The notes under the pieces: model-generated
Databases searched by the model: none
What the model saw: the letters and a program-made list of their open reading frames with translations, nothing else
What the model was told of the DNA's origin: nothing
DNA from: an uncultured Bacteroidota bacterium
GTDB lineage: Bacteria > Bacteroidota > Bacteroidia > Bacteroidales > CG2-30-32-10
Length of the DNA: 64,000 nt
Direction of reading: 5' to 3'
NCBI GenBank assembly: GCA_963831005.1
Contig: CAWHOW010000016.1
Coordinates: 71,934 to 135,933 of the forward strand
Position numbers and translations under genes: made by a program
Shown: positions 1-64,000 of the stretch, piece after piece
Layout: each line of letters begins with the position of its first letter
Numbering within the stretch: position 1 is the stretch's first letter

Positions 1-52
1 TAAATTTCCGTAATACCTGATGAAAATCCTTGCATTAAGCAAATTAATATTG

Positions 53-79
53 TATTTTTGTCCTATTACTTTAATAGGA
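53..79 (+). promoter_or_regulatory. -7 promoter box TATTTTTG (53-60) immediately followed by palindrome TCCTAT-N7-ATAGGA (61-79); probable autoregulatory Rrf2 operator
   Basis: Matches Bacteroidota TAnnTTTG consensus; perfect 6-7-6 inverted repeat 28 bp before the Rrf2 start; related sites at 4907, 10691, 61578. Confidence 0.7.
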
Positions 80-107
80 TAGATAGGATTAACATAAATT
101 ATATTCA

Positions 108-944
108 GTGAAATTTAGTACAAAAACAAGGTATGGTATCAGGGCAATGCTTGAAATTGCATTGCATACCGAAGAAGGCGGAGTTTTCCAAAAAGATATT
201 GCCATTAACCAGGATATATCGATCAAATATCTTGATTATATAATCCATGCTTTGAAAGCAGAAGGATTAATTGCAAATGCCGGAGGGAAAAAAAGCGGAT
301 ATGTGCTTGCAAGAGACGCTTCAGAAATAACCATGTATGATATTCACAATGCTTTTGAATCGGGTATATGCATTGTTGACTGCCTTTCCAGTGACCTTAG
401 CTGCAAAAGAGATAAGAAGTGTGCTGTACGGAAGTTCTGGGTCGGGCTCAATGGCCTTATTATTGATTATTTAAACAATACTACATTGGAAGATTTAGTT
501 AACCAGAATTTTATTAATTATAAAAAAATCATTATCATGAAAAAGACCATTCTACTTGTGGATGATGACAAGGATCTCGTCCGCTCCATCCAGGTAATTC
601 TGGAAAACCAGAATTATACTGTTCTGACAGCCCACAACAAAGCTGAAGGAATGACGAAACTTAAAGAAGGAAAGCCTGATTTATTGGTTCTGGATGTAAT
701 GATGGATACCAATCTTGATGGTTACAACATGCTGCATGAAATAAAGAAAGAGCAGGAATTTAAATCTCTGCCCGTTATCCTGCTCACAGGCATGCTCGAT
801 GAACTGGGCGTAAACCTTGTAGCCGGTGTGGAAGATGAAGAATTATTTCCATTTGTCAGGTTCCAGGACAAACCTGTAGATCCTTTGCAATTATTGGAAA
901 TAATTAAGGAAATGCTGCAGGTTAAAACTGTTGAGGCTAAATAA
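108..944 (+). CDS. Rrf2-family (IscR/CymR-like, 3-Cys) regulator read in frame with a CheY-like receiver domain (receiver likely starts at ATG 537)
   Basis: STKTRYGIRAMLEIA, GGKKSGYVLAR and C-x6-C-x5-C; then ILLVDDD, PDLLVLDVMM, LLTG, DKP receiver motifs. Confidence 0.9.
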   Translation: MKFSTKTRYGIRAMLEIALHTEEGGVFQKDIAINQDISIKYLDYIIHALKAEGLIANAGGKKSGYVLARDASEITMYDIHNAFESGICIVDCLSSDLSCKRDKKCAVRKFWVGLNGLIIDYLNNTTLEDLVNQNFINYKKIIIMKKTILLVDDDKDLVRSIQVILENQNYTVLTAHNKAEGMTKLKEGKPDLLVLDVMMDTNLDGYNMLHEIKKEQEFKSLPVILLTGMLDELGVNLVAGVEDEELFPFVRFQDKPVDPLQLLEIIKEMLQVKTVEAK

Positions 945-1012
945 CTTCAACAGGTAGTATAAAATACAGGGAGGCAAATTAGTTTAATGTTATAGAATAT
1001 TTTGCTCATTTA

Positions 1013-2341
1013 ATGGACGAAAGGCTTCTTCCAAAGCATTTTGGTTTCGCAAAATGGTTGATCAGACTGCGATGGATAGCTATTTTACTTCTTGTTTTCT
1101 CAACATATTTTGTTGTTAATGTATTAAAAATTTCCATCCAGGAAACTCCTGTTTATATTCTATCTTCCATCCTTCTTTTACTCAATTGCATCTATTTACT
1201 CTTAGTAAAATATATTGCAAAAAAAGATACACTGATAGTTATTTCAGCCATCAGGAAAATTCTGCATTTTCAAATTTCAGCCGATCTTGTTATTCTTACA
1301 ATCATTCTTCACTTTTCAGGAGGAATTGAAAATCCTTTTATCATTTATTATATCTTTCACATGATAATTGTCAGTTCAGTGCTTACTCCTATTGAAAGCT
1401 ATATTCAAACTTCATTTGCTTTAATGCTGGTTGCTGCGCTTGCTTTTCTTGAATGTTTTGCAGTAATTCCTCACTTTCCCCTAACAGGATTCATTTCGCA
1501 GGGTTTCTTTCAAAACAAAATTTACATAGCAGGAACAGGATTCGTATTTGTCACTACATCTTATATAGTAGTTGGAATGACAAATTCCATTGTTGCCAAA
1601 TCGCGAAAAAATGAAGACGCATATCTGAAAGCCAACCTGGAACTGGAACAAAAAGACATAGTTAAAAATGAATATGTGCTTAGGGTAACGCATGATATTA
1701 AAGGTCATTTGGGCGCCATACTAAGCTGCATAAAAGTTCTTAAAACAAATATTTTTGGCGGTTTAAATGAAAAACAGGAAGAATTTGTTGGCAGGGCTTA
1801 CGAAAGAACCGATATACTTACCAGCTTTGTAAAGGATCTGCTTAACCTGACCAAGAAGCGACTAGAGAATAATAATAATGAACAGGAAGAATTTTCGGTA
1901 AAGGATTTAATAAATAAGATCGTTTCTGATGCAAAACTAAATGCTGAAGAAAAAGCTATAACTCTTGAAGTCTCTATTGATAACAGTATTGACAAACTAA
2001 AAGGAAATCCCTTTGCTATTGCCGAACTCTTTTCAAATATACTGTTAAATGCCATCAAATACACTCCTGAAAATGGCCAGGTAAAACTTATAGTTAAGAA
2101 TCGTCCCGACCTTATTATTGCAGAGATTTCGGATACAGGTATTGGAATTCCGGAAGAAGAAATTCCTAAAGTGTTTGATGAATTCTTCAGGGCAAGCAAT
2201 GTTAAAAATGATACTAAAGCAGGCTCTGGTTTAGGATTGGCTATTGCCAAACAAATTGTTACCAGCCACAATGGAAGGATATGGGTTGAAAGCAAGCTGG
2301 GTACAGGCACTAAATTTACATTTACTTTATCAAAAGCCTAA
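1013..2341 (+). CDS. Membrane sensor histidine kinase (HisKA + HATPase)
   Basis: Multiple N-terminal TM helices, H-box THDIKGHL, NAIKYT, DTGIGI, GSGLGLAI. Confidence 0.93.
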   Translation: MDERLLPKHFGFAKWLIRLRWIAILLLVFSTYFVVNVLKISIQETPVYILSSILLLLNCIYLLLVKYIAKKDTLIVISAIRKILHFQISADLVILTIILHFSGGIENPFIIYYIFHMIIVSSVLTPIESYIQTSFALMLVAALAFLECFAVIPHFPLTGFISQGFFQNKIYIAGTGFVFVTTSYIVVGMTNSIVAKSRKNEDAYLKANLELEQKDIVKNEYVLRVTHDIKGHLGAILSCIKVLKTNIFGGLNEKQEEFVGRAYERTDILTSFVKDLLNLTKKRLENNNNEQEEFSVKDLINKIVSDAKLNAEEKAITLEVSIDNSIDKLKGNPFAIAELFSNILLNAIKYTPENGQVKLIVKNRPDLIIAEISDTGIGIPEEEIPKVFDEFFRASNVKNDTKAGSGLGLAIAKQIVTSHNGRIWVESKLGTGTKFTFTLSKA

Positions 2342-2406
2342 GCAATAGCAAATAAAACTTCTTCTTTAGCTGTTTTCTTCTTATTTTTTTATACTCTCTT
2401 CATATT

Positions 2407-2640
2407 ATGATTATCATTCTTTTCAGGATGCTTCACATTCCTACGAAATGATTATCATTCTTTTCGGGATGTTTCACATTCCTACGGAATGATTATTATT
2501 CTTGTCAATATGTTTCACATTCTTTCTTGGATGATTACCATTCTTGTCAGGATGCTTCACATTCCCGCGGAATGATTATCATTCCTGCCAGATGATTATT
2601 TTCCTTAAAAGGCCGATTATCATTCTTATTAGGATGTATG
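2407..2640. repeat. Degenerate tandem repeat, unit about 41 bp (two ~21-bp halves), about 5 copies
   Basis: ATGATTATCATTCTTTTCAGGATGCTTCACATTCCTACGAA recurring with substitutions. Confidence 0.85.
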
Positions 2641-2756
2641 TTTTCCTGTTTAGAAAGACAGTCTTTTTAAATGAAATTTAGAGAATTTGGAAGAAGTAGT
2701 CGGTCTGGCTTGACTACAGAAAGGTAAATTAAAATATACAGCTACACTTTCGACAA

Positions 2757-2899
2757 TAGAATTCTTCGGAAAATCATTTTTCTCATCATGGCGAGGAGTC
2801 AGCCACTGCGGACGACGAGGCAATCTTATTCATATAGTTAGATTGCTTCTCCGCCAGCCGGCGGATCGCAATGACGCACCTATTTCCCAAAGAACTCTA
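2757..2899. mobile_element. MITE/REP-like palindromic element
   Basis: GC-rich core TCATGGCGAG...GGCAATCT / AGATTGC...CGCAATGAC flanked by imperfect terminal inverted repeats TAGAATTCTTCGGAAAAT / ATTTCCCAAAGAACTCTA. Confidence 0.6.
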
Positions 2900-2901
2900 A
2901 T

Positions 2902-2934
2902 AAAAAAAACCCGGAAAAATTCTCCGGGCTTTTT
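2902..2934 (-). terminator. Intrinsic terminator (A/T tails on both sides)
   Basis: AAAAAAAA-CCCGGA..TCCGGG-CTTTTT just past the 2956 stop. Confidence 0.8.
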
Positions 2935-2955
2935 AACTACTAACCACTAAACTAT

Positions 2956-3810
2956 TTATTCAACAACTATTTTTTCCAAAGTAGACTCATTATTTATTTT
3001 TAATCTTACAAAATAAATACCTTTTGCATAAGATGAAATATTGAATGTTTTATTCACTTCACCATTCATTCCGTTTTCTGAAATAAGGTCAGCAACTTTT
3101 CTACCGGTAATATCAATTATATCCATATTAACTGAAGAAATCCCTTTCAATGAGAATTTAACATTTAAGTTATCAGAAGAAGGATTAGGGAAAACCGAAA
3201 GATTATAATCCTTAGCAACTGCTTCAGCAATACCAACAGTAATATCAGAGCTAGGGGCATCGAAGTAGTGTAACAATAATCTCCAGATGTACGTACCATC
3301 ATTAATCAGCAGCTAATCCTGATGCATAAAATGTAACAGTGCCACTACCGGTAGCAGGAGCAGTCCATTTAAATGAAAAAGCATGTGAATCCAATGCGAT
3401 GTTTCCTGTTCCAGTTTGTACAACATACGACAAGCCATTGCAGATGATGCCTTAATGATTTTCAACATCAGGTGAAGAGTTAAAAGGGATAGCGTTCCAC
3501 CATTAGTAGTTGCATTTGTCAAAGCTTCGAAATCAAAACCAAATAGTGAATCTCGAGGAGTGCTATGAGAAACAGTAACAGTTACAGTGTATACAGAGTC
3601 GGGGTAATAGCCACCTGCAAGTGTAGGTACTGATGTAATGGCAATTGAGCCAGATCCTGAATTTACAGCAAAATCAGCGTGGCATTGTGTGCAGTCACCT
3701 TCAGAGTATGCACCGGTTTTACCAGCTTCTCCACCTGGCAAAAGAACTTTAAACGACATAGCACAAACCGCAACTATGGCAACTAAAATTAATGTAATTT
3801 TCTTTTTCAT
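2956..3810 (-). CDS. Second copy of the CxxCH + Reeler-like + T9SS CTD protein, broken by several single-base indels (ORFs 3313-3810 and 2956-3276)
   Basis: Near-identical to 3859-4701 (GDCTQCH, FGFDFEAL, PNPSSDNLNVKFSL...GIYFVRL); missing middle (HAFSFKWTAPATGSGTVTFY) is readable in shifted frames at 3260-3480. Confidence 0.8.
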
Positions 3811-3858
3811 TTCTATTTTATTTATGTTAATATTATTTAGTTAAGGATATGAATTTCA

Positions 3859-4701
3859 TTATTCAACAACTATCTTCTGAATAGTTATTTCATTATTAAT
3901 ACTTAATCTTACAAAGTAAATGCCTTTTTCATAAGATGAAATATTGAAAGTTTTATTTACTTCTCCATTCATTCCGTTTTCTGAAATAAGTTCAGCAACT
4001 TTTCTGCCGTTCATATCTATCATATCAATATTAACGGAAGAAATTCCATTTAATGAGAATTTCACATTTAAATTGTCAGATGAAGGATTAGGATAAACAG
4101 AGAAATTAATTTCCTTAGCAAGTACTTCCGAAATCCCAGCAGTATTTTGCATTACAGCCATAGAAGTAGTGTACACCCAGTCACCTGTAGTATTACCATC
4201 ATCATTAGCAGCTAAACCTGAAGTATAGAATGTTACAGTTCCAGTTCCGGTAGCCGGAGCAGTCCAGTAAAAGGAGAATGCATGTGAATTTTTGGTATTG
4301 TTACCTGTTCCTGTATGAACAACATCTGTAATAGCAGTAGATCCGTCAGCTTTCGTTTTCACATCAGTCGAAGGCGTTAACAAAGAAAGTGTTCCTCCGT
4401 TAGTAGTTGCATTTAATAATGCTTCGAAATCAAAACCGAAAAGCGAATCACCTGTCTGAGTCACAGTAACAGTTACTGTATATTTAGTACCAGGTACATA
4501 TCCGCCTGTAAGTGCAGGTACGGCTGTAATAGCAACTGAACCGGTTCCTGTATTTACTGCCCAATCGGAATGGCATTGGGTGCAATCGCCTTCAGAGTAT
4601 GCACCTGTTTTACCAGCTTCACCAGCGGGTATAAAAACTTTAAACGACATAGCGCAAACAGCAACTATGGCAACTAATGCTAATGTAATTTCCTTTTTCA
4701 T
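3859..4701 (-). CDS. T9SS-sorted protein with N-terminal CxxCH heme-c motif and Reeler-like (choice-of-anchor V type) domain
   Basis: Signal peptide, GDCTQCH, FSFYWTAPATGTGTVTFY, C-terminal VYPNPSSD...GIYFVRL...KIVVE. Confidence 0.85.
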   Translation of the reverse strand: MKKEITLALVAIVAVCAMSFKVFIPAGEAGKTGAYSEGDCTQCHSDWAVNTGTGSVAITAVPALTGGYVPGTKYTVTVTVTQTGDSLFGFDFEALLNATTNGGTLSLLTPSTDVKTKADGSTAITDVVHTGTGNNTKNSHAFSFYWTAPATGTGTVTFYTSGLAANDDGNTTGDWVYTTSMAVMQNTAGISEVLAKEINFSVYPNPSSDNLNVKFSLNGISSVNIDMIDMNGRKVAELISENGMNGEVNKTFNISSYEKGIYFVRLSINNEITIQKIVVE

Positions 4702-4790
4702 ACGTTTTTGTTTTAAGTTAATAATTAATTAAGTGATTTATTTTTTATTATTTATTTATTTCCATTTTACTTTTAGCATCTTTCATGCGG

Positions 4791-4857
4791 TAAAAATATT
4801 ACTGCTTATTCCATATGAAATTAATATTGCATTAATGACGCATTAATTTTACATTAA
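4791..4857 (-). promoter_or_regulatory. Four ATTAA direct repeats at 11-bp period (4820, 4831, 4842, 4853) plus variant -7 box (4791-4798)
   Basis: Exact periodicity; same layout at 10507-10574 and 54207-54273. Confidence 0.6.
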
Positions 4858-4885
4858 GGTTATCATTCTTATCATTAAATCGCAC

Positions 4886-4925
4886 CAAAGATACTAATAA
4901 TATTTATACTATCGTATATATAGGA
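4886..4925 (-). promoter_or_regulatory. -7 box TATCTTTG (4886-4893, minus) with palindromic operator TACTAT-N7-ATAGGA (4907-4925)
   Basis: Operator is the exact reverse complement of 10691-10709. Confidence 0.7.
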
Positions 4926-5163
4926 AATATATTCATTTATTTTAACTAAAATTAACAATAGTTTCTTGTTATGAATTTTATAATACAAAACAATACATGT
5001 TCTAATATATTAGATTGCAATTATTTAAATGCTTATTTGCACTTCGAAAACATACTGTTTTATAAAAATTAAACTATTTATCCTAGTTAATAACTTTTTT
5101 CCGTTTTGATGTATTTTTGATAATTTATCGTATTTTTGCATTGAAATCTCTAAATACTAAAAG

Positions 5164-5949
5164 ATGCCCAAACAAGTTCAAAGATTACTTATCGCCTTTG
5201 TGATTTTTGTTGGCTTATTTTTGCTCGCCAGGCATTTTCTGGTGCCTGCAACATTTGGCGATCTTGGTCACTACCGAGCTGACGCCATTAAAGATGCCAA
5301 AGATCATGAAGCAAAATACCTTGATACCATAGCCTGCAGAAGCTGCCATAAAGGAATAGATTCAGTAAAATCAGGAGGTGTCCATCAGGGAATTAACTGC
5401 CAAACCTGTCATGGAGCAGGTTATCTGCATGCTAAAGATCCTAAAAAGAATCCATTGACCAAACCTACCGAGAGAGAGTTCTGTGGTAAATGCCATAATA
5501 TAAATGCTGCAAGACCTTCGTTTATGAAACAGGTTGACATAAGCAAGCATAATACCAAAAGCAAATGCATTGTTTGTCATAACCCTCATAGTCCGGGATT
5601 TAAAGCAGAACTTCCTAAATCATCCACTTCGGCAGATAATTCAGCAAAAAGCAATGGAACTCAAATTGATGATGCAACATGCGGCAAATGCCATAATACT
5701 GAATACACTAAAAAACAATCAGGCGTTCATAAGCATAATAATTGTGTAATGTGCCATGGTGCAGGTGATAAGCATATTACAAATCCTACAGCAAATGTTT
5801 TGGTAAAGCCTAAAGGAAGAGCATTCTGCGCTCAATCCCACGGTACAGGTTCAACTACAAGCGGCATTAAGCAAATTGATCTGAAAGTGCATAATCCTGA
5901 CGGTGACTGCACCGATTGCCATAACCCTCATAGTCCAATGGATTTTTAA
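5164..5949 (+). CDS. Membrane-anchored multiheme cytochrome c (7 CxxCH + 1 degenerate CxxSH), CbcS/NrfB-like position
   Basis: N-terminal TM; CRSCH, CQTCH, CGKCH, CIVCH, CGKCH, CVMCH, CAQSH, CTDCH in two 4-heme repeats. Confidence 0.9.
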   Translation: MPKQVQRLLIAFVIFVGLFLLARHFLVPATFGDLGHYRADAIKDAKDHEAKYLDTIACRSCHKGIDSVKSGGVHQGINCQTCHGAGYLHAKDPKKNPLTKPTEREFCGKCHNINAARPSFMKQVDISKHNTKSKCIVCHNPHSPGFKAELPKSSTSADNSAKSNGTQIDDATCGKCHNTEYTKKQSGVHKHNNCVMCHGAGDKHITNPTANVLVKPKGRAFCAQSHGTGSTTSGIKQIDLKVHNPDGDCTDCHNPHSPMDF

Positions 5950-5976
5950 TACCTTATTAATTTATCTTCTAAAGAA

Positions 5977-6807
5977 ATGGAAACTGAAAATAATAATAAG
6001 AAAAAAAATACAAGAAGGGATTTTCTGCTTGCTTCAACAGCAATAGCAGGAGGCTTATTATCCATGTCCCTTCTTAAACCCCTGAAAGCTTTTTCAGGCG
6101 GTTCAGATGTGAAATCATCTCCTGCTGATACTGCCAAAGGTAATGCAAAGAATGCTGCTGCCGGAACAGCTCCAAACGATCATTGGTACGGATTTTATTT
6201 CGATATAGAAAAATGTATCGGTTGTGGAAGCTGTGCCAAAGCATGCAAAACGGAAAATGATGTTCCATTAGAACCATTCTTTTACAGGACATGGGTGGAA
6301 CAATATACCGTTAAAAATGACCAAACCGTTTTGATCGAATCGCCTAACGGTGGAATTGACGGCTTTAAACAAAGCGTTCCCAAGGAGGATATTTTCAAGG
6401 CTTTTATAGTACCAAAGGCTTGTAATCATTGCGCCAAATCGCCATGCGAACAGGTATGCCCTGTAGGAGCATCCTATCATACACCCGACGGTGTTGTACT
6501 GGTTGATCAGAGTTATTGCATAGGTTGCGGATATTGCGTGCAGGCCTGTCCTTACGGATGCCGTTACATGCATCCCGAAAAGCATGTGGTTGACAAATGC
6601 ACTTTATGTTATCATAGAATTTCTAAAGGAATAGAACCTGCATGTGTGGAAGTATGCCCTACCGGAGCAAGAATGTATGGTGACCTGCATGATAAAAAAG
6701 GACCTCTTGTTGCATTTCTTAAAGACCATAATTGTCATGTGCTTAAGCCCCAGCTTAACACCAAGCCAAAACTATTTTATAACGGATTAAGCGAGGAGGT
6801 AAAGTAA
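5977..6807 (+). CDS. Tat-exported 4x[4Fe-4S] protein, NrfC/PsrB family
   Basis: TRRDFL Tat motif; CIGCGSCAKAC, CNHCAKSPCEQVCP, CIGCGYCVQACP, KCTLC...PACVEVCP. Confidence 0.93.
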   Translation: METENNNKKKNTRRDFLLASTAIAGGLLSMSLLKPLKAFSGGSDVKSSPADTAKGNAKNAAAGTAPNDHWYGFYFDIEKCIGCGSCAKACKTENDVPLEPFFYRTWVEQYTVKNDQTVLIESPNGGIDGFKQSVPKEDIFKAFIVPKACNHCAKSPCEQVCPVGASYHTPDGVVLVDQSYCIGCGYCVQACPYGCRYMHPEKHVVDKCTLCYHRISKGIEPACVEVCPTGARMYGDLHDKKGPLVAFLKDHNCHVLKPQLNTKPKLFYNGLSEEVK

Positions 6808-6808
6808 T

Positions 6809-7996
6809 ATGGAAAATTTTAACAACTTATACGAAGCGCTAAAACATGTAAGCGGGTTTATTTACCCTAACGAAGTAAAACTCCAGTGGTCTGTACTCAT
6901 CGTGCTCTATCCTTATATAACAGGGCTTGTTGCCGGTGCATTCATCCTTGCATCATTAAACAGAGTATTTAATGTAAAGGCCCTCCGCCCTACTTACGAA
7001 TTATCGTTACTTGCTGCATTCTCATTTCTTCTGGTAGCCACCATGCCATTAATAGCGCATCTTGGGCAACCTCAGCGTTTCTATGAGATCATGATGACAC
7101 CGCATTTAACTTCTGCTATGGCTATCTTCGGCTTTGTTTACTTATGGTATCTGATGGCTGTACTCTTACTAGAGATTTATTTTGATTACAGGCAAGACCT
7201 TTACCTGTGGTCGAACCAAAAGAAAGGATTATTAAGATGGATATACAGGTTCCTTACATTGGGCGTTTACGACGTTTCACCAAAAGCATTGAAATGGGAT
7301 GAAAAGCTTGGTTATATTATTACAGTGGTTGGTATTCCTTCCGCTTTCCTCCTGCATGGTTATGTAGGTTTCATCTTCGGCTCTGTTAAAGCTAATCCTT
7401 GGTGGTCGTCGGTAATGATGCCTGTGATATTCCTGTTCTCCGCTATGGTTTCAGGCATTGCACTTGTATTGTTCCTGTATTTTGCAGTGAATATCATCCG
7501 CAAACAGAAACTTGATCTGGCTTGCTTGGATGCTATGGGCAAGTATCTTTTCTACATTCTTATTTTAGATTTCACGCTCGAGTCGCTCGACCAGATACAC
7601 CGCGTTTATGTGGCTGAAGAATCATTTGATATTATTTCGATATTAATGACAAAATTATTCTGGACACTTTCCATCATGCAGGTATTGCTGGGCACACTGA
7701 TACCATTGGTCACTCTTTTTATCTTCCAGCTTAAGAAGCCAAAGGAAGTGATAAGAAAAGTAAGTTATTTTATTATTAGCCTTCTGATTTTGGTTGGCAT
7801 ATTCTTTATGCGCTGGAACGTGGTTATCGGCGGACAGTTATTCTCTAAATCATTTGCGGGATTCACTACCTATAAAGGCGAATTCTTCGGCAGCGAAGGT
7901 TTCTTTGAGGCATTGGTTCTGATGATACTACCATTTGGCATTTTTGCTTTTATGCTGTGGTTCTTACCTCCATGGAAGAAGCAACACCAGTTGTAA
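6809..7996 (+). CDS. NrfD/PsrC-family quinol-interacting membrane subunit
   Basis: YPYITGLVAGAF, HLGQPQR, LHGYVGFIFG...NPWW, MRWNVVIGGQ; about 10 TM; follows NrfC-like gene. Confidence 0.92.
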   Translation: MENFNNLYEALKHVSGFIYPNEVKLQWSVLIVLYPYITGLVAGAFILASLNRVFNVKALRPTYELSLLAAFSFLLVATMPLIAHLGQPQRFYEIMMTPHLTSAMAIFGFVYLWYLMAVLLLEIYFDYRQDLYLWSNQKKGLLRWIYRFLTLGVYDVSPKALKWDEKLGYIITVVGIPSAFLLHGYVGFIFGSVKANPWWSSVMMPVIFLFSAMVSGIALVLFLYFAVNIIRKQKLDLACLDAMGKYLFYILILDFTLESLDQIHRVYVAEESFDIISILMTKLFWTLSIMQVLLGTLIPLVTLFIFQLKKPKEVIRKVSYFIISLLILVGIFFMRWNVVIGGQLFSKSFAGFTTYKGEFFGSEGFFEALVLMILPFGIFAFMLWFLPPWKKQHQL

Positions 7997-8082
7997 GATA
8001 TTTTACTCGAAGATAATTGAATTTGTTTTTAATAGCGTTGTTATGCTATGGAACTATGCGTTTCGAAGAATGACAAACGTTT

Positions 8083-8232
8083 GTCAGCCCTCGATACTTT
8101 CGCATCCTACGACAAGCTCAGGATGGCGAAAACTTGAACTGACAATTGTTACATCGAGTAGCGAAGCATATCGAGATGTGGCTTGTGTTAGTCCCACTTC
8201 GAGACGAGGCTAGTGCCTCTCCTCAGTGTGAC
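8083..8232. repeat. REP-like palindromic intergenic element
   Basis: Nested hairpins CGACAAGCTCAGGATG, CATCGAG..ATCGAGATG, CTTCGAGAC..CTCAGTGTGAC. Confidence 0.6.
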
Positions 8233-8299
8233 TACTATTTGAAATGTGAACAAATTGGTTTAATGCAAATATTATTTTAAGCAATTCCTTAACAGTACT

Positions 8300-9942
8300 A
8301 TGCTTCAGGACGAGAACAAAACTGACCTTGAAAACATCTTATCAAAGTTAAATTCTCTCGAAAGCCGGATGATCCGCATCGAAGAAGAACTTGGTATTGA
8401 TTCAAGTATTTCCTCGTCCGCTGCATCTGAAAAGGTCGGCATTGATGGCATAAATCAAGACTCCGCAAAAGAAGAGAATGGTTTTGAATCGCGCATCGGC
8501 GGTTACGGTCTTGCACTCCTTGGCAATATTGTTTTTCTTTTCGGACTGATATTCTTTTCCAATTACATCCAGGGTTCAGGCTATCCTGCATTATCCGGCA
8601 TCTTCGGATATGCCTGCGTGGCAGGCATATTTATCCTTGCCCATTTTGCTAAAAAGCGTATCCACTATCTTTCCGTTATGTTCGAAATGGTTGGGTTCAT
8701 CATGGTATATTATGCTACTATGAGGCTGCATTTCTTTTCCGCTCAGCCGCTCATAAGCGACATTTATTTTTCCAGTTTGCTGCTTCTTATAGTGCTGGTT
8801 TCACTGTTTTATTACACTGTCCGCAAGCGTTCGGAACTGTTTGCTGTCACTGTATCAGTACTTATAATAGTGTCGGGAGTGATAAGCGATTCCTCTGACA
8901 TGATGCTTGACTCGGCTGTGCTTGCTTCAGCAGCCTCGTGTATTTCTTTTTCAAATATAACTGGAAAAGCTCTTTGCTGTCGTCCATCTTTATGGTGTAC
9001 CTCGCTTTTGTAATATGGTTCATGAAAAACCAGCAGGCAATAGCAGCAAAGACAGATGTTATCCATAACAACTACAGCTATATATATCTTTTTGCCTGCG
9101 CCGTTATTTTTTCTCTTACCTGCCTTGTCCGCGCAAGGGAGAAGCTTACAACTGTTTACCTGATGACGGCCGCATTGTTTAACGGCATCATGTTCTCCTG
9201 CTTGCTGCTGCTATATACACCTGCCTTATACGCCGATATTTTCACCACGCTCTTTATTGTCATTTCCATATTCTGCATGATATATTCCATCCTGTTGAAA
9301 TCCTATTCTGCATGGAAATTTGCAAAAGCCTTTTATGCCATGTATGGTTTTGTGGCTATCAGCATTTCCGTTTACGGCATCTTCAAGTTTCCTTATACTT
9401 ACCTGTTGCTTACCCTGCAAAGCCTGTACGTGATAAGCATTGCCCTCTGGTTTCGCTCCAAGCTGATGATATCTATGAACACTTTTCTTTTCCTGGCTTT
9501 GCTTATAGTGTATTTTATCAGCGGCGACATAAGGGATTCCATAGATTTCTCTTTTGCCGCCACTGCCTTCATTTCGGCTGCGGTTATTGACTGGCGCAAA
9601 AAATATCTTGAAATAGAAGCCGACCTGATGCGCAATGTTTACCTGGCTACGGCTTTTTGCTCCACCCTGTTTGCATTATACAAATCCCTTCCGGCACAAT
9701 TCATCACCTTGTCGTGGACAGTACTGGCGATAGGATATTTTGTTTACAGCATCATTTTTAAAAACGTGCGCTATCGCTGGATGGCTATTATCACCATGAT
9801 TGCTGCCGCTTTTTATTTATTCCTTTTCGACCTTTCACGCATTTCACTTGTGTACAGGATAATTGCATTCCTTTTCCTTGCCATCATTTCTATCAGCATC
9901 TCGCTTTATTACAACAAGCCAAAGAAAGACGTTGAAGAATAA
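8300..9942 (+). CDS. Polytopic membrane protein (DUF2339-like), frameshifted near 8935 (ORFs 8300-9013 + 8938-9942)
   Basis: Coiled N-terminus, FESRIGGYGLALLG, many TM helices, C-terminal YLFLFDLSRISLVYRIIAFL; the two ORFs overlap and continue one hydrophobic pattern. Confidence 0.7.
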
Positions 9943-10029
9943 TTCCAATTTCTGAATTTAGAAGCCAAAAGTGAAATTAAGTATACCCTTTTAACACAAA
10001 GGAAATAAGTGCAATCCGTGAAAACGATA

Positions 10030-10485
10030 TTAATATTTATAACAATATAATGGTGTAACTGTAAAACCAGAAGGCGCGGTACTTTTGCCAACAGGTATTA
10101 CATTTATAGTTTCACTGTAAGCAATTTCATTTGAATTGTTGTAGCACAATAGTCTATAATACAGATTTGCCACTATCGGCGATTCATCAGTAAAGTAATA
10201 AGCAATATCATTTCTTGAAGCAGTACCATAACATTTAATGTAACCTATCACTTCAAATTGCGCTGCATCTAGTGATCGCTCTACTGCCAACGTTCTGGTT
10301 TCAGTATTGTTGTTCACGGTGATATGCAAATAAACTTTACCATTCAGATATTTGCTGTCAAATGCCTTAATATGGCTAAGTTTTTGTTCGTTCGAATTTA
10401 CAGTACTCAACATTAATGACTGTGAATTAAGCTGTAAAGAAGCATTCAACAATAGAAGTATGAATGTATATATTGTTAGTCTCAT
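10030..10485 (-). CDS. Secreted hypothetical protein, single Ig-like module of the type that usually precedes T9SS CTDs
   Basis: Signal peptide; AVERSLDAAQFEVIG, YYFTDESP, LYYRL, YSETI. Confidence 0.7.
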   Translation of the reverse strand: MRLTIYTFILLLLNASLQLNSQSLMLSTVNSNEQKLSHIKAFDSKYLNGKVYLHITVNNNTETRTLAVERSLDAAQFEVIGYIKCYGTASRNDIAYYFTDESPIVANLYYRLLCYNNSNEIAYSETINVIPVGKSTAPSGFTVTPLYCYKY

Positions 10486-10506
10486 GAATTTTATTATTTG
10501 TTAATG

Positions 10507-10574
10507 CAAAATTACTCGCCATTGCAGAATAGATTGATTAAGATAAGATTAAATACTAATTAATATTAAGTTAA
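10507..10574 (-). promoter_or_regulatory. -7 box TAATTTTG (10507-10514) with four (A/G)TTAA repeats at 11-bp period (10537, 10548, 10559, 10570)
   Basis: Direct reading; same geometry as sites at 4791 and 54207. Confidence 0.6.
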
Positions 10575-10690
10575 TACAGCAAACTGCTTTTTAGTATAGT
10601 TATCCAACAGGATAAAAGAATGTTTTAAGAAATTTATCTTATTAAGCATATTGTCTTCTTAAAAATTTGTTATTTTTTTCATAATATATT

Positions 10691-10709
10691 TCCTATATAT
10701 ACGATAGTA
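10691..10709 (+). promoter_or_regulatory. Palindromic operator TCCTAT-N7-ATAGTA upstream of the imcH-like operon
   Basis: Identical to reverse complement of 4907-4925, with extended flanking identity. Confidence 0.7.
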
Positions 10710-10920
10710 TTAATATTTTTTGTAAATTGCAGCCAAATTTCAGGCTTATTTTAGCTTTACCGAAGTAGAAAAATTGATGTATTTCATTGTAAACACTTAC
10801 TATTGCTTGTTAAAACATTCACATCCTGTACTAATTGCCAGGATGTCATTTTGATTTACATTTACCCTGACCTGAATTTGCTAATTTTTAAAAAAAAGTA
10901 ACATTATATAAAGTTCAAAG

Positions 10921-12420
10921 ATGAAACTACCGGACTCATATCGTAACCCAATATCCATACTGGGTACCATCATTGCTTCTATTGCATTCACTACTATAGT
11001 TCTTTTAATAGCAATGACATATTTCTTTCACGTTGGCAGTGTTTATTTCGACCTTTTTACATTCATAGTCGTTCCCATTTTCCTGGTTGGCGGACTTGTA
11101 CTTATCGCCTTCGGGATGTTCATGACATGGAGAAAAAAGAAAAGAGGCGGTAAACGATTTCCCGAGATCAACCTCAATGATAAAAAACAACGTAATGCTG
11201 CTACTATATTTATTGTTGTCACGGTGGTTTTTATAATTATGACAGTAATTGGAACCAATGAAGGCATTAAGTATTCTGAGTCAAGAGAATTCTGCGGAAC
11301 GATGTGTCACAAGGCTATGAACCCTGAATATGTGGCTTATCATCATGGCCCTCATGCAGAAGTTTCGTGTTCAGATTGTCATGTTGGTGAGGGAGTAGAT
11401 TATTTTGTAAAAGCAAAAATATCAGGGATGCGCCAGTTGTATAAATATATCACAGGCAGTTATAACAGGCCAATCAGTACGCCTATCACTAACCTGCGCC
11501 CTGCAAGCCAGACCTGCGAAAAATGCCACTGGCCCCAGAAATTCTATACGTATCTATTAAGAAGTGAAAAATATTTCCTCACAGATTCAGCCAATACTGA
11601 ATGGGATGTGGTACTTAAGATGAAAGTTGGTCCTGATAACCCCGCGCTTGGACTTGCAGAAGGCATACACTGGCATATCAATTCCGACATAAAGATAGAA
11701 TACAAGGCTAACGAAAAGAGAGATACTATTTACTGGGTAAAGGTCATCAATTCCAAAACAGGAAAAGAAACTGTATTTCTTGATGAAGCACAGACATCAA
11801 TCAAGATGAATGATATCGACAAGATTGAATCGCGCACCATGGACTGCATGGACTGCCATAACCGTCCTGCGCATGAATACCGTTCTCCTTCAAATTTTGT
11901 AAACAGTTTATTGATCGCTAAGAAGATTCCAGCCTATCTGCCATGGATAAAAAAGATCGCTATGGATGCCTTATGGAACAAAGAATATTCAACATTGGAT
12001 AGTGCAAAAGAAGGGCTCTCTGATTATATCCTGGGAGCTTACAAGAAGAATCATCCACAGATTTTTACGAAATATAATAAAGAGATAAAAGATGCTATCT
12101 CCTATATACAGGAAGAATATTCCCATAATGTTTTCCCTGAAATGAAGATAAACTATTCAACGTATCCAAGGCATATAGGTCATCTTGAAACTAATGGCTG
12201 TTTCAGGTGCCATAACAATACCTTTAAATCTGCCGATGGAAAGGTCATCTCAAATAACTGCGACTTATGCCATACCATACTTGCACAGGGAGCAAAGGAT
12301 ACAGTGAAATATACGAACATCAGCAAATCATTGGAGTTCAAACACCCCATTGATATTGGCAATATATGGAAAGAAGCCCATTGTCGCGACTGCCATAATG
12401 AATTATACAAAACTCATTAA
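10921..12420 (+). CDS. imcH: ImcH-like inner-membrane heptaheme cytochrome c (NapC/NirT domain)
   Basis: Three N-terminal TM helices; FCGTMCH (CX3CH), CSDCH, CEKCHWP, CMDCHNRPAH, CFRCH, CDLCH, CRDCH; architecture matches Geobacter ImcH. Confidence 0.85.
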   Translation: MKLPDSYRNPISILGTIIASIAFTTIVLLIAMTYFFHVGSVYFDLFTFIVVPIFLVGGLVLIAFGMFMTWRKKKRGGKRFPEINLNDKKQRNAATIFIVVTVVFIIMTVIGTNEGIKYSESREFCGTMCHKAMNPEYVAYHHGPHAEVSCSDCHVGEGVDYFVKAKISGMRQLYKYITGSYNRPISTPITNLRPASQTCEKCHWPQKFYTYLLRSEKYFLTDSANTEWDVVLKMKVGPDNPALGLAEGIHWHINSDIKIEYKANEKRDTIYWVKVINSKTGKETVFLDEAQTSIKMNDIDKIESRTMDCMDCHNRPAHEYRSPSNFVNSLLIAKKIPAYLPWIKKIAMDALWNKEYSTLDSAKEGLSDYILGAYKKNHPQIFTKYNKEIKDAISYIQEEYSHNVFPEMKINYSTYPRHIGHLETNGCFRCHNNTFKSADGKVISNNCDLCHTILAQGAKDTVKYTNISKSLEFKHPIDIGNIWKEAHCRDCHNELYKTH

Positions 12421-12488
12421 TAGTGGAAGAATTTATTAGAAACAATAATTCGTTTGCATAATAAGAGGATCATTTTAAAACATTAAAT

Positions 12489-14940
12489 ATGACTAAAGAA
12501 TACAGACCGGTAAAAAGTGTTTTGCTCCTTCTTATCAGTTTATTTTTTATAATTGGTAAACTAACGGGGCAGTCAAACGATGACTGCTTAACTTGCCATG
12601 AAGATCAAACAATGACTGCTAAATGGCAGGGTTCAACGATTTCTTTATATGTTAATAAAGCTAACTTTTATAATTCTGTTCATAAGAATGTTGCCTGTGC
12701 TTCCTGTCATAAAGATGCTGCCGTAAAAGACTTCCCTCACCCCGAGAACCTCAAGCCTGTTGAATGCGGCAGTTGCCATGCGGGTTTCCAGGAGCTCGTC
12801 AACAACGATATGCATCACAAATTAGTGAACCTGCCGCCAGATAAAGCTCCTACCTGCAAGATATGCCCACGGTACACATGAAATTGTGAAGCCTTCTTCA
12901 ATTCCCAACAAAGCTGTTGCTATTTGCGGGAAATGCCATAAGGTAGATAAGCTCTCCGCTCCATACCATACTGATAATCTGGTTGAAAATAATTGCCTCA
13001 ACTGTCATAAGAAAAAAGATTACAGGGCTATGCTTTCCAAGTCAGTTCATACTAAACTGAAATGCTCCAATTGCCATGGATATGTAGTTAACAACCTTGC
13101 CACTCACCGTACTCTGCCGAAAGATGAAGCTACAACTGATTGTTATTTATGCCATGCAGCCATTGCAGCAGAACATAAAGAAAGCATACACGGACTTGCG
13201 CTGTCAGAAGGCATCAACGAAGCTGCACAATGCTGGGATTGTCATGGAACGCATAACATCTTAAAAGTTACAAATGACAGCAGCAAGGTATCTGCCAAGA
13301 ATCTTCCAGCTACTTGCGGCAAATGCCATGACGATTCATTATTTATTTTGAAGCATAACTTCACTGTTAAAAACCCGGGGAAAATGTATTCCCAATCGGT
13401 TCACTGGAAACTTGTAAATGGAGGGAGCAAGGATGCCCCGTCTTGCATAAGCTGCCATAGTGCACATAGTATCAAGAACAGGGTTCAGCAGAACACTACA
13501 ATTTCAAGCGTTGCAGTACCTGACCTTTGCGGGAAATGCCATGCTAAAATTGAAGAGGAGTACAAAAAATCCATTCACTGGTTAGCTGTGAAGAAAGGGG
13601 TGCGTGAAGCGCCTTCGTGTAATGACTGTCATAGTGAGCATGCTATTCATGCAGTAAATACAAATCACAAAAGAGCTGCCATAGAGAAATTACAGGAAGA
13701 AACCTGCCTGCAATGCCATCAGAATTTATTGCTTTCACAGCGTTACGGAATGGCTGCCAACAATGCTAAAAGTTATCAGGACAGTTATCATGGCTTAGCT
13801 GTGGCGAGAGGAGATACCAATGCTGCCATGTGCATAGATTGCCACGGAGTGCACAGCATATTGCCCGCAAATCATAAGAACTCCACCATCAACCCAAAGA
13901 ATGTAACAGCTACCTGCAAGAAATGTCATCACGATGCTACAGAGATATTTGCAAGAAGTTATTCTCATATCACCGACAAGAAAACACCGGCCGGACATGT
14001 GGAAAATGTTGTAAGAAACATTTATTTCTGGTTAATAATTATTGTTGTTTTCGGAATGATTGTGCATAACCTTATTATTTTATTTTATGAATTAAAAGAA
14101 AGATACAAGAAATCAAAAGAGGAGATACGGATACCACGGTTGACAAGAAATGAATTGGTACAGCATACAATATTATTTGTATCCTTTATTATTCTTGCAA
14201 TAACAGGGTTTCAGCTTAAATTCCCTGATAGTTGGTGGAGTCATGGATTGCAGTATTTTGGGCTTACTGAAAATGTGAGACGTGAAATTCACAGATGTTC
14301 AGCTACAATTATGATCACGCTTTCATTGTATCATGTAATATATTTAATTGTCACTTCAAGAGGCCGTGAAGTATTAAAAGGAATGTTACCAAAGCTTGCT
14401 GATTTTAAACTGGCATGGACAAATATGCTCTTCTACCTGCGATTAAAGAAACAAGAACCTGAATTTGATAATTTTACTTATATAGAAAAAGTGGAGTACT
14501 GGGCTTTGATCTGGGGAACTGTTATAATGGGGCTTACTGGTTTTGTTCTTTGGTTCCCTACAATTGTAGGTAACTGGGCGCCGGTGTGGTTCATTAAAGT
14601 TTGTGAAATAGTGCATTTCTATGAAGCTATACTGGCAACACTAGCTATTATAATATGGCATTGGTTCTTCGTCATGTTCCATCCCAAAGAATATCCGGTA
14701 AGCTTTACGGTAATAAACGGTCAAATGACACTCAGGCATTATAAAGCAGAACACAGATTGCAAATTGAACGAGTTTATAAAGAATGGGCTGATATGAAAG
14801 CCGGAAAACTCAGTGTGAAGAAGCTCAGCAATTTTACCAAACTATTTATTGCTGCTATTGAAAAAGCAGGATATAATGCGGATGAGTTTTTTCAGAAAGA
14901 AATGACCAATGAAGAAAACCATGCCGGTGATAATAAATGA
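12489..14940 (+). CDS. CbcL-like multiheme c (16 CxxCH) fused to FdnI/HydC-type cytochrome b; +1 frameshift in CCC at 12866-12868
   Basis: Removing one C restores CKICHGTHEIVKP; C-terminal LVQH, ITGFQLKFP, IHR, EKVEYWALIWG, VHFYEAILA, WHWF. Confidence 0.87.
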
Positions 14941-14959
14941 TAAACCTTATTATTAAATA

Positions 14960-17741
14960 ATGATGGGAAATAACGTTAACAAATGGATGGCATTACTATT
15001 TGCATGCTTTTCACTAAGCATAGTAAATGCCATTGCACAGACAAATGAGGACTGCCTTACCTGTCACGAAGATGCAACCTTATCAAAGGTGAGCAATGGC
15101 AAAACAATTTCTTTGTTTGTCAATAAGAATATCTTAGGAGGTTCTGTACATGCCGGATTAAAATGTGTTTCCTGTCATGCTGATGCTGCTGTTACAGATT
15201 TCCCCCATCCAGAAAACCTTAAAGAAGTTGAATGCGGGAAATGTCACGGTACTGAACTGATACAATACAGTGGAGGTGTTCACGGGCAGGCTTCAAAGTT
15301 AAATTCTCCTTATGCTCCTACTTGTAAAGATTGTCACGGAAAACATGACATACTGGCTTCCGCTATTCCTACGTCCCGTACCTTTAAATTCAATATTCCT
15401 GCATTATGCGGCAGATGTCATAAAGAAGGCTCTCCTGTATCCAACATGTACGATATTTCACAAACCAATATACTTGATAACTATAGCGAGGGCATACACG
15501 GTGTAGGCTTATTGAAAAAAGGTCTTATTGTTTCTGCAACCTGTAACGACTGTCATGGGAATCATCTTATACTGCCTCATACAAGCCCTAATTCGACAGT
15601 GTCACCTCAGAGGATTGCAAGCACATGCATGAAATGCCATACAAAGATCGAAGAGGTGCATAAAAAAATAATTAAGAACGAACTTTGGGAAACAAAACCC
15701 GGAGCCATCCCTGCCTGCTCGGCATGCCATCCTCCTCATAAAGTATCGATAGATGAAAGCGTTCAATCTATTGCAGATATTGCCTGTTTAAAATGTCATC
15801 AGGATCCGGAAGTACACAAAACTGTTGATGGTAAAGACATATCGTTAACAGTAAAAGTGTCCGATATGGAGAGTTCCGTGCATAAGAATATTTCATGTAT
15901 TAAATGCCATTCGGATTGTGATATTACGTTGTCACGACCCTGTTCAACTACTAAATCTGTTGACTGTTCCAACTGCCATATCTCTGTTGCCGACCTTTAT
16001 TTTACAAGCGGTCACGGTAAAGCATATCTTAAAAAAGAAAAGAATGCGCCATTCTGCACTGATTGCCACGGCACCCATAATATAAAGACAAGATATGATG
16101 ACACTTCACCTACTTACAGGGCTAATATTCCGGGGCTTTGCGGAAAATGTCATAATGAGAACGGGAAAGCTGTAAAGACCACTAAATTAAAAGAGGTTAA
16201 TGCTTATGCTGATTATTCATTAAGTGTCCATGGGAAGGGATTAATGGAGCAGGGACTTTTGGTAAGCGCTGTTTGCTCCGACTGTCACACTTCGCACCAT
16301 ATACTTAAAGAATCGGATACAGCTTCTTCAGTAAATCCGAAGAATATTTCCCTTACATGCTCAAATTGCCATAAGAGCATTTATGAGGAATATATTGTAA
16401 GTGACCATTCCATTAATAAAGCTGACGGGAAACACAAATACCCAACCTGTGCCGATTGCCATTCTGCTCATGTTATCACGGCAATAGATAACGATAAATT
16501 TATGACACAGATTACTACTCAGTGCGGAAGCTGTCATGAAAAATTAGCGGAAACCTATCTTGAAACCTATCATGGGAAAGCATATCTTCTGGGATACCTC
16601 AAAGCAGCAAAATGTTCCGATTGCCATGGTTCGCATAATATCTTAAAAGTTAACAATCCAAATTCAGCAGTAGGATTTAAGAATATTGTGAATACATGCA
16701 GGAAATGTCACAGTTACGCAAATCTGCGATTTACAGGTTACCTGACACATGCTACACATAATGCCAATAATGTTTTGTTCTATACCTTCTGGGGAATGAC
16801 GTTGTTGTTGCTTGGCGTATTTGGGTTCTTTGGCCTGCATACCATGTTATGGATACCAAGGTCAATTATGGAAGCAAGGAAAAAACGCAATCATAAGAAG
16901 CCTGAAGGAAAAGCGGAATATATAAGGCGATTTACACGCAGCCAGAGGGTGACACATATTTTTGTCATAGTTAGCTTCTTATCACTTGCTTTAACAGGCA
17001 TGACATTGAAGTTCGCCCATATGCACTGGGCAAGGATAATTGCCGGATTCTTCGGAGGAGTACGCGCTGGCAGGAACTATTCACAGGATGGCGGCAATAA
17101 TTACATTCGGATATTTTATATATCACGTTTTCTCATTGTTGCGCGAAAAGAAGCAGAAAAAAGAAAGTCTGATAAAATTTATATTCGGGAAAAATTCACT
17201 GATGTTCAACAAGCAGGATATACGAGATTTTATTGGAACTGTTAAATGGTTCATGGGCAGGGGGCCACGACCGCTATACGGCAGATGGACATATTGGGAG
17301 AAGTTCGATTACATGGCTGTATTCTGGGGTGTTGCAGTAATCGGCTTATCAGGATTGATCCTTTGGTTTCCCGAAATATTCACAAGCGTTCTTCCCGGCT
17401 GGATGATAAACGTGGCGCAGATCATACATAGCGATGAAGCCTTGTTAGCTGTCGGTTTCATTTTCACCATTCACTTCTTTAACACGCATCTTAGACCCGA
17501 ATCATTCCCGATGGACACAGTAATATTTACTGGTCATGTTCCGCTGGAAGAATACAAAGCCGACAGGCCGCGCGAATTTGCAGAACTGGAAGAATCAGGC
17601 AAGTTGGAAGATGTAAGAGTAACCACTGAAATAACAAGCTCCTGGTTAAAGATAGTGAAGACAGCAGGATTCATTTTCCTGAGTATCGGACTTATACTGG
17701 TACTGCTTATACTGTTCTCGCTGATAACAGGATCGTATTAA
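14960..17741 (+). CDS. Second CbcL-like multiheme c (19 CxxCH) fused to cytochrome b; +1 frameshift near 17063
   Basis: 19 CxxCH counted; QRVTH, LTGMTLKF, then IHRMAA, YGRWTYWEKFDYMAVFWG, IIHSDEALLAVGFIFTIHFF in shifted ORF 17040-17741. Confidence 0.87.
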
Positions 17742-17761
17742 TTCCTTTGAGGAATTAACTT

Positions 17762-17795
17762 AATAGCCGGAAACAATGTTTCCGGCTATTTTCTT
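17762..17795. terminator. Bidirectional intrinsic terminator between convergent genes
   Basis: AATAGCCGGAAAC-aat-GTTTCCGGCTATT followed by T-run. Confidence 0.85.
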
Positions 17796-17803
17796 TTTCC
17801 TTA

Positions 17804-18373
17804 TTATTGATACCAGGTGCTACCTTTATAAGCTTTTGATTGTTTAAGAGGAACAATCTTTCCTTCATAATGAAGCTGACTGAACTTCAATGAAACCCAT
17901 GCGTTTGCATTACCTGAAGCTGATACATCCAGGTTAACATTATATGAACCGGACATTGCATCAACCAGCATAAAGAGAGAGCATGATTTTTTCTTATCGT
18001 TTTTTGACAATGTATATGTTTTTATTTTACCCTTAGCAGTAGAACCACCGACACCATTATAACCAATCCTTTTATCCGAGCCTATCTGAAGTACAGCATT
18101 GGAGGAATCAACCAGAATAAAATTAAGTAACTTGTCGACACTTTGGCGACCTGCAACTTTGGTATTCTCTATAAATTCAGCTTCTAAAACAAATGACCTT
18201 TTACTAAGTACCTGATAAGTAGAATCAAATTGCTTCTGAAGCTTTGCCTCTTTTGCAAGTTTCTTTTGCTCTCGTTTTTGTTTACCACTAAGAGTAGTAT
18301 CCACTTCCTGCGCAGAAATAATAACTGGTACTAGAAATAGCAATAATAGTATGGATTTATTTTTAATCTGCAT
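17804..18373 (-). CDS. DUF4251-like exported protein
   Basis: Signal peptide; FVLEAEF, NFILVD, LQIG...GYNGVGG. Confidence 0.75.
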   Translation of the reverse strand: MQIKNKSILLLLFLVPVIISAQEVDTTLSGKQKREQKKLAKEAKLQKQFDSTYQVLSKRSFVLEAEFIENTKVAGRQSVDKLLNFILVDSSNAVLQIGSDKRIGYNGVGGSTAKGKIKTYTLSKNDKKKSCSLFMLVDAMSGSYNVNLDVSASGNANAWVSLKFSQLHYEGKIVPLKQSKAYKGSTWYQ

Positions 18374-18398
18374 ATTTTATAATATTCAATCAAACTTA

Positions 18399-21300
18399 TT
18401 ATTCTTTCACAAATTTCTTAACTGCCATCCCATTTTTACTTTCAACTTTCAGAAAATACAGGCCTTTCGAGAATAATGCTATATTAATATTAGTTTTAGC
18501 CTGAAGCATGGGCTGTTGTATTAGTAATTGTCCCTGAATGTCGTAAACAGAAATTGTTTGGTTATTAGTAAAGTCATTGTATTCTATTGTAATATTATCA
18601 CTAGCCGGATCGGGATAAATCGAAAATCCAAGCTTTTCGTTAATTGTTTCTATACCCGTTGGCGAATAATATATAACATTTGAGGTATCAGATACGCAAG
18701 CATTGCCACCGGATACAATACAATAATAATAGCCTGCTGAAGTTGGAATGTAAACTTGAGCTGTTGCCCCCGAAATGATAGTATTATTATAATACCATTG
18801 GTTGCCGGCTGTAGCATTTGATATAATATATATGCCGGCCTTTGTGATTACAGGAGGTTGAGTCAATGGATTGGTAGCACAAACTACAGTAAAAGCATAA
18901 TCTTCCGTTTCACCATCCTTAAGTTGACTGCAAGGATCAAGTGGAAGATAATTGTAATAATCACCTCTGACACGCATTCTGTGTGTACCGGGAGTAACAT
19001 TAATCGGAACAGTGAATATATCGCTTACAGTAAATAAGTGCCCTACGTTACTGTCTGTTATAACCCTTTCAGAAGATTCAAATATTCCATCATCATTAAA
19101 ATCAATCCAGACAGAGAATGCCATAGCATAACCGGAGGAAGTAAAAGACATAGTTGTTGTGTCAAGTTGCGAATTTGAGGCAATTTCGGAACTGCTGTAA
19201 TCAGTGTATGAGGATGCTGCGCATGCAGTGCTGTTATTAAAATTAGATATCCCACCTGTTGTTTTCACATTTGAGATCCACATAGTACTTGTGCTAGTTG
19301 ATGGAACAGGAATACAATAACAATCGTAGAATGGACTCATTGTAACATTCAGAGAAGAGGAATTAGAAGATAATCCGCTATTTGAGCATGTAACTATACA
19401 ATGATAATAAGCAGATACTGTTTGTGAAGTTGTCAATGTATCGCTTGTACCACCCGATATATTTGCCCACGTGCTGTTATCAGGCGACGATTGCCATTGA
19501 TAAGTTAAACCTCCGGCAAAAGTAGTTCCTGATAAACTTAAAGTGAAATTTTTTCCTATGCAGACTGGGTTAGCTGATGAAACGGCAGTTCCGGCAACGG
19601 GGAGGCCGGCACAAGGTGTGTTTACTATTGTTATATCATAATCTTCAACATCTGCCCAAGTATATACTCCACAAGGGTCAGTTGGAGTTGTATTATAATT
19701 CAAAATTACCCTCATGTGAACAGTGCCGTTAAAAGCACTTACCGGTACTGTAAAATTCGAACTGTAAGTAGTATTTGCAGTAGATAAATAGATACCATTT
19801 GCTATCATCTCTGATGAAGAAAAAACTCCGTCATGATTATAATCAATCCACGCGCTTACATAATTTGCATCAACATCTCCGCATTGCGCTCCAAAGGAAT
19901 ATGTACTGCCGGCATTCAATGAGGTTGTGGTTGTCCCAACAACAGGACTATATAACGTGTAACATTGTGTTGAAGAAATAGAATGCCCTGTATTATTTAC
20001 CATATTAGGAGTACCATTCAGCGACACTTGCGATAGATAATTTCCATACTCAGCATAAAGATTACAATCATTAACAGTCGGTGTACAATAACAGTTTGCA
20101 GCCGAATTCATTGTAACATATAAAGAAGTGGAATTTGCGGATAATCCGCTGTTGGTGCATGTAACCACACAACGATAATATGTAGAATCTGTTTGAGAAG
20201 TTGTCAAAGTATCATTTGTAGCACCGGAGATATTGATCCAAGTGCTGCCATTCGGAGATGATTGCCATTGATAATTTATTCCTCCGGTTGTAATACTATA
20301 TTGCAAGCTCAAAGTAAAATTAACACCTGAGCAAACAGGATTTAGATTGGATAGAGTATTCCCAGGGTCAGGAGTACCAGTACATGGGGTAAGAGCAATC
20401 ACTGTATAAGCATAATCTTCCGTTTCTCCATACATTAGCTGACTGCATGGATCGGTAGGTGCCCCGTCAGTATAATATTCTCCCCTAACACGCATTTTGT
20501 GTGTGCCAGGTATGGCCGCAATTGGAACAGTGAAATTATCACTGAATGTCAATGCTCCTGCTGTATTATTGTCTGCTATAACCCGTTCAGAATTTTCAAA
20601 AATCCCATCATCATTATTATCAATCCAGACAGAGAATGCCATGGCGTAACCTCCGGAAGTGAACGTCATGGTAGTAGTTGAAAGTTGAATATTAGAAGTT
20701 GTTTCAGAACTACTATAATCAGTATATGAAGAAGCAGCACAACCAGAACTGTTATTAAAATTAGTGACTCCGCCGCTGGCAGTTACATTTGAAATCCACA
20801 TATATGAACAGGCATCAGTTGAAGGTGATGGTATGCAATAACAGTTACTGGCAGGATTCAATTTAACATATAGAGATGTTGAATTAGAAGACAATCCGCT
20901 GTTAGAGCAGGTAACAATACAACGGTAGTAGGTAGAATCCGTCTGCGTAGTCGAAACCGATTCACTGGTAGCGCCAGACATATTTGTCCATGTACTGTTA
21001 TTTGGAGACGATTGCCATTGATAAGTCAAACCACTTGTAGAAGGTGCCGGGGATAAGCTTAATGTGAAACTTGTTCCACTGCAAACAGGATTGGCTGAAG
21101 AAATAGTTGTATCTGCCGTTGGCGTTCCTGTACAAGGTACATTAATCAAAGTTATTTCATAATCCTCAACATCTGCCCAAGTATAAGTTCCACAAGGATC
21201 AGTAGGTGTTGTGCCTTCATTCAAAATGACCCTCATTCTAACAGTGCCATTAACAGCACTTGACGGTACTGTAAAACCAGAACTATAGGTTGTATTTACA

Positions 21301-24197
21301 GTTGAAATATATATTCCATTTGCAATCATTTCTGATGATGAGAAAACGCCATCATGATTAAAATCAATCCATGCGCTTACAAAATTATCATCTAATTCTC
21401 CGCATTGCGCACCAAAATTATATGTGCTGCCGGCATACAAAGTAGTAGTGGTTGCCCCGCTGACAGGGCTATAAAAGGTGTAACTCTGTGTTGAAGAAGG
21501 TGTATGCCCTGTATTATTTACCATATTTGGTGAACCGTTTAGCGATACTTGCGAAAGATAATTGCCGTATTCAGCATAAAATGTACTGTCAATAACCGTT
21601 GGTTTACAATAGCAATTATTAGAAGAATTCATGGTAACAAATATTGGAATTGAATAAGAAGATAAGCCGCTGTTGGTGCAGGTAAGAAAACAACGGTAAT
21701 AAGCTGAATCTGTTTGTGAAGTCGTAAATATAGTATTATTAGCACCGGAGATATTTATCCATGTCGTGTCATCTGGAGAAGACTGCCATTGATAAGTAAT
21801 TGCGCTTTCTGCTATGGAATTTTGAAGGGTCAAAGTAAAATTTATACCCGGGCAAACCGGATTTGATGTAGAAAGCGTATTACCCGGGTCTGGGGTTCCC
21901 GTACAAGGTGTCAGAGCAATAACTGTAAAACCATAATCTTCCGTTTCCCCATACATCAGCTGACTGCATGGATCTGTAGGAGCTCCGTCACTATAATATT
22001 CTCCTCTAACACGCATTTTGTGTGTACCGGGTGTAGCCGTAATCGGAACTGTAAAGTTATCTGTTATAGTCAATGCTTCTGTTGTGTTATTGTCTGCAAT
22101 TACCCGTTCCGAAGATTCAAAGACCCCGTCATCATTAAAATCAACCCATACAGAATATGCCAAAGCATAACCGCTGGATGTGAATGACAAAGTTGTAGTG
22201 GCAAGCTGATCATTCGATGCAATTTCAGTACCGCTGTAATCAGTATATGAAGATGCTGCACATCCGGTACTATTATTAAAATTAGTAATACCACCACTTG
22301 TTGTTACATTGGAAATCCACATATCACATGGATAGGTTGATGATGCAGGAGTACAGAAACAGTTACTGGCAGAATTTTCTATAACTTTTACAGCCGATGA
22401 AATAGAAGTTAGCCCGCTAATAGTGCAAGTAACTTTACAGCGATAATAATTAGAGGCTGTTTGAGAGGTTGTTAACGTATCACTGATGCCTCCAGACATA
22501 TTTGACCAAGTGCTGCTGTCAGGTGATGATTGCCATTGATATGTTATACCTCCATCTAAACTTGCACCTGTCAGACTTAATATAAAATTTGTTCCGCCGC
22601 AAACCGGGTTGGCTGACGAAACAGCGCTTCCGGCATTTGGAGTTCCTGAACATGGGCAGTTTACATCAAAATTAATACTCGCTCCATTATTGCTTAGATT
22701 GTTATCCAATTGGTCGGATTGAATAATATTGGCGTAAGCTGAAAAGGTTCCGGCGGCAGTGGAGGTTCCGCTTATCGTTAATACTGCGGAGTCTCCTGGA
22801 GCTAGTGACGAAAGATTCCAATAACCAGACGTTGAGTCATAAGCTCCTGCAGAAACCGTGTATGAATTAAAAGTAAAAGAAACAGGCAGACTGGCTGTTG
22901 ATATAATACCCGTAGCTGTATCAGGACCATTATTTGTAAGTGTGACTTTCATTGTTGTGGAAGAATCCGGGCAAAAAGTGGTACTACCCGCACTGATTTT
23001 AATTTGAAGATCCGCTTGCTGGCTTGGCAATGTTCCGAATATCATTACCCGGTACATATCTCTTCCTGCTACAAATAGTCTTCCGTTCAAATCGAAACTT
23101 ACATTATATGGTTCATACATGTTTTGGCTGGACGGAGTGCCGCCTGGATAATATTCTGTACTGGTAGTGAAATTTGGTTGCCCTAAAACCACATCTGCTG
23201 CAGCTCCATTGGTGGTCGGTATGGAATTATAAATTAGTACCCTGTTATTTCCGAAATCTCCTATTGCTAATTTACCACCAGGTGATACCGTTACGCCTAA
23301 AGGGCCAGTAAACTGTGTTTGCGATAACCCACCGGTACTTAATCCAAAACCTGTTTGACCTATAACAACATCAGCATTTGCATTATTGGATGTTGGTATA
23401 GAATTAAAAATCAAAACCCGGTTATTTCCATCACCAGAACCACTACCAGCATCTACAATCAAAAGTTTTCCATCAGGAGAAACCCATACCCCCCAAGGAT
23501 AATACATTTGATTGGCTGCATTTCCGGTTGTTAATGATGTGAAATTCGTTTGCCCCACTACCACATCCGCAGGTGTTCCGTTGACAGTTGGTATTGAATT
23601 CCAGATCAACACCCGGCTATTAAAATGATCAGCCACTATAAGTTTGCCACTAGCAGAGACATATATTCCTGTAGGGCAATTAAATTTATTTGCTGCAGTT
23701 CCGGATGCGGAAGAAGTAAAATCGGTTTGACCCAAAACAACATCTGCCGGCTGACCATTTGATGTGGGAATACTGTTCCAAATTAGAACTCTGTTACTGC
23801 TTGCATCTGCTACAAATATTTTATTGCCATCCGGGGAAAAAGCCACTCCATTTTGATACCCGGTTAAACTCTGTGAAATACCGCCGGAGCAAACGCTGAA
23901 ACTGCTTTCACCAAGAACAAAATCAGGCAGTTGCCCATTGCTTGTAACAGTGCTGGTCCAAAGTTGTGTATTATCGCCCATTTGATTTGCTACAGCAAGC
24001 ATTCCTTTTGAACTGATGGCGCAATAAGATGGGCCATCGGTGCTTGACTGTGAACAGGAAAACGCTTCTCCGGTAAAATTAGACTGACCTACAACAAGGC
24101 TGGCTGCCTGATAAGTAGTGAAAGTTTGCTGTGCATTGGCATTCATAAAAAAACTAAGAACGCCTAAACAGAATAAATGGGAAATGAACTTTTTCAT
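18399..24197 (-). CDS. Large T9SS-sorted surface protein: NHL repeats, DUF11-like Ig domain, five GEVED modules, CTD
   Basis: NRVLIWNSIPT..ADVVLGQ repeats; ADLQI...NNGPDTATG; GETEDY/ADVEDY x5; IYPDPASD...GLYFLKV...KFVKE. Confidence 0.9.
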   Translation of the reverse strand: MKKFISHLFCLGVLSFFMNANAQQTFTTYQAASLVVGQSNFTGEAFSCSQSSTDGPSYCAISSKGMLAVANQMGDNTQLWTSTVTSNGQLPDFVLGESSFSVCSGGISQSLTGYQNGVAFSPDGNKIFVADASSNRVLIWNSIPTSNGQPADVVLGQTDFTSSASGTAANKFNCPTGIYVSASGKLIVADHFNSRVLIWNSIPTVNGTPADVVVGQTNFTSLTTGNAANQMYYPWGVWVSPDGKLLIVDAGSGSGDGNNRVLIFNSIPTSNNANADVVIGQTGFGLSTGGLSQTQFTGPLGVTVSPGGKLAIGDFGNNRVLIYNSIPTTNGAAADVVLGQPNFTTSTEYYPGGTPSSQNMYEPYNVSFDLNGRLFVAGRDMYRVMIFGTLPSQQADLQIKISAGSTTFCPDSSTTMKVTLTNNGPDTATGIISTASLPVSFTFNSYTVSAGAYDSTSGYWNLSSLAPGDSAVLTISGTSTAAGTFSAYANIIQSDQLDNNLSNNGASINFDVNCPCSGTPNAGSAVSSANPVCGGTNFILSLTGASLDGGITYQWQSSPDSSTWSNMSGGISDTLTTSQTASNYYRCKVTCTISGLTSISSAVKVIENSASNCFCTPASSTYPCDMWISNVTTSGGITNFNNSTGCAASSYTDYSGTEIASNDQLATTTLSFTSSGYALAYSVWVDFNDDGVFESSERVIADNNTTEALTITDNFTVPITATPGTHKMRVRGEYYSDGAPTDPCSQLMYGETEDYGFTVIALTPCTGTPDPGNTLSTSNPVCPGINFTLTLQNSIAESAITYQWQSSPDDTTWINISGANNTIFTTSQTDSAYYRCFLTCTNSGLSSYSIPIFVTMNSSNNCYCKPTVIDSTFYAEYGNYLSQVSLNGSPNMVNNTGHTPSSTQSYTFYSPVSGATTTTLYAGSTYNFGAQCGELDDNFVSAWIDFNHDGVFSSSEMIANGIYISTVNTTYSSGFTVPSSAVNGTVRMRVILNEGTTPTDPCGTYTWADVEDYEITLINVPCTGTPTADTTISSANPVCSGTSFTLSLSPAPSTSGLTYQWQSSPNNSTWTNMSGATSESVSTTQTDSTYYRCIVTCSNSGLSSNSTSLYVKLNPASNCYCIPSPSTDACSYMWISNVTASGGVTNFNNSSGCAASSYTDYSSSETTSNIQLSTTTMTFTSGGYAMAFSVWIDNNDDGIFENSERVIADNNTAGALTFSDNFTVPIAAIPGTHKMRVRGEYYTDGAPTDPCSQLMYGETEDYAYTVIALTPCTGTPDPGNTLSNLNPVCSGVNFTLSLQYSITTGGINYQWQSSPNGSTWINISGATNDTLTTSQTDSTYYRCVVTCTNSGLSANSTSLYVTMNSAANCYCTPTVNDCNLYAEYGNYLSQVSLNGTPNMVNNTGHSISSTQCYTLYSPVVGTTTTSLNAGSTYSFGAQCGDVDANYVSAWIDYNHDGVFSSSEMIANGIYLSTANTTYSSNFTVPVSAFNGTVHMRVILNYNTTPTDPCGVYTWADVEDYDITIVNTPCAGLPVAGTAVSSANPVCIGKNFTLSLSGTTFAGGLTYQWQSSPDNSTWANISGGTSDTLTTSQTVSAYYHCIVTCSNSGLSSNSSSLNVTMSPFYDCYCIPVPSTSTSTMWISNVKTTGGISNFNNSTACAASSYTDYSSSEIASNSQLDTTTMSFTSSGYAMAFSVWIDFNDDGIFESSERVITDSNVGHLFTVSDIFTVPINVTPGTHRMRVRGDYYNYLPLDPCSQLKDGETEDYAFTVVCATNPLTQPPVITKAGIYIISNATAGNQWYYNNTIISGATAQVYIPTSAGYYYCIVSGGNACVSDTSNVIYYSPTGIETINEKLGFSIYPDPASDNITIEYNDFTNNQTISVYDIQGQLLIQQPMLQAKTNINIALFSKGLYFLKVESKNGMAVKKFVKE

Positions 24198-24263
24198 ATT
24201 TTCTCGTTTTTAATAATTATTATTGAGTTATTAAAATATTATGACCTTTTACCATTTATTACA

Positions 24264-24695
24264 TTAAACATTATGCTGCAAACTATAAATTGCTGCAAGC
24301 ACAAAAGGAATTGTAATAAAAATGGAAATTATCAATGGTCTCCAGATTTTCTTTTTTTCATATTTCTCGTCATCAGGGAAATATCTTTTATAAAAGAAAT
24401 CTGACAGTATATATCCGCCTATGATATTACACAATAATGTCAAAGAGCTTTGGGGTTTCCCCGATATATTAACAACGGTAATTGTAAGTGCTGTGAAAAT
24501 AATTGAAAGTATCAAAATATGAGTAGCTTCCTTTTTCTTTCCAATGTCAATAAGGTTTTGCATCAACAACACCCCGCCAAAAATCGAGGTAAAGAATATT
24601 GAAAAACCCCTGATGGCTCTCTTTGAATAAATCTTTGGATAACCTCCGGTACTCAGTTCATTGTTTTCATTGACCTGATTCGTTTCATCTTCCAT
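24264..24695 (-). CDS. Hypothetical membrane protein (about 4 TM)
   Basis: PKIYSKRAIRGFSIFFTSIFGGVLL and further hydrophobic segments. Confidence 0.75.
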   Translation of the reverse strand: MEDETNQVNENNELSTGGYPKIYSKRAIRGFSIFFTSIFGGVLLMQNLIDIGKKKEATHILILSIIFTALTITVVNISGKPQSSLTLLCNIIGGYILSDFFYKRYFPDDEKYEKKKIWRPLIISIFITIPFVLAAIYSLQHNV

Positions 24696-24718
24696 TGTAA
24701 TATAATTACATTATTATT

Positions 24719-25129
24719 TTATTGTATCTTTAAATTTATTGAGCTTAATGTTCTGATGCTTCCGTCAGGTAATTTGGCTTTGATATTTTCAAAATATAAT
24801 TTATTTCCGGCAACCATTTCACCGATTTTTCTCTTCATGTCTGAAGTAAGCAAATTACTTTTGCTTTGCACCTCAGTAAGATTTCCATTAGCACTAATGG
24901 TCAAAGTAAAGGAAACTATTGTTGTTTTTTTATCTGTGCAAACCAAACTATCGGCTTTTAATAAAACATCTTTGCTAATTACCCCTTCCCCAATCCCGGC
25001 TATTGAAGCCGCCAGCTGTTGCATCTGTTTTGCCTTATGTGTGGTGTCGGCTTTTTGCTGTGCTTTCAATGTGGTGTTTATACAGAACATACAACCTGTA
25101 AGTGCTAATAGAATTAATGCTTTTTTCAT
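24719..25129 (-). CDS. Exported protein resembling a stand-alone GldM/PorM C-terminal domain
   Basis: Signal peptide; IVSFTLTI...SNLLTSDMK...GNKLYFENIKAKLPDGSIRTLSSI. Confidence 0.6.
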   Translation of the reverse strand: MKKALILLALTGCMFCINTTLKAQQKADTTHKAKQMQQLAASIAGIGEGVISKDVLLKADSLVCTDKKTTIVSFTLTISANGNLTEVQSKSNLLTSDMKRKIGEMVAGNKLYFENIKAKLPDGSIRTLSSINLKIQ

Positions 25130-25400
25130 TTTTTCAATTGTTTTAAATTAATTTATTTATTGCTTTTAGTTTTTTTACCAATATTATATTTGTCACAAAT
25201 ATAATAGCTTAAGCAAAATTTGTACAGAGCTAATTGATATCTGGTAGGTTTTAGCACACAGATGGTAGCTATAGGTTTATATCTGGTAAAATTTCCCGTT
25301 TTAAACAAAACAAAAAAAGCGTCTAATAATAAGCACATCCGTTTATTATTTAATAAAAACATTCTTCTATATGCTATCTTCTATTTCTAACTATTAAATC

Positions 25401-25793
25401 TTATTTCACAGGTTCTATTAAGTCCCATAGATTACCATAAATATCTGCGAAAACAGCCACCATACCCCAGCTCTCTTTAACAGGCTCTCGCACTATAGTA
25501 ATTCCTTGTTCCTGCAAGTTTCTATAGTCGCGCTGAAAATTATCGGTATGAAGGAATAAAAACACACGTCCGCCACATTGCCTGCCAATGTTTTTCATTT
25601 GTTCTTCGTTAGCTGCTTTTGCCAGTAACAGGCGACATTCAGAAGATCCCTTCGGTGCGACCAAAACCCAGCGTTTGCTTTCACTTAATACAGTATCTTC
25701 TATCAAGTTGAAATGCAGTTTTTCAGTATAGAACTTAATAGCTTTATCGTAATCGTCAACCAGTATACTTATATGCGCTATATGTTGATTCAT
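25401..25793 (-). CDS. VOC/glyoxalase family protein
   Basis: HISILVDDYDKAIKFY, RWVLVAP, GGRVFLFLHTD, WGMVAVFADIYGNLWDL. Confidence 0.92.
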   Translation of the reverse strand: MNQHIAHISILVDDYDKAIKFYTEKLHFNLIEDTVLSESKRWVLVAPKGSSECRLLLAKAANEEQMKNIGRQCGGRVFLFLHTDNFQRDYRNLQEQGITIVREPVKESWGMVAVFADIYGNLWDLIEPVK

Positions 25794-25859
25794 GATATTA
25801 TTCTCGTTTTACATTACGCTAATCGACAATGATGTGAAGTTAAATATTAGGCGTAAATG

Positions 25860-27035
25860 TCATTCTTTCACTATCCTTGTCACTTCTGCCCTGTCATTAC
25901 GGCACAGTCTTAAAATGTAAACACCTTTTGCAAGTCCGCTTATATCAATGTCTGTTTTTCCTTGCTGTATTTTTTGTTGTTGAATTGGTTGTCCTTGCAT
26001 GTTTAATATTTCAATTGTGACTTTCTGATAGGTTTCTACAGTAATGTTATCCGTTGCGGGGTTGGGATAAACTGCTATATTGTCTAAATTATTATTTATT
26101 TTTTCAATACTCGACAACTCAGATAACGCTCGCTTCCAAACGCCACCTCCATCTATTCCTGCAAAAATAGTGTCACCAATTATAACAAAAGAAGTGACAG
26201 TAGAATATGTTAAACCATCACAGAAATTATTCCAAGTAGTACCATTATTAGTTGATAAATATATTCCATCAAGGTCGGTACCGACTAATATATTTGTATC
26301 ATTAATACATATATTTAAAACCTCAACGCTTGACAATCCTTTTGAAATCCAGTGATTGCCGTTATCCGTTGACAAGAATATCCCGCCTGCAGTTCCAGCG
26401 AAAATACTTGTATCTTTTATTGCAAAACAAGAGATCTCTTTATTTGTCAATCCATTATTTGCCGTAGTCCAATTAGTATCATTAACAGTTGTTCTAAATA
26501 CTCCATTACTCAGAGTTCCGGCAAAAATATTAGTATCTTTTATTACCAAAGCACGTACATCAGTTGCCAATATAGCTGGATTATTAAATGCAGTCCAATT
26601 TGTTCCATTATTGGTTGACAAAAAAACGCCGTGAGAATAATTTGTACCTGCAAAAATATTTGCCCCGCTAATTCCAAAAGCCATCACCCATGCATTATTT
26701 GGTAAACCATTATCAATTGTAGTCCAGCTTGCACCATTATTGGATGATATAAATACTCCACCATTATCAGTACCAGCAAAAATATTGGTATCAATTATTG
26801 CTAAAGCATAAATACCAAAATTTGTTAAACCGGTATTTACTGCTGCCCAATTAGAACCATTATTGGATGATAAAAATACTCCGCCAGCTTCAGTACCGGC
26901 AAAAATATTATTTCCAATAGATGCTATAGACCAAACATTAACACCACCACCATATGGTCCATTTGTTGGTTTCCACTGTGCATTTGCAGTAATTGTCATA
27001 CTTACAAATGATAAAATAAATAATAGTTTTTTCAT
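25860..27035 (-). CDS. T9SS-sorted beta-propeller protein with BNR/Asp-box repeats
   Basis: Repeated IFAGT..GVFLSTNNGxNW; CTD VYPNPATD...GVYILRL. Confidence 0.88.
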   Translation of the reverse strand: MKKLLFILSFVSMTITANAQWKPTNGPYGGGVNVWSIASIGNNIFAGTEAGGVFLSSNNGSNWAAVNTGLTNFGIYALAIIDTNIFAGTDNGGVFISSNNGASWTTIDNGLPNNAWVMAFGISGANIFAGTNYSHGVFLSTNNGTNWTAFNNPAILATDVRALVIKDTNIFAGTLSNGVFRTTVNDTNWTTANNGLTNKEISCFAIKDTSIFAGTAGGIFLSTDNGNHWISKGLSSVEVLNICINDTNILVGTDLDGIYLSTNNGTTWNNFCDGLTYSTVTSFVIIGDTIFAGIDGGGVWKRALSELSSIEKINNNLDNIAVYPNPATDNITVETYQKVTIEILNMQGQPIQQQKIQQGKTDIDISGLAKGVYILRLCRNDRAEVTRIVKE

Positions 27036-27306
27036 ATATCCTCTTTGTTTTTATTTATAGGACATCAGGTTCGGCATTATATTATTATTTGGCGAACTAT
27101 ATTTTCCTATTGTTAACCCAATCACAAAAATATATAATAATTTACGAATTACCCTCTGATTGGTAAAAATATTTCGTTTAACACACAATAAATACATTTT
27201 TTGCACGTTGAATTATCAGTACGGCTTTAGCCGTATAAAGTTCATTTAAGAAATAAATTATTGATTTTTAACCATATGTATAACCAACCTTCTTTGCCTA
27301 TATAAC

Positions 27307-27320
27307 ACAGACACCCCCTT
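27307..27320 (+). promoter_or_regulatory. C-tract motif ACAGACACCCCC upstream of CsoR-like gene (candidate operator)
   Basis: Same 12-mer recurs at 27740; CsoR/RcnR proteins bind G/C-tract operators. Confidence 0.5.
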
Positions 27321-27373
27321 CGACGAATTTTTTAAGTTAAAATTGACACTTTATGTCGCGATTTTAATATAAT

Positions 27374-27715
27374 ATGAATCCGCTGATTCGCTTGCACAAC
27401 GTGCAAGGACAGCTAAGAGGCATTGAAAAAATGATACTATCCCATCGTCCTCCGGGCGATGTCAAAATTCAATTTTCTGCTGCCGAACATTCCCTCTACG
27501 AACTTTATTACACAAAATTTTTTGAAGCAGTTCAAAAAAATGTTGCGGCACATCTTTCTCAACTTTCAGACAAATACGCCGACCGTCCACGATTGCTTGA
27601 AACCATTGATACTGTTAGGGAAAACTTCCACACCTACAATATCAAACAGTTGCTTTCCGTCCATAAATTGCTTTGCGAAATAGACGATTTTGAAGATAAA
27701 AACAAGCCTGAATAA
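27374..27715 (+). CDS. CsoR/RcnR-family transcriptional regulator, divergent
   Basis: RLHNVQGQLRGIEKMI...DVKIQFSAAEHSL matches the family RLxRIEGQVRGIxxM..Q.SA pattern. Confidence 0.75.
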   Translation: MNPLIRLHNVQGQLRGIEKMILSHRPPGDVKIQFSAAEHSLYELYYTKFFEAVQKNVAAHLSQLSDKYADRPRLLETIDTVRENFHTYNIKQLLSVHKLLCEIDDFEDKNKPE

Positions 27716-27739
27716 AAAAATATTTTCATCGATCTATTG

Positions 27740-27760
27740 ACAGACACCCCCCCTCCGGTG
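27740..27760 (+). promoter_or_regulatory. C-tract motif ACAGACACCCCCCCTCCGGTG (candidate CsoR-type operator) upstream of 27816
   Basis: CACC/GGTG arms around a C-tract, between TTGA and a GAACTTTG -7-like box. Confidence 0.5.
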
Positions 27761-27815
27761 CGAACTTTGTTTCGCAATTAATTCACTAATTTATTTAACT
27801 AAAAAAATTAAAACT

Positions 27816-28652
27816 ATGAAAACAAAAATTGAAAAAACAGAACATTTGACATACAGTGAAAGATGTTTAGTAATGTTTTACCTGATGTCGATAATGAGGA
27901 ATCCCTCAAAAATTAACCTTAAACTTCTGAAGGTGACTGATCCAACGGATTTTGTAATTAAAGAATGTTTAGGACTTAAAACTAACGGGGTGGCAGCTAT
28001 GGCAGGATGCACCACTACCGATACTATGGTGCATAACGCGGCCAATTTGCTGCTCACCATGGAAAACGGAACGCTGCTTAAGCCCCAGCTTTATACCAGC
28101 AACCAGGTACTGGGGCAGAAAAAAACTACGGTTGACTTGTATAATAAGGTAATCAATTTTATGAAAGGCGCCTGCAACGATGCCTCTATAACTGCCGGCG
28201 ATATTACAGCAGGTATTACGCTTGCCAATACCTGCGGAGGCAGATTGACCAAAAAAACAGGAGGCTCTCAGCCCGATTACGGCGTAACTGCTTCCGGAAT
28301 AGGATGGTTGCGGATACATGCAAAGAAAGTGGTAAAAGGATTGGAAGGGCATATTTTCAAGCTGGCAGTGGTGAGCGATAAAAACGTTATCCCTGCAGAT
28401 ACAAACTGCATTTTTTGTTTTTCGCTTGAAGGAACTATTGAAATTATCGGACTTACCAGTGGAACTGTTCTGGCTATAAACCATTCAAGCATATTGCCTG
28501 TAGGGCATGGCGGCAAAACCCCTGTAATTACTCCTGCTTTACTTAAAAAAGCCACCTTAATGGCTGCAAGCAAAAAGAAACATCCGGTATTCAATATCAC
28601 TATTCCCGACCCTTATGCATGGGATGGATGGATTTATATAGTGATTCAATAA
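27816..28652 (+). CDS. Hypothetical protein (helical N-terminus, beta-rich possibly FN3-like C-terminus)
   Basis: 278-aa ORF with A-rich start context and its own terminator; IIGLTSGTVLAI...AWDGWIYIVIQ. Confidence 0.75.
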   Translation: MKTKIEKTEHLTYSERCLVMFYLMSIMRNPSKINLKLLKVTDPTDFVIKECLGLKTNGVAAMAGCTTTDTMVHNAANLLLTMENGTLLKPQLYTSNQVLGQKKTTVDLYNKVINFMKGACNDASITAGDITAGITLANTCGGRLTKKTGGSQPDYGVTASGIGWLRIHAKKVVKGLEGHIFKLAVVSDKNVIPADTNCIFCFSLEGTIEIIGLTSGTVLAINHSSILPVGHGGKTPVITPALLKKATLMAASKKKHPVFNITIPDPYAWDGWIYIVIQ

Positions 28653-28686
28653 GAAGTTTGGAGTTGTGAGTTTGGAGTTTAGAGTT

Positions 28687-28713
28687 AAAACCTGCTGAAA
28701 GGCAGGTTTTTTT
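28687..28713 (+). terminator. Intrinsic terminator
   Basis: AAAACCTGC-tgaaag-GCAGGTTTTTTT. Confidence 0.88.
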
Positions 28714-28756
28714 ATGCCCTCTCCCGGCTTTTTACTAAAAATGCCCCAAAAACTGT

Positions 28757-29003
28757 AATAGTTTGTGCATGTATTTAAATAGTTTGCGCAAGTATTTAAA
28801 TAGTCTCTGCATGTATTTAAATAGTTTGTGCATGTATTTAAATAGTTACCGCAAGTATTTAAATAGTCTCTGCAAGTATTTAAATAGTTTGTGCAAGTAT
28901 TTAAATAGTCTCTGCATGTATTTAAATAGTTTGTGCAAGTATTTAAATAGTTTGTGCATGTATTTAAATAGTTACCGCAAGTATTTAAATAGTTTGTGCA
29001 AGT
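28757..29003. repeat. 21-bp tandem repeat, about 11.7 copies
   Basis: Unit AATAGTTTGTGCAWGTATTTA with invariant palindrome TATTTAAATA. Confidence 0.95.
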
Positions 29004-29151
29004 GTTACAATGGTAGTGTCCTGAAAAGGGTGTAAGTTACCTTCCTTTTAAAGAAAGGCGTGGGAAATGGGGTGAATGAGGAAATGGTGGCAGTTTTAAT
29101 TTTATTGAGAAAATTGCTTTACTTTTGTTTTTAAAATTATATTGTGATTTT

Positions 29152-30540
29152 ATGCTAACAAAAGAATATATAAAAGACTTAAAAATTAATGGTAATGGTG
29201 CATTTAGCGAACTTGTTCATAGCAATTCATCAAATGCAGGAAACCTAATTTTTATTCTTCAAAACTTAGGGCATTTACCTGAAAATTTTGATGGTAAATG
29301 GTTACTGGATTTAACTCAAAGTAAATTTTCACAAGTAAGGGAACTTGCTGTAAAAAATATTGCTAAATTGACCCAAGAAGAATATATTGAAGTATTATAT
29401 AATATTATCCAAACTGACACAGATACAAATGTACGAAGAGAAGCTGTTTCAGCAATTGGCAGAATGAGAAATATAAAAAACAAAAAGATACTTTTAAAAA
29501 TTCTTGAAGATAAAGACCCCAAAATTGTATGCCAGGCTATACGTGGTTTATTAGTTTTTAAAAATGATAAAATAATTGAAAACAGTTTAAGATCACTTGT
29601 TAATCACGAAAACGAAATGATAAGAACTGTTATTTATAAAGAATATTTTGCTAAAGAAAAAGAACATAAAAAAGAAAATGAATTACCACATGCTGAAACA
29701 TATGAATATCTTAAGAATGTCGTTATTAATGGTGACGTTCGAGAAATATTAAAAAATGTTCCTGATGAAAGTATTCATTTAACTTTTACATCACCCCCTT
29801 ATTACAATGCCCGTGATTATTCAATTTATCCAAGCTATGTAGCGTATTTGAAATTTCTTGAAGAAGTATTTTTAGAAACTTATAGAATTACGAAAGAAGG
29901 AAGGTTTTTAATTATAAATACTTCTCCAATCATTATTCCACGAGTTAGCCGTTCACACTCAAGCAAACGTTATCCTATTCCGTTTGATATTCATTATTTT
30001 TTAATACAAATGGGTTGGGAATTTATTGATGATATAATTTGGTTAAAGCCTGAATATAGTGTTAAGAATAGAGTAGCAGGTTTTGAACAACATCGTAAGC
30101 CATTAGCATATAAGCCAAATTCAATTACTGAATATTTAATGGTTTATCGCAAACAAACCGAAAAGTTATTAGATTGGAATATGCGGCAATATGATTATAA
30201 AACTGTTGAAGAAAGTAAAGTTCCTGAGGGATATGAAACAACAAATGTTTGGAAAATAGATCCTAAATTTGATAAAATTCATTCTGCTGTATTTCCAAAA
30301 GAATTATGTAAAAGAGTTATCGAATATTATTCATTTAAAAATGATTTGATTTTTGATCCATTTGCAGGTAGTGGCACTTTAGGCAGAACTGCAAGGAGTT
30401 TAGGGAGAATGTACTTCTTAACTGAGCAAGAACCAACATATTTTGAATATATGAAAACCTTTTTACAAAACGAAAGTTTATTTAAAGAAAAAGCTTCTTC
30501 ATTTTTAACATTAAACGAATTTAAAGAAACAATAAAATGA
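29152..30540 (+). CDS. DNA methyltransferase (beta class, probable N4-cytosine) with N-terminal HEAT repeats
   Basis: VRELAVKNIA, VRREAVSAIG, IVCQAIRGL HEAT repeats; FTSPPYY catalytic motif before DPFAGSGT. Confidence 0.9.
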   Translation: MLTKEYIKDLKINGNGAFSELVHSNSSNAGNLIFILQNLGHLPENFDGKWLLDLTQSKFSQVRELAVKNIAKLTQEEYIEVLYNIIQTDTDTNVRREAVSAIGRMRNIKNKKILLKILEDKDPKIVCQAIRGLLVFKNDKIIENSLRSLVNHENEMIRTVIYKEYFAKEKEHKKENELPHAETYEYLKNVVINGDVREILKNVPDESIHLTFTSPPYYNARDYSIYPSYVAYLKFLEEVFLETYRITKEGRFLIINTSPIIIPRVSRSHSSKRYPIPFDIHYFLIQMGWEFIDDIIWLKPEYSVKNRVAGFEQHRKPLAYKPNSITEYLMVYRKQTEKLLDWNMRQYDYKTVEESKVPEGYETTNVWKIDPKFDKIHSAVFPKELCKRVIEYYSFKNDLIFDPFAGSGTLGRTARSLGRMYFLTEQEPTYFEYMKTFLQNESLFKEKASSFLTLNEFKETIK

Positions 30541-31445
30541 CACTTACCGAACAAGTAGCAAAGAATATTATCAGAAAACTTTTAAAAGGTGATGATTACA
30601 GAATTGAAGTTGTAACACTTATTAATGCTGAATTTTTGCAGTTTGCAATTGATTTTTTCAAGAAAGTCATTGATGCAAAATTAAAAAGTGATAACATTAC
30701 AGTCGATTGGTATAAAAAAGCATTTTTAAATCCGGCTTTACCTGCTAAAGAAATTGCAATCAATTCAGGATTGAATAAAAAGACAATTCATAATATGTTT
30801 AATTCTTCAACAAAGGAAATTATTATTGATGCTGCAAATGAACATTATGATGTGCTTTTTGAAAGCATAAAAAATTTAGTTGAGAACGAACATGAACTGG
30901 ATTTGACGCTTACAATAAAATTTAAAGGTGTTAGCGTTGATTTAAACGTAAGTGAAAGTTTAATTATAATCAATACGCTTGCTGTAAAACGAGCTGAACT
31001 AAGAGGCGGTTTGTGGAGTACAGCAGGTAAAAGAGTTGAAAACCCATTAATGAAAACACTTTGCAAACTATATTCTGTAAGCTCTGAAAATTACAATGCA
31101 AAATTCGTTAAAGACAAAGCTAAAGGGTTTGACAGAGAAATAGATTTCTATTTAATCAATAAGGGTAAAGAATATTTATGTGAAGTAAAACTTATGGGAA
31201 GTGGAAACCCAGAGAGTGCAGATGCGGTTATAGCGAGAGCATCAGATGTGTTTATTGCAGATAAACTTTCTATTCAAAATAAACATCAACTTGATTCACT
31301 AAAAATCAATTGGGTCGAATTACGCTCAAATGATGGTTATAAAAGATTTAAATTTGTATTAGAAAACATTGGCATTGAACATAAGGATTATAATGGAAAT
31401 ATTGATAATGATTTAGAACAAATATTTAATGAAGTATTTGCGTAA
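30537..31445 (+). CDS. Type II restriction endonuclease, CfrBI family
   Basis: LRGGLWSTAGKRVE, REIDFYL, CEVKLMGSGNPESAD (PD-D/ExK); ATGA overlap with the MTase. Confidence 0.82.
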   Translation: MTLTEQVAKNIIRKLLKGDDYRIEVVTLINAEFLQFAIDFFKKVIDAKLKSDNITVDWYKKAFLNPALPAKEIAINSGLNKKTIHNMFNSSTKEIIIDAANEHYDVLFESIKNLVENEHELDLTLTIKFKGVSVDLNVSESLIIINTLAVKRAELRGGLWSTAGKRVENPLMKTLCKLYSVSSENYNAKFVKDKAKGFDREIDFYLINKGKEYLCEVKLMGSGNPESADAVIARASDVFIADKLSIQNKHQLDSLKINWVELRSNDGYKRFKFVLENIGIEHKDYNGNIDNDLEQIFNEVFA

Positions 31446-31473
31446 ATTATTTATTCAATTAATTTACCCCTCA

Positions 31474-31507
31474 ATGTCGCTCGTTACGTTTCGCGCTCGC
31501 ATGGCTT
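31474..31507 (+). repeat. 34-bp dispersed intergenic repeat, copy A
   Basis: ATGTCGCTCGTTACGTTTCGCGCTCGCATGGCTT. Confidence 0.75.
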
Positions 31508-31543
31508 AGGGTATATGACCATTAAAAAACAAAAAATAAACAC

Positions 31544-32023
31544 ATGAAAAAAAATATTCTAATCAATCTATTGACCATTGCCGGCATAATAGTTTTAGGC
31601 ATTTTAATGATTTTGTTAGCTAAACCAAATCATTCAGGAGGATGGGAACAGGCGAGCACCTATTTTATTGAAGAAATATGGAGTCGGGCCAGCGGGCTGA
31701 CTATTATAGTATTTGGATTGGTTGTTTTAGCTATAATACTGATAAACCGCAAAAAACCGGAAAGCGCAAAACCGGAAAGCCCGAGCAGGGTATTTTTCGC
31801 TATTTCATTTTTCATTTTAAAAGTAACATTATTGCTTTATGCCATTATGCTTATTCAGTATGCGTTAGGAAACAATAATATTCTTTCACCCGATTATTCT
31901 TTTGATGATGGAAGCGTAGATACTATCAGTATGGTTTGCATTACATTTATAATTTGCTTTGGAATTATTACTTTAATTACATGGCTGATAAGCAAGCGTG
32001 CCGGAGGTAAATCGCCCAGTTGA
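31544..32023 (+). CDS. Hypothetical membrane protein (4 TM)
   Basis: Four hydrophobic segments, good start context. Confidence 0.7.
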   Translation: MKKNILINLLTIAGIIVLGILMILLAKPNHSGGWEQASTYFIEEIWSRASGLTIIVFGLVVLAIILINRKKPESAKPESPSRVFFAISFFILKVTLLLYAIMLIQYALGNNNILSPDYSFDDGSVDTISMVCITFIICFGIITLITWLISKRAGGKSPS

Positions 32024-32039
32024 TAACTTACTTGCTTCA

Positions 32040-32072
32040 ATGGCAACGTAAACTTTCGCGCTCGCCTGGCTG
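32040..32072 (+). repeat. 34-bp dispersed intergenic repeat, copy B
   Basis: ATGGCAACGTAAACTTTCGCGCTCGCCTGGCTG. Confidence 0.72.
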
Positions 32073-32223
32073 TGGGAAACATGAATTAAACAAACGAACA
32101 TTTGAACATTTGAACAATCGAATGAAGAAGTAAAAAGTCTGCTGTAGCGGAGAACAATTGAATAAGTATGAATGATATTTTGCGAAGCGGGATAAACCTG
32201 ATGTTTAATTTTAACTGAAAATT

Positions 32224-32916
32224 ATGTTTAAACATAATAACATAAATGCATCAGCTAATTTCACATTGCTATACCACCACGGTAATGGGTTGTGGAAAGT
32301 TGATAAAAAAGTAAATAGAAAGGAAACCAAAGAGGATATAGGAATTACATTAGATGATGTAAAAGAACTATATAGCATTCTAATTCAGGATAAAATAATA
32401 AGAATATTTAATATTTCTGACCGGGAAGCGTTGATATTAAAAATGAAGTGGCTTGAATTTAAAACATTTGCTGAAATTGGGGATCATCTTTGTATATCAA
32501 GGGTGAAAATACGCAAGGAATACGATTCAGCCATCGAAAAATTCAGATACGAGATAGCGCAGGTTGCTGAATTATACAATAAGAATATGGCTGTTATAGC
32601 TGAAAATTTAAAATTGAAAGAAGACGTTAGATTATTATTAAAGGAGTTTGAGAAAATAAATTTTAAAGAAAAAGAAGATGTCGGTCCGTTATATTTTACT
32701 GAATACATAGAACCTATTTATAAAAAACAGGTAGAGCAAATGGACTTATCATTGAGAACGATCAATAGTTTGCATAAAGAAGGCATTGCAACATTAGGAG
32801 ATATAATGGATAAGCCAAGAAATGATTTCTTGCGTATAAGAAATTTTGGAAAGAAATCGTTTGCTGAATTAGAATATTATTTAAAAGAACGCTTTGGTTT
32901 GAGATTAAAAAGATAA
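32224..32916 (+). CDS. Sigma-70 region-4-like HTH fused to an RNA polymerase alpha-CTD-like domain
   Basis: ISDREALILKMKW..TFAEIGDHLCISRVKIR; MDLSLRTINSLHKEGIATLGDI...RIRNFGKKSFAEL. Confidence 0.82.
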   Translation: MFKHNNINASANFTLLYHHGNGLWKVDKKVNRKETKEDIGITLDDVKELYSILIQDKIIRIFNISDREALILKMKWLEFKTFAEIGDHLCISRVKIRKEYDSAIEKFRYEIAQVAELYNKNMAVIAENLKLKEDVRLLLKEFEKINFKEKEDVGPLYFTEYIEPIYKKQVEQMDLSLRTINSLHKEGIATLGDIMDKPRNDFLRIRNFGKKSFAELEYYLKERFGLRLKR

Positions 32917-32940
32917 TATTTCAGCATGATAGTTTCTTTT

Positions 32941-32974
32941 ATGTCGCTCGTAAAGTTTCGCGCTCGGCTGCCTG
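32941..32974 (+). repeat. 34-bp dispersed intergenic repeat, copy C
   Basis: ATGTCGCTCGTAAAGTTTCGCGCTCGGCTGCCTG. Confidence 0.75.
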
Positions 32975-33033
32975 TCCTTTTATAGTAATGAGTAACTAGT
33001 AGTGAGTAATATCTCTTTTTTAAATATCAATGA

Positions 33034-33963
33034 TCAATCATTCACTTTTTCAAATACTATCCTGTAATGCTCGAATATTTCTTTTTGGAAAAGAGCTGTG
33101 TTAGCACCTGTATTCCATCGTCCAATATAATCCCGAAATGACTTTTTAAATAAATATCTGGGAATAAGTGAAGCATAATACAAATACTTTTTAAGATTAA
33201 ATTTCAGGAATTTTTCAGTCCATCGCACAATTGTTTCAATATAATCTAACCTTCCACTATCAATTGATAGTACTTTAAAGTATTTTGAAGCAGGATTAAT
33301 AAGTCCTTCCTTACCATAAGGAAGCCAGGATCCTGGAAATACCTGTGTTATTATATCAACCAGTTCTTCATCTGTAAAGTCCTTTAATTTTTTCTTTATA
33401 TCGGTTTGATTAAAACGGATATTTTCAAATTTAACCATGTTTGGTCCAAAAACCATAGTCTGGCAATAAAAGCGTCCGCCTATAGGCAATAGATCAGCCA
33501 CTTGTTTCATATATGTTTCATATATTTGTTCCTGTTTACCGGCTTTATACTCCTCGATAGAGCACAAATGTTCAGGACTTCCCATAGCGGTTACCACATC
33601 AAACTTTCCAAAAGTTTCAGGGGTTATATCTTTAGAATCCATATGCCTGACATTCATCCCGTTTTTAATACAGGCATCTGACTGTCCCTCAGCTAATACA
33701 ACACCATAGGTATTAACACCCATCTTGTTTAAATAATCAATAAATGCGCCCCAACCGCATCCCATATCAAGAACTTTTGAGCCTTTTTTAATATTACAGT
33801 TATCAACAATAAACTTATGTTTTTTTGTTTGTGCTTCTTCTATAGTTAATGAATGATCACCATCAAATCTGGCACAACTATAAGCGCCTTTTTCGCCAAC
33901 GCTGTAACGGAAAATTTTATCCAAAACGGTATAAAGAGCATCTAAATCTTTTTGTACTGCCAT
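33034..33963 (-). CDS. Cyclopropane fatty acid synthase / mycolic-acid methyltransferase family SAM methyltransferase
   Basis: YSCARF, TIEEAQTKK, VLDMGCGWGA, MGSPEH, VFPGSWLP, DYIETIVRW. Confidence 0.85.
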   Translation of the reverse strand: MAVQKDLDALYTVLDKIFRYSVGEKGAYSCARFDGDHSLTIEEAQTKKHKFIVDNCNIKKGSKVLDMGCGWGAFIDYLNKMGVNTYGVVLAEGQSDACIKNGMNVRHMDSKDITPETFGKFDVVTAMGSPEHLCSIEEYKAGKQEQIYETYMKQVADLLPIGGRFYCQTMVFGPNMVKFENIRFNQTDIKKKLKDFTDEELVDIITQVFPGSWLPYGKEGLINPASKYFKVLSIDSGRLDYIETIVRWTEKFLKFNLKKYLYYASLIPRYLFKKSFRDYIGRWNTGANTALFQKEIFEHYRIVFEKVND

Positions 33964-34055
33964 GTTTTTTTATTTAAATTTAACTAAAATTTTTATTACT
34001 AACGAGCAAAAATATGTAATAAACTTAACACCTCCAAAAATTAAATAAATCTTTG

Positions 34056-34089
34056 TTGGCGCCAGCTAAGGTTCGTTATCGCCAGCCTG
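34056..34089 (+). repeat. 34-bp dispersed intergenic repeat, degenerate copy D
   Basis: TTGGCGCCAGCTAAGGTTCGTTATCGCCAGCCTG; shares downstream TTTTATAGTAAnGAGTAA with copy C. Confidence 0.55.
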
Positions 34090-34264
34090 TTTTTTATAGT
34101 AACGAGTAATGTGTAGTTAGTAACAAGTAATGAGGTACATTAGTATCCTCGCACTGATAACAAACAGGTTTTGAGCACACGAAAATGAACCAATAATATT
34201 TCAGCATCAAGCTAAAGCAATAATATACTTCATTACCAATTCATCCGAATTAACACAGCATCAT

Positions 34265-34299
34265 AAAAAAACCCGACATTATTAATTGCCGGGGTTTTT
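34265..34299 (-). terminator. Intrinsic terminator
   Basis: AAAAAAACCCG...CGGGGTTTTT downstream of 34338. Confidence 0.75.
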
Positions 34300-34337
34300 C
34301 TTTATACAGAAAATCTGTCTCTTAGCGGGTTAAACAT

Positions 34338-37300
34338 TTAATTCTTCACCACTTTAATGGTAGCTGTTTTCCCGTCGGGAGTAATAATGTCAACAAAATA
34401 AATTCCTGCGTCTCCATCAATACTAAGGTTTACAGTCTTCGTTATATTTGTTTTAGTGTTAAATACCACCTGTCCTAAAACATTACTTATCCTGATGGTG
34501 GCATTGTTGTAATCAGCTCCCATATCTAAAGTGATATCTCCGTTTGTAGGATTCGGATAAACAGTGAACGAACTGCCAAAGGTATTATGTCCAACACCCG
34601 TTATAACCATTTGGTAACAGGATGAAGTATCTGAACAGCTGCCTTCGGTAACTATCACAGCATAGAAACCGTCAGCGGTTGCTGTATAACTTTGGTTAGT
34701 TGCACCGGTGATAAGCGAATAGTCTGTACTGCAATCCACCCAGTGGTAAGTAGCACCTGTGGCATTAGCTGTAAGCGTATTAGCTGTAATGGTAACAGAT
34801 GTATCAACTGTAGTGATGGTCAGATGCAAAGTAGCAGTACTGTCGCAACCTTTGGAATTTGTAGTGCTATACGTCTTATTACCCGAAGTGGTATAAGTTG
34901 TGCCATTCCATAAATAACTATCGCAAGCAGAAATTGTAGTGCTTGATGTGCTGCTGCTGTTGATAGTTAAATGCAAAGTAGCAGTACTGTCGCAACCTAT
35001 GGAATTGGTGGTATTATACGTCTTATCACCCGAAGTGGTATAAGTTGTGCCATTCCACAAATAACTATTGCAGGCTGCAAGCGAAGTGCTTGATGTGCTG
35101 CTGCTGTTGATGGTTAAATGTAAGGTAGCAGTACTGTCGCAACCTTTGGAATTGGTAGTGCTATACGTCTTATCACCCGAAGTAGTATACGTAGTTCCAT
35201 TCCATAAATAACTATCGCAAGCAGAAATTGTAGTGCTTGATGTGCTGCTGCTGTTGATAGTTAAATGCAAAGTAGCAGTACTGTCGCAACCTTTGGAATT
35301 GGTGGTATTATACGTCTTATCACCCGAAGTGGTATAAGTTGTGCCATTCCACAAATAACTATTGCAGGCTGCAAGCGAAGTGCTTGATGTGCTGCTGCTG
35401 TTGATGGTTAAATGTAAGGTAGCAGTACTGTCGCAACCTTTGGAATTGGTAGTGCTATACGTCTTATCGCCCGAAGTGGTATACGTAGTTCCATTCCATA
35501 AATAACTATCGCATGCTGCAACTGTAGTACTTGATGTGGTACTGCTGTTGATAGTTAAATGCAAGGTGGCTGTGCTGTCGCAACCTTTGGAATTGGTAGT
35601 GTTAAACGTCTTATCGCCCGAAGTGGTATACGTAGTTCCATTCCATAAATAACTATTGCAGGCTGCAACTGTAGTACTTGATGTGGTACTGCTGTTGATA
35701 GTTAAATGCAAGGTGGCTGTGCTGTCGCAACCTTTGGAATTGGTAGTGTTAAACGTCTTATCGCCCGAGGTGGTATACGTAGTTCCATTCCATAAATAAC
35801 TATTGCAGGCTGCAACTGTAGTGCTTGATGTGGTGCTGTGATTAACAGTTAGATGCAGGGTTACTGTTGAATCACATCCGGCGGCATTAGTGAGAATAGT
35901 AGATTCACTTCCTGTAGAATAATAGGTAGTACCATACCATGTTAAACTATCACAGCTTATAGCAGTAGTATCACCTGTGCTGTTAGAAGGCATTTTTCCG
36001 CTTATTACGTTGCTGTTTGCGCTTGAATCATTGCTGTTGTATGCCCTTAACCTGTAGTAATATGATGCACCGCAGGTAAAGCCATTAACACTGTATGTTG
36101 TTACATTGCCGACATTCAGATTATTAAATCCGGGAATAAAATTGGTGAAAGTAGTATCAGTTGCAACATCCAGTTTATAATACGTTGCTTCGCTTGAAGC
36201 CATCCAGTTGGCATAGAAGCCTGTCGGGGTAAAATTTGTAGCGGCTGTGGCAACAGGAGGTACAAGCAAAGTCCTGAACGTAGTATCATTACCATAACTT
36301 AATCCGGCGCTGTCTATGCTGTATGCTCGTATATAGTAAACCGTATCGGGCATGAGGTCAGCCAATGCTAAAGTATAATTACCGGTGCTAAATGATCCTG
36401 TTTCATAAACTGTGCTGTCCATTATAATCGGACAAGGCATAGTACTGTAACAGATTCCCCTTGTGGTAGCATTGTCGGAACCAATGTTGGTAATAGCGGC
36501 AGTAAAATTAACGGAACTATCTTTTACATTTGAATAGCTAATGGTTGCAAGAGTCTGGTCACCTTCGCCAAATACATCTGCCTGTGAAGCTACCCAGTTT
36601 GAAGTGGGGCCATTTAATGCAAGATTATATAATGTACCATTATTTCCGTTAGAGGTAATATCCTTTAAGGTTGTAATACCCGAATTATTTCCACCGGCAA
36701 TTCCCTGGTCAAAATTATAATAAGCAACTAATCCGGTTTCTGTTCCTGTAGTGGATATATTCATATCAGACCTGATATCACATGCAGTGCGGGCAACATT
36801 CCAGATGCGGACCTCGTCTATTCTTCCATCAAAAAAGTAATTAGGAGGACCTTCTGTAGTTCCTGCTCCAATCCTGAGACTCCTTGATGTGTTAGTGACA
36901 TATCCGGTATTATGACCTACCAGGATGCCATTAACATAGAAATTGAGTGATGTGCCATCATATGTGGCTGCTAAATGTGTCCACTCTCCATAATTAATAC
37001 TGGGGCCTGCACATACTGACCAACTCGAACCATTGCCACTCCAAAACTCCCATGTGTCGGATGCGCTGGCATAAATTACATAGCCACTAAGGGGTGAGTC
37101 GTCGCGGCTGGTCATCACAGAACGATATGTTCCGTATCCGCCATTAGGCATTACCCATGCCTCAATGGTAAACTGAGGAGGATTAAGCTGTGCGGAATAT
37201 GGAACTTCAACGTAATCGTCAATGCCGTCAAAATCGAGTGCGTTTCCAGGAGGAAGAAGTTTATTGGTTGTAAAGCTGGTATCATTGCCATAACTTAAGC

Positions 37301-40300
37301 CTGCACTATCTATGCTATAAGCTCTTGCGTAGTAAGTGGTATTGGGCTGCAACTTTGTCAATTCAAAAGAATAATTTCCTGTCCCAAAAGAACCGGTTTC
37401 AAATACTGTGCTGTCTGTTATATTAACACATGGTGTTGCGCTGTAACAGATTCCTCTTGTAGTAGCATTTCCTGATCCAATATTTGTGATCGAAGCGGTA
37501 AAATTAACCGAACTGTCGGTTACATTGGAATAGCTTATATTCTCAAGTGTTTGACCACCATCACCATACACGTTTACCTGTGAAGTTACCCAGTTTGAAA
37601 TACTGTCATTCAATGCAAAATTATTCAATGTGCCATTATAACTATAAGATGAAATATCAGGTAAATTTGTAACACCTGCATTATTTCTAAATGCGATGCC
37701 CCTGGTCAAAATTATAACAGGCGACTAAGCCCGGTTCTGTTCCTTTCAGTGTTTGGTTCATATCTGTTCTGATATCACATGCTGAGCGCACAACATTCCA
37801 TATATGCACTTCATCCATTTGTCCGTTAAAATAACCATCAGGGCCAAAGTTGCTTTTTCCCAGATAACAAATATTTCGTGTAATATCAGATGGGGGATTT
37901 ATTAATCCTGAAGCACGCTCCTGGCCATTGATATAGATTTTACCCATTCCTGTACTGTCAACAGTGCAGGCTATATGTGTCCATTCGCCTGTTACTAGAA
38001 CATTCGGGAGATCAAGTTCAGCGTTATTACTGCCCGGTGTAGTAACCAAAGCTAATGTATTTGTTGTTGCAACATTACTTACAAAAATTTCATTATTTCC
38101 GGCTCCAATACATAAAACCATTAAGCGGGACCAATTGTTAAAACTGTTCCATTTTGCCCAGCCTTCAAAGGTGAATCCTGTTGAGAAATTTCCGAGAGGC
38201 GAAACAGTGCCAAGATCAACATAATCATCTGTTCCGTCAAAAGCAAGCGCGTTACCGGGAGTAAGAAGTTTTTTAGTTGTAAAGCTGGTATCATTACCAT
38301 AACTTAAGCCGTTACTATCAATGCTATATGCTCTTGCATGGTAAGTAGTATTAGGCAATAGGTTTGTAAGTTCTAAAGTATATGCGCCTGTGCCAAAAGA
38401 ACCGGTTTCAAATACAGTACTGTCTGTTATATTAACACAAGATGTTTTGCTGTAACAGATCCCTCTTGTTGTAGCGTTGCCGGGACCTATATTAGTAATA
38501 GAGGCTGTAAAATTAACTGTACTATCCGTCAAACCAGAAAAACCGATGCTTGAAAGCGACTGGTCACCTGAATTATATAACTTGGCATTGGAAGCAATCC
38601 AGTTTGAGCTTGCACCATTTAATGCAAAATTATATAAAGTACCATTATTTCCATTGGTCGAATTATCCGTTAAGGTTGTAACACCTGCATTATTGCCATC
38701 TGCAATGCCCTGGTCGAAATTATAGTATGCAACCAATCCCGGTTCTGAGCCGGTAAGAGTCTTATTCATGTATGATCTGATATCACATGCTGAACGTGCA
38801 ATATTCCAAAGCCTGAATTCATCAATGCTACCATAAAAGATACTACCGCCTTCGCGCGTTCCAATATCAAGAGGATTTGAGTTTGTACCTATTGTTCCAC
38901 TGCCAGCCACTGAATCTTCAAGAGTTCCATCAACGTACATTTTTATTACGTTAGTAATATCATCCCAAGTTGCAGCAATATGGTGCCAGTTTCCGTCACT
39001 AACAACACTTGTACTATAAAGCCAACCGGTTGAAATATTAGATATATAAAAACCTGCCTTTCCTGTACCGCCAACTCCAACAGAAAAATAATACGCGCCT
39101 TCAGACTTAGTTGCTATATATTCTTCTGAGTAATTGGTTGTGTTAATCCAGCATTCCATTGTTATTCCTGAAGTAAAATCTAATACGCTGTTGTTCGGGA
39201 TTTCAACATAATCATTTACACCATCAAAATTAAGAGCATTTCCAGGAGGAAGGAGCTTTTTAGTTTTAAAACTGGTGTCATTTCCGTAACTTAATCCCAG
39301 GCTGTCTATGCTATAATCTCTTGCATAGTATGTTGTATCCGGCAACAAGTTCGTTAGTTCTAAAGTATAAGCACCGATGCCAAATGAACCTGTCTGAAAT
39401 CTAATGCTATCAGAAATATCCGGACAAGGTGATGTACTGTAACAAACCCCTCTTTTGGTAGCATTACCAGAATTAATATTGGTAATTGAGGCAGTAACAC
39501 TAACCGAGTCTACTAAAATAACAGGAAAACTTAAAGCAGAAAGTGTTTGACCACCTTCACCGTAAACATTTGCCTGTGAGGACACCCAGTTTGAAGTATT
39601 TCCATCCAGTGTAAAATTATTTAATGTACCGTTATATGCATTAGCCGATAAATCAGGCAAGGTAGTAATGCCTGCATTATTACTATCTGCAATACCCTGG
39701 TCAAAATTATAATAAGCTACCAGTCCGTTTTCAGTACCTGAAAGGGGTTGGTTCATATCTAATTTTATTTCACAGGCATTGCGCACAACATTCCATATCC
39801 GTACTTCATCCATTTCCCCATTAAAGTAAGAATCTTGCGACCAGTTGCTACGTCCCAGATAGCAGATAGATCTTGCAACATTAGCAGGCGCAAACATTGA
39901 ACCTGATGCAGCTTCAACCCCATTTATATATATATAACCCAATCCATTGGAATCCACTGTTACGGCTATGTGTGTCCAGACGCCTGCGGTTAATGCATTT
40001 GGCACTTCAATGTCGCTGCCGGTGGTTCCGGAAAAAACAGTGAAATTAAGATCGTTTGTTATATAGTCATTAGCAATTAATATATTATCATAGCCTGGGC
40101 CATTTGCAATATCCAATAAACGAGACCAACTATTGAAACTATTCCACTTTGCCCATGCTTCAAATGTAAAGCCTTTAGAGAAATTTCCGGCAGGTGAAAC
40201 CGAACCTAGATCAACATAATCATCATTACCGTCAAAATCAAGAGCATTTCCGGGAGGAAGAAGTTTTTTTGTTGTAAAACTGATTTCGTTACCATAACTT

Positions 40301-41370
40301 AAACCTGCACTGTCAATGCTATAAGCTCTTGCATAGTAGGTGGTATTATACAACAGTTTTTTCAATTCAAAAGAATAACTGCCTGTTCCGAATGACCCTG
40401 AATCAGAAACATTGCTATTAGATATATCAGGACAAGGCGATGTGCTGTAACAAATCCCCCTTAATGTTGCATTATACAAACCAATGCTGGTGATGCCGGT
40501 GGTTAAATAAACTGAATCTGTAGCAAGATCTGAAAAACTTATATTACTTAGCGTTTGATCACCTGTATTGTATACATTAGCCAGGGAAACTACCCAGTTT
40601 GAAGTGGAGCCGTTCAATGTAAAATCAACCAATGTGCCGTCGTTGCCATTTCCTGTAATATCAGGCAGTGTGGTAACACCTGCATTATTACTGTCTGCCA
40701 AGCCTATGTTAAAATTATAATATGCCAGCAAGCCGCTTTCTGTTCCTGCGAGGTATTTATTAACATCCGACCTGATATCACATGCAGGGCGTGCCACGTT
40801 CCATACACTTACTTCGTCCATATTTCCGTTAAACTGGTATCTGCCTGGATATCCGCAACCCATATCATTTCCAGCGAAGCAGTTGTTGGAACCCGACAGG
40901 GCAATTGTATCATTAAACAGCGTTGAGGCTTCAAGATTTCCATTTATATAGAGCATGATAGAATCTCCATTAGATGTTACGGCAACATGTGTCCATGCTC
41001 CGATTGCTATATTGTCCGTTTGTACTACTTCCGCTGTAAGTCCTGACGATTTCCCGTAGGCAATAAAATGGATCTTTCCATCACTGGGTACGCCGGCATG
41101 ATAACATGTCTGCTCAGGGCCAATGCTGAGCACCCAACTGGGGCAATACCAACCGCACCATCCATGATAAAATAACAACTGGCTGCTTGTTGAATTTGGC
41201 TGTATCCAGCACTCAAGTGTAAAATCAGGAGTCGTTAAATTCCATGTATCATCAGTAAATTGAACATAACTAGCAACGCCATCAAAGGCAAGAGCATTTC
41301 CGGCTTGCTGTGCTCTACTTGTATGTAATCCAAGCATTAAGCAAGTAATAAATAATAAAGTTTTTTTCAT
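34338..41370 (-). CDS. Giant T9SS-sorted surface protein (about 2340 aa): five LamG+FN3 modules, FN3, eight 49-aa Cys/Thr repeats, CTD; +1 frameshift at 37699-37702
   Basis: NALxFDG...WTHIA...G.MDEV.IWNVAR x5; removing one base restores YNFDQGIA as in the sister modules; CTD VYPNPTNG...GIYFVDI. Confidence 0.88.
34810..35985 (-). repeat. 147-bp coding tandem repeat, 8 copies
   Basis: ACNSYLWNGTTYTTSGDKTYNTTNSKGCDSTATLHLTIN units, near-identical DNA. Confidence 0.92.
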
Positions 41371-41734
41371 AGTTTAATTGATTGTATTTGTTTAAACATA
41401 AAATTGTTAATCATTTCACAAGCCAAAGATAAAATAAAAATTTATTTTATTTGAAAATGTTAAATTTTTATTAAAATCAAAATGATTAGCTTACTCTCCA
41501 ATAGAATAAAAACAAAATTGAAGTTAGGAGGGCGACTTAAATTATTTATTCGGGAACGATCAGCTGTCTTGGTGAAAAACAGTTTTACGAGAATTAATAC
41601 ATATAAATATAAACAAAGAAAGGATATATTACTTCTAAGAAGTAATAAAGAAATCATAATTTCAGAATTTTATTCCTTATACGGATGTAAGCAAATTCAT
41701 GGCACTTTAGGCACTTCTTATTTGCGAAGCCTAT

Positions 41735-43435
41735 TTACAAAGGAATATTCCCATGCTTTTTCGGAGGATTAGATTGCGTTTTATTTTGTGTCATTTCAAG
41801 CGCCTGTATTAGTTTAAAGCGTGTCTGCCTTGGCATGATGATCTCGTCAATATAACCCAATGCTGCTGCCTGGTAAGGATTGGCAAACTGTTGTTTATAA
41901 TCGTCAAGCGCTTTTGCTTTTGTCTTGGCATCAACACCACGGTAAAGTATATTCACTGCACCTTCGGAACCCATTACCGCTATCTCTGCAGCAGGATACG
42001 CAAGGTTAATATCGCTGCCAATATGTTTACTTGACATCACGCAGTAAGCGCCACCATAAGCTTTGCGTGTGATGAGGGTTATCTTGGGAACAGTTGCTTC
42101 TGAGAAGGCATACAGCAGTTTAGCACCATGTTTAATGATGCCGTCATGTTCCTGTATAGTGCCGGGAAGAAAGCCTGGAACATCTTCAAAAGTGATTATC
42201 GGAATATTGAAGCAATCACAAAACCTCACGAAGCGTGCTGCTTTAAGTGAAGCATCCACATCAAGCACGCCGGCAAGCATGGCAGGCTGATTGGCTACTA
42301 TACCAATGGATTTTCCGCCGAGGAAAGCGAAACCGATAACGATGTTCTGTGCATAATAAGGCATCACTTCATAAAAATAACCATTGTCAACCACTGAATT
42401 TATCAACAGCTTCATGTCATAAGGTTTGTTGGGATCATCAGGAATGAGTGACTGCAGTTTCTCATCTTCTCTGCGAACATCATCGTTGGTGGGCTTAAAA
42501 GGAGAATCTTCCATATTGTTTGATGGAAGGAACTGAAACAACTCGCGTATCATCATCAATGTCGATTCTTCGTTTTCTCCCATGAAATGCGCCACACCGC
42601 TCTTTGAATTATGTGTGAAAGCCCCGCCAAGTTCTTCTTTGGTAACTTCTTCATGTGTTACAGCTTTTATAACATCAGGACCAGTAACGAACATATGACT
42701 TTTTTCTTTCACCATAAAAATGAAATCGGTGAGGGCAGGGGAGTACACAGCTCCTCCTGCGCAGGGTCCCATGATAACTGAGATTTGCGGAACAACTCCT
42801 GACGACATTACATTCAGGTAAAAAATATCGGCATAACCACCAAGACTTGCAACACCTTCCTGTATTCTGGCTCCACCTGAATCATTGATGGCAATAATAG
42901 GAGCGCCATTCTTCACAGCAAGACGCTGAAGCTTTATTATTTTATCAGCATTAGTGCGGCTTAACGATCCGCCAAACACGGTGAAATCGAAACCGAACAC
43001 ATACACCATTTTGCCATCTATCTTCCCGTATCCTGAAACAACACCATCACCGGGAATCTTGGTTTTATCCATCTCGAAATCCGTGCAGTTGTGTACTACA
43101 AGTTTGTCGAGTTCAACAAAAGAACCTGCATCGAGCAGGATGTTTATTCTTTCCCTTGCAGTTAGTTTTCCGCTTTCATGCTGCTTTTCAATCCTATCCT
43201 GGCCTCCTCCTAATTCCGCTTCTCTTGAACGTTTTTCATATTCGAGAATTTTAGCTTCTGTAGTTGCAACAACAAAAGGAGTTTTTATTTCAGATGGAGT
43301 TTCGGCAACTTCCTTTTTCTCCGTCTTTGTTACTTTTTCCTCAGTTGATATTTTGGCCTTTTTAGTTTCCTTTTTTTTGTCAGTAATATCTTTGGTTTTC
43401 TTACTGAACTTGAAAATTTTTCGCATTGCTGCCAT
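41735..43435 (-). CDS. pccB: Acyl-CoA (propionyl/methylmalonyl-CoA) carboxyltransferase beta subunit
   Basis: GKLTARERI, DSGGARIQEG, GPCAGGAVYSPALTD, RKAYGGAY, PPKKHGNIPL. Confidence 0.93.
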   Translation of the reverse strand: MAAMRKIFKFSKKTKDITDKKKETKKAKISTEEKVTKTEKKEVAETPSEIKTPFVVATTEAKILEYEKRSREAELGGGQDRIEKQHESGKLTARERINILLDAGSFVELDKLVVHNCTDFEMDKTKIPGDGVVSGYGKIDGKMVYVFGFDFTVFGGSLSRTNADKIIKLQRLAVKNGAPIIAINDSGGARIQEGVASLGGYADIFYLNVMSSGVVPQISVIMGPCAGGAVYSPALTDFIFMVKEKSHMFVTGPDVIKAVTHEEVTKEELGGAFTHNSKSGVAHFMGENEESTLMMIRELFQFLPSNNMEDSPFKPTNDDVRREDEKLQSLIPDDPNKPYDMKLLINSVVDNGYFYEVMPYYAQNIVIGFAFLGGKSIGIVANQPAMLAGVLDVDASLKAARFVRFCDCFNIPIITFEDVPGFLPGTIQEHDGIIKHGAKLLYAFSEATVPKITLITRKAYGGAYCVMSSKHIGSDINLAYPAAEIAVMGSEGAVNILYRGVDAKTKAKALDDYKQQFANPYQAAALGYIDEIIMPRQTRFKLIQALEMTQNKTQSNPPKKHGNIPL

Positions 43436-43456
43436 ATTACAAGTATAAAATTTTAA

Positions 43457-43966
43457 TTATTCAAGAACTATCAATGTCTGGTTTCCTTCCACGGTGTCAC
43501 CTTCCTTAACCAGTATATCTTTTATCTTGCTATCACGTTTCACTTTATATTCACTTTGCATTTTCATAGCTTCAACTATGATCACGGTTTGACCGGCAGT
43601 TACTTCTTCGCCTTTCTTCACCGGTATTTTGATGATCTTGCCCGGCATGGGAGAGAATATTCTTTCCTGTGTGGAGTCGATATCATCTTTCATGCGGTTC
43701 TTCATATACTTTGCCTGCATGTCGATGATCTCCAAAGGAAAATAGTTATATGGCGTATTGACCATATATTTTTTCCCGCTTTCATCACGGACCAGTTCTA
43801 TATTATATGATTTGTTTTCAAGAATGATGGAATACACGCCGTTTTCCACCATAACAATATCCACTTCGTAAAGTTTGTTATCAATAGACACTTGTACCTT
43901 ATTCCCATCCTTGCTGATGAGTTCAACATTAGCAGTACGATCGCCTAATTTTATTTCAAGGTTCAT
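43457..43966 (-). CDS. Biotin carboxyl carrier protein
   Basis: SPMPGKI, EAMKM biotinylation motif. Confidence 0.93.
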   Translation of the reverse strand: MNLEIKLGDRTANVELISKDGNKVQVSIDNKLYEVDIVMVENGVYSIILENKSYNIELVRDESGKKYMVNTPYNYFPLEIIDMQAKYMKNRMKDDIDSTQERIFSPMPGKIIKIPVKKGEEVTAGQTVIIVEAMKMQSEYKVKRDSKIKDILVKEGDTVEGNQTLIVLE

Positions 43967-43984
43967 GTTTGTTAAAAGTTTAGA

Positions 43985-45499
43985 TCAGATACGTAATAAG
44001 CCTTTTTGTTTTCCGAAATCCTTCCATTTGCTGAGAGCCCTTTTTTCACCAATAGCCAGTGACTGGTTGTCTTCAAGATTTATTACATAATCAATATAAG
44101 CAGCAATAATAGCAACATCTTCAGTCATTACTTTGCTGACTTTATGAGGTCTCATCATATTCTCATAGTTCTTCTCTATGAAATGAGTATTGTATTTACC
44201 ATTTACGAAATCTTCAGTATCACATACCCTGCGTAAAAAATTTATATTGTTCTTTATCCCTATTATTTTGTATTCGTAAAGTGCACGTTTCATCCTTTTG
44301 ATAGCATAGCTTCTGCTATCGGACCAAACAATAAGTTTTGAGATCATCGGATCATAATAGATGGGTATTTCGTAACCATCATAAACATAGCTGTCAACAC
44401 GTACACCAAGTCCTAATGGCTCTGTAATGTGCTTGATAATGCCCGGGCTGGGAGAGAAGTTGTTTTCAGCATCTTCAGCACAGATACGGCATTCTATAGC
44501 ATGACCGCGTTGAACGATATCAGATTGTTTAAATGATAGTTTATTTCCATCAGCAATTTTAATTTGTTCTTTGACAAGATCAATTCGGAGAACTTGTTCT
44601 GTTATCGGATGCTCAACCTGTAAACGGGTGTTCATTTCAAGAAAATAAAAATGAAGATCATCATCTACAAGAAATTCAATAGTGCCTGCCCCTACATATT
44701 TCACCGATTTTGCAGCTTTCACAGCCACTCTTCCCATTTCTTTTCGCAACTTCTCTGTCATAAGAGGTGAAGGAGATTCCTCTACAAGCTTCTGGTGACG
44801 TCTTTGAATGGAGCATTCGCGTTCGCATAAATGTATCACATTGCCAAACTTATCGCCCAGTATCTGTATCTCTATATGATGAGGTGATTCAATATATTTC
44901 TCCATATAAACCGAATCATCTCCAAAAGAAGATAATGCTTCGGAACGTGCAGTAGTAACAGCTTCCCATAATTCCGCTTTCTTTTTTACTAGTCGCATAC
45001 CTTTACCGCCGCCACCTGCAGAAGCTTTCACCATAATAGGGTAACCTATCTTGTCGGCAACTTCAAGCGCCTTCTTTTCGTTGGTAAGTTTTTCTTTGGT
45101 TCCCGGAACGACAGGTACACCTGCCTTTATCATTCGTTGCCTTGCAGTGATCTTATCACCCATTGACCTTATAGATTCAGCAGTAGGTCCTATAAAAACA
45201 AGGCCCTCTTTAACACAACGCTCGGCGAATTCTTCATTTTCTGAAAGGAATCCATAACCGGGATGAATAGCATCAGCACCAGATTTTTTAGCCGCACCAA
45301 TAATGTTGTCAATTACAAGATAACTTTCATTGGATGGGGCAGGGCCAATAAGAAAAGCTTCATCAGCATAGCTAACATGCCTTGAAGTTCGATCGACTTC
45401 AGAGTAAACGGCAACAGTTTTAATGCCCATTTCTCTACTAGATCTCATCACTCTAACAGCAATTTCGCCCCTGTTTGCAACTAATATTTTTTTAATCAT
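43985..45499 (-). CDS. accC: Biotin carboxylase subunit
   Basis: ILVANRGEIAVR, HPGYGFLSEN, GGGGKGM, EMNTRLQVEHP, YYDPMISK. Confidence 0.95.
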   Translation of the reverse strand: MIKKILVANRGEIAVRVMRSSREMGIKTVAVYSEVDRTSRHVSYADEAFLIGPAPSNESYLVIDNIIGAAKKSGADAIHPGYGFLSENEEFAERCVKEGLVFIGPTAESIRSMGDKITARQRMIKAGVPVVPGTKEKLTNEKKALEVADKIGYPIMVKASAGGGGKGMRLVKKKAELWEAVTTARSEALSSFGDDSVYMEKYIESPHHIEIQILGDKFGNVIHLCERECSIQRRHQKLVEESPSPLMTEKLRKEMGRVAVKAAKSVKYVGAGTIEFLVDDDLHFYFLEMNTRLQVEHPITEQVLRIDLVKEQIKIADGNKLSFKQSDIVQRGHAIECRICAEDAENNFSPSPGIIKHITEPLGLGVRVDSYVYDGYEIPIYYDPMISKLIVWSDSRSYAIKRMKRALYEYKIIGIKNNINFLRRVCDTEDFVNGKYNTHFIEKNYENMMRPHKVSKVMTEDVAIIAAYIDYVINLEDNQSLAIGEKRALSKWKDFGKQKGLLRI

Positions 45500-45708
45500 A
45501 ATACTCCTGTAAAATATACTTAAAAAAAGAAAAAGTCTGAAAGCAGATTATATTAAAAAAGAATGAAATGTTTTTTTGGTGTATTCATTCCGGAGATTCA
45601 AATTGAAATGCAAATATATGATAAAAAATAAATTGAATACATTCACTATCATTATTTATGGAATTTGAAGTTTTAATATTATTATTTCAGACTTGGTATT
45701 TATGATAA

Positions 45709-46911
45709 TTATCCGCTAATTTTATTTTCTATTAAATATTTCGCCATAGATAGACTGCATGTAAAAGCCGGCGAAACAGCATTAACAAGATGCAGTGATT
45801 TATCATCACCCTCGACTATAAAATCCATTTCCAATTCCAGCGTTTTTTTATTCAAAATCTGTGCCCTTATACCTGGTTCAAGCCATTGGTTAAATAATTT
45901 TTCATCTCCTTTGTCAGACAGTTTCTGAGCTAGGCTAACAAAATGTTTTCTGTTATATTTTTTTACTTCACTGATAGCCAGTTTCCGAAAATTAAATGAA
46001 TTGGTAACAAATAACAGAATTTCATAATAAAATATCTGCAGGAATTCTTTTAGTTTAAAATTTTTAAACCCTTTGTAATTTTCTCTCCAAAAAGCAGGAA
46101 TAGACGTTGGTCCTATTTTAATATGGTTGTGCGAAGTAATTGTATAGTGAACCCCAAGGAAAGGGTTTAATAAATTTGGAACAGGATAAATATTGGTTTT
46201 AATGAACATGTCCTTACCGCTATATTTCAAGTAAATTCCTTTAAATGGAATGATAATTCGTTCCTTTGAAAACCCATAATCACGGGCAATAATATCTGCA
46301 TAAAGACCGGCTGCATTGATCAGGAAACCTGCTTTAAACTTATTATTGTTTGTAATAATATAGCCATCTTTTGTTTTTACATATTTTGAATTAAAATAAA
46401 TGTCAACATTCTTAGAAAGTAAAATTTCTTTAAACTTCTGGCATACTTCGTTAGGATCAACACTTGCTGTAGTGGGTGAATAAAGAGCTTTTTTATGTGT
46501 CTTGGCATTTGGCTCAATTTTATGAAGCTCATCTTCATCAATAATTCTCACATCTACTCCATTTTGTTTTCCTCTACGTTCAAGTTCATACAGACTTCCC
46601 AATTCACTTTCATCTGTAGCCACAACCACCTTTTTACACTCGTTGATGAAGATCCCGTTCTCCCGGCAGAATTCTTTCATAAGCCGGTTACCTTCTACTG
46701 TGAACTTTGCTTTCAAAGAACTGGAAGTATAATAGAATCCTGCATGTAAAACACCGCTATTCCTACCACTTGCATGTTTGGCAACATCATTTTCCTTCTC
46801 TATTATTGCAATAGTTTTCTCCGGGTATTTTTTTCGGAGTTCATAGGCGATAGTCAATCCCATTATTCCACCGCCGATAATCAAATAATCATAATTTATA
46901 GAACTTTCCAT
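45709..46911 (-). CDS. lhgO: L-2-hydroxyglutarate oxidase/dehydrogenase
   Basis: IIGGGIMG, HASGRNSGVLHAGFYY, INAAGLYAD, PFLGVH, GIRAQ, NAVSPAFT. Confidence 0.9.
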   Translation of the reverse strand: MESSINYDYLIIGGGIMGLTIAYELRKKYPEKTIAIIEKENDVAKHASGRNSGVLHAGFYYTSSSLKAKFTVEGNRLMKEFCRENGIFINECKKVVVATDESELGSLYELERRGKQNGVDVRIIDEDELHKIEPNAKTHKKALYSPTTASVDPNEVCQKFKEILLSKNVDIYFNSKYVKTKDGYIITNNNKFKAGFLINAAGLYADIIARDYGFSKERIIIPFKGIYLKYSGKDMFIKTNIYPVPNLLNPFLGVHYTITSHNHIKIGPTSIPAFWRENYKGFKNFKLKEFLQIFYYEILLFVTNSFNFRKLAISEVKKYNRKHFVSLAQKLSDKGDEKLFNQWLEPGIRAQILNKKTLELEMDFIVEGDDKSLHLVNAVSPAFTCSLSMAKYLIENKISG

Positions 46912-47040
46912 TTTCCATTATTTAAATTAAGAAAAGAAGAATCATCATAATTCCATTCAAACATGGTTGGAAAGGTCTTTTATAATAATTCAATATTGAA
47001 TATTTCGAAAATATTTTTAACATATACTCAATTTATTAAT

Positions 47041-47078
47041 AAGAAAAGATTGACTCTTATTAGAGTCAATCTTTTCTT
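47041..47078. terminator. Long hairpin/terminator ending the TCA operon
   Basis: AAGAAAAGATTGACTCT-tatt-AGAGTCAATCTTTTCTT. Confidence 0.8.
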
Positions 47079-47187
47079 ATTAACTAAAACTTCTCAAGTG
47101 CCCTCTTTCCTATTACTACTAATTATAATCTTAACGTTTTATAGATTTCAAATAAATTTCTAAATCTATAATTTTAAAAACATTTTT

Positions 47188-47862
47188 TTAAAATTTATGA
47201 TCATCAAAAATGTAATCAAGCATTTCAGAAGCATTCTTATTTTGCGGATCGAACTTAAGTACTTCTTTCAGTTGTTCTTTAGCAGCATCAAACTTGTTAG
47301 TGTTCATGTAAAGCCTGCCTAAATGATAACGTGCCGAAATATGATTTTCATTCTCAGCAATAAGTTTTTTGAAATAAGGAGCAGCTTCATCATACATACC
47401 TGAAGCTTTCAGTGCTATGCCCAGATAATAATTTGCCATGGTAGTTTCAGGGCTTAATTCAAGAAGTTTCTTATAGCATTCAATGCTCAGGTCTTCTCTT
47501 CCAAGGTGATAATATGATAATCCAAGCCAAATATAGGTCATTGGAAGGTGTTTACCAGAAGCAATTATCTTATTAAATACTTCAGTGGCTGCTGTAAAAT
47601 TCGTTGACCTGTAATAGGTAACACCCATCCTGTAGAGTGCAAAGATGTTATCTGGCTTTATTTCCATCACTTTCTTATAAGTGGCGATACATTTGGTCAT
47701 TTCGCCAAGAATATAATAAAGGTTCGCCTCTTCCATCATTAATACAATGTTGTTTGGATGCCTTTCAAGATATTCTTCAAACAGTTCTATAGCTTTATAC
47801 AAGTCTCCCGACATTATATAGTCGTAAGCTTTTACCAATCTTTTGTCATTATAGGTTTCCAT
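47188..47862 (-). CDS. Tetratricopeptide repeat protein
   Basis: About six TPR units (ALYRMGVTY, YIWLGLSY, ANYYLGIAL, ARYHLGRLY). Confidence 0.9.
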   Translation of the reverse strand: METYNDKRLVKAYDYIMSGDLYKAIELFEEYLERHPNNIVLMMEEANLYYILGEMTKCIATYKKVMEIKPDNIFALYRMGVTYYRSTNFTAATEVFNKIIASGKHLPMTYIWLGLSYYHLGREDLSIECYKKLLELSPETTMANYYLGIALKASGMYDEAAPYFKKLIAENENHISARYHLGRLYMNTNKFDAAKEQLKEVLKFDPQNKNASEMLDYIFDDHKF

Positions 47863-47891
47863 AATATATAGTTTTAGTGTTTTACATTTAT

Positions 47892-49250
47892 TTATTTACG
47901 TTCATTCATTGGGATATATTGCTGCTTCCCGTAAACGCTCTTAAATCCCGGGCGTATCAGCCGTTTGGCAGTAAAGGTAAGTTCTTCTATCCTGTGTGTG
48001 CACCATCCGGCAACCCTTGCCATAGCAAACAGAGGAGTATATAATTCTTCCGGCATACCAATACAGGAATAAACAAAACCGGAATAAAAATCAACATTGA
48101 TACAATTTCGTTTCTCTTCAGAGAATCCTTTGAAGTTTGAAAATAGATCAGGAGCAATTTTTTCAACAAGCTGATAGAGATCGAATTCATCAACCTTCCC
48201 TTTTTCAATTGCCAGAGCTCTTGCTTTTTCGCGCAAAAGAATTGCCCTCGGATCGGAAACAGTGTAAACGGCATGTCCTATTCCATATATCTTTCCTGAA
48301 TCACCGTTTTCTTTCTTTTCAAGAACCCTCGTTAAGTAATCTGTAACTTGTTTCTCATCTTTCCAGTCCGAAATTTTGGCTTTCATATTCGTCATCATTT
48401 CAAGGACCTTCAGATTAGCACCGCCATGTAATGGTCCCTTTAATGAACCAATAGCTGAAGTAACAGAAGAATAAATATCTGTTTCGGTAGAACTGGTAAC
48501 TCTCATTGTAAACGTTGAGTTGTTACCTCCGCCGTGTTCAGCATGTAATACAAGCGCAAGGTCGAGAAGGTCGGCATCCAGTTTAGTATAACGATTGCTT
48601 CCTTTTATCATGTAAAGGAAATTTTCAGCTGTGCTCAAGTTCTTCTGAGGATAGCGAATTGAAAGCGTTTTCCCTTTATATGCATGACTTAATGCCTGGT
48701 ATGAATAAGCAATAATAGATGGAAATTTCGAAATAATATTTACCGTCTGATTCAACATATTACGCATTGAGATGTCGTCAGCTTTTTCATCAAGTGTGTA
48801 TAAAGCTAGTATCGACCGTGCAAGCATATTTAATACATCTTTTCCTTTAAGGGTAAGTATCATATCCTTGATAAAGCTATCGGGTAATTCACGCAAAGAA
48901 GCCATTCGGTCAGAGAAAGTTTTAAGCTCATCTTTCGTGGGCAATTTACCTGTCAATAAAAGAAATACTGTTTCATCAAAACCATGACGGTCGTCTTTCT
49001 GGTATCCGGCTACCAGATCTTCAATATCAATTCCTCTGTATATTAGCCTGCCCGGTATCGCCACGACTTTATCACCAACCTTTTCATATCCGATAACATC
49101 ACCAATATTTGTTAATCCAACCAGTACGCCGGTTTTATCTTTATTTCTAAGTCCGCGTTTTACATCAAACTTATCGAAAAGTCCGATATCAATCTGACTG
49201 GCCTGCCAAACAGATTGTTCAAATTTTGAGAAGAATTCATTTTCAAACAT
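47892..49250 (-). CDS. gltA: Citrate synthase
   Basis: LHAEHGGGNNST, GPLHGGAN, GIGHAVY, NVDFYSG. Confidence 0.95.
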   Translation of the reverse strand: MFENEFFSKFEQSVWQASQIDIGLFDKFDVKRGLRNKDKTGVLVGLTNIGDVIGYEKVGDKVVAIPGRLIYRGIDIEDLVAGYQKDDRHGFDETVFLLLTGKLPTKDELKTFSDRMASLRELPDSFIKDMILTLKGKDVLNMLARSILALYTLDEKADDISMRNMLNQTVNIISKFPSIIAYSYQALSHAYKGKTLSIRYPQKNLSTAENFLYMIKGSNRYTKLDADLLDLALVLHAEHGGGNNSTFTMRVTSSTETDIYSSVTSAIGSLKGPLHGGANLKVLEMMTNMKAKISDWKDEKQVTDYLTRVLEKKENGDSGKIYGIGHAVYTVSDPRAILLREKARALAIEKGKVDEFDLYQLVEKIAPDLFSNFKGFSEEKRNCINVDFYSGFVYSCIGMPEELYTPLFAMARVAGWCTHRIEELTFTAKRLIRPGFKSVYGKQQYIPMNERK

Positions 49251-49287
49251 GGTTCATTTTTTTTTAATGTTTATAATATAGTTGGAT

Positions 49288-50550
49288 TTACATATTGTTA
49301 ATTATTTCATTGGCAAATTCAGATGTCTTAAGCAAAGTCGCACCCTCCATCAACCGCTGAAAATCATAGGTCACTTTTTTATTCTGAATAGATTTTTCAA
49401 GACCATTGTAAATAGAATCTGCAACACCATTCCATCCCATGTACTCAAACATCAGCGCACCTGAAAGTATTACCGAACCGGGGTTTACTTTATCCTGTCC
49501 TGCATACTTAGGCGCTGTGCCATGTGTAGCTTCAAAAATTGCATGACCGCTTTCATAATTGATATTTGCCCCGGGAGCAATTCCAATGCCTCCAACTATT
49601 GCAGCCAGCGCATCGGATATATAATCACCATTAAGGTTCAGAGTGGCGATTACGGAATATTCAGCAGGTCTTGTCAGTATCTGTTGCAGAAATGCATCAG
49701 CTATCACATCTTTGATAATTACTTTTCCTGATTTTTCGGCTGTGGTCATTGCTTCAACTGCAGCTTTATCACCTGATTCTGCTGCAATCTTATTGTATTG
49801 CATCCAGGTGAAAACATTTTTACCGAATTCTCTTTCTGCGAGAGCGTATCCCCATTTCATAAAGGAACCTTCAGTAAATTTCATAATGTTACCTTTGTGT
49901 ACTATGGTCACAGATGGGAGTTTTCTCTCAATGGCCATCTTGATAGCCTGTCTTACAAGTCTCTCTGTTCCTTCAACAGAAACAGGCTTTATTCCAAGAG
50001 AAACAGTATTTGGAAAGCGTATGGATTTAACACCCATTTCATCAATTAAAAACCTTTTAAGTTTTTCTGTTTCAGGTTTACCATTCATAAATTCAATACC
50101 TGCATAAATATCTTCAGTGTTCTCCCTGAAAATATGCATGTTTACATTTTCCGGATGTTTAACAGGGCTTGGAACCCCACTGAAGTAACGCACAGGACGA
50201 TAACAAGTATATAAATCGAGTTCCTGTCTTAGCGCAACATTCAGCGAACGCATGCCGCCGCCAACAGGAGTTGTCAAAGGACCTTTTATTCCAACTAAAT
50301 ATTCTCTGAAATCATTAAGCGTTTCTTCGGGAAGCCATGAACCGGTTTTATTAAATGCTTTTTCACCGGCAAAGACTTCTTTCCAAATAATCTTTTTTGA
50401 ACTGCCATGAACTTTTTTTACAGCAGCATCAAATACGCGAACAGATGCATTCCAAATATCCGTGCCCGTGCCATCACCTTCAATAAAAGGAATGACTGGA
50501 TAGTCAGGAACTATAAGTTTACCATTTTCTATTGTAATTTTATCTGGCAT
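49288..50550 (-). CDS. icd: Isocitrate dehydrogenase (NADP, dimeric E. coli type)
   Basis: [50 protein letters not shown]. Confidence 0.96.
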
Positions 50551-50568
50551 AATTTTTAATTTTACGTA

Positions 50569-51657
50569 TTAAGCATGAGCCATTACCGGAAAAGCTACTC
50601 CAATTTTTTCTCCCTCTTTTACCAGATCATCAATGATAGGTTGGATCAAAGGAACACCATGCTCGCGATTGTAAATTTCGTATTCAAATTCTTTTTCTCC
50701 TGCAATATGAATTTCATCCCTGCCTTCAGCAAGAGGTGAATTCTTCAGCAAATGAATCATGTCATCCATCTGATTCTTAAAATCGGTTACTGATCTGAAT
50801 GCTGCTACATCCATTGCCATGAAAAAATGTGATACCCCCGTAGGATCCGGACTTGAAGGGGACCCTACTTTTGTCAGGTAATTTCCACCCGATAGAGTAG
50901 AGCAGAGAATTTCGACCACTAATGCCAAACCATATCCTTTGTAACCTGCAGTAATATCCATGCCACCCAGCGGAAGCAATGCTCCATGTCCGCCCGGTTT
51001 TATTTTAGAAGGGTCTGTTGTTACACGTCCTTCTTCATCTATTCCCCAACCAATTGGAATTTCTTCCTTCTTCTTTTCATATAGCTGAATTTTTCCGTAT
51101 GCAACAGCACTTGTAGCCATGTCGAGAACATAAGGAAACTCTTTTCCTGACGGAACAGCAACACTTATCGGATTTGTTCCGAGCACTGCAGTCTTGCCAT
51201 AAGTAGGAGATACCAAGGGTTGCGAATTTGTCATGCAAATTCCTATCATATCATGTTCAAGCGCCATCATTGAATAATATCCTGCTATACCGAAATGGTT
51301 ACTGTTATTTATTGTGATAGCTGCAATGCCTGATTGCTTTGCTTTTGCAATACACATATTCATTGCATGGTAAGAAACAACCTGTCCGCAACCATTGCCA
51401 CCATCTATGAGTAAAGTTGTAGGTGTTTCTTTTATAATTTTATAAGGTGTCTTTGGGTTGATGAATTTCTTCTGTATCCTGTTTCCATAATAGGAACCCA
51501 GCCTATGTAGTCCGTGGGAATCAACGCCTCTCAAATCGGCAGAAATGAGTACTTCTCCAACTATGCGTGCATCCTTTTCAGGAACACCTAGAGTGGTCAT
51601 ATAACGTACCACAAAATCCATGAGGTCTTCTTTTTTAAATCTTGTTACAGTTTCCAT
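50569..51657 (-). CDS. Ldh_2-family (malate/L-lactate/ureidoglycolate-type) oxidoreductase
   Basis: [45 protein letters not shown]. Confidence 0.92.
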
Positions 51658-53936
51658 AATACTGTTTTTTTAATTGAGTTATTTATTTTTCTTATTAAAT
51701 TAAGTGCCGATCCGGCTTTGAACCACTCTATCTGAGCGGCATTGTAAGTATGATTTACAAATATTTTTTCAATGGATCCGTCTGTATGTTTCAACACCAC
51801 TGTCAATGGTTTATCCGGTGCGAACTCTTTGAGTCCTGTGATACTAAGTTTATCAGTTTCTTTTATTTTTGAATAATCATCTTTGTTTTGAAATGTTAAG
51901 GCAAGCATTCCTTGTTTCTTCAAGTTGGTTTCATGTATCCTTGCAAACGATTTCACAAGAATGGCTTTCACATTAAGGAATCTTGGTTCCATCGCAGCAT
52001 GTTCGCGTGATGAACCTTCACCATAATTTTCATCTCCAACAACTATAGAGCTTATCCCTGATTGTTTGTATGCCCTTGCTGTATTGGGCACTGTGTCGTA
52101 TTGTCCGGTGATCTGGTTGAGTACAAGGTTTGCTTTATCGTTTGAAAAATTTATTGCACCTATTAATAAATTATTCGAGATATTATCAAGATGACCTCTG
52201 TATTTTAGCCATGTTCCGGCCATTGATATATGGTCGGTAGTGCATTTACCTTTTACTTTAATTAAAACAGGCATATCAACAATATCATTCCCGTCCCATG
52301 CAGCAAATGGTTCAAGAAGCTGCAGCCTGTCGGAATTTTCTTTCACAATAACAGTTGATGAATTTTCTGATGAAGGTTTCTGGTAGCCGCTTTCAATGGT
52401 TCCAAATCCATTTGGTGGCAGATCAAACCCTATAGGAGGATCAAGTTTTACATGTTCCCCGCTTTCATTTAATAAGGTGTCGGTGATAGGGTTGAAAGTA
52501 AGATCACCTGCAAGTGCAATGGCTGCCACTATTTCAGGCGATGCAACAAAGGCATGTGTATTGGGATTCCCGTCATTACGTTTTGAAAAATTTCTGTTGA
52601 ATGAGTGTATTACTGTATTAACGCGTGTCTTATCATTATCTTCACGTTCCCATTGACCTATGCAGGGACCGCAGGCATTGGCGAATATTTTGCCTCCTAT
52701 TTTCCTGAAAGTGTCAAACAATCCGTCCCTTTCAGCAATAGCACGGATCTGCTCAGATCCCGGTGTAATAGTGAAAAGTGATTTTGCTCTTAAATCTTTA
52801 TCTGCAGCATTTTTAATTACTGATGCTGCACGTGATAAGTCTTCATAAGACGAATTGGTGCAAGAACCGATCAGGCCAACTTCAACTTTCAGCGGCCAGC
52901 CGTTTTGAACAGCAACTTCTTTCATTTTGGAAAGTGGTGTTGCCAGATCAGGAGTGAAAGGCCCGTTAATAAATGGTTCTAATTTATCAAGATCGATCTC
53001 AATGAACTGATCAAAATATTTTTCTGGAGAAGAAAGCACTTCTTTGTCAGCATTCAAATATTCATGAATATTTTCTGCCAGCATGGCCACTTCTTCTCTG
53101 CCTGTAGCTTTGAGGAATTTGCTCATGGCATGATCATATCCAAATACAGAGCAGGTGGCGCCCAGTTCTGCTCCCATATTACAGATGGTAGCTTTTCCAG
53201 TGGCGGAAAGTGATATAGCGCCTTCACCGAAATATTCAATGATGCAGTCCGTACCACCTTTAACAGTGAGCATACCCGCAATCTTTAAAATAATATCTTT
53301 GGCCGATACCCAGCCGTTAAGCTTTCCGGTTAGCTTTATTCCAATGATCTTTGGAAATTTAAGTTCCCATTCCATACCTGCCATCACATCAACTGCATCA
53401 GCGCCTCCGACACCAATTGCTATCATACCAAGCCCTCCGGCATTCGGTGTATGCGAATCAGTGCCAATTATCATACCACCGGGGAATGCATAATTTTCAA
53501 GCACTATCTGGTGTATGATACCTGCACCGGGCTTCCAGAAACCGATACCATATTTATTACTAACTGAACTTAGAAATTCATAAACTTCTTTATTTGTATA
53601 ATCTGAAGTTTTAAGATCTTCTTTCGCTCCCAGCTTAGCCATTATCAGGTGATCGCAATGAACAGAAGTTGGAACAGCGGTTTTGTTTTTTCCTGCCATC
53701 ATAAATTGAAGCAGCGCCATCTGGGCTGTGGCGTCCTGCATGGCTACCCTGTCGGGCAAGAAATTCACATAATCCGATCCTCTTTTATAAGATCTCGCAT
53801 TATTAATTTCAAAAAGATGACTGTAAAGAATTTTCTCACTTAATGTAAGCGGATGGTTGAGTATTTTTTTTGCTTCATTAATTCTGTTCGGAATTTTATT
53901 ATAGACCGATTTGATTATTTCAATATCGAAAAGCAT
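51645..53936 (-). CDS. acnA: Aconitate hydratase (mitochondrial-like AcnA type)
   Basis: [44 protein letters not shown]. Confidence 0.95.
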
Positions 53937-54206
53937 AGAATTGAATTTTATATTAAACAAATTCCGTTACAAAGATACGCAAAATAAAATACGAATGCAA
54001 TAACATTGGTAGGATAAATGAATTTGTTATTCCGTTCACTACAGAACCTGTTGATTATCTTGTCATTCATTGGTGAAAGATTTTGTTAAGTTTTGTTAAT
54101 TGAATTGTTAAAGAGAAATTTATTTTGTGCAACATCAGTTCATTTTACATGCTTTACTTTTTTTTAAGCTGCTTTACTTTGACATTTTTCTCCTCAATAA
54201 CGACAT

Positions 54207-54273
54207 CAAAAATATTCATTAATGGAGCATGATGAATTAAGATGAAATTAAACCCTGATTAATTTGGGATTAA
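54207..54273 (-). promoter_or_regulatory. -7 box TATTTTTG (54207-54214) with four ATTAA repeats at 11-bp period (54236, 54247, 54258, 54269)
   Basis: Direct reading; a second -7 box TATCTTTG lies at 53970-53977. Confidence 0.6.
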
Positions 54274-54669
54274 TACCTGAACGTTGTATTGAGATGATAG
54301 CTCCCTCAACTCGTTCATACCCGCCTTGATAACACGCATATTTATAACATATTGTTTTATTACAGTGTGCTCCCTCTCTTTAGAATATAGAATGCGCTTG
54401 GTCAGATTTATCAGAAGGGTAGGGGAGGGACAAAAAACATCTGAAAATTATCAATTAATGGCAACTTAATGAAATAGATAAGTTGGATTAAAATTCAGAG
54501 TATTTAGAGTTAAATCCTCTAAGTACTCTTTTTTACTTTATAATCTATACGCTAGTATTTCTGATCTGAAACACAAAGCTTGTAATCTATAACGCTAAGA
54601 ATGTTAGCATTGCTGCCTTTCAGCTTATCTTTACATCAAATCTTGTAATCTTTGACGCAAGGAATGTAA

Positions 54670-54985
54670 TTATTTCCGAAATGATTACAAGCATATCCGA
54701 AATGCTTCTAATTTATTCCGAAATAATTACAAGCATAGCGGAAACAATTACAAGCATAGCGGAAATAATTACAAGCACAGCGGAAATAATTACAGGCACA
54801 GCGGAAACAATTACAGGCACAGCGGAAACAATTACAAGCACAGCGGAAACAATTACAAGCACAGCGGAAACAATTACAAGCATAGCGGAAACAATTACAG
54901 GCATAGCGGAAATAATTACAAGCATAGCGGAAATGCTTCCTTGCACATCGGAAACAATTACAAGCATAGCCGAAATTATTACATT
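54670..54985. repeat. 21-bp tandem repeat, about 15 copies
   Basis: Unit GCGGAAAYAATTACARGCAYA, degenerate at both ends. Confidence 0.95.
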
Positions 54986-55325
54986 CCAGCCTCAAAATAT
55001 GCTTGCGGTGGTTTTTAAGAAGTTGCGCAACTGACAAAAAGGCGTGCGCTGTGGTTGCCACGATTTTGGAAAAGTAGCCAACTGACAAAAAGGCTTGCGG
55101 TGGCTGCCAGGCAGGAGCTAAGTTAGGCAGGGCAATGAGGAAATGTTTATAAAGAAATGCACGGGAAAAAAGTATGAATGGGGAAATGATGAGAATGCTA
55201 AAACTAACTTTACATGTATAATTAAATATTGTTTATCTGGTAGGTTTTAAAAACGGAATTATGCTGAACGCTGAATTTTTTAGTGACAATTTATACTAAC
55301 TAAAGCAAAAATATCTAATTTTAAT

Positions 55326-55577
55326 GTGTTAAATAATATATTGATTAAGGATATTGCTATTGTACATGCAGAGTTGTTATTTATTCACCCTTTCAGGGAA
55401 GGTAATGGACGGGCTTCACGCTTGCTTGCTACTTTAATGGCAGCAAAAGCAGGGCATAATCTTGTTGGTCTTGAAAAATTCCGTAAGGATAATTTTGATG
55501 AGTATATTGCAGCAATTCATCAGGCTGCTGATAAGAAATATGATAAAATGATTGCTGTTATTTCTTCGCTTTTTTAA
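55326..55577 (+). pseudogene. Fic-domain protein, 5'-truncated remnant
   Basis: HPFREGNGRASR catalytic motif; only about 83 codons, N-terminal helices missing. Confidence 0.8.
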
Positions 55578-55713
55578 TCCTTGCCAAAGCTTTTTTAAAT
55601 ACGTCCTTAGCTTCTTCAAGCGAAAATTTGATATTCTCCAGTTCAAAGGATTTAATTACTCCCTGGAAAATTTCCTCGTCAGTAGGTTTATATATCTTGA
55701 TTGTTTTAGGCAT
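55558..55713 (-). CDS. Small VbhA-like antitoxin (51 aa)
   Basis: SFELEN fits the (S/T)xxxE(G/N) Fic-inhibition motif; -7 box TATATTTG just upstream. Confidence 0.6.
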   Translation of the reverse strand: MPKTIKIYKPTDEEIFQGVIKSFELENIKFSLEEAKDVFKKALARIKKAKK

Positions 55714-56028
55714 GATTTGTTTATGGATACAAATATACATAAAATTTCTATTACGGTTCAATAGTACCTGAAAATTGTATCTGATGCTTATTCATCGTCA
55801 TTAGATCATTTCCTATTCTTGTAGTAATAACTATGAATAACAATGTGTGATCATGAATGACATACTGCAAAGCGGGATAAACTCTAAAAATGACAATAAT
55901 TAAGTATCAGCGTTAATCAGCATTTTCAGTGTTATCAGCGTTCCTATTAAAGAGAGGTTGAACATTCAATTTAAGAAAGCGAACTAACACTTAATACCTC
56001 GTGGATAAAATTGTACAGTGTTATGGAA

Positions 56029-56868
56029 TTAATATTCCGTAGGAAGTTCTTTAAGCTGCTTATATGTAAAAACGGGTCCGTCCTTGCAAACAAAAATTTT
56101 ACCCACATTACATCTGCCGCATTTCCCGAAGCCGCACTTCATGCGATTTTCGAGAGTGGTATAAATATTTCCGTCTTCAAAACCCAATTTATCCAGCACA
56201 GCAAAAGAATATTTTATCATAATAGGTGGGCCGCAAACAATGGCAATTGTATTTTCAGCGGAGGGTTCAATATCCTGTAGTATCTTAGGCACAAAACCAA
56301 CTTTACCTTTCCATGCGGGAGATTCACGCCCCGGGTCAATGGTTGTTATCAGATCTATATCCGGCCTTTCATCCCAATTTCTCAATTCATCTTTATAAAC
56401 TAAATCATCAGGAGTTTTAGCTCCATACAGGATAGTTATTTTTTTGTAATCATCTCTGAAATCAAGGCAGTTTTGTATAACGCTTCTCATAGGGGGCAAC
56501 GCAATACCGCCGGCAACAAACAACAGGTTCTTATCTTTCCATTCATGTATAGGAAAGTTATTACCATAAGGGCCGCGAAAGCCAATTATATCGCCTTCGG
56601 CTTTCATGGCTAAAGCTGTAGTAACTTTGCCCGAATATCGGAAGGTGCATTCAATATGATCGGTAGTGGTAGGGGATGAGGCTATGCAAAAAGTTGATTC
56701 ACCTTCGCCAAAGGCAGAGTATTCGGCAAACTGACCTGTTTTAAAAATGAATTTATTTCCCTGTTCTTCATCAATGAATTTTAAATGAAATGTTTTGATG
56801 AAAGGCGCTTCTTCGATGATCTTATCAACACGCATGAGGGAAGGAAGGTATATGTCGTTTTCGCTCAT
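56029..56868 (-). CDS. FlxA/AsrB/HydG-like FAD/NAD(P)-binding [2Fe-2S] subunit
   Basis: GQF, RGPYGN, AGGIALPP, CGPPIM, MKCGFGKCGRC...VCKDGPVF. Confidence 0.92.
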   Translation of the reverse strand: MSENDIYLPSLMRVDKIIEEAPFIKTFHLKFIDEEQGNKFIFKTGQFAEYSAFGEGESTFCIASSPTTTDHIECTFRYSGKVTTALAMKAEGDIIGFRGPYGNNFPIHEWKDKNLLFVAGGIALPPMRSVIQNCLDFRDDYKKITILYGAKTPDDLVYKDELRNWDERPDIDLITTIDPGRESPAWKGKVGFVPKILQDIEPSAENTIAIVCGPPIMIKYSFAVLDKLGFEDGNIYTTLENRMKCGFGKCGRCNVGKIFVCKDGPVFTYKQLKELPTEY

Positions 56869-56890
56869 TTGTTTATTTTTTTAAATTACA

Positions 56891-56978
56891 TGCCTGCCTG
56901 TCTTCGAGACGTCCCGCGTCATCTTGAGGAGAGAACCGTCTCGAAAGAAAGCGGGACTCCTCTGACTGACGGCAGGCA
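56891..56978. repeat. GC-rich palindromic (REP/MITE-like) insertion inside the operon
   Basis: Ends TGCCTGCCTGTC / GACGGCAGGCA; inner TTCGAGACG/CGTCTCGAA and GTCCCGC/GCGGGAC arms. Confidence 0.65.
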
Positions 56979-57015
56979 GTGTTGTTGTGAAATTTATTGT
57001 TCATAGCATTTCATC

Positions 57016-58035
57016 TCAGATATTTTTTGCCAGGTTAATAAGATGTTCTTTAATATTCATGTCAACAGGACAGGCCCTTGTACATCTTCCGCAACCCGTG
57101 CAACCATATAACTGGAATTGTTCTGGCATATAATAAAATTTATGAAGTATGCGCTGCCTCCATCTTTTGCTTTGCACATCACGGGGATTATGCCCTGAAG
57201 AATGAAGCGTGAACAATGAAAACCCGCAGGAATCCCAATTGCGTTTTCGCTGCACATCATGTCCGTCTGATGAATCCTGTATATCAAAACATGCACAGGT
57301 AGGACAAGCATAAGCACAACTCCCGCATCCTATACATCTCATAGATTGTTCGAGCCATATAGGGCTATCAAAAGAATCTTTTATTTTTCCGCCAAAATCA
57401 TTTAATTCAAAAGCAACAGGAACCTCTGCAAGATAACTATCCTTATTGATGTCAGGTGCATTATCAAAATAACTTTGGTATGAAGAGACAATCTTTTGTC
57501 CTTTTTCTGTCATTACTTCAACCAGGTAATTTCCATTCTCAACTTCAGTTAACAACATATCGCTTCCATCAGTATTGCCGGGGTTGATTCCCATGCTGGT
57601 ACAAAAACATTTTGAATCACATTTCTTACAACTAACACTGATGAGAGTGGTTTTTGCAAAACGTTCGGCAAACAGCTGGTCAGTGATTCCTGATGTGAAC
57701 ATTTTATTCAGGATATTTATTCCAGTGGCATCACATGGCCGCGAACCATAAACAATTGTTTCGCTGATCAGGTTTTTATCTCTTGATTTTAATTCAACAT
57801 TGTCTTTCGACATTTTAATTTCCATCAGTTTCTCAGCCTTTGGAAAGAGTATGGATTTAGCTGACTGGGAAGTATTGATATGATCATTACTGATTTCCTG
57901 AAAGGATGAAATGAAGTCGAAATTTACAAGATTGTTTTTCTTTACAGGGGCATAAACTTTCCTCCCGTCTTCTAAACATTTTCCAATGAGAGAAGATAAT
58001 TTTTCCTTTTCTATGAAATACTTTTGAATATCCAT
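57016..58035 (-). CDS. FlxB/AsrA-like 4Fe-4S subunit
   Basis: GSRPCD, CKKCDSKCFC, CIGCGSCAYACPTCACF, WDSC, CTGCGRCTRACP. Confidence 0.9.
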   Translation of the reverse strand: MDIQKYFIEKEKLSSLIGKCLEDGRKVYAPVKKNNLVNFDFISSFQEISNDHINTSQSAKSILFPKAEKLMEIKMSKDNVELKSRDKNLISETIVYGSRPCDATGINILNKMFTSGITDQLFAERFAKTTLISVSCKKCDSKCFCTSMGINPGNTDGSDMLLTEVENGNYLVEVMTEKGQKIVSSYQSYFDNAPDINKDSYLAEVPVAFELNDFGGKIKDSFDSPIWLEQSMRCIGCGSCAYACPTCACFDIQDSSDGHDVQRKRNWDSCGFSLFTLHSSGHNPRDVQSKRWRQRILHKFYYMPEQFQLYGCTGCGRCTRACPVDMNIKEHLINLAKNI

Positions 58036-58038
58036 GTT

Positions 58039-58890
58039 TTATTGGATAAAGTTTTCTTTATCGTCGGGTTTAAATGTTGACATGACCGAACCCAGCTTTG
58101 CATCAGTTCCGGCAGTTACACCAAAGTTATCTTTTACAGTTTGCGACATTTTGAATGTTAACAGGTGTACCGGAATTTTCATACTGCAGGCGCGTCCACA
58201 TTCACCGCATTCAATACATCTTCCGGCAAGATGAATAGCCCTCATAAAATGCCATTCGAAATTGCCCTGGGTTGTCGATTCGGGAGTAATGATCTGCGGC
58301 TGATTATATTCAACCTGGCATTTGCTGCAATAACATAATGGGCATGCTGAACGACAGGCATAACATTTATTGCATCTGGCAAACTGCTCTGTCCAGAAAT
58401 TCCAGCGTTCTTCTGCTGTCATGCCATCAAGCTTATCAAGTAATTCCTTATCTTCCGCAGAAATGCCTGAATTATTTGTATGTACATATTCCTGCAGATC
58501 GCTGAACCCTGTAAATTCTTTAATTGAGCCATCTGCAGTAATTCCTAATATCAATATTTTTTCTTCTTTCAGATGATTTTCAGAAGCTAACTGCAGAATA
58601 GTGCGCATAATAGGTAGTGTAGCAATAATACCTATTCGGGTGAACTTCAGAATTTCTTGTTTCAATAAATAAACAGCAAGATTTTGAAGGCATCTTTCAT
58701 CATAAATAAGTTCAGATGTATTATCAGGAGTTGTAATGAAAATGGCACGCACGGTATTATCCGTGCCTTCTCCATACCCTATGATAATATCCACAGCCTT
58801 GTTCTGCAAAAGATCTTTTGCTTTGTTTTGCAGCCTGGTTCTGTTTATATCTTCGGCTAATTTTATTTCAACATCGCTTATTTCCGTCAT
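58039..58890 (-). CDS. FlxC-like (FrhB/FdhB-related) 4Fe-4S subunit
   Basis: RCNKCYACRSACPLCYCSKC, HLAGRCIECGECGRAC. Confidence 0.88.
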   Translation of the reverse strand: MTEISDVEIKLAEDINRTRLQNKAKDLLQNKAVDIIIGYGEGTDNTVRAIFITTPDNTSELIYDERCLQNLAVYLLKQEILKFTRIGIIATLPIMRTILQLASENHLKEEKILILGITADGSIKEFTGFSDLQEYVHTNNSGISAEDKELLDKLDGMTAEERWNFWTEQFARCNKCYACRSACPLCYCSKCQVEYNQPQIITPESTTQGNFEWHFMRAIHLAGRCIECGECGRACSMKIPVHLLTFKMSQTVKDNFGVTAGTDAKLGSVMSTFKPDDKENFIQ

Positions 58891-59333
58891 ACAATAGCTT
58901 CAATAAAATTGGTTGTTGATAAATTACGAAATGAGTTATAAGCTCCGAGTTTTTTAATTTCCTCAGTAAAATTATTTACTATTTCAGCCCATCGTGCACC
59001 TTCTGCAGCAGATACCCATGAGAACATAACCCTGTTCACATCAATTCCTGTGAATTTAGCAAGGTCTCTGAATATGATCCATCTTCTTCTTGCATGAAAA
59101 TTTCCGCTGGTATAATGACAATCATTAGGGTGACATCCGGAAACGATAATTCCATCCGCTCCAAGAGTAAATGCTTTAATAAGCATCATGAAGTCTATTC
59201 TTCCTGTGCAGGGGGCGCGAATTATCCTCACATTGGATGCATATTTTATCCTGCTTGTGCCAGCAAGGTCAGCACCGGCATAGGTACACCATGTGCAGAC
59301 AAAAGCAACTATCTTAGGTTTATATTCGCTCAT
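58887..59333 (-). CDS. mvhD: MvhD/FlxD [2Fe-2S] subunit
   Basis: FVCTWCTYAGADLAG, PCTGRID, GCHPNDCHY, WVSAAEG. Confidence 0.93.
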   Translation of the reverse strand: MSEYKPKIVAFVCTWCTYAGADLAGTSRIKYASNVRIIRAPCTGRIDFMMLIKAFTLGADGIIVSGCHPNDCHYTSGNFHARRRWIIFRDLAKFTGIDVNRVMFSWVSAAEGARWAEIVNNFTEEIKKLGAYNSFRNLSTTNFIEAIV

Positions 59334-59337
59334 ACAT

Positions 59338-61056
59338 TTACTCCCTTAATAAAAGTTCTGTAAGTTCCGACAACATCTGTTTGTTCGAGCAACCCTGAAG
59401 GTCTATAGCTTTTGGGCGACACAAAGAGACACAGGTTCCGCAACCCTGACACAGCACATCGTTTACAACCGATACGTTTTTTTTATCATCAAAGCCAATG
59501 GCGTCGTAAGGACAAACACTGATACACATTTGACATCCGTTACATATTGTACTGTTCACATAGGCTGTAGTTAATGCAATATTCACAGTGCCTCTTGAAA
59601 TCAATGACAACACCCTTGCTGATGCCGCTCTTGCCTGCGAAACACAATCTGCCATATCTTTCGGGCTTGCACAACTTCCGGCGATAAAAACTCCGTTTGT
59701 GGTTGTTGCAACAGGATCAAGCTTTGGATGCTTTTCAATAAAAAAATGATTATCATCTATACTAATTCCTGCTATTTGTCCGGTTTCACGGGCATTGTCC
59801 TGTCCTTCCATTGCTGTCATTAGTATTACCATGTCAGCAGGAATTCTCACAGATTCACCTGAAAGCAATTCGTCAACATCCACATACATATCACAACAAT
59901 CACCTTTATCAGCCTTTTTAATTTCAGGCATTCCGTTCTTCTGGTCGAACATCATAAACATTATTCTTCTTCGTGAAGAAGCAGTGTACATTTCTTCACA
60001 ACCTTTCGACATGCTGCGCATATCGGAATATAATTCATAGATGTGCGAATCAGGAAGAGCAGATCTTAACTGGTTAGCAAATTTTAATGCTACAGTGCAG
60101 CAAACCCTCGAACAGTATTTGTGATAATTACTGTTCCTGCTTCCCACGCAATGTACGATAGCAATATTTTGCGGAACTTTGCCATTCTTTTTAATAATAT
60201 TACCTGACTTCAGCATCGTTTCGAATTCTGATGAAGTGATAACATCTGGAAATTTACCATAGCCGTAATTTTCTATCACAGATGGATCATAAGCTTTCAG
60301 TCCGGTTGCAATAATAATATTTCCGAAACTTATCATTTTCTCTATTCCTTTATAGGAAATCAAAGTTTCGAAATTTCCAATGTAGCCTGATATTTCTTTT
60401 ATTTCAGTATTAAGAAAAACGTCAATATTTTTATGATTGATCACCCTGCTTATCAGAGGATAAATTAATTGTGAAACACTTGTAAAATAAGGGAATGTAA
60501 GGTCAATATTAGAAGCATGGCCACCTAACTTGTCAGTGTTCTCTACAAGGAATATCTTTTTCCCTGCATCTGCAATTTCCAATGCAGCAGTGATGCCTGT
60601 AATACCTCCTCCAATAATCATCGTAGCCGGGTGAATATTAACAGAACGTTCATCAAGCGGTACATGGTAGTTTATCCTGTTTATGGCGGCTGCAACAAGA
60701 GCCCTCGATTTAGTAGTAGCTTCAGTTTTATCAGTATGCACCCACGACACATGTTCACGGATATTGGCCATTTGAAGCATATACGGATTCAAACCCGCCT
60801 TAACTAAAGCTTTCCTGAATGTGAGTTCATGAATGCGCGGAGAGCAGGCTGACACAACTATCCTGTTAAGCCTGTTTTCTTTAATATCTTTTATGATTAA
60901 ATCTTGTCCGGGATCTGAACACATATATTTATATGTCTTTGAAATGACGACATTGGGAGCCTTCATCATTTCTGCAGCAACAGCTTCCACATCAACCATC
61001 TTGGCGATGTTATTACCGCACCAGCAAACATATACACCTATCCTCGGTTTTTCCAT
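59338..61056 (-). CDS. hdrA: HdrA-like flavoprotein (short form)
   Basis: IGVYVCWCG, MCSDPGQ, ACSPRIHE, ANIREHVSWVH, IGGGITG, CVGSR..YCSRVCC, two C-terminal 4Fe-4S motifs. Confidence 0.92.
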   Translation of the reverse strand: MEKPRIGVYVCWCGNNIAKMVDVEAVAAEMMKAPNVVISKTYKYMCSDPGQDLIIKDIKENRLNRIVVSACSPRIHELTFRKALVKAGLNPYMLQMANIREHVSWVHTDKTEATTKSRALVAAAINRINYHVPLDERSVNIHPATMIIGGGITGITAALEIADAGKKIFLVENTDKLGGHASNIDLTFPYFTSVSQLIYPLISRVINHKNIDVFLNTEIKEISGYIGNFETLISYKGIEKMISFGNIIIATGLKAYDPSVIENYGYGKFPDVITSSEFETMLKSGNIIKKNGKVPQNIAIVHCVGSRNSNYHKYCSRVCCTVALKFANQLRSALPDSHIYELYSDMRSMSKGCEEMYTASSRRRIMFMMFDQKNGMPEIKKADKGDCCDMYVDVDELLSGESVRIPADMVILMTAMEGQDNARETGQIAGISIDDNHFFIEKHPKLDPVATTTNGVFIAGSCASPKDMADCVSQARAASARVLSLISRGTVNIALTTAYVNSTICNGCQMCISVCPYDAIGFDDKKNVSVVNDVLCQGCGTCVSLCRPKAIDLQGCSNKQMLSELTELLLRE

Positions 61057-61082
61057 CAGATTTGCTATAATGGGATTATTGA

Positions 61083-61529
61083 TTAATATCCATAACCTGA
61101 TCCCGATATATAATTTTGCAGATCATCGATGGTCGTTTTTTGTGATTGGATAATTCTGTTTACAATATCTCCGATTGAAATAAGTCCGCATAGCTTGTCA
61201 TCCTTGAACACCGGAAGATGCCTGAAACGGTTTTCTGTCATTATTTCCATGCAATCCATAATGGATGTTTCAGGATTTACAACTTTCAAATTGGTACTCA
61301 TATATTCTTTTACTTTTGATTCTTTAGAAAAGTGCCCTTTAAGTATCAGTTTACGGGCATAATCTCTCTCCGTAAAAATGCCAACTAATTTTTGATTGTC
61401 ATCAACTACCAACACAGCACCGATATGCTTTTCTGCAAGCATTACAAGAGCATCATAAACTGTTGCTTCGTTATTTATTGTCCAGCATTGGTTTCCTTTG
61501 GTTTCTAATATTCTTTTTACAGTTCCCAT
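61083..61529 (-). CDS. CBS-domain pair protein
   Basis: IGAVLVV, GIFTERDYARK, FRHLPV, GLISIGDIV. Confidence 0.93.
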   Translation of the reverse strand: MGTVKRILETKGNQCWTINNEATVYDALVMLAEKHIGAVLVVDDNQKLVGIFTERDYARKLILKGHFSKESKVKEYMSTNLKVVNPETSIMDCMEIMTENRFRHLPVFKDDKLCGLISIGDIVNRIIQSQKTTIDDLQNYISGSGYGY

Positions 61530-61577
61530 GAGAGATTTTTTTAATTAATAATTTGGTGATTTATTTAAAACTACATA

Positions 61578-61604
61578 TCCTATAATAAATATAGTACAAA
61601 AATA
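61578..61604 (-). promoter_or_regulatory. -7 box TATTTTTG (61597-61604) directly followed by operator TACTAT-N7-ATAGGA (61578-61596)
   Basis: Same promoter/operator juxtaposition as at 53-79. Confidence 0.7.
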
Positions 61605-61790
61605 AATGATTTATTAATAATTTGCAAGAAAAATCGTGTTATTTATTGTTAAATGAAATAAAAATCCACGGCAAATTTACTGAAGGAAAAGGATATGAGA
61701 ATATAAAAGCTTATTTGTTTATCAAAGCCCTACTATAGGTCATCATACATTGTGTCAATTTTATAACAGAACCAAGACAAGTATGTAAAT

Positions 61791-61905
61791 AAAAAAGCCC
61801 TGCCGGAAACGGCGGGGCTTAATGCTACGAAAACAACATCGACCAAATAATTCACACTTGTATAACCTTAAATATCTGCAAGCAAAAATCTTCAACGCTT
61901 ACACT
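61791..61905 (-). ncRNA. Candidate small RNA (about 115 nt)
   Basis: -7 box TATATTTG at 61910-61917 and strong terminator AAGCCCCGCCG..CGGCAGGGCTTTTTT at 61791-61820, no annotated ORF between. Confidence 0.5.
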
Positions 61906-62176
61906 CCTGCAAATATAAGACTTGAATGAACCTACATATACTCCCTTCGTAAGTGAATTTCTTAACTGAATTTATTGTAAGTCCTATCAGTAAAGAAAAT
62001 GCATTTTTAAAATTACTTCTTGTTAAGCATGTTTCTTATTGTTTTTCAGTTATGACACTTATGTTTTTTCCGTTATGGCACTTATGCTTTTTCAGTAGCT
62101 ATATCCTTGTTTATTTATGAGGCTCAAATTAGTTTTGCGCAGTCATTTGATAATCCCTTCACAAATCGATAATAGT

Positions 62177-62932
62177 ATGAAAAAAACACAGGTATTTATT
62201 ATAGCGGTTTCTTTTATTATTCTTTCAGGAAGTAGCGTAATAGCACAAACTAAAGATACTTCGAAGATCAATGTAACAACTGATTTTTTCAGCCGCTATA
62301 TATGGCGCGGATTGGATTACGGAAAAGCACCAAGTATTCAGCCAACCTTATCATATATAAAAGGTGGTTTTGAAATAGGTGCATGGGGCGCATTCAGCAC
62401 CACAGGTAGTTATCATGAATTGGACCCTTATGCAAAGTACACGCTGAAAGGCTTCACTTTAACATTTACTGATTATTTTGTCAATAATAATGCAATGGAT
62501 CCTAACAATACTAAATATTTTGATTACAGTCAGTGGACAACTAACCATCAGTTCGAAGGTTCACTACAATATAAAGGGCCCGATAAATTCCCAATCAGCA
62601 TACTTGTTGCAACTTATTTCTACGGTAACGACAAGAAAGTAAAAATAGATTCTTCAAATATAAGTAACATTACAACTACCGTTTCTCAGAATTATTCAAC
62701 TTATATTGAATTAGGATATACTGTAAAATGCAAGAATAAATCGTTCGATACATTCCTTGGCTTAACTCCTTTTTCAGGGGCTTATGGAAACACATTCGGT
62801 GTAGTGAATTTAGGACTTACATGTTACAGGAGTATTGACATTTCCAGTAAATTCTCACTTCCCGTAAAAGCATCTTTGATTGCTAATCCACAGGCAAGGA
62901 ACCTTTATTTCATATTTGGGTTCACATTATAG
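62177..62932 (+). CDS. Outer-membrane beta-barrel, TorF/TIGR02001-like putative porin
   Basis: Signal peptide, SRYIWRG...PSIQP, FEIGAWG, terminal FGFTL; upstream of amt. Confidence 0.8.
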   Translation: MKKTQVFIIAVSFIILSGSSVIAQTKDTSKINVTTDFFSRYIWRGLDYGKAPSIQPTLSYIKGGFEIGAWGAFSTTGSYHELDPYAKYTLKGFTLTFTDYFVNNNAMDPNNTKYFDYSQWTTNHQFEGSLQYKGPDKFPISILVATYFYGNDKKVKIDSSNISNITTTVSQNYSTYIELGYTVKCKNKSFDTFLGLTPFSGAYGNTFGVVNLGLTCYRSIDISSKFSLPVKASLIANPQARNLYFIFGFTL

Positions 62933-62986
62933 AAAAGAATAATCAAGAACAGTAAATAATTAATTCTAAACCAAATACTATAAACT

Positions 62987-63232
62987 ATGAGATCAACAAA
63001 AAAACTGCTTCGCTTATGGTTAATATTACCATTAAGCTTCCTTGCTACAGGAATTATGGCGCAAACCACCAACAGTGCTGCTGCTGATACAGGCAGGACA
63101 GGCTGGATGATTGTAGGCGCAGTAGCTTTCATTTTAATGATTATGAACTTAAAACATACATTAAAACGTATTTTAAAACATTTAAATATTAATTTATTTA
63201 TCAATAAAGCATTAAACTATGAGAAAAACTAA
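62987..63232 (+). CDS. Small protein paralogous to the Amt N-terminus (signal peptide + first TM)
   Basis: MRSTKKLLRLWLILPLSFLATGIMAQT..DTGRTGWMI versus Amt MRKTKKLLRLWLILPLSFIATGIIAQT..NSGDTAWMI. Confidence 0.6.
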   Translation: MRSTKKLLRLWLILPLSFLATGIMAQTTNSAAADTGRTGWMIVGAVAFILMIMNLKHTLKRILKHLNINLFINKALNYEKN

Positions 63233-64000
63233 AAAACTACTTCGCTTATGGTTGATATTACCATTAAGCTTTATTGCGACAGGAATTATCGCGCAAACCT
63301 CTTCCGTAGCTACAGCTCCGGTTGTTCCCGAGCCAACAATTAATTCGGGCGATACCGCATGGATGATCGCAGCCACAGCTTTGGTACTCTTAATGACTAT
63401 CCCTGCTTTGGCTTTATTCTATGGTGGATTGGTAAACCGTAAAAATGTTTTGAATACATTAATGCAGTGTTTTATTATTTCATGCGTAGTTTCACTCGAA
63501 TGGATAGCTTTTGGTTATAGTAATGCTTTCGGTTCATCACACGGATTCCTTGCTCCTTATATTGGCGGTTTCGACTGGGCATTTATGAATGGCATACATC
63601 CGGGTGATTTGAGCCCTTATTACATTTCTCATTCACAACCCACACCTGGTGGTGGAACTGTAGGAACAATTCCTCATTTTATTTTTATACTGTTCCAGTG
63701 TAAGTTTGCTGTAATTACTCCTGCTTTGATCATTGGTGCTTTTGCAGAAAGAATAAAATTCCGCGGCTTCTTAATCTTCACTTTCTTATGGGCTGTATTG
63801 GTTTATAATCCTATTGCACATTGGGTATGGTCAACCGACGGTTGGTTATCAAAAATGGGCACATTAGATTTTGCAGGAGGTACTGTAGTTCATATTAATT
63901 CAGGTATTGCTGCATTGGTAACAGCATTAATGATTGGGAAACGTAAAATTATTAAAAAGGGTATGGTTAGCGAACCCCATAATATTCCTCATGTAGTTAT
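63219..64000 (+). CDS. amtB: Ammonium transporter (runs off window end)
   Basis: Manual translation: NSGDTAWMI, LFYGGLVNRKN, FAVITPALIIGAFAERI, AHWVW, LDFAGGTVVHINSG. Confidence 0.95.
   Translation, partial: MRKTKKLLRLWLILPLSFIATGIIAQTSSVATAPVVPEPTINSGDTAWMIAATALVLLMTIPALALFYGGLVNRKNVLNTLMQCFIISCVVSLEWIAFGYSNAFGSSHGFLAPYIGGFDWAFMNGIHPGDLSPYYISHSQPTPGGGTVGTIPHFIFILFQCKFAVITPALIIGAFAERIKFRGFLIFTFLWAVLVYNPIAHWVWSTDGWLSKMGTLDFAGGTVVHINSGIAALVTALMIGKRKIIKKGMVSEPHNIPHVV

Follow-up and report, generated by a model that had tools for sequence, protein, structure and literature searches.

A conserved operator-like palindrome, a putative Rrf2-receiver regulator and candidate electron-transfer targets in an uncultured Bacteroidales bacterium

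Which regulator would read a palindrome that stands before an Rrf2-family gene, beside haem-protein and cytochrome operons and before a flavoprotein operon 60 kb away, and does it join these genes into one regulon? The question is raised by a 64,000-nucleotide stretch of DNA from an uncultured Bacteroidales bacterium, which is referred to here as the window. To our knowledge, hardly anything is known outside Geobacter and Shewanella about how extracellular electron transfer and flavin-based electron-bifurcating complexes are regulated, and we know of no cultured Bacteroidales from soils and peat. The first-pass annotation had proposed an Fe-S-sensing Rrf2 regulon linking all of these operons, an interpretation which is partly supported by the present analysis. 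The analysis provides a defined putative operator together with candidates for the regulator and for the signal pathway, by which the question becomes testable.

The palindrome TMCTATNNNNNNNATAGKA (TMCTAT-N7-ATAGKA) matches the window exactly four times, at 61-79, 4907-4925, 10691-10709 and 61578-61596 (sites 1 to 4), with 0.02 matches expected, and it is indeed commoner than in shuffled DNA, as none of 100 dinucleotide shuffles of the window reached four sites. On the open reading frame map of the window, all four sites are intergenic, as had been claimed. The palindrome is a real, operator-like element, and the original observation is confirmed. The consensus of the Bacteroidetes -7 promoter element is TAnnTTTG, and exact boxes of this type occur at 53-60 (plus strand), 61597-61604 (minus strand) and 4886-4893 (minus strand). 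The first of them, TATTTTTG, belongs to the Rrf2-receiver gene, starts at -8 relative to the operator and abuts site 1 (61-79, plus strand), a perfect palindrome TCCTAT-N7-ATAGGA which lies over the expected transcription start and is followed after 3 nt by a third half-site, ATAGGA (83-88, plus strand). At the far end of the window, the same box, that of the CBS-hdrA-flx operon, appears as the complement CAAAAATA at 61597-61604 and abuts site 4 (TACTATATTTATTATAGGA on the minus strand, 61578-61596; matrix score 19.7), which is located 48 nt upstream of the CBS gene and carries the third half-site GTAGTT (61569-61574, minus strand), a variant also present in the foreign operators L050 and L063. 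Since each of the two boxes directly abuts its operator, the claim of an identical, gapless layout at both ends is right. The wider claim of a neighbouring -7 box at every site holds only in part: adjacency is exact at sites 1 and 4, but the box of site 2 (TATCTTTG, 4886-4893, minus strand) stands 13 nt downstream of the operator (TCCTATATATACGATAGTA on the minus strand, 4907-4925), and site 3 (10691-10709, plus strand) has a degenerate box only. Site 3 is the exact reverse complement of site 2, and both (matrix score 18.6 each) lie within a 42-nt inverted repeat (4892-4933 and 10683-10724), the arms of which are 93% complementary and 5.7 kb apart. A third copy of this promoter module is found in the same genome on contig C33 (C33:14660).

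The two layouts define two promoter classes. In class I, the operator begins right after the TAnnTTTG box (site 1 for the Rrf2-receiver gene, site 4 for the CBS-hdrA-flx operon), and an Rrf2 dimer bound there would sit on the transcription start and act as a repressor; at site 1, the regulator would thereby repress its own gene. In class II, the operator precedes the -7 box by 13 nt and lies over the -33 region; here, site 2 would serve a T9SS haem protein, site 3 the imcH/cbcL genes and the C33 copy a T9SS/5-haem operon. There is hardly any likelihood that the palindrome works instead at the RNA level, as a hairpin of the 5' leader with the role of an attenuator or stability element. Such an element would be transcribed at class I promoters, and a folding energy of -11.1 kcal/mol (z = -3.4) was obtained for site 1, but sites 2, 3 and 4 do not fold more stably than shuffled sequences (z from -0.16 to +0.48) and the class II copies are situated upstream of the -7 box. 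In addition, the left half varies among foreign operators (TCCTAC, TCCTAG, TACTAT) with the right half uncompensated, and no Rfam family match was found in the window.

Because the earlier pattern had been derived from the same four window sites, independent controls were added. In the 5.15-Mb genome, the 7-nt spacer gave 12 sites, 10 of them intergenic, as compared with 1-9 sites, of which 0-2 were intergenic, for each spacer of 0-6 and 8-15 nt; with up to one mismatch, 34 intergenic sites were obtained for N7 versus 8-17 for spacers of 3-11 nt. The -7 box exactly abuts the operator in three of the ten strict intergenic sites (P = 2.4e-6). Copies of repeats at one mismatch were set aside, namely CACTATAGAAGGAATAGGA (three copies), the pair C37:23281 / C34:67636 and TGCTACTTTAGTTATAGGA (three copies). 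Moreover, a scoring matrix trained solely on operators of other genomes (scores of the training operators 16.0-26.6) ranked site 1 first in the whole genome with a score of 22.7, site 4 sixth and the other two window sites 12th and 13th. Four of the top 13 matches, 11 of which are intergenic, fall within 1.24% of the genome (P = 1.6e-5).

The conservation of the element was followed at 50 loci encoding Rrf2 relatives, with a tested subset of 28 loci from other Bacteroidales that showed at least 50% identity and offered at least 2.8 kb of upstream DNA. An upstream site with at most one mismatch was present in 19 of these 28 clade loci and absent at this threshold from the other nine; as controls, a downstream site occurred in 2 of 24 and other spacers upstream in 1-4 of 28. 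The 23 foreign operators align as TAnnTTTG|TCCTAT-N7-ATAGGA-tnn-ATAGKA, most of them with the box-plus-operator layout, and commonly contain the third half-site after 3 nt (ATAGKA), which is mirrored in G013. Sites directly before the Rrf2 gene are found in G013 and G032; within 300 nt upstream of the 44 closest Rrf2 genes, a site occurs in only two cases, since the Rrf2 gene is usually distal in its operon and the sites are placed about 2.5 kb upstream. Counted over 250 other genomes of the order, a strict TTG-operator signature, picked post hoc after a looser pattern had proved uninformative, was found in 9 of 32 genomes with the clade versus 5 of 218 without it (odds ratio 16.7), the compared genomes not being independent because they are related. 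In six of these nine genomes with both, the signature lies on the same strand at most 3 kb upstream of the Rrf2 gene. The looser -7-plus-operator pattern did not differ from its reversed-pattern control in 251 genomes, nor, in 40 relatives, did the raw counts obtained with a degenerate pattern (0-6 per genome) rise above such a control. Rrf2 autoregulation, as suggested by the first-pass annotation, is strongly backed by this conservation at the Rrf2-operon promoters of other genomes: with the element retained at the operons of relatives and site 1 ranked first by the foreign matrix, a putative autoregulated Rrf2 operator is well supported.

It is very unlikely that a different factor, e.g., of the Crp/Fnr family, binds the palindrome and that the Rrf2 adjacency reflects co-regulation instead of autoregulation. 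Genes of the Crp family do occur near Rrf2/REC loci in G032 and L057, but the presence of the operator tracks the presence of the clade, and Rrf2 is the only DNA-binding protein encoded in the YceI-OMP-Y-Rrf2 operons. The Crp/Fnr box has a 5-4-5 structure, unlike the 6-7-6 dyad here, which counts against this family as well. Besides, the CC-N13-GG spacing of the dyad fits IscR: the IscR motif reads AxxxCCxxAxxxxxxxTAxGGxxxT, with CC and GG of the type 2 site likewise 13 nt apart, although the half-site sequence differs (PMC4169559).

The candidate regulator encoded behind site 1 is an Rrf2-receiver fusion, which is a new finding. The gene (108-944, plus strand) starts with GTG and encodes 278 amino acids, with an Rrf2 domain at residues 3-132 (PF02082, 7e-31), including Cys92, Cys99 and Cys105, and a receiver domain (REC) at residues 148-231 (PF00072, 3e-17). 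The assignment of an Rrf2 gene was thus correct with regard to the family (PF02082, 107.5 bits against a cut-off of 30; TIGR00738, 111.5 against 73.3) but not as a plain Rrf2, since the domain is fused to a receiver and the gene is followed by that of a RegB-like kinase. The receiver exceeds its own cut-off (PF00072, 63.1 bits versus 30.2) and is intact, with the acidic pocket, the phospho-acceptor Asp, the Thr/Ser and the Lys present in the motifs VDDD, LVLDVMM, LLTG and QDKP, which are kept in six to seven of seven aligned receivers, P0003 featuring Ser at the acceptor position. Fused homologues are P0002 (82% identity) and P0003 (48%). The junction is crossed without indel by two RNA-library contigs, which indicate presence in those libraries and not transcription; the DNA runs X1 and X2 are uninformative on the junction, as positions 457-719 are outside their coverage. 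In an AlphaFold2 model (mean pLDDT 87.5), a helix at 127-143 joins both domains. No description of an Rrf2 domain as output of a receiver domain was found in the literature searched.

Fe-S sensing, which had been part of the original proposal, is plausible: of 50 clade sequences, at least 90% retain Cys92, Cys99 and Cys105 are invariant, and the three, which lie in the linker joining the DNA-binding to the dimerisation domain, align with the mutated C92/C98/C104 positions of IscR, the ligands of its cluster. The fusion is therein a putative Fe-S-type Rrf2 protein. None of the NCBIfam equivalog cut-offs is reached by it, and only the superfamily model TIGR00738 is passed. An identity as IscR was rejected on scores (TIGR02010, 102 versus 207.55; NF008110, 86.5 versus 275), on an Arg at the His107 position and on the neighbourhood, which comprises kinase and cytochrome genes with no isc or suf genes nearby. 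CymR (83.8 versus 195) and RirA (40.5 versus 193) were likewise dismissed, as was NsrR, which is absent among the best 25 matches for the window protein; the NsrR model reaches 36.9-39.7 against a cut-off of 182 on the L086 protein and the C33 paralogue.

The best match among solved structures is Escherichia coli IscR (4hf0/4hf1, E = 4e-18). IscR is autoregulated, as the window protein putatively is, but the latter has a C-terminal receiver domain and the Arg in place of His107. The founding family member, Rrf2 of Desulfovibrio vulgaris, is tied to the transmembrane multihaem electron-transport operon hmc. The window protein would share this tie to multihaem electron transport in a different phylum, and we know of no receiver fusion of the D. 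vulgaris protein. In the available text of a review, D. vulgaris Rrf2 is listed only as regulating 'sulfate reduction (Rrf2)' (PMC11672702). The same text describes NsrR, RsrR and the quinone sensor SifR as dimeric winged-helix repressors which are released from their operators by chemistry of Fe-S clusters or cysteines; such a role in redox or quinone sensing is in keeping with the putative targets in the window, whereas the targets of those proteins differ and the NsrR ligand Asp8 corresponds to Arg at position 8 of the window protein (PMC11672702).

The fused protein is not the only clade member of this genome. A stand-alone Rrf2 paralogue (C33:8480-8944), 47% identical, is encoded beside a cytochrome c maturation gene, 5.7 kb from the C33:14660 site. 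It is possible, though doubtful, that the operator is read mainly or also by this paralogue, with the fusion restricted to its own promoter or competing for shared sites. The paralogue has the same SxKYLD recognition helix, GGKKSGY wing and Cys triad, a site with two mismatches 61 nt upstream and two C33 sites nearby that precede cytochrome genes; moreover, three tandem clade paralogues follow a single operator in L087. The sites may belong to the paralogue or to both proteins, and reading by the paralogue is compatible with reading by the fusion. However, the best site of the genome precedes the fused gene, and the conserved operator goes with the closest relatives (55-78% identity) of its Rrf2 domain.

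Among the putative targets, the CBS-hdrA-flx operon (56029-61529, minus strand) encodes a CBS-domain protein (61083-61529), an HdrA-like protein (59338-61056), MvhD/FlpD (58887-59333), an unknown protein (58039-58890), a Fer4_22 Fe-S protein (57016-58035) and an NAD/FAD Fe-S protein (56029-56868). Its proposed link to Rrf2 gains weight from the recurrence of a tie between Rrf2 and a CBS-led flavoprotein/Fe-S operon in two further cases: in G032, a perfect site is located between a CBS-etfBA-FeS operon and the Rrf2 gene, and on L086, a metagenome contig, CBS-hdrA is the immediate neighbour of Rrf2-REC-HK, with a two-mismatch site. In addition, G010 has an flx-like operon beside REC-REC-HK. CBS orthologues are present in only 3 of 41 genomes, the one in G017 having no site, and the CBS paralogue of G000 on C31 is placed behind an RNA-polymerase-like gene, also without a site. 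A comparable neighbourhood is known from Lachnospiraceae, where an uncharacterised Fe-S Rrf2 lies beside Bcd/Etf 'BOOR' genes with a proposed derepression under redox stress; that protein belongs to a different phylum and clade and is without a receiver domain, and no operator is described for it in the available text of the preprint (PMC13404960).

Site 2 lies between divergent units, i.e., a gene for a T9SS-sorted one-haem protein (3859-4701, minus strand) with CxxCH, a Reeler / choice-of-anchor V domain and a Por_Secre_tail, and an operon (5164-7996, plus strand) for a 7-haem cytochrome c, an NrfC-like 4Fe-4S protein and an NrfD-like membrane subunit. The shared promoter module is oriented towards the T9SS haem gene, which is the likely target and upholds this part of the proposal, rather than towards the divergent cytochrome-NrfCD operon. 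Likewise, the C33:14660 copy precedes a T9SS-protein / 5-haem cytochrome operon. Site 3 precedes the ImcH/CbcL-type operon (10921-17741, plus strand), with an ImcH-like NapC/NirT cytochrome (10921-12420), a 3-haem cytochrome (12489-12881), a CbcL-like 12-haem plus cytochrome b protein (12886-14940) and a second, frameshift-split CbcL-like gene (14960-17245 / 17040-17741). Here the earlier proposal fared worse, for none of the 29 orthologous imcH-like loci, six of them in genomes that carry the Rrf2 clade, showed a convincing site: no score of at least 14 was found within 1.5 kb upstream, save a weak match at -1189 in G157. The imcH/cbcL part of the regulon is therefore restricted to this genome, if it is real at all, and the link is based on the duplicated 42-nt promoter module.

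Sites 2, 3 and C33:14660 could be copies of a short promoter or repeat module in which the palindrome is incidental and non-functional, which would leave sites 1 and 4 as the regulatory ones and extracellular electron transfer without a link to Rrf2. This is rather unlikely. It agrees with the inverted repeat and its third copy, with the lack of a convincing site at imcH-like loci elsewhere and with the non-canonical -7 box of site 3. Nevertheless, at its centre the module has the identical pair of half-sites with the 7-nt spacing unchanged, its scores of 18.6-19.1 lie within the training range, all three copies are upstream of haem-protein or cytochrome operons, and there is no transposase between the arms. 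The preferred reading is a functional module, the copies of which would have brought the extracellular-electron-transfer genes into the regulon of this genome.

The gene downstream of the fusion (1013-2341, plus strand) encodes a sensor histidine kinase with HATPase_c and a six-helix membrane domain of the RegB/PrrB/ActS type. Its N-terminal 210 amino acids match only the ActS/PrrB/RegB model NF033792 (4.3e-10) and the RegB model NF045988 (1.8e-7), below the equivalog cut-offs (39 bits versus 350 and 29.9 versus 570). Residues 103-109 read GGIENPF, between the predicted helices 3 and 4, the positions of which were read by eye; the orthologues contain GGIENPF (L086), GGVENPF (G032) or GGIENPI (G010/G017). 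This corresponds to the quinone site GGXXNPF of RegB, with N110 and F112 (PMC3000548). The adjacent kinase, another new element, hence carries a predicted RegB-type membrane domain with the quinone motif, and from its combination with the Rrf2-receiver fusion, the signal may be the redox state of the quinone pool as much as Fe-S status. The link is not general: a RegB-like kinase occurs in nine other genomes of 250, only two of which have the Rrf2 clade, and G010 and G017 possess REC-HK without an operator and without a clade match.

Judged as a whole, the following account is considered probable. The palindrome would be the operator of one Bacteroidales Rrf2 clade, with the full form TCCTAT-N7-ATAGGA, usually extended by ATAGKA after 3 nt; it would act at both promoter classes, and electron-transfer genes would have been recruited to it. 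Fe-S/redox status and the state of the quinone pool would jointly set its occupancy, which would keep the NADH/ferredoxin flavoproteins of the cytoplasm in balance with electron export, both at the membrane and extracellular. The conserved core regulon would comprise YceI-OMP, REC-HK and CBS-flavoprotein operons and haem biosynthesis, and could serve as a comparative-genomics foothold in an order with few described regulons. In G032, foreign sites precede both REC-HK and YceI-OMP; a search of the present genome with the L086 query yielded no counterpart of the OMP gene from the conserved YceI-OMP operon, and a pairing of Rrf2 with YceI was not found in the literature searched.

Only tentatively, this account may be extended to a two-component system with an Fe-S Rrf2 protein as DNA-binding output. 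A kinase sensing the menaquinone pool would phosphorylate the receiver, either fused (this genome, P0002) or docking (L086, G032), and one operator would integrate quinone-pool and Fe-S status to balance bifurcating Hdr/Flx or Etf flavoproteins, haem supply and quinol-oxidising cytochromes of extracellular electron transfer. If confirmed, this would be a new output class for two-component signalling and a second input for an Fe-S sensor. It would be a Bacteroidales counterpart, built from different parts, of the proteobacterial global redox system RegB/RegA (PrrBA, ActSR, RoxSR), the inferred targets being respiratory and redox genes in both. The RegA-type partner has a Fis-type DNA-binding domain, whereas the receiver here is bare (L086, G032) or Rrf2-fused (this genome). 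Compared by eye with the description of RegB alone, in which Arg31 and Gln38 of helix 1 are conserved, the kinase has an RW-x-A stretch at residues 20-23, but the equivalent of Gln38 appears not to be kept, Leu standing where Gln would be expected, and a Cys follows the H-box after about 11 residues, as against about 40 for the redox-active Cys265 of RegB (PMC3000548).

Judged by sequence comparison, the palindrome TMCTAT-N7-ATAGKA is a genuine operator, conserved within a clade of Bacteroidales Rrf2 regulators that is still uncharacterised. The window contains exactly four copies, at 61-79 (site 1), 4907-4925 (site 2), 10691-10709 (site 3) and 61578-61596 (site 4), which confirms the first-pass annotation; 0.02 matches are expected from shuffles, and none of 100 shuffled window sequences contained four. 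As the pattern was derived from these same four sites, controls independent of them were used. Throughout the 5.15 Mb assembly (37% G+C), 12 matches were found, ten of them intergenic on a simple ORF map, while the same half-sites with spacers of 0-6 and 8-15 bases gave 1-9 matches, 0-2 of them intergenic. With at most one mismatch, the N7 form has 34 intergenic sites versus 8-17 for spacers of 3-11. These controls tie the excess specifically to the 7-base spacer and to DNA between genes.

Among 40 genomes, no relative featured a match spanning both the Rrf2 and the receiver (REC) domain of the window protein; stand-alone Rrf2 proteins, 55-78% identical to its N-terminal domain, are common. 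The Rrf2 gene is usually the last one in an operon of YceI, outer-membrane protein (OMP), unknown protein and Rrf2, and the motif is therefore rare in the DNA immediately upstream of it (2/44 loci). A scan of the whole loci (428 kb) revealed 11 perfect N7 sites and 29 with at most one mismatch, versus 0-1 and 0-14, respectively, for other spacers. Of the 28 loci with at least 50% identity and 2.8 kb or more of sequence upstream, 19 carried a site within 3.2 kb upstream; other spacers reached 1-4 of 28, downstream sites were present in 2 of 24 loci of the same identity set, and relatives below 50% identity carried a site in 2 of 12 cases. The 23 foreign operators align as TAnnTTTG, followed directly by TCCTAT-N7-ATAGGA, then tnn and ATAGKA. 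Window site 1 is arranged in this way too, its third half-site lying at 83-88, and genome G013 features a mirrored arrangement of three half-sites 45 nt before its Rrf2 gene. The clade was detected in 32 of 250 further genomes of the order (E <=1e-30). A strict signature of TTG plus operator, picked after a looser pattern had done no better than its control, was present in 9 of the 32 clade genomes versus 5 of the 218 others (odds ratio 16.7, the genomes being related to one another), and in six of those nine it shares the strand of the Rrf2 gene and precedes that gene by at most 3 kb. Autoregulation through the site before the Rrf2 gene, as suggested in the first-pass annotation, is well supported by this comparison of the relatives' loci and their aligned operators.

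The genome scan proposed with the original claim was performed on both strands, with a weight matrix trained only on the foreign operators. Site 1 was the best match genome-wide (22.7), site 4 ranked sixth (19.7), and sites 2 and 3 ranked 12th and 13th (18.6), so that all four scores fall among those of the training sites (16.0-26.6). Of the 13 top matches, 11 are intergenic, and four fall within the 1.24% of the genome covered by the window (P = 1.6e-5). Further high intergenic matches, which are candidates only, precede T9SS-sorted proteins (contig positions C4:58797 and C26:285732) or a small T9SS protein with a 5-haem cytochrome (C33:14660), lie 75 nt before a c554-like 4-haem cytochrome (C33:18150) and 44 nt before a nuoA-like gene (C22:64493), or are flanked by genes for an H+-pyrophosphatase and a beta-propeller protein (C23:63997). 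Contigs C33 (5340-6974 of locus L003) and C4 (1478-3187 of L001) of the source genome encode two secreted paralogues with GPTG repeats of collagen-like type, one with five CxxCH motifs and the other with zero; an operator-like site and a small T9SS-sorted protein lie ahead of each.

The sites fall into two promoter layouts. In class I (site 1, site 4, C26:285732, C33:18150 and nearly all putative autoregulatory sites of foreign genomes), the -7 box TAnnTTTG is followed by the operator with no base in between. Thus, TATTTTTG at 53-60 directly abuts site 1 and its complement at 61597-61604 directly abuts site 4, the gapless layout originally described at both ends. Since intergenic DNA contains such boxes at 0.00136 per position and strand, at least three exact adjacencies among ten strict sites have P = 2.4e-6. 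Given the usual structure of Bacteroidetes promoters, a protein on a class I site would presumably cover the transcription start, and such occupancy suggests repression. In class II, site 2 (minus strand), site 3 and C33:14660 share one 42-nt module with the operator 13 nt upstream of the box, which is degenerate at site 3; the proximity to a -7 box claimed for all four palindromes therefore holds as abutment for sites 1 and 4 only. The module at site 2 is oriented towards the T9SS haem-protein gene. Given this shared module, sites 2 and 3 are possibly copies of a repeat or mobile element, but its core is the conserved operator and three of three copies precede haem-protein operons. It is unlikely that the palindrome acts as an RNA hairpin: site 1 folds better than shuffles, but it is the only one of the four to do so, foreign sites change one arm without compensation, and no Rfam family matched in the window.

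The main interest, beyond the reach of the first-pass annotation, lies in the presumed regulator, namely the fusion of its Rrf2 domain to a receiver and its pairing with a RegB-like kinase. Its gene (108-944) forms one frame of 278 residues with an Rrf2 domain (3-132) and a receiver (148-231) and is followed by the histidine kinase gene (1013-2341). The fusion is real on three counts. Two homologues are fused as well: P0002 (82% identical) and P0003 (48% identical), the latter having a longer linker and a Ser as its acceptor residue. Two contigs from the RNA libraries of a single study span the junction; they differ by 10-11 substitutions but are free of gaps, and the three differences checked near the junction (482, 500 and 530) are all synonymous when read in the fused frame. 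The AlphaFold2 model is confident (pLDDT 87.5), and in it a helix (127-143) leads from the dimerisation region of Rrf2 into the receiver. Homologues, contigs and model thus speak against an assembly slip in the A7 run at 522-528 as the cause. The receiver retains the acidic pocket, the acceptor Asp, Thr and Lys. Among solved structures, those of E. coli IscR come closest to the Rrf2 domain (E = 4e-18). Cys92, Cys99 and Cys105, which are conserved in 50 clade sequences, align with the mutated cluster cysteines of IscR, and IscR His107 is replaced by Arg. None of the NCBIfam equivalogs for IscR, CymR, NsrR, RirA and the SUF regulator reached its cut-off, and only the superfamily model passed. 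The palindrome has CC and GG 13 nt apart, as does the IscR motif quoted in PMC4169559. A second clade member, encoded at C33:8480, may share the putative sites. It is 47% identical and has the same recognition helix and wing, and a 2-mismatch site precedes its gene by 61 nt; in the remaining three Rrf2 genes of the source genome, both of these segments differ. In the limited set of literature searched, no published description of such a regulon or of an Rrf2-receiver fusion was found.

RegB-like sensors are described for Proteobacteria; here, such a kinase occurs in a Bacteroidales-type genome, paired with a bare or Rrf2-fused receiver. Its N-terminal 210 residues match only the NCBIfam models ActS/PrrB/RegB (4.3e-10) and RegB (1.8e-7), both far below the equivalog cut-offs, and feature GGIENPF at residues 103-109, between helices 3 and 4 as read by eye. 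This motif is kept in the kinases of metagenome contig L086 and genome G032, and reads GGIENPI in G010 and G017. In RegB, GGXXNPF (N110, F112) in the same loop is the ubiquinone site by which the kinase senses the quinone pool (PMC3000548). The RegB-type domain and the quinone-site motif suggest, by analogy, that the receiver, and via it Rrf2, may answer to the redox state of the quinone pool. The link of such kinases to the Rrf2 clade is not general: just two of nine other genomes (of 250) with a RegB-like kinase contain the clade, and G010 and G017 possess the REC-kinase set without operator or clade match. The source genome harbours a paralogous REC (39% identical) and RegB-like kinase (38%) pair at C48:7994-9666, adjoining one of the three copies of a repeated element in which the one-mismatch operator-like sequence CACTATAAAAGGGATAGGA is found.

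The gene labels assigned earlier around the sites (Rrf2, T9SS haem, imcH/cbcL, hdrA-flx) are reasonable by Pfam and NCBIfam. The proposal that one operator links these four operons is borne out by comparison for the Rrf2 gene and the CBS-hdrA-flx operon, whose association recurs elsewhere. Operator control of the latter (56029-61529, minus strand; CBS, HdrA-like, MvhD/FlpD, unknown, Fer4_22 and NAD/FAD Fe-S proteins) is well supported by comparative sequence analysis. G032, which belongs to the same order but to a different family, has a perfect class I site flanked on one side by a CBS-etfB-etfA-FeS operon and on the other by an Rrf2 gene heading hemB-hemL-hemE-hemN-hemH; a second Rrf2 gene heads hemA-hemC-hemD with one-mismatch sites. 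As both clade Rrf2 haem-biosynthesis operons of G032 (contig C6; L032 8901-12639, and 17631 onwards into L033) follow the operator, an ancestral regulon including tetrapyrrole supply is suggested. G032 has perfect sites at other locations too, upstream of a REC-kinase pair and of a YceI-OMP operon. L086 (78% identical) carries operator, OMP, Rrf2, REC, kinase, a 2-mismatch site and CBS-hdrA in this order, and in G010 a flx-like operon directly precedes REC-REC-kinase. Thus, the tie of the Rrf2/REC/kinase set to CBS-led flavoprotein operons recurs; the CBS orthologue of G017 is without a site.

The imcH/cbcL part did not recur. Genes similar to imcH occur in 40 other genomes of the 250, and at the 29 loci examined, six of them from clade genomes, no site scoring at least 14 was found within 1.5 kb upstream, save one weak match at -1189. 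The evidence for the extracellular-electron-transfer arm therefore consists of the three module copies of the source genome, and control of the T9SS haem protein and imcH/cbcL, specific to this genome, is plausible. The genes around sites 2 and 3 encode a T9SS-sorted protein with one CxxCH near site 2 (3859-4701, minus), a 7-haem cytochrome with NrfC-like and NrfD-like subunits (5164-7996), an ImcH-like NapC/NirT-type cytochrome (10921-12420), a CbcL-like 12-haem and cytochrome b protein (12886-14940) and a second, frameshift-broken CbcL-like copy (14960-17741). This copy comprises 19 CxxCH motifs and a cytochrome b part in overlapping frames (14960-17245 and 17040-17741), its break near 17050 being either a pseudogene frameshift or an assembly error. 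The T9SS one-haem protein has a frameshifted tandem paralogue (2956-3810, minus) that is broken in two (at 2956-3276 and 3313-3810); one piece is N-terminal, and the other carries the C-terminal sorting domain.

In relatives, the commonest operator-linked unit is an operon for a YceI-like protein, an OMP-barrel-like protein of about 410-460 aa without family and an unknown protein of about 200 aa (L048, L041, L057, L043, L086 and L102). YceI proteins bind polyisoprenoids or quinones. The OMP gene of this operon was not found in the source genome. On one metagenome contig (L087, 8001-9633), three tandem Rrf2 paralogues (157, 151 and 160 aa) follow a single class I operator. Besides, the window encodes a 1932-aa T9SS-sorted surface protein (18399-24197, minus) with NHL repeats, DUF11, five GEVED domains and long internal repeats, and a restriction-modification pair (29125-31445) of a DNA methylase with HEAT repeats and a CfrBI-type restriction endonuclease.

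Follow-up and report, generated by a model that had tools for sequence, protein, structure and literature searches.

The window analysed here, 64,000 nucleotides of contig CAWHOW010000016.1 (assembly GCA_963831005.1) from an uncultured Bacteroidota bacterium, contains two paralogous genes in tandem on the minus strand (positions 2956-4701), with a mean column identity of 88% at the DNA level. One of them, copy A, is intact; the other, copy B, is disrupted in this assembly. The features of the pair are as follows.

3859..4701, minus strand: copy A, intact gene for a 280-aa protein (open reading frame; matches to NF041895, TIGR04183, Pfam Reeler and Por_Secre_tail)
4570..4584, minus strand: codons of the haem-c-type motif in copy A, C40-T-Q-C43-H44 (sequence; conservation among homologs)
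4315..4317, minus strand: codon of His129 (VVHTG) of copy A, a candidate distal or metal ligand (conservation)
4159..4629, minus strand: choice-of-anchor V / Reeler-like beta-sandwich, residues 25-181 of copy A (profile and fold matches)
3865..4098, minus strand: type A C-terminal sorting domain of a type IX secretion system (T9SS), residues 202-279 of copy A (profile and structural matches)
2956..3810, minus strand: copy B, disrupted paralog (N-terminal open reading frame 3313-3810 and sorting-domain open reading frame 2956-3276, both in one frame, the middle between them garbled)
2910..2928, no strand assigned: GC-rich hairpin with 8 T in a row behind it on the minus strand, a likely terminator of the A-B unit (hairpin scan and sequence)

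Its sequence places copy A clearly in the NCBIfam family NF041895 (choice-of-anchor V), and nothing that defines the family differs in it. The model scores 92.4 bits over residues 25-181 (cut-off 42) and 93.6 bits in a six-frame search of the genome; NF041894 (MXAN_6652 family) gives just 30.9 bits against a cut-off of 200. The Pfam Reeler model (PF02014) matches residues 66-161 with 27.4 bits (cut-off 21). The hydrophobic N-terminus, residues 1-19 as read from the sequence, forms the signal sequence; a lipoprotein signal at C16 was rejected, as the corresponding column in homologs mostly contains A, G, L or V. Behind the signal sequence, GDCTQCH is found at residues 38-44 in both copies, with CTQCH at 40-44. 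The C-terminal domain (CTD, residues 202-279) matches the T9SS models PF18962 (Por_Secre_tail, 60.9 bits, cut-off 27) and TIGR04183 (type A, 49 bits, cut-off 23), as well as the profiles of solved T9SS CTDs (8glk_D, E 6e-11), and it aligns with the mirolase CTD at Z 10.9 in the structural aligner VIA-align. The order of parts given in the first-pass annotation (signal peptide, CxxCH, Reeler-like or choice-of-anchor V domain, T9SS CTD) was borne out for copy A by these profiles, which include the comparison with choice-of-anchor V and Reeler models that it had proposed, both being above cut-off; the GDCTQCH N-terminus shared by the two paralogs was confirmed as well. The family is already catalogued, large and unstudied, so that copy A adds a member to a known kind of protein; a literature search for "choice-of-anchor" gave nothing on type V among the matches listed.

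Copy B is a disrupted duplicate here, either a decaying pseudogene or the result of a local assembly error. Its homology path runs through frames 0, 2, 0, 1 and 0, with at least four frame changes and one in-frame TAA. The frame that opens at 3810 loses similarity past ...GGTLSLLT and stops at 3313, and the N-terminal piece reaches 36.9 bits with NF041895, under the cut-off of 42. Two paralogous minus-strand genes are real, as had been described, but what was said of both proteins fails for copy B, whose reading frame is broken and whose HAFSF is therefore out of frame. We give an even chance to the organism having an intact second paralog, the frame changes within 3248-3500 being local assembly or consensus errors. 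The contig of run X1 that covers 3248-3410 lacks the two extra bases (3293 and 3304) behind two of the frame changes; however, it is short (165 nt), has a depth of 2.4 and possibly belongs to another strain, and the other lesions lie within 3411-3900, a stretch without a covering contig. Relatives retain two intact tandem paralogs (locus L043, 278 and 285 aa), and copy B could be intact likewise. An intact 280-aa protein with the N- and C-termini of copy B is encoded on another contig (P0002), but it is a mosaic with the middle of copy A and may itself be a chimeric assembly. The gene at 14960-17741 of the window is also frame-changed, so the assembly may hold indel errors, although long open reading frames elsewhere in the window (1932 and 1227 aa) are intact. 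Finally, copy B is free of indels relative to copy A in its N-terminal and CTD parts, whereas its middle is also highly diverged by substitution, as expected for decay. The two genes are separated by 48 nt without a hairpin and are probably co-transcribed.

The cysteines and the histidine of the CTQCH motif are constant among relatives: C40, C43 and H44 are invariant in two alignments (91/91 and 120/120 homologs). Since all three are kept in 120 of 120 homologs, the CxxCH of copy A is no chance motif. A single-sequence search gave 4,467 representative clusters at E <=1e-3; the best 150 of these were examined, and C-Xn-CH was present in 142 of the 143 newly returned representatives, the exception being an N-terminal fragment. 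The first Cys has a median position at residue 40 and, in 139 of the 142, comes no later than residue 60, even in proteins of up to 1608 aa. The spacing between the cysteines is x2 in 98, x4 in 30, x3 in 13 and x5 in 1 of these near relatives; another set of relatives has x2 in 83, x4 in 24, x3 in 4, x5 in 3 and x1 in 2. Spacings of x2 to x4 are the natural range for haem c. Invariance of the motif, a spacing mostly of x2-x4 in near relatives, and the first Cys beside the signal peptide were counted in favour of haem.

The family-wide motif, however, is C-x(1-5)-C-H rather than strictly CxxCH. While the sub-group of copy A mostly has CxxCH, of the 29 NF041895 members with the best scores in the phylum's other classes, 22 have CxCH (x1). 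We know of no haem c on CxCH, and to our knowledge this motif has never been shown to take haem; literature searches for CXCH with cytochrome c maturation found nothing, and those on CXXXCH, CXXXXCH, Ccm and b562 gave none on CxCH among the matches listed. The description of a CxxCH motif made from the window is correct for copy A, with its canonical CTQCH, but does not extend to a family in which spacing varies from x1 to x5 and distant members mostly have CxCH. This range of spacings and the CxCH of the distant members were counted against haem.

As for a distal ligand, the histidine of HAFSF, described earlier as shared by the paralogs and as a possible ligand, was ruled out: no more than 22 of 91 homologs retain His140. 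His129 (VVHTG) is the better candidate, being kept in 78/91 and 103/120 homologs; in the latter alignment it is replaced by Gln in 12 and by Asn in 3, and these 15 of 120 were also counted against haem. Two further positions are conserved, Asp174 (110/120) and Asn/Asp166 (112/120).

The same residues suit a non-haem metal or redox site, in which copper or iron would be bound via His44, His129 and Asp174, with the cysteines serving as ligands or as a redox-active disulfide, in a surface metal-handling protein. We consider this somewhat unlikely. A Cys spacing of 1-5 is less typical of a motif recognised by a lyase than of two thiolates or of a loop closed by a disulfide, and His129, Asp174 and Asn/Asp166, at the frequencies given above, make a plausible His/His/Asp metal set. 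On the other hand, a histidine directly behind the second Cys, invariant in all 120 homologs, is the haem c signature, and near relatives have spacings of x2 to x5 only, x2 to x4 in 141 of 142.

The AlphaFold2 (AF2) model of copy A has a pLDDT of 91.9; the N-domain modelled alone (residues 22-195) has a pLDDT of 94.1 and a pTM of 0.89. In these models the predicted fold appears equally close to the Reeler domain of F-spondin and to the large domain of cytochrome f. The N-terminal Reeler domain of F-spondin (PDB 3COO, 2ZOT) is the top Foldseek match (E 4.1e-7, TM 0.54/0.66 for 3COO), gives a VIA-align Z of 10.5 over 114 residues, and is matched in profile comparison by Spondin-1 chains (E 1.8e-6). 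Animal Reeler domains are extracellular binding modules without CxxCH, unlike copy A, and their alignment begins at model residue 12. The Pfam Reeler model is reached by just 49 of 103 family members at E <=10, and in a search of the Protein Atlas all clusters found carried a Reeler annotation.

In the cytochrome f large domain (PDB 2JXM chain B, 4OGQ chain C), as is predicted for copy A, one haem c motif sits near the mature N-terminus, on an arm at the N-terminal end of a beta-sandwich. VIA-align gives Z 10.7 with 143 residues aligned for the whole model, and Z 10.3 (144 aligned) and Z 9.7 (151 aligned) for the N-domain model, the highest numbers of aligned residues among its matches. Since these alignments include the chain from residue 1 onwards, the motif-bearing arm is covered by them, and by them alone; most other VIA-align matches begin at model residue 24 or later. 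The Z scores are nevertheless tied with Reeler (10.5) and only 1-2 above those of generic Ig-like folds. In an hhalign comparison of the family with 22 cytochrome f sequences the C..CH motifs were in register, with a probability of 59.6% over 21 columns only. Unlike cytochrome f, copy A lacks the small inserted domain and the C-terminal membrane anchor. Cytochrome f was absent from the listed Foldseek matches of the model, which went down to rank 50; PF16639 (Apocytochr_F_N, cytochrome f) had no match in the genome at E <=10 and was not in the top 25 of the 107 families matched by the 103 family members. No cytochrome model of Pfam or NCBIfam matched copy A at E <=1, and Pfam cytochrome models matched at most 6 of the 103 members, none significantly (best E 0.048 to 3.1; Cytochrome_CBB3 in 6, best E 0.17; Paired_CXXCH_1 in 4, best E 0.048). 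The fold matches to cytochrome f were counted for haem, the tie of Z scores with Reeler and the lack of a cytochrome-family sequence match against it. Literature searches for "cytochrome f-like" gave nothing relevant, and for reeler domain with cytochrome only animal work among the matches listed.

In cytochrome f the alpha-amino group of the mature N-terminus is the sixth haem ligand. Such ligation was considered for copy A because a possible cleavage at AMS|F20 would put the mature N-terminus 20 residues ahead of C40, but it is not supported. Homologs differ in the length and in the first residues of the segment that links the hydrophobic core to the first Cys, and both hhalign and VIA-align place residue 1 of cytochrome f near residue 24-26, not 20.

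Two of the fold matches bear on readings without haem. The copper-binding Ig-like domains of YcnI / CopC type (PDB 7ME6, 7MEK), secreted beta-sandwiches of similar size, are among the closest folds (VIA-align Z 8.9-9.2; Foldseek E 7.4e-4), which favours a metal site, and the conserved His and Asp of copy A could form one; the alignment spans model residues 35-167, leaving out the motif-bearing N-terminal arm, and there is no sequence similarity. The F-spondin matches, the closest both in sequence and in Foldseek, would fit a protein that is a surface adhesin or a ligand-binding Reeler domain and whose cysteines form a purely structural disulfide, the look of CxxCH and the cytochrome neighbourhood being coincidental. 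Animal Reeler domains are haem-free binding modules with disulfides. Alternative surface anchors, often a trait of adhesins, define the family; its longer members carry fused SprB, PKD or FG-GAP domains, and its gene neighbourhoods are heterogeneous. Still, we regard a purely structural disulfide as very unlikely: it leaves unexplained the invariant His after the second Cys (120/120), the fixed position of the motif beside the signal peptide (139/142) and the promoter element in common with two cytochrome loci.

This element and the genes around it are listed below.

5164..7996, plus strand: divergent operon encoding a cytochrome with 7 CxxCH, an NrfC-like 4Fe-4S protein and an NrfD-like membrane subunit (profile matches, motif count)
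4906..4933, minus strand: 28-nt element, 205-232 nt upstream of the start codon of copy A (exact match to 10683-10710)
10683..10710, plus strand: the 28-nt element again, 211-238 nt upstream of a NapC/NirT-like cytochrome gene (same orientation relative to its gene)
10921..12420, plus strand: membrane cytochrome (499 aa), N-terminus NapC/NirT/NrfH-like, with 6 CxxCH and one CGTMCH (Pfam Cytochrom_NNT, motif count)

The divergent arrangement of the pair and the NrfCD-type operon was as first described. An Rrf2-receiver protein is encoded elsewhere in the window, at 108-944. The 28-mer has 2 matches at <=3 mismatches, compared with 0 in 100 shuffles and 0 expected by chance, and the similarity between the two sites reaches about 44 nt. 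When the 19-nt core was searched in the genome at <=3 mismatches, a single further site was found, with 1 mismatch; this third near-copy is located 171-198 nt upstream of an operon that encodes a T9SS-CTD protein, an MtrC-like cytochrome with 5 CxxCH and a cytochrome with 4 CxxCH and that is divergent from ccsBA. Apart from copy A, the element is thus present in just two loci of the genome, both with respiratory multihaem cytochromes and one of them beside a haem lyase gene. The core was absent, at <=3 mismatches, from contigs with close orthologs and at the third paralog. The earlier claim of an operator in common with imcH holds as to the exact 28-mer upstream of both genes, but the gene name was not borne out: no ImcH model matches the 499-aa cytochrome, and the NCBIfam NrfH and NapC models are all under cut-off. 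We infer that copy A may be co-regulated with the cytochrome loci via this element. The link was counted for haem, and it speaks against a metal-handling protein, the element being common with cytochrome loci and not with metal-homeostasis genes.

The neighbourhoods of relatives give a mixed picture. On the contigs of close orthologs (n=4, 61-69% identity), a class-I cytochrome c gene is immediately upstream in 3 of 4, two of these being near-identical; this was counted for haem. At 20 family loci, no cytochrome or copper-resistance families were found within ~2 kb at E <=1e-12, and another CxxCH-bearing open reading frame was present within 6 kb at 3 of the 20 only. The lack of a cytochrome neighbourhood at the family level was counted against haem, and that of copper-resistance families (0/20) argues against a metal-handling role.

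The machinery for attachment and export is encoded in the genome: a haem lyase (fused CcsBA, 1051 aa) containing ResB and Cytochrom_C_asm domains, the SprA translocon (SprA_N, 556 bits) and PorP/SprF. T9SS-type secretion of copy A is predicted from the joint presence of the CTD and this machinery; CcsBA and SprA were both counted for haem. Homologs occurring mainly in genomes that lack cytochrome c maturation, a distribution named in the first-pass annotation as evidence against haem, was not what we observed, as CcsA is present in all 73 carrier genomes of the phylum sample; however, 297 of the 301 genomes sampled have it, so this co-occurrence test is without power.

Taken together, the data are best explained by a T9SS-sorted surface monohaem redox protein, a reading that we put at about 45%; covalent attachment of haem c to copy A, judged by itself, is plausible to the same degree. 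Copy A would be a Reeler-type beta-sandwich of ~160 residues, whose N-terminal arm bears a Cys-Xn-Cys-His motif, here CTQCH. The pre-protein would cross the inner membrane via Sec, after which CcsBA (System II) would link C40 and C43 to a single haem c, H44 serving as the proximal and H129 as the likeliest distal ligand. The folded holoprotein would then pass through the SprA translocon by virtue of its type A CTD, and copy A could remain at the cell surface or be released, acting as a small redox protein alongside the multihaem cytochromes of the locus.

MtrC/OmcA-type outer-surface multihaem cytochromes of metal reducers may be its functional analogue, with a similar predicted extracellular location, and copy A both adjoins and has the element in common with multihaem cytochrome genes, one with an MtrC/MtrF-like domain. 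It differs from them by its single motif, where they have ten, by its unrelated all-beta fold and by its predicted export through T9SS. Searches for literature linking T9SS with multiheme cytochromes, or type IX secretion with c-type cytochrome and extracellular electron transfer, found none. A wider reading would make the choice-of-anchor V domain in general a monohaem cytochrome with a cytochrome-f-like all-beta fold and unusually free Cys spacing, which in this bacterium would be delivered by T9SS to the cell surface as the outermost component of extracellular electron transfer and co-regulated, via the 28-nt element, with ImcH-like quinol-oxidising and MtrC-like cytochromes. We hold this to be distinctly unlikely.

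If the site binds copper, or is a mere disulfide, copy A amounts to an ordinary surface protein from a family already known. If haem is bound, thousands of choice-of-anchor V / Reeler-like proteins (4,467 clusters at the threshold used) would form an unrecognised class of all-beta surface cytochromes, and members with non-canonical Cys spacing would have been missed by standard cytochrome screens. Were the wider reading true, Bacteroidota would possess a T9SS-dependent route of cytochrome export, and the otherwise isolated cytochrome f would gain a bacterial relative. Because its exact promoter-proximal element is common with cytochrome loci, copy A is a good first candidate for biochemical study, including that of T9SS export of holo-cytochromes.

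The window contains two tandem paralogs encoded on the minus strand:

3859-4701, minus strand: copy A, an intact ORF (280 aa)
2956-3810, minus strand: copy B, seen as two ORFs that share one frame: 3313-3810 (165 aa) and 2956-3276 (106 aa)

The N-termini of both copies have an identical signal-like stretch followed by GDCTQCH. As the gap between the genes is only 48 nt, they likely form one transcription unit; a hairpin with a T-run is located downstream of copy B. The first-pass annotation as a whole is borne out in part: both of the tandem paralogs it described at 2956-4701 were found, but copy B is disrupted in the assembly. Copy A matches the NCBIfam model NF041895 (choice-of-anchor V; 92.4 bits, cut-off 42) and the Pfam Reeler model (27.4 bits, cut-off 21), and carries a type A T9SS sorting domain (PF18962, 60.9 bits, cut-off 27; TIGR04183, 49 bits, cut-off 23). 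A third paralog, with the motif CVSCH, is encoded on another contig of the source genome (C28).

In the DNA-level alignment, the mean column identity of the two copies is 88%. No indels separate the 5' thirds or the CTD-coding thirds; the middle differs by several indels of 1-3 nt and by numerous substitutions. In a three-frame reading, the similarity of copy B to copy A runs through frames 0, 2, 0, 1, 0, and the frame-2 part contains one in-frame TAA; the HAFSF stretch, previously described as shared by both paralogs, lies in a shifted frame in copy B. These frame changes may be an assembly error and not a real pseudogene. A 165-nt contig (depth 2.4) from sequencing run X1, spanning 3248-3410, is missing a base at each of 3293 and 3304, two of the extra bases that shift the frame in copy B; the locus of a relative (L043) has two tandem paralogs, both intact; and another gene of the window, 14960-17741, shifts frame near 17050-17079. 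However, none of the contigs compared covers 3411-3900, very long ORFs are unbroken elsewhere in the window, and an intact look-alike encoded on another contig (P0002, 280 aa) is a mosaic, its N- and C-terminal parts being those of copy B and its middle matching copy A, which may have arisen either by gene conversion of the tandem copies or through chimeric assembly. At 14960-17741, the ORF of a multihaem cytochrome (19 CxxCH) overlaps ORF 17040-17741, which has a cytochrome b domain; the two look like a single gene, the intact paralog 12886-14940 aligning to this region first in frame 1, then in frame 2. Two overlapping same-strand ORFs at 8300-9942 (237 and 334 aa, the second weakly matching the C-terminus of DUF2339) may also be one membrane-protein gene with a frameshift.

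The choice-of-anchor V family is already catalogued and is large: a phmmer search with copy A residues 22-195 retrieved 4,467 representative clusters at E <=1e-3 and 1,569 at E <=1e-10, and NF041895 scored above its cut-off in 73 of the 301 genomes of a phylum sample. Members invariably carry the domain at the N-terminus, with the first cysteine within the first 60 residues in 139/142 proteins, including proteins of up to 1608 aa. Five columns (C40, C43, H44, W146, and P149) are invariant in the alignment of 91 homologs. When 29 members from other classes are included, C40, C43, and H44 are kept in 120/120, G89 and P149 in 119 each, D174 in 110, and H129 in 103 (Q in 12, N in 3), while position 146 is aromatic throughout. 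H140 of HAFSF, proposed earlier as a distal haem ligand, is retained in only 22 of the 91 homologs and is thus a poor candidate. The spacing between the cysteines varies across the family.

Inter-cysteine spacing (number of residues between the cysteines)
120 listed homologs: x1 2, x2 83, x3 4, x4 24, x5 3; no motif 4 (fragments)
143 further representatives: x1 0, x2 98, x3 13, x4 30, x5 1; no motif 1 (fragment)
30 best-scoring NF041895 loci of the phylum sample (29 readable): x1 22, x2 5, x3 0, x4 2, x5 0

Natural haem c sites with spacings x2 to x4 are known; we know of no CxCH haem site, and a literature search turned up none. Haem binding by the Cys-Xn-Cys-His site is plausible, at a probability of about 0.45, but the variable spacing weakens this reading. 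The same residues could, with less likelihood, form a non-haem metal or redox site, and a structural disulfide between the two cysteines is the least probable reading.

AlphaFold2 models were confident for whole copy A (pLDDT 91.9) and for the N-domain alone (residues 22-195; pLDDT 94.1, pTM 0.89). The top Foldseek match was the Reeler domain of F-spondin (E 4.1e-7); YcnI also matched (E 7.4e-4), and cytochrome f was absent among the matches listed down to rank 50. In an independent VIA search with the N-domain model, the Reeler domain (Z 10.5, 114 residues aligned, model 12-166) and cytochrome f (2JXM_B, Z 10.3, 144 residues, model 3-168; 4OGQ_C, Z 9.7, 151 residues, model 3-174; both from chain residue 1) tie on the predicted structure, followed by generic Ig-like folds (Z 8-9); the whole model matched cytochrome f with Z 10.7 and 10.2. 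The cytochrome f matches have the most residues aligned and, as they start at model residue 3, cover the motif-bearing arm. A profile-profile comparison of the family with 22 cytochrome f sequences placed the C..CH motifs in register, over only 21 columns and with a probability of 59.6%, and the cytochrome f Pfam model gave no matches. Given the VIA tie, the short profile match, and the Pfam result, the likeness to cytochrome f is a fold-level lead, not membership.

The source genome (5.15 Mb, 64 contigs, 96.7% complete) encodes fused CcsBA (1051 aa) and SprA. Occurrence of homologs mainly in genomes without cytochrome c maturation, named in the first-pass annotation as an argument against haem, was not observed: CcsA is present in 73/73 carrier genomes, a comparison without power since 297/301 sampled genomes have it. 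The NapC/NirT-like cytochrome at 10921-12420 has six CxxCH and, close to the N-terminus, one CGTMCH (Cx3CH); should the latter bind haem, the lyase of the organism may handle non-canonical spacing.

Gene neighbourhoods are heterogeneous across the family. A class-I cytochrome c lipoprotein gene lies immediately upstream in three of the four close ortholog contigs (61-69% identity), two of the three being near-identical. Among 20 family loci, no cytochrome or copper families were found within about 2 kb at E <=1e-12, and only three have another CxxCH-bearing ORF within 6 kb; therefore, the respiratory link is lineage-specific and not a family trait. In two of the 20 loci (L171 1926-4649 and L168 5971-7760), the choice-of-anchor V gene adjoins a DUF5777 outer-membrane beta-barrel gene, separated from it in L171 by a YceI-like gene and a CxxCH ORF of 120 aa.

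The respiratory surroundings of copy A are:

5164-7996, divergent from copy A: operon for a 7-CxxCH cytochrome, an NrfC-like protein, and an NrfD-like protein
10921-17741: additional multihaem cytochromes beyond this operon

The 28-mer AATATATTTCCTATATATACGATAGTAT is present in two exact copies (0 expected by chance), both oriented alike with respect to the gene downstream: one precedes the start codon of copy A by 205-232 nt, the other the NapC/NirT-like gene at 10921 by 211-238 nt. The "same operator as imcH" of the first-pass annotation thus exists as a shared element, its operator role being putative. The 19-nt core has exactly three sites genome-wide at <=3 mismatches, the third (C33:14652-14679, L008 5653-5680; one mismatch in the core, four in the 28-mer) being located on another contig 171-198 nt upstream of an operon (L008 5851-9775) that diverges from the fused ccsBA gene; by a rough estimate, chance alone would give about 0.01 sites per genome at <=4 mismatches. 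In this operon, a T9SS-CTD protein of 159 aa that lacks CxxCH is encoded together with a 545-aa cytochrome that has 5 CxxCH and an MtrC/MtrF-like domain and with a c554-like 4-CxxCH cytochrome; a weaker copy of the element, with 6 mismatches, is located 124 nt upstream of it. By position only, the ORF at 108-944 is a candidate regulator of the element. It encodes, in one uninterrupted 278-aa frame, an Rrf2-family DNA-binding domain (residues 3-132) and a response-regulator receiver domain (148-231), as would result either from an unusual fusion or from loss of a stop; a histidine kinase gene (1013-2341) comes next. Elsewhere in the window, genes for a DNA methylase with HEAT repeats and a CfrBI-like restriction endonuclease (29125-31445) are likely a type II restriction-modification pair. 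The element shared by three loci is the distinctive addition of this case.

Follow-up and report, generated by a model that had tools for sequence, protein, structure and literature searches.

What does a soil Bacteroidota bacterium use a dense cluster of c-type cytochrome genes for, and do the electrons that enter it leave the cell? The cluster occupies positions 2956-17741 of the window (the whole 64-kb stretch of DNA that was analysed) and belongs to a genome that is 96.7% complete. Counted over its open reading frames (ORFs), it holds 49 CxxCH motifs and one CX3CH motif: one CxxCH in each of two T9SS-tagged monoheme proteins (copies A and B), seven in a heptaheme c-type cytochrome, six plus the CX3CH in a NapC/NirT protein and, as assembled, 3 + 12 in the first and 19 in the second of two cytochrome c/b fusions. 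A six-frame scan of the whole window gives 57 CxxCH, including the 49 in the reading frames of the cluster and 8 across all six frames of the remaining ~49 kb. Only 10 ORFs genome-wide have at least two CxxCH, five of them in the cluster; they are located on contigs C16, C33 and C15, except for two dihaem proteins on C28 and C42. The gene content that an earlier note had read from this ~15-kb cluster, including a 7-heme NapC/NirT protein, a pair of c/b fusions with 16 and 19 hemes, two CxxCH proteins with T9SS C-terminal domains and about 50 heme motifs, was recovered in full, each gene at its position, with domains assigned by Pfam and NCBIfam profiles. Extracellular electron exchange appears to be the best reading of the cluster, with a probability of about 0.55.

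The inner-membrane hub of the cluster is built from known kinds of proteins. One of these is the ImcH-type cytochrome of the NapC/NirT family (10921..12420, forward strand; 499 aa; PF03264, 48.9 bits), which has three N-terminal helices (residues 13-31, 45-63 and 93-111), a CX3CH at residue 125 and six CxxCH. In Geobacter sulfurreducens, ImcH serves high-potential acceptors as a 7-heme NapC/NirT quinol oxidase of the inner membrane; its NapC/NirT domain, three N-terminal helices, adjacent atypical CX3CH and six CX2CH, as described in PMC6295460, recur here. Judged by its sequence, the 499-aa protein appears to possess every published ImcH family feature that could be tested; this likeness, as well as those to CbcL and Cbc4 below, is one of described family features. 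Unlike G. sulfurreducens ImcH, it belongs to a soil Bacteroidota host, and its neighbours include a DUF2339 protein and the c/b fusions. In species genomes, 599 related stretches were found, and the best 80 of these (44-58% identity) are referred to below as the 80 ImcH loci. According to the account in PMC6295460, ImcH homologues are known from Fe(III) reducers, Melioribacter roseus among them, and the Bacteroidetes homologues comprise one ImcH and five CbcL-type proteins. Both families were thus already known from the phylum in that account, and the hub adds a new member to known kinds.

The two c/b fusions are tandem paralogues with a mutual identity of only about 28%. Fusion 1 (12489..14940, forward strand) consists of a signal peptide, 16 c-heme motifs and a C-terminal b561/FdnI-type membrane domain (Ni_hydr_CYTB in Pfam, 52.8 bits), and fusion 2 (14960..17741, forward strand) of a signal peptide, 19 c-heme motifs and a C-terminal b-type membrane domain. 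The frameshifts that split both genes are assembly errors, because short-read contigs omit one base in each and its removal restores the reading frame: base 12866 is missing from these contigs in four of four runs from two studies, and base 17069 in both runs with depth at the site. Without these bases, fusion 1 is 816 aa long with 16 CxxCH and fusion 2 is 926 aa long with 19, neither with an internal stop. The counts of 16 and 19 in the earlier note stand, although the assembled ORFs are split and had been read straight through. Intact relatives also occur elsewhere, as the fusion 1 orthologue in G011 (818 aa, 71% identical) and as fusion 2 homologues in L008, L012, L027 and L042 (928-937 aa, 18-19 hemes), and six histidines of the b domain are invariant in 11 of 11 homologues. 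Ni_hydr_CYTB domains characterise the c/b fusions as a pair. By domain order, both fusions match the CbcL/MtoC/MtrH architecture, in which a periplasmic multiheme N-terminal domain is fused to a HydC/FdnI-type dihaem b membrane domain with conserved histidines. They differ from CbcL, which we take from the earlier note to have 9 c-hemes, in carrying 16 and 19, and from the MtoC/MtrH setting in that no mtrAB or mtoAB genes lie nearby. Both heme numbers fall within the range of 3-23 reported for the family in PMC6295460.

A further quinol module begins with the heptaheme c-type cytochrome (5164..5949, forward strand; 7 CxxCH), which has one N-terminal membrane anchor (a hydrophobic helix, residues 9-27) and cytochrome c3/c7 family matches and gave no NapC/NirT match in Pfam. 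It is followed on the same strand by an NrfC/TtrB/DsrO-type periplasmic iron-sulfur protein (5977..6807; Fer4_11, 90.3 bits) with a twin-arginine leader, four Cys groups and 4Fe-4S dicluster domains, whose best NCBIfam matches, TtrB, DsrO and NrfC, all fall below the equivalog cut-offs. Next come an NrfD-type integral membrane quinol-interacting subunit (6809..7996; PF03916, 113.9 bits) with about nine hydrophobic helices and 90% identity to its G011 orthologue, and a DUF2339 polytopic membrane protein (8300..9942; PF10101, 24.3 bits, below cut-off). The DUF2339 gene has one break near 8940 that remains after short-read comparison; its G011 orthologue is intact (558 aa), and relatives occur in 12 of the 80 ImcH loci. 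As a partner of ImcH and of the NrfCD module, DUF2339 is conserved. In agreement with the earlier note, the operon lacks a molybdopterin subunit, and no molybdopterin domain occurs anywhere on the contig. The trio of multiheme protein, NrfC and NrfD probably resembles G. sulfurreducens Cbc4 in its working without being a member of that family: as described in 10.1101/2025.04.14.648717, Cbc4 (CbcSTU) likewise unites a multiheme c anchored in the membrane with a 4x[4Fe-4S] protein and an integral membrane subunit, and has no catalytic subunit. Here, seven c3/c7-type hemes stand in contrast to a tetraheme NapC/NirT core, and DUF2339 is a conserved fourth member. An NrfCD pair lacking the molybdenum subunit has also been proposed, in the description of M. 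roseus in PMC3534657, to feed periplasmic multihaem cytochromes as well as an outer Fe(III) reductase; the likeness to Mros1571/1572 is one of description, and the present pair differs in being operonic with the heptaheme and DUF2339. A small secreted hypothetical protein (10030..10485, reverse strand; 151 aa), with no family match in Pfam or NCBIfam and no relatives in the 80 ImcH loci, is kept apart from the system. The Geobacter-like character that the earlier note ascribed to the inner-membrane part is thereby borne out for the ImcH features and the CbcL/MtoC/MtrH architecture, with the NrfCD trio Cbc4-like only.

Two T9SS-tagged proteins are encoded beside this hub. Copy A (3859..4701, reverse strand; 280 aa; NF041895, 92.4 bits against a cut-off of 42) consists of a signal peptide, a CxxCH at residue 40, a Reeler-like beta-sandwich (choice-of-anchor V; Reeler, 27.4 bits) and a T9SS type A C-terminal domain (TIGR04183, 49 bits; Por_Secre_tail, 60.9 bits). 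Its AF2 model (pLDDT 87) matches the fold of the F-spondin reeler domain 2zot (TMt 0.60). All 32 aligned relatives have C40, C43 and H44 unchanged, and this invariant motif makes the domain a putative covalent heme binder. Copy B (2956..3810, reverse strand), which shares 62% identity with copy A once its frame breaks are read across, has the same choice-of-anchor V and T9SS C-terminal domains in at least two ORFs, the N-terminal one with one CxxCH (NF041895, 36.9 bits against a cut-off of 42) and the C-terminal one with Por_Secre_tail at 64.1 bits. Several frame breaks remain in it after comparison with short-read contigs; bases 3293 and 3304 are omitted in one run's contig, and the frame is still broken after their removal.

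In three of the four hub-bearing genomes of the family (G000, G011 and G006), a tandem of choice-of-anchor V/T9SS genes lies next to the hub, within a colinear cluster in G011 and directly upstream of the fusion 1 orthologue in G006. The adjoining genes belong to non-orthologous subfamilies, with the copy in G000 in one well-supported clade and those of G011 and G006 in another. Co-occurrence in relatives, as expected in the earlier note, thus holds within the family and fails among the more distant ImcH loci, where the T9SS monoheme gene is present in 0 of 80. Two Melioribacteraceae MAGs have a 9-heme T9SS cargo protein beside ImcH, and five further genomes have an operon of small c-type lipoproteins, DUF5777 and choice-of-anchor V. 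A T9SS-tagged cupredoxin encoded next to the second DUF5777 locus also speaks for the T9SS link. Choice-of-anchor V proteins are encoded, too, by 11 of the 51 relatives lacking ImcH, and none of six unlinked loci (L090-092, L105, L110, L113) has cytochrome neighbours.

Genes for a candidate outer set, made up of a monoheme lipoprotein, a beta-barrel of the DUF5777 family and a multiheme protein with collagen repeats, are found on contig C33 and, 24 kb upstream, on C16; C33 also carries a c554-like tetraheme and, among the heme maturation genes that the earlier note had proposed to look for, a CcsBA heme lyase. MtrC/F-like domains were matched in fusion 2 and in the collagen-repeat protein. In other Bacteroidota, genes of this set lie directly beside ImcH: the 80 ImcH loci include a collagen-repeat 6-heme protein in 22, a monoheme lipoprotein in 20, DUF5777 in 20, a c554-like tetraheme in 16 and a 7-heme protein plus b561 in 16, and L012 unites all parts in one stretch, a c/b fusion and the heptaheme-NrfC-NrfD-DUF2339 module among them. 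DUF5777, with two matches in the host genome (205 and 294 bits), lies within 10 kb of ImcH in six of nine ImcH-positive relatives; among the 51 relatives that lack ImcH, 22 have it too, and the family is therefore not specific to the hub. The arrangement, with a periplasmic cytochrome, a barrel in the outer membrane and a cytochrome at the surface, follows the logic of MtrCAB and the Geobacter porin-cytochrome conduits. Unlike in those conduits, no MtrB/PioB-type porin was found in the 96.7%-complete genome, the partners are monoheme, part of the surface partners are T9SS-delivered and not lipoproteins, and the barrel is modelled with 12 strands and about 250 residues, similar to NanC and FapF. 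A barrel of this size is too narrow for a folded cytochrome, which counts against the conduit reading. The earlier note had already reported the usual porin-cytochrome conduit as absent from the window, but its idea that T9SS cargo replaces the conduit is unneeded, since this other candidate set is encoded elsewhere in the genome.

The same proteins could also be read in the opposite direction, with the surface taking electrons from Fe(II) or another donor and passing them to the caa3 oxidase, or to the quinone pool via the c/b fusions. The genome encodes a caa3 oxidase with its own NrfC/NrfD/monoheme module, a bd oxidase and qNOR, so an aerobic role or inward flow is possible. The second DUF5777/monoheme pair is accompanied by a T9SS-tagged cupredoxin, a cupredoxin lipoprotein and a YceI protein, and the cupredoxins would suit such a route. 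A monoheme protein with a small outer-membrane barrel also resembles, by description, Cyc2 of iron oxidisers, a fused monoheme-porin; here, the two parts are separate genes and the barrel family (DUF5777) differs. Inward flow is nevertheless rather unlikely: COX genes occur in 0 of the 80 ImcH loci, and in the account of PMC6295460, which has the CbcL/MtoC/MtrH family common to Fe(III) reducers and Fe(II) oxidisers, ImcH homologues were by 2018 known only from Fe(III) reducers.

It is similarly improbable that nothing exits the cell, the heme chains reducing soluble periplasmic substrates (such as selenite or tellurite, chromate, polysulfide or nitrogen oxides) or storing electrons, with the T9SS genes as bystanders. 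Fusion 1 weakly matches ExtN/ExtO of the selenite/tellurite operon (NCBIfam, E about 2e-5, far below cut-off), and the similarity of the NrfC subunit to TtrB, DsrO and NrfC points the same way. T9SS cargo is very common, with at least 35 C-terminal-domain matches in the genome and at least five in the window, and chance adjacency is therefore not rare. Against this, the catalytic subunits of such systems were absent from the genome search, T9SS heme genes of two subfamilies are hub neighbours in three genera and in two different arrangements, and the choice-of-anchor V heme domain is elsewhere operonic with an outer-membrane barrel. The periplasmic terminal reductase that the earlier note named as a competing sink was likewise not found in the 96.7%-complete genome: searches gave neither NosZ nor NirK and no further multiheme ORFs, and the two molybdopterin domain matches are NuoG and an NAD-linked enzyme, both cytoplasmic. 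Surface iron or copper redox by DUF5777, monoheme and choice-of-anchor V proteins for uptake or detoxification, with the hub supplying a trickle, is very unlikely, as ~50 hemes in three parallel quinol modules are out of proportion to it, even if Rrf2-type regulators stand beside both loci, the second DUF5777 locus includes cupredoxins and YceI, genes for DUF5777 and choice-of-anchor V are spread widely among hub-free relatives, and Reeler-type domains are found together with ferric reductase domains in eukaryotes.

Under the preferred reading of extracellular electron exchange, Complex I and other dehydrogenases would reduce quinone, and three kinds of quinol module side by side, namely the ImcH-type heptaheme, the two dihaem-b/c fusions and the heptaheme-NrfC-NrfD-DUF2339 unit, would take electrons from quinol and hand them on to heme wires in the periplasm, as family membership suggests. 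The inner-membrane hub would in this way tie the quinone pool to long periplasmic c-heme chains, most likely so that electrons can be exchanged with extracellular acceptors or donors. The outer part probably lies outside the window, in the monoheme lipoprotein, the 12-strand DUF5777 barrel, the MtrC/F-like collagen-repeat multiheme and, on C33, the c554-like tetraheme and CcsBA. The T9SS monoheme proteins would be delivered to the surface and most likely act as terminal electron acceptors or donors of the route; we infer this role and the direction of electron flow, and a part in Fe(III), humic or partner-cell respiration is put forward in the same sense.

Upstream of the cluster, one gene (108..944, forward strand; Rrf2, 107.5 bits; Response_reg, 63.1 bits) joins an Rrf2-type regulator in frame with a receiver domain of the response-regulator kind; its product reads as having the four-Cys cluster typical of Fe-S-binding Rrf2 proteins and may regulate the cytochrome genes. 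Further Rrf2 genes are found next to the C33 locus of DUF5777 and, in G032, near the hub. The histidine kinase that follows (1013..2341, forward strand; HATPase_c, 101.2 bits), with relatives in 12 of the 80 ImcH loci, is probably paired with the receiver domain upstream. The hub is patchy, occurring in nine of 60 relatives, and was not found in a same-genus genome that is 86% complete. In support of the preferred reading, iron and manganese reduction is reported for Labilibaculum in PMC9765461. The cluster suggests a little-studied way for Bacteroidota to exchange electrons with their surroundings.

The window corresponds to C16:71934-135933. The cytochrome cluster spans 2956-17741 of the window and consists of three gene groups, a minus-strand pair of T9SS-tagged proteins and two plus-strand operons. 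The pair comprises two tandem genes for monoheme proteins of about 280 aa, each with a signal peptide and one CxxCH: copy A (3859-4701, minus strand), which is intact, and copy B (2956-3810, minus strand), which is broken as assembled. The first operon encodes, all on the plus strand, a membrane-anchored heptaheme (5164-5949), an NrfC-type iron-sulfur protein with a twin-arginine leader (5977-6807), an NrfD-type membrane subunit (6809-7996) and a DUF2339 membrane protein (8300-9942) with a frame break near 8940 as assembled. The second carries a 499-aa NapC/NirT cytochrome (10921-12420, plus strand) followed by two cytochrome c/b fusions, fusion 1 (12489-14940, plus strand) and fusion 2 (14960-17741, plus strand). 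The cluster of about 50 heme motifs described in an earlier note is real. Its reading frames hold 49 CxxCH and one CX3CH, against 8 CxxCH over all six frames in the remaining ~49 kb of the window, and five of the ten open reading frames with at least two CxxCH in the genome (5.15 Mb, 64 contigs, 96.7% complete, 4.5% contamination) lie within it; on these counts, the concentration of heme motifs is far from chance. At 108-944, the DNA-binding domain of an Rrf2-type protein, which contains a cluster of four Cys, is fused in frame to a response-regulator receiver, an unusual architecture, and a histidine kinase comes next. Elsewhere in the window, a low-GC patch (0.31-0.34) at 29125-31445 (plus strand) encodes a DNA methylase with HEAT repeats and then a CfrBI-type restriction endonuclease.

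Both c/b fusions are split by frame breaks in the assembly, and these frameshifts are assembly errors. Logan contigs from four runs in two studies were aligned to the window; the best-matching sample may be the source of the window's own assembly, which leaves the second study as independent evidence. Base 12866, in a CCC run, is absent from the contigs of all four runs (one contig each), and base 17069 is absent in both runs with depth at that position (2/2). Deletion of base 12866 in silico turns fusion 1 into a single reading frame of 816 aa with no internal stops and 16 CxxCH, and deletion of base 17069 does the same for fusion 2 (926 aa, no internal stops, 19 CxxCH). The fusion 1 orthologue in a relative is intact at 818 aa. 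On this read evidence, a reading of the two fusions as pseudogenes was rejected, and apparent pseudogenes in this assembly, which can be single-base insertion errors, need a read-level check. Further extra bases relative to short-read contigs of other runs occur at 3293, 3304 and 8211-8213. Two large LamG-domain frames of 1227 and 1123 aa at 34338-41370 (minus strand), which overlap by 23 bases on the same strand and carry a T9SS domain on the downstream frame only, may likewise represent a single gene broken by a further indel in the assembly.

The 499-aa cytochrome matches, by description, the published features of the ImcH family. ImcH itself is required for respiration with high-potential extracellular acceptors. 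ImcH homologues are characterized in the excerpted text of PMC6295460 as proteins of 495-519 aa with three N-terminal membrane helices, an adjacent atypical CX3CH and six (5-9) CX2CH. The window protein falls inside this length range, shows N-terminal hydropathy peaks at 13-31, 45-63 and 93-111, corresponding to three helices, and carries CX3CH at residue 125 and CxxCH at residues 150, 199, 309, 427, 447 and 488. It matches PF03264 (NapC/NirT) at 48.9 bits (cut-off 24.1), and its sole PDB relative is NrfH (2j7a, E 2e-9). Over its full length it shares 47-50% identity with proteins from MAGs of Melioribacter/Melioribacteraceae and Caldithrix, genera that appear among those with ImcH homologues in the same excerpts, where homologues outside Geobacter share 31.5-49% identity with the G. 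sulfurreducens protein. Those excerpts already catalogue one ImcH and five CbcL-type homologues in Bacteroidetes, with more in Ignavibacteriae and Calditrichaeota (PMC6295460). The cluster is therefore a new member of kinds already known, both in kind and in phylum.

The two fusions have the CbcL/MtoC/MtrH architecture, a likeness that rests on described features, since each begins with a signal peptide followed by an N-terminal multiheme region of 16 or 19 CxxCH, within the 3-23 heme motifs given for that family in the excerpts of PMC6295460. The C-terminus of fusion 1 matches the Ni_hydr_CYTB family PF01292 at 52.8 bits (cut-off 30.1), and the split C-terminal piece of fusion 2 reaches 26.7 bits against the same cut-off. 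Six His of the b-domain are invariant in 11/11 homologues, and all four that fall within the fusion 2 piece are present. Family profile searches covered 14 control genomes, none of them Geobacter. PDB searches with the fusions, the heptaheme and the 6-heme protein yielded no useful relatives, and protein-collection leads are at family level, in Bacteroidota, Verrucomicrobiota, Acidobacteriota and Thermodesulfobacteriota.

The heptaheme/NrfC/NrfD trio is Cbc4-like. The preprint 10.1101/2025.04.14.648717 describes Geobacter Cbc4 (CbcSTU) as a cytochrome anchored in the membrane, together with a 4x[4Fe-4S] protein and a membrane subunit. The trio has the same composition: the heptaheme bears an N-terminal membrane anchor, the NrfC-type protein combines dicluster domains, Fer4_11 among them, with four groups of Cys in its sequence, and the NrfD-type subunit scores 113.9 bits. 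However, CbcS is a membrane-anchored tetraheme of the NapC/NirT type, whereas the heptaheme has seven CxxCH, c3/c7 family matches and no PF03264, so the trio is not a member of Cbc4. A nitrite, tetrathionate or sulfite reductase module was ruled out, as the genome holds no catalytic partner. Alternative complex III, which has a molybdopterin-like ActB subunit, a pentaheme ActA and two NrfD-type subunits, was rejected as well: the genome lacks the catalytic partner, contigs C16 (the window's own) and C34 carry no molybdopterin-like domain, and each locus has one NrfD gene. On C34 (64500-73600), a module of NrfC-type and NrfD-type proteins and a monoheme c immediately precedes SCO1 and a caa3 oxidase. 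This module, at a locus that lacks ActA and ActB, is a minimal quinol:cytochrome c oxidoreductase; the next gene is sprA of the T9SS. The same trio adjoins ImcH in 9-10 of 80 loci in other Bacteroidota (the best 80 of at least 599).

The electron sinks encoded elsewhere in the genome bear on what these modules serve. The genome encodes complex I, a bd oxidase, a qNOR and the caa3 oxidase, the last accompanied by the NrfC/NrfD/monoheme module described above; molybdopterin domains occur genome-wide only in NuoG and a NAD-linked cytoplasmic enzyme. The earlier note had accepted that a periplasmic terminal reductase elsewhere would count against electron export, and none emerged in a search that covered NosZ, NirK, molybdopterin enzymes and further multihemes such as NrfA. 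On this evidence, some 50 hemes spread over three quinol modules in parallel lack a periplasmic enzyme to serve, which favours an extracellular partner. A purely periplasmic sink for the electrons is improbable. We consider that the cluster serves extracellular electron exchange, at a probability of roughly 0.55. A heterodisulfide-reductase-like electron-transfer cluster at 56029-61056 (minus strand) adjoins TCA-cycle genes and encodes an MvhD/FlpD-like protein, a Fer4_22 protein, a pyridine-nucleotide-disulphide oxidoreductase with 4Fe-4S and an NAD-binding/DHODB-type Fe-S protein.

ImcH-like proteins are widespread, with at least 599 confirmed related stretches in species-representative genomes. 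The best 80 of these are 44-58% identical and belong mostly to Bacteroidales, Marinilabiliales-type genera (Marinifilum, Tangfeifania and Draconibacterium), Ignavibacteria/Melioribacteraceae and Calditrichota. Clustering of the reading frames over these best 80 loci revealed a recurrent neighbour set, namely a collagen-repeat 6-heme MtrC/F-like lipoprotein (22/80), a Crp-type regulator, a monoheme lipoprotein of ~130 aa and a DUF5777 beta-barrel (20/80 each), a second monoheme (17/80), and a 7-heme protein, a separate b561 and a c554-like tetraheme (16/80 each). DUF2339 is found in 12/80, the c/b fusions in 7-8/80 and the heptaheme-NrfC-NrfD module in 5-9/80. CcsBA occurs in 13 of the same 80 loci and oxidase genes in none (0/80), and one locus (L012) holds the entire recurrent set within a single stretch.

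Outer-membrane components were sought across the genome. The earlier note had reported the usual porin-cytochrome conduit as absent from the window, and this absence holds genome-wide, with no match to the MtrB-type porin family PF11854 at 96.7% completeness; unlike organisms with an MtrAB/PioAB conduit, this one has no match to an MtrB/PioB-type barrel. Other components that the note had proposed to look for were recovered at a second cytochrome locus, on contig C33 (8000-19000). There, an Rrf2 regulator, a monoheme lipoprotein, a DUF5777 protein (205 bits) and a fused CcsBA heme lyase (1051 aa) are followed by a 159-aa T9SS cargo protein, a 545-aa pentaheme, a c554-like tetraheme and heme biosynthesis genes. 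The pentaheme is an outer-membrane multiheme candidate with collagen repeats, whose relatives are the MtrC/F-like lipoproteins of ImcH loci. Its N-terminal domain is fibre-like (mosaic adhesive trimer), two in-frame stops precede a conserved C-terminal stretch, and its layout suggests a cytochrome head carried by a trimeric stalk. A second candidate surface redox locus (C16:44300-48250), 24 kb upstream of the window, encodes on one strand two cupredoxins, one T9SS-tagged and one a lipoprotein, as well as a monoheme lipoprotein, an OB-fold protein, a YceI protein and another DUF5777 protein (294 bits).

DUF5777 is present in 8 of 9 ImcH-positive and 22 of 51 ImcH-negative genomes among 60 relatives. 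Its predicted model (pLDDT 80) has about 12 strands and resembles NanC, FapF and OmpG. A complex prediction with the adjacent monoheme lipoprotein scored 0.00, which in a run without controls is evidence neither way. To our knowledge, a 12-strand barrel cannot enclose a cytochrome, which makes the outer-membrane crossing the weakest link of the model. An operon of one or two small c-type lipoproteins, DUF5777 and one or two choice-of-anchor V heme proteins occurs in five genomes (G003, G004, G005, G034 and G044) that span at least three families; its choice-of-anchor V proteins are either ~180 aa without a T9SS domain or 270-350 aa with one.

The tandem monoheme proteins beside the cluster belong to the same choice-of-anchor V family. 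Copy A matches NF041895 at 92.4 bits and the N-terminal piece of copy B reaches 36.9, below the cut-off of 42. Their T9SS C-terminal domains match PF18962 at 60.9 and 64.1 bits, respectively (cut-off 27), and that of copy A also matches TIGR04183 at 49 bits. A hydrophobic N-terminus is consistent with T9SS cargo, and the secretion machinery is encoded in the genome (SprA_N, 552 bits, on C34). The protein collection contains 122 relatives of similar length; almost every one bears a T9SS domain, and no functional name is attached to any. Two Cys and a His are invariant across 32 aligned relatives (32/32), the Cys-Cys spacing varies, and a Trp-Thr-Ala-Pro stretch is conserved too. Judged from this Cys-Xn-Cys-His motif, and with CcsBA in the genome, the choice-of-anchor V protein is a putative c-type heme protein. 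Its predicted model consists of a Reeler-like sandwich and the C-terminal domain; a fold search gave generic two-sandwich matches, with the reeler domain 2zot as the sole informative one and no cytochrome fold among them. None of the matches listed for choice-of-anchor domains in the literature concerned choice-of-anchor V. A 1932-aa T9SS cargo protein at 18399-24197 (minus strand) contains NHL repeats, DUF11 and five GEVED domains, arranged as repeated modules that are nearly identical.

Co-occurrence of the T9SS genes with the cytochromes in relatives, set beforehand by the earlier note as a refuting test, is borne out in part. Four of the 13 genomes of the host family have the cytochrome cluster, and in three of them the T9SS genes are adjacent to it. 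In G011, the entire cluster is colinear (identity 90% for NrfD, 71% for fusion 1, 77-80% for ImcH), and a tandem choice-of-anchor V/T9SS pair sits at the same divergent position; G006 has two tandem copies directly upstream of the fusion 1 orthologue. The fourth, G009, carries its copy on another contig, and the association does not extend to the distant ImcH loci, where the choice-of-anchor V gene occurs in 0/80 (the best 80 of at least 599). In the tree, the copies of G011 and G006 group in one clade, whose near sister is an unlinked third copy of the genome under study, and copy A of the window falls in a different, well-supported clade. By this phylogeny, members of one family that are not orthologous to each other occupy the slot beside the cluster, a pattern that speaks for function rather than inherited order alone. 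The N-terminal domain occurs in at least 5 of 9 relatives with ImcH and at least 11 of 51 without, among 60. All six unlinked copies examined lack cytochrome neighbours (6/6), and a related-locus search with the monoheme protein gave only three loci that encode the N-terminal domain, all of them lacking neighbouring cytochromes. T9SS-tagged heme proteins of any kind occur in 2 of the best 80 of at least 599 ImcH loci. Both are 9-heme MtrC/F-like cytochromes of Melioribacteraceae MAGs, encoded a few kb from the ImcH homologue: one of 858 aa (L017:6719-9295, minus strand; C-terminal domain 36.2 bits) and one of 909 aa (L024:14945-17674, plus strand; 39.8 bits), both against a cut-off of 27.

If the cluster serves extracellular electron exchange, the three modules would oxidise quinol, electrons would pass along heme chains in the periplasm and reach an outer set centred on DUF5777, and the T9SS monoheme proteins would act at the cell surface. 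The direction of flow would be outward; inward flow, in which the same chain would deliver electrons to the cell, is unlikely. Assimilatory redox chemistry at the surface, the weakest of the alternatives, is less probable still. A more specific proposal, which we put forward tentatively and think doubtful as it stands, is a trans-outer-membrane route of the Bacteroidota's own. Its parts would be a small DUF5777 barrel of 12 strands, one or two small c-type lipoproteins and a choice-of-anchor V monoheme with a Reeler fold, with T9SS delivering the monoheme to the surface in some lineages and multiheme cytochromes or cupredoxins in others, fed by ImcH- and CbcL-type quinol oxidases.

In the literature searched, which left subscription journals and supplementary tables outside, no mention of DUF5777 and, among the matches listed, no link of T9SS to multiheme cytochromes or extracellular electron transfer was found. 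Within the reach of these searches, three features appear to be new: the coupling of the cluster to heme and copper proteins with T9SS tags, the module of DUF5777, monoheme and choice-of-anchor V proteins, and DUF2339 as a fixed partner. T9SS has been studied mainly for proteases, glycanases and adhesins; the link described here, if true, would add redox proteins to its known cargo, and the proposed route would make T9SS a secretion pathway for the redox proteins of extracellular respiration. It would also give the DUF5777 and choice-of-anchor V families a testable function. In soils, sediments and anoxic reactors, Bacteroidota form an abundant group that is usually regarded as fermenters or aerobes. 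If the proposed role is correct, they would join metal and humic redox cycling and electrode communities by way of a recurrent cytochrome gene set.
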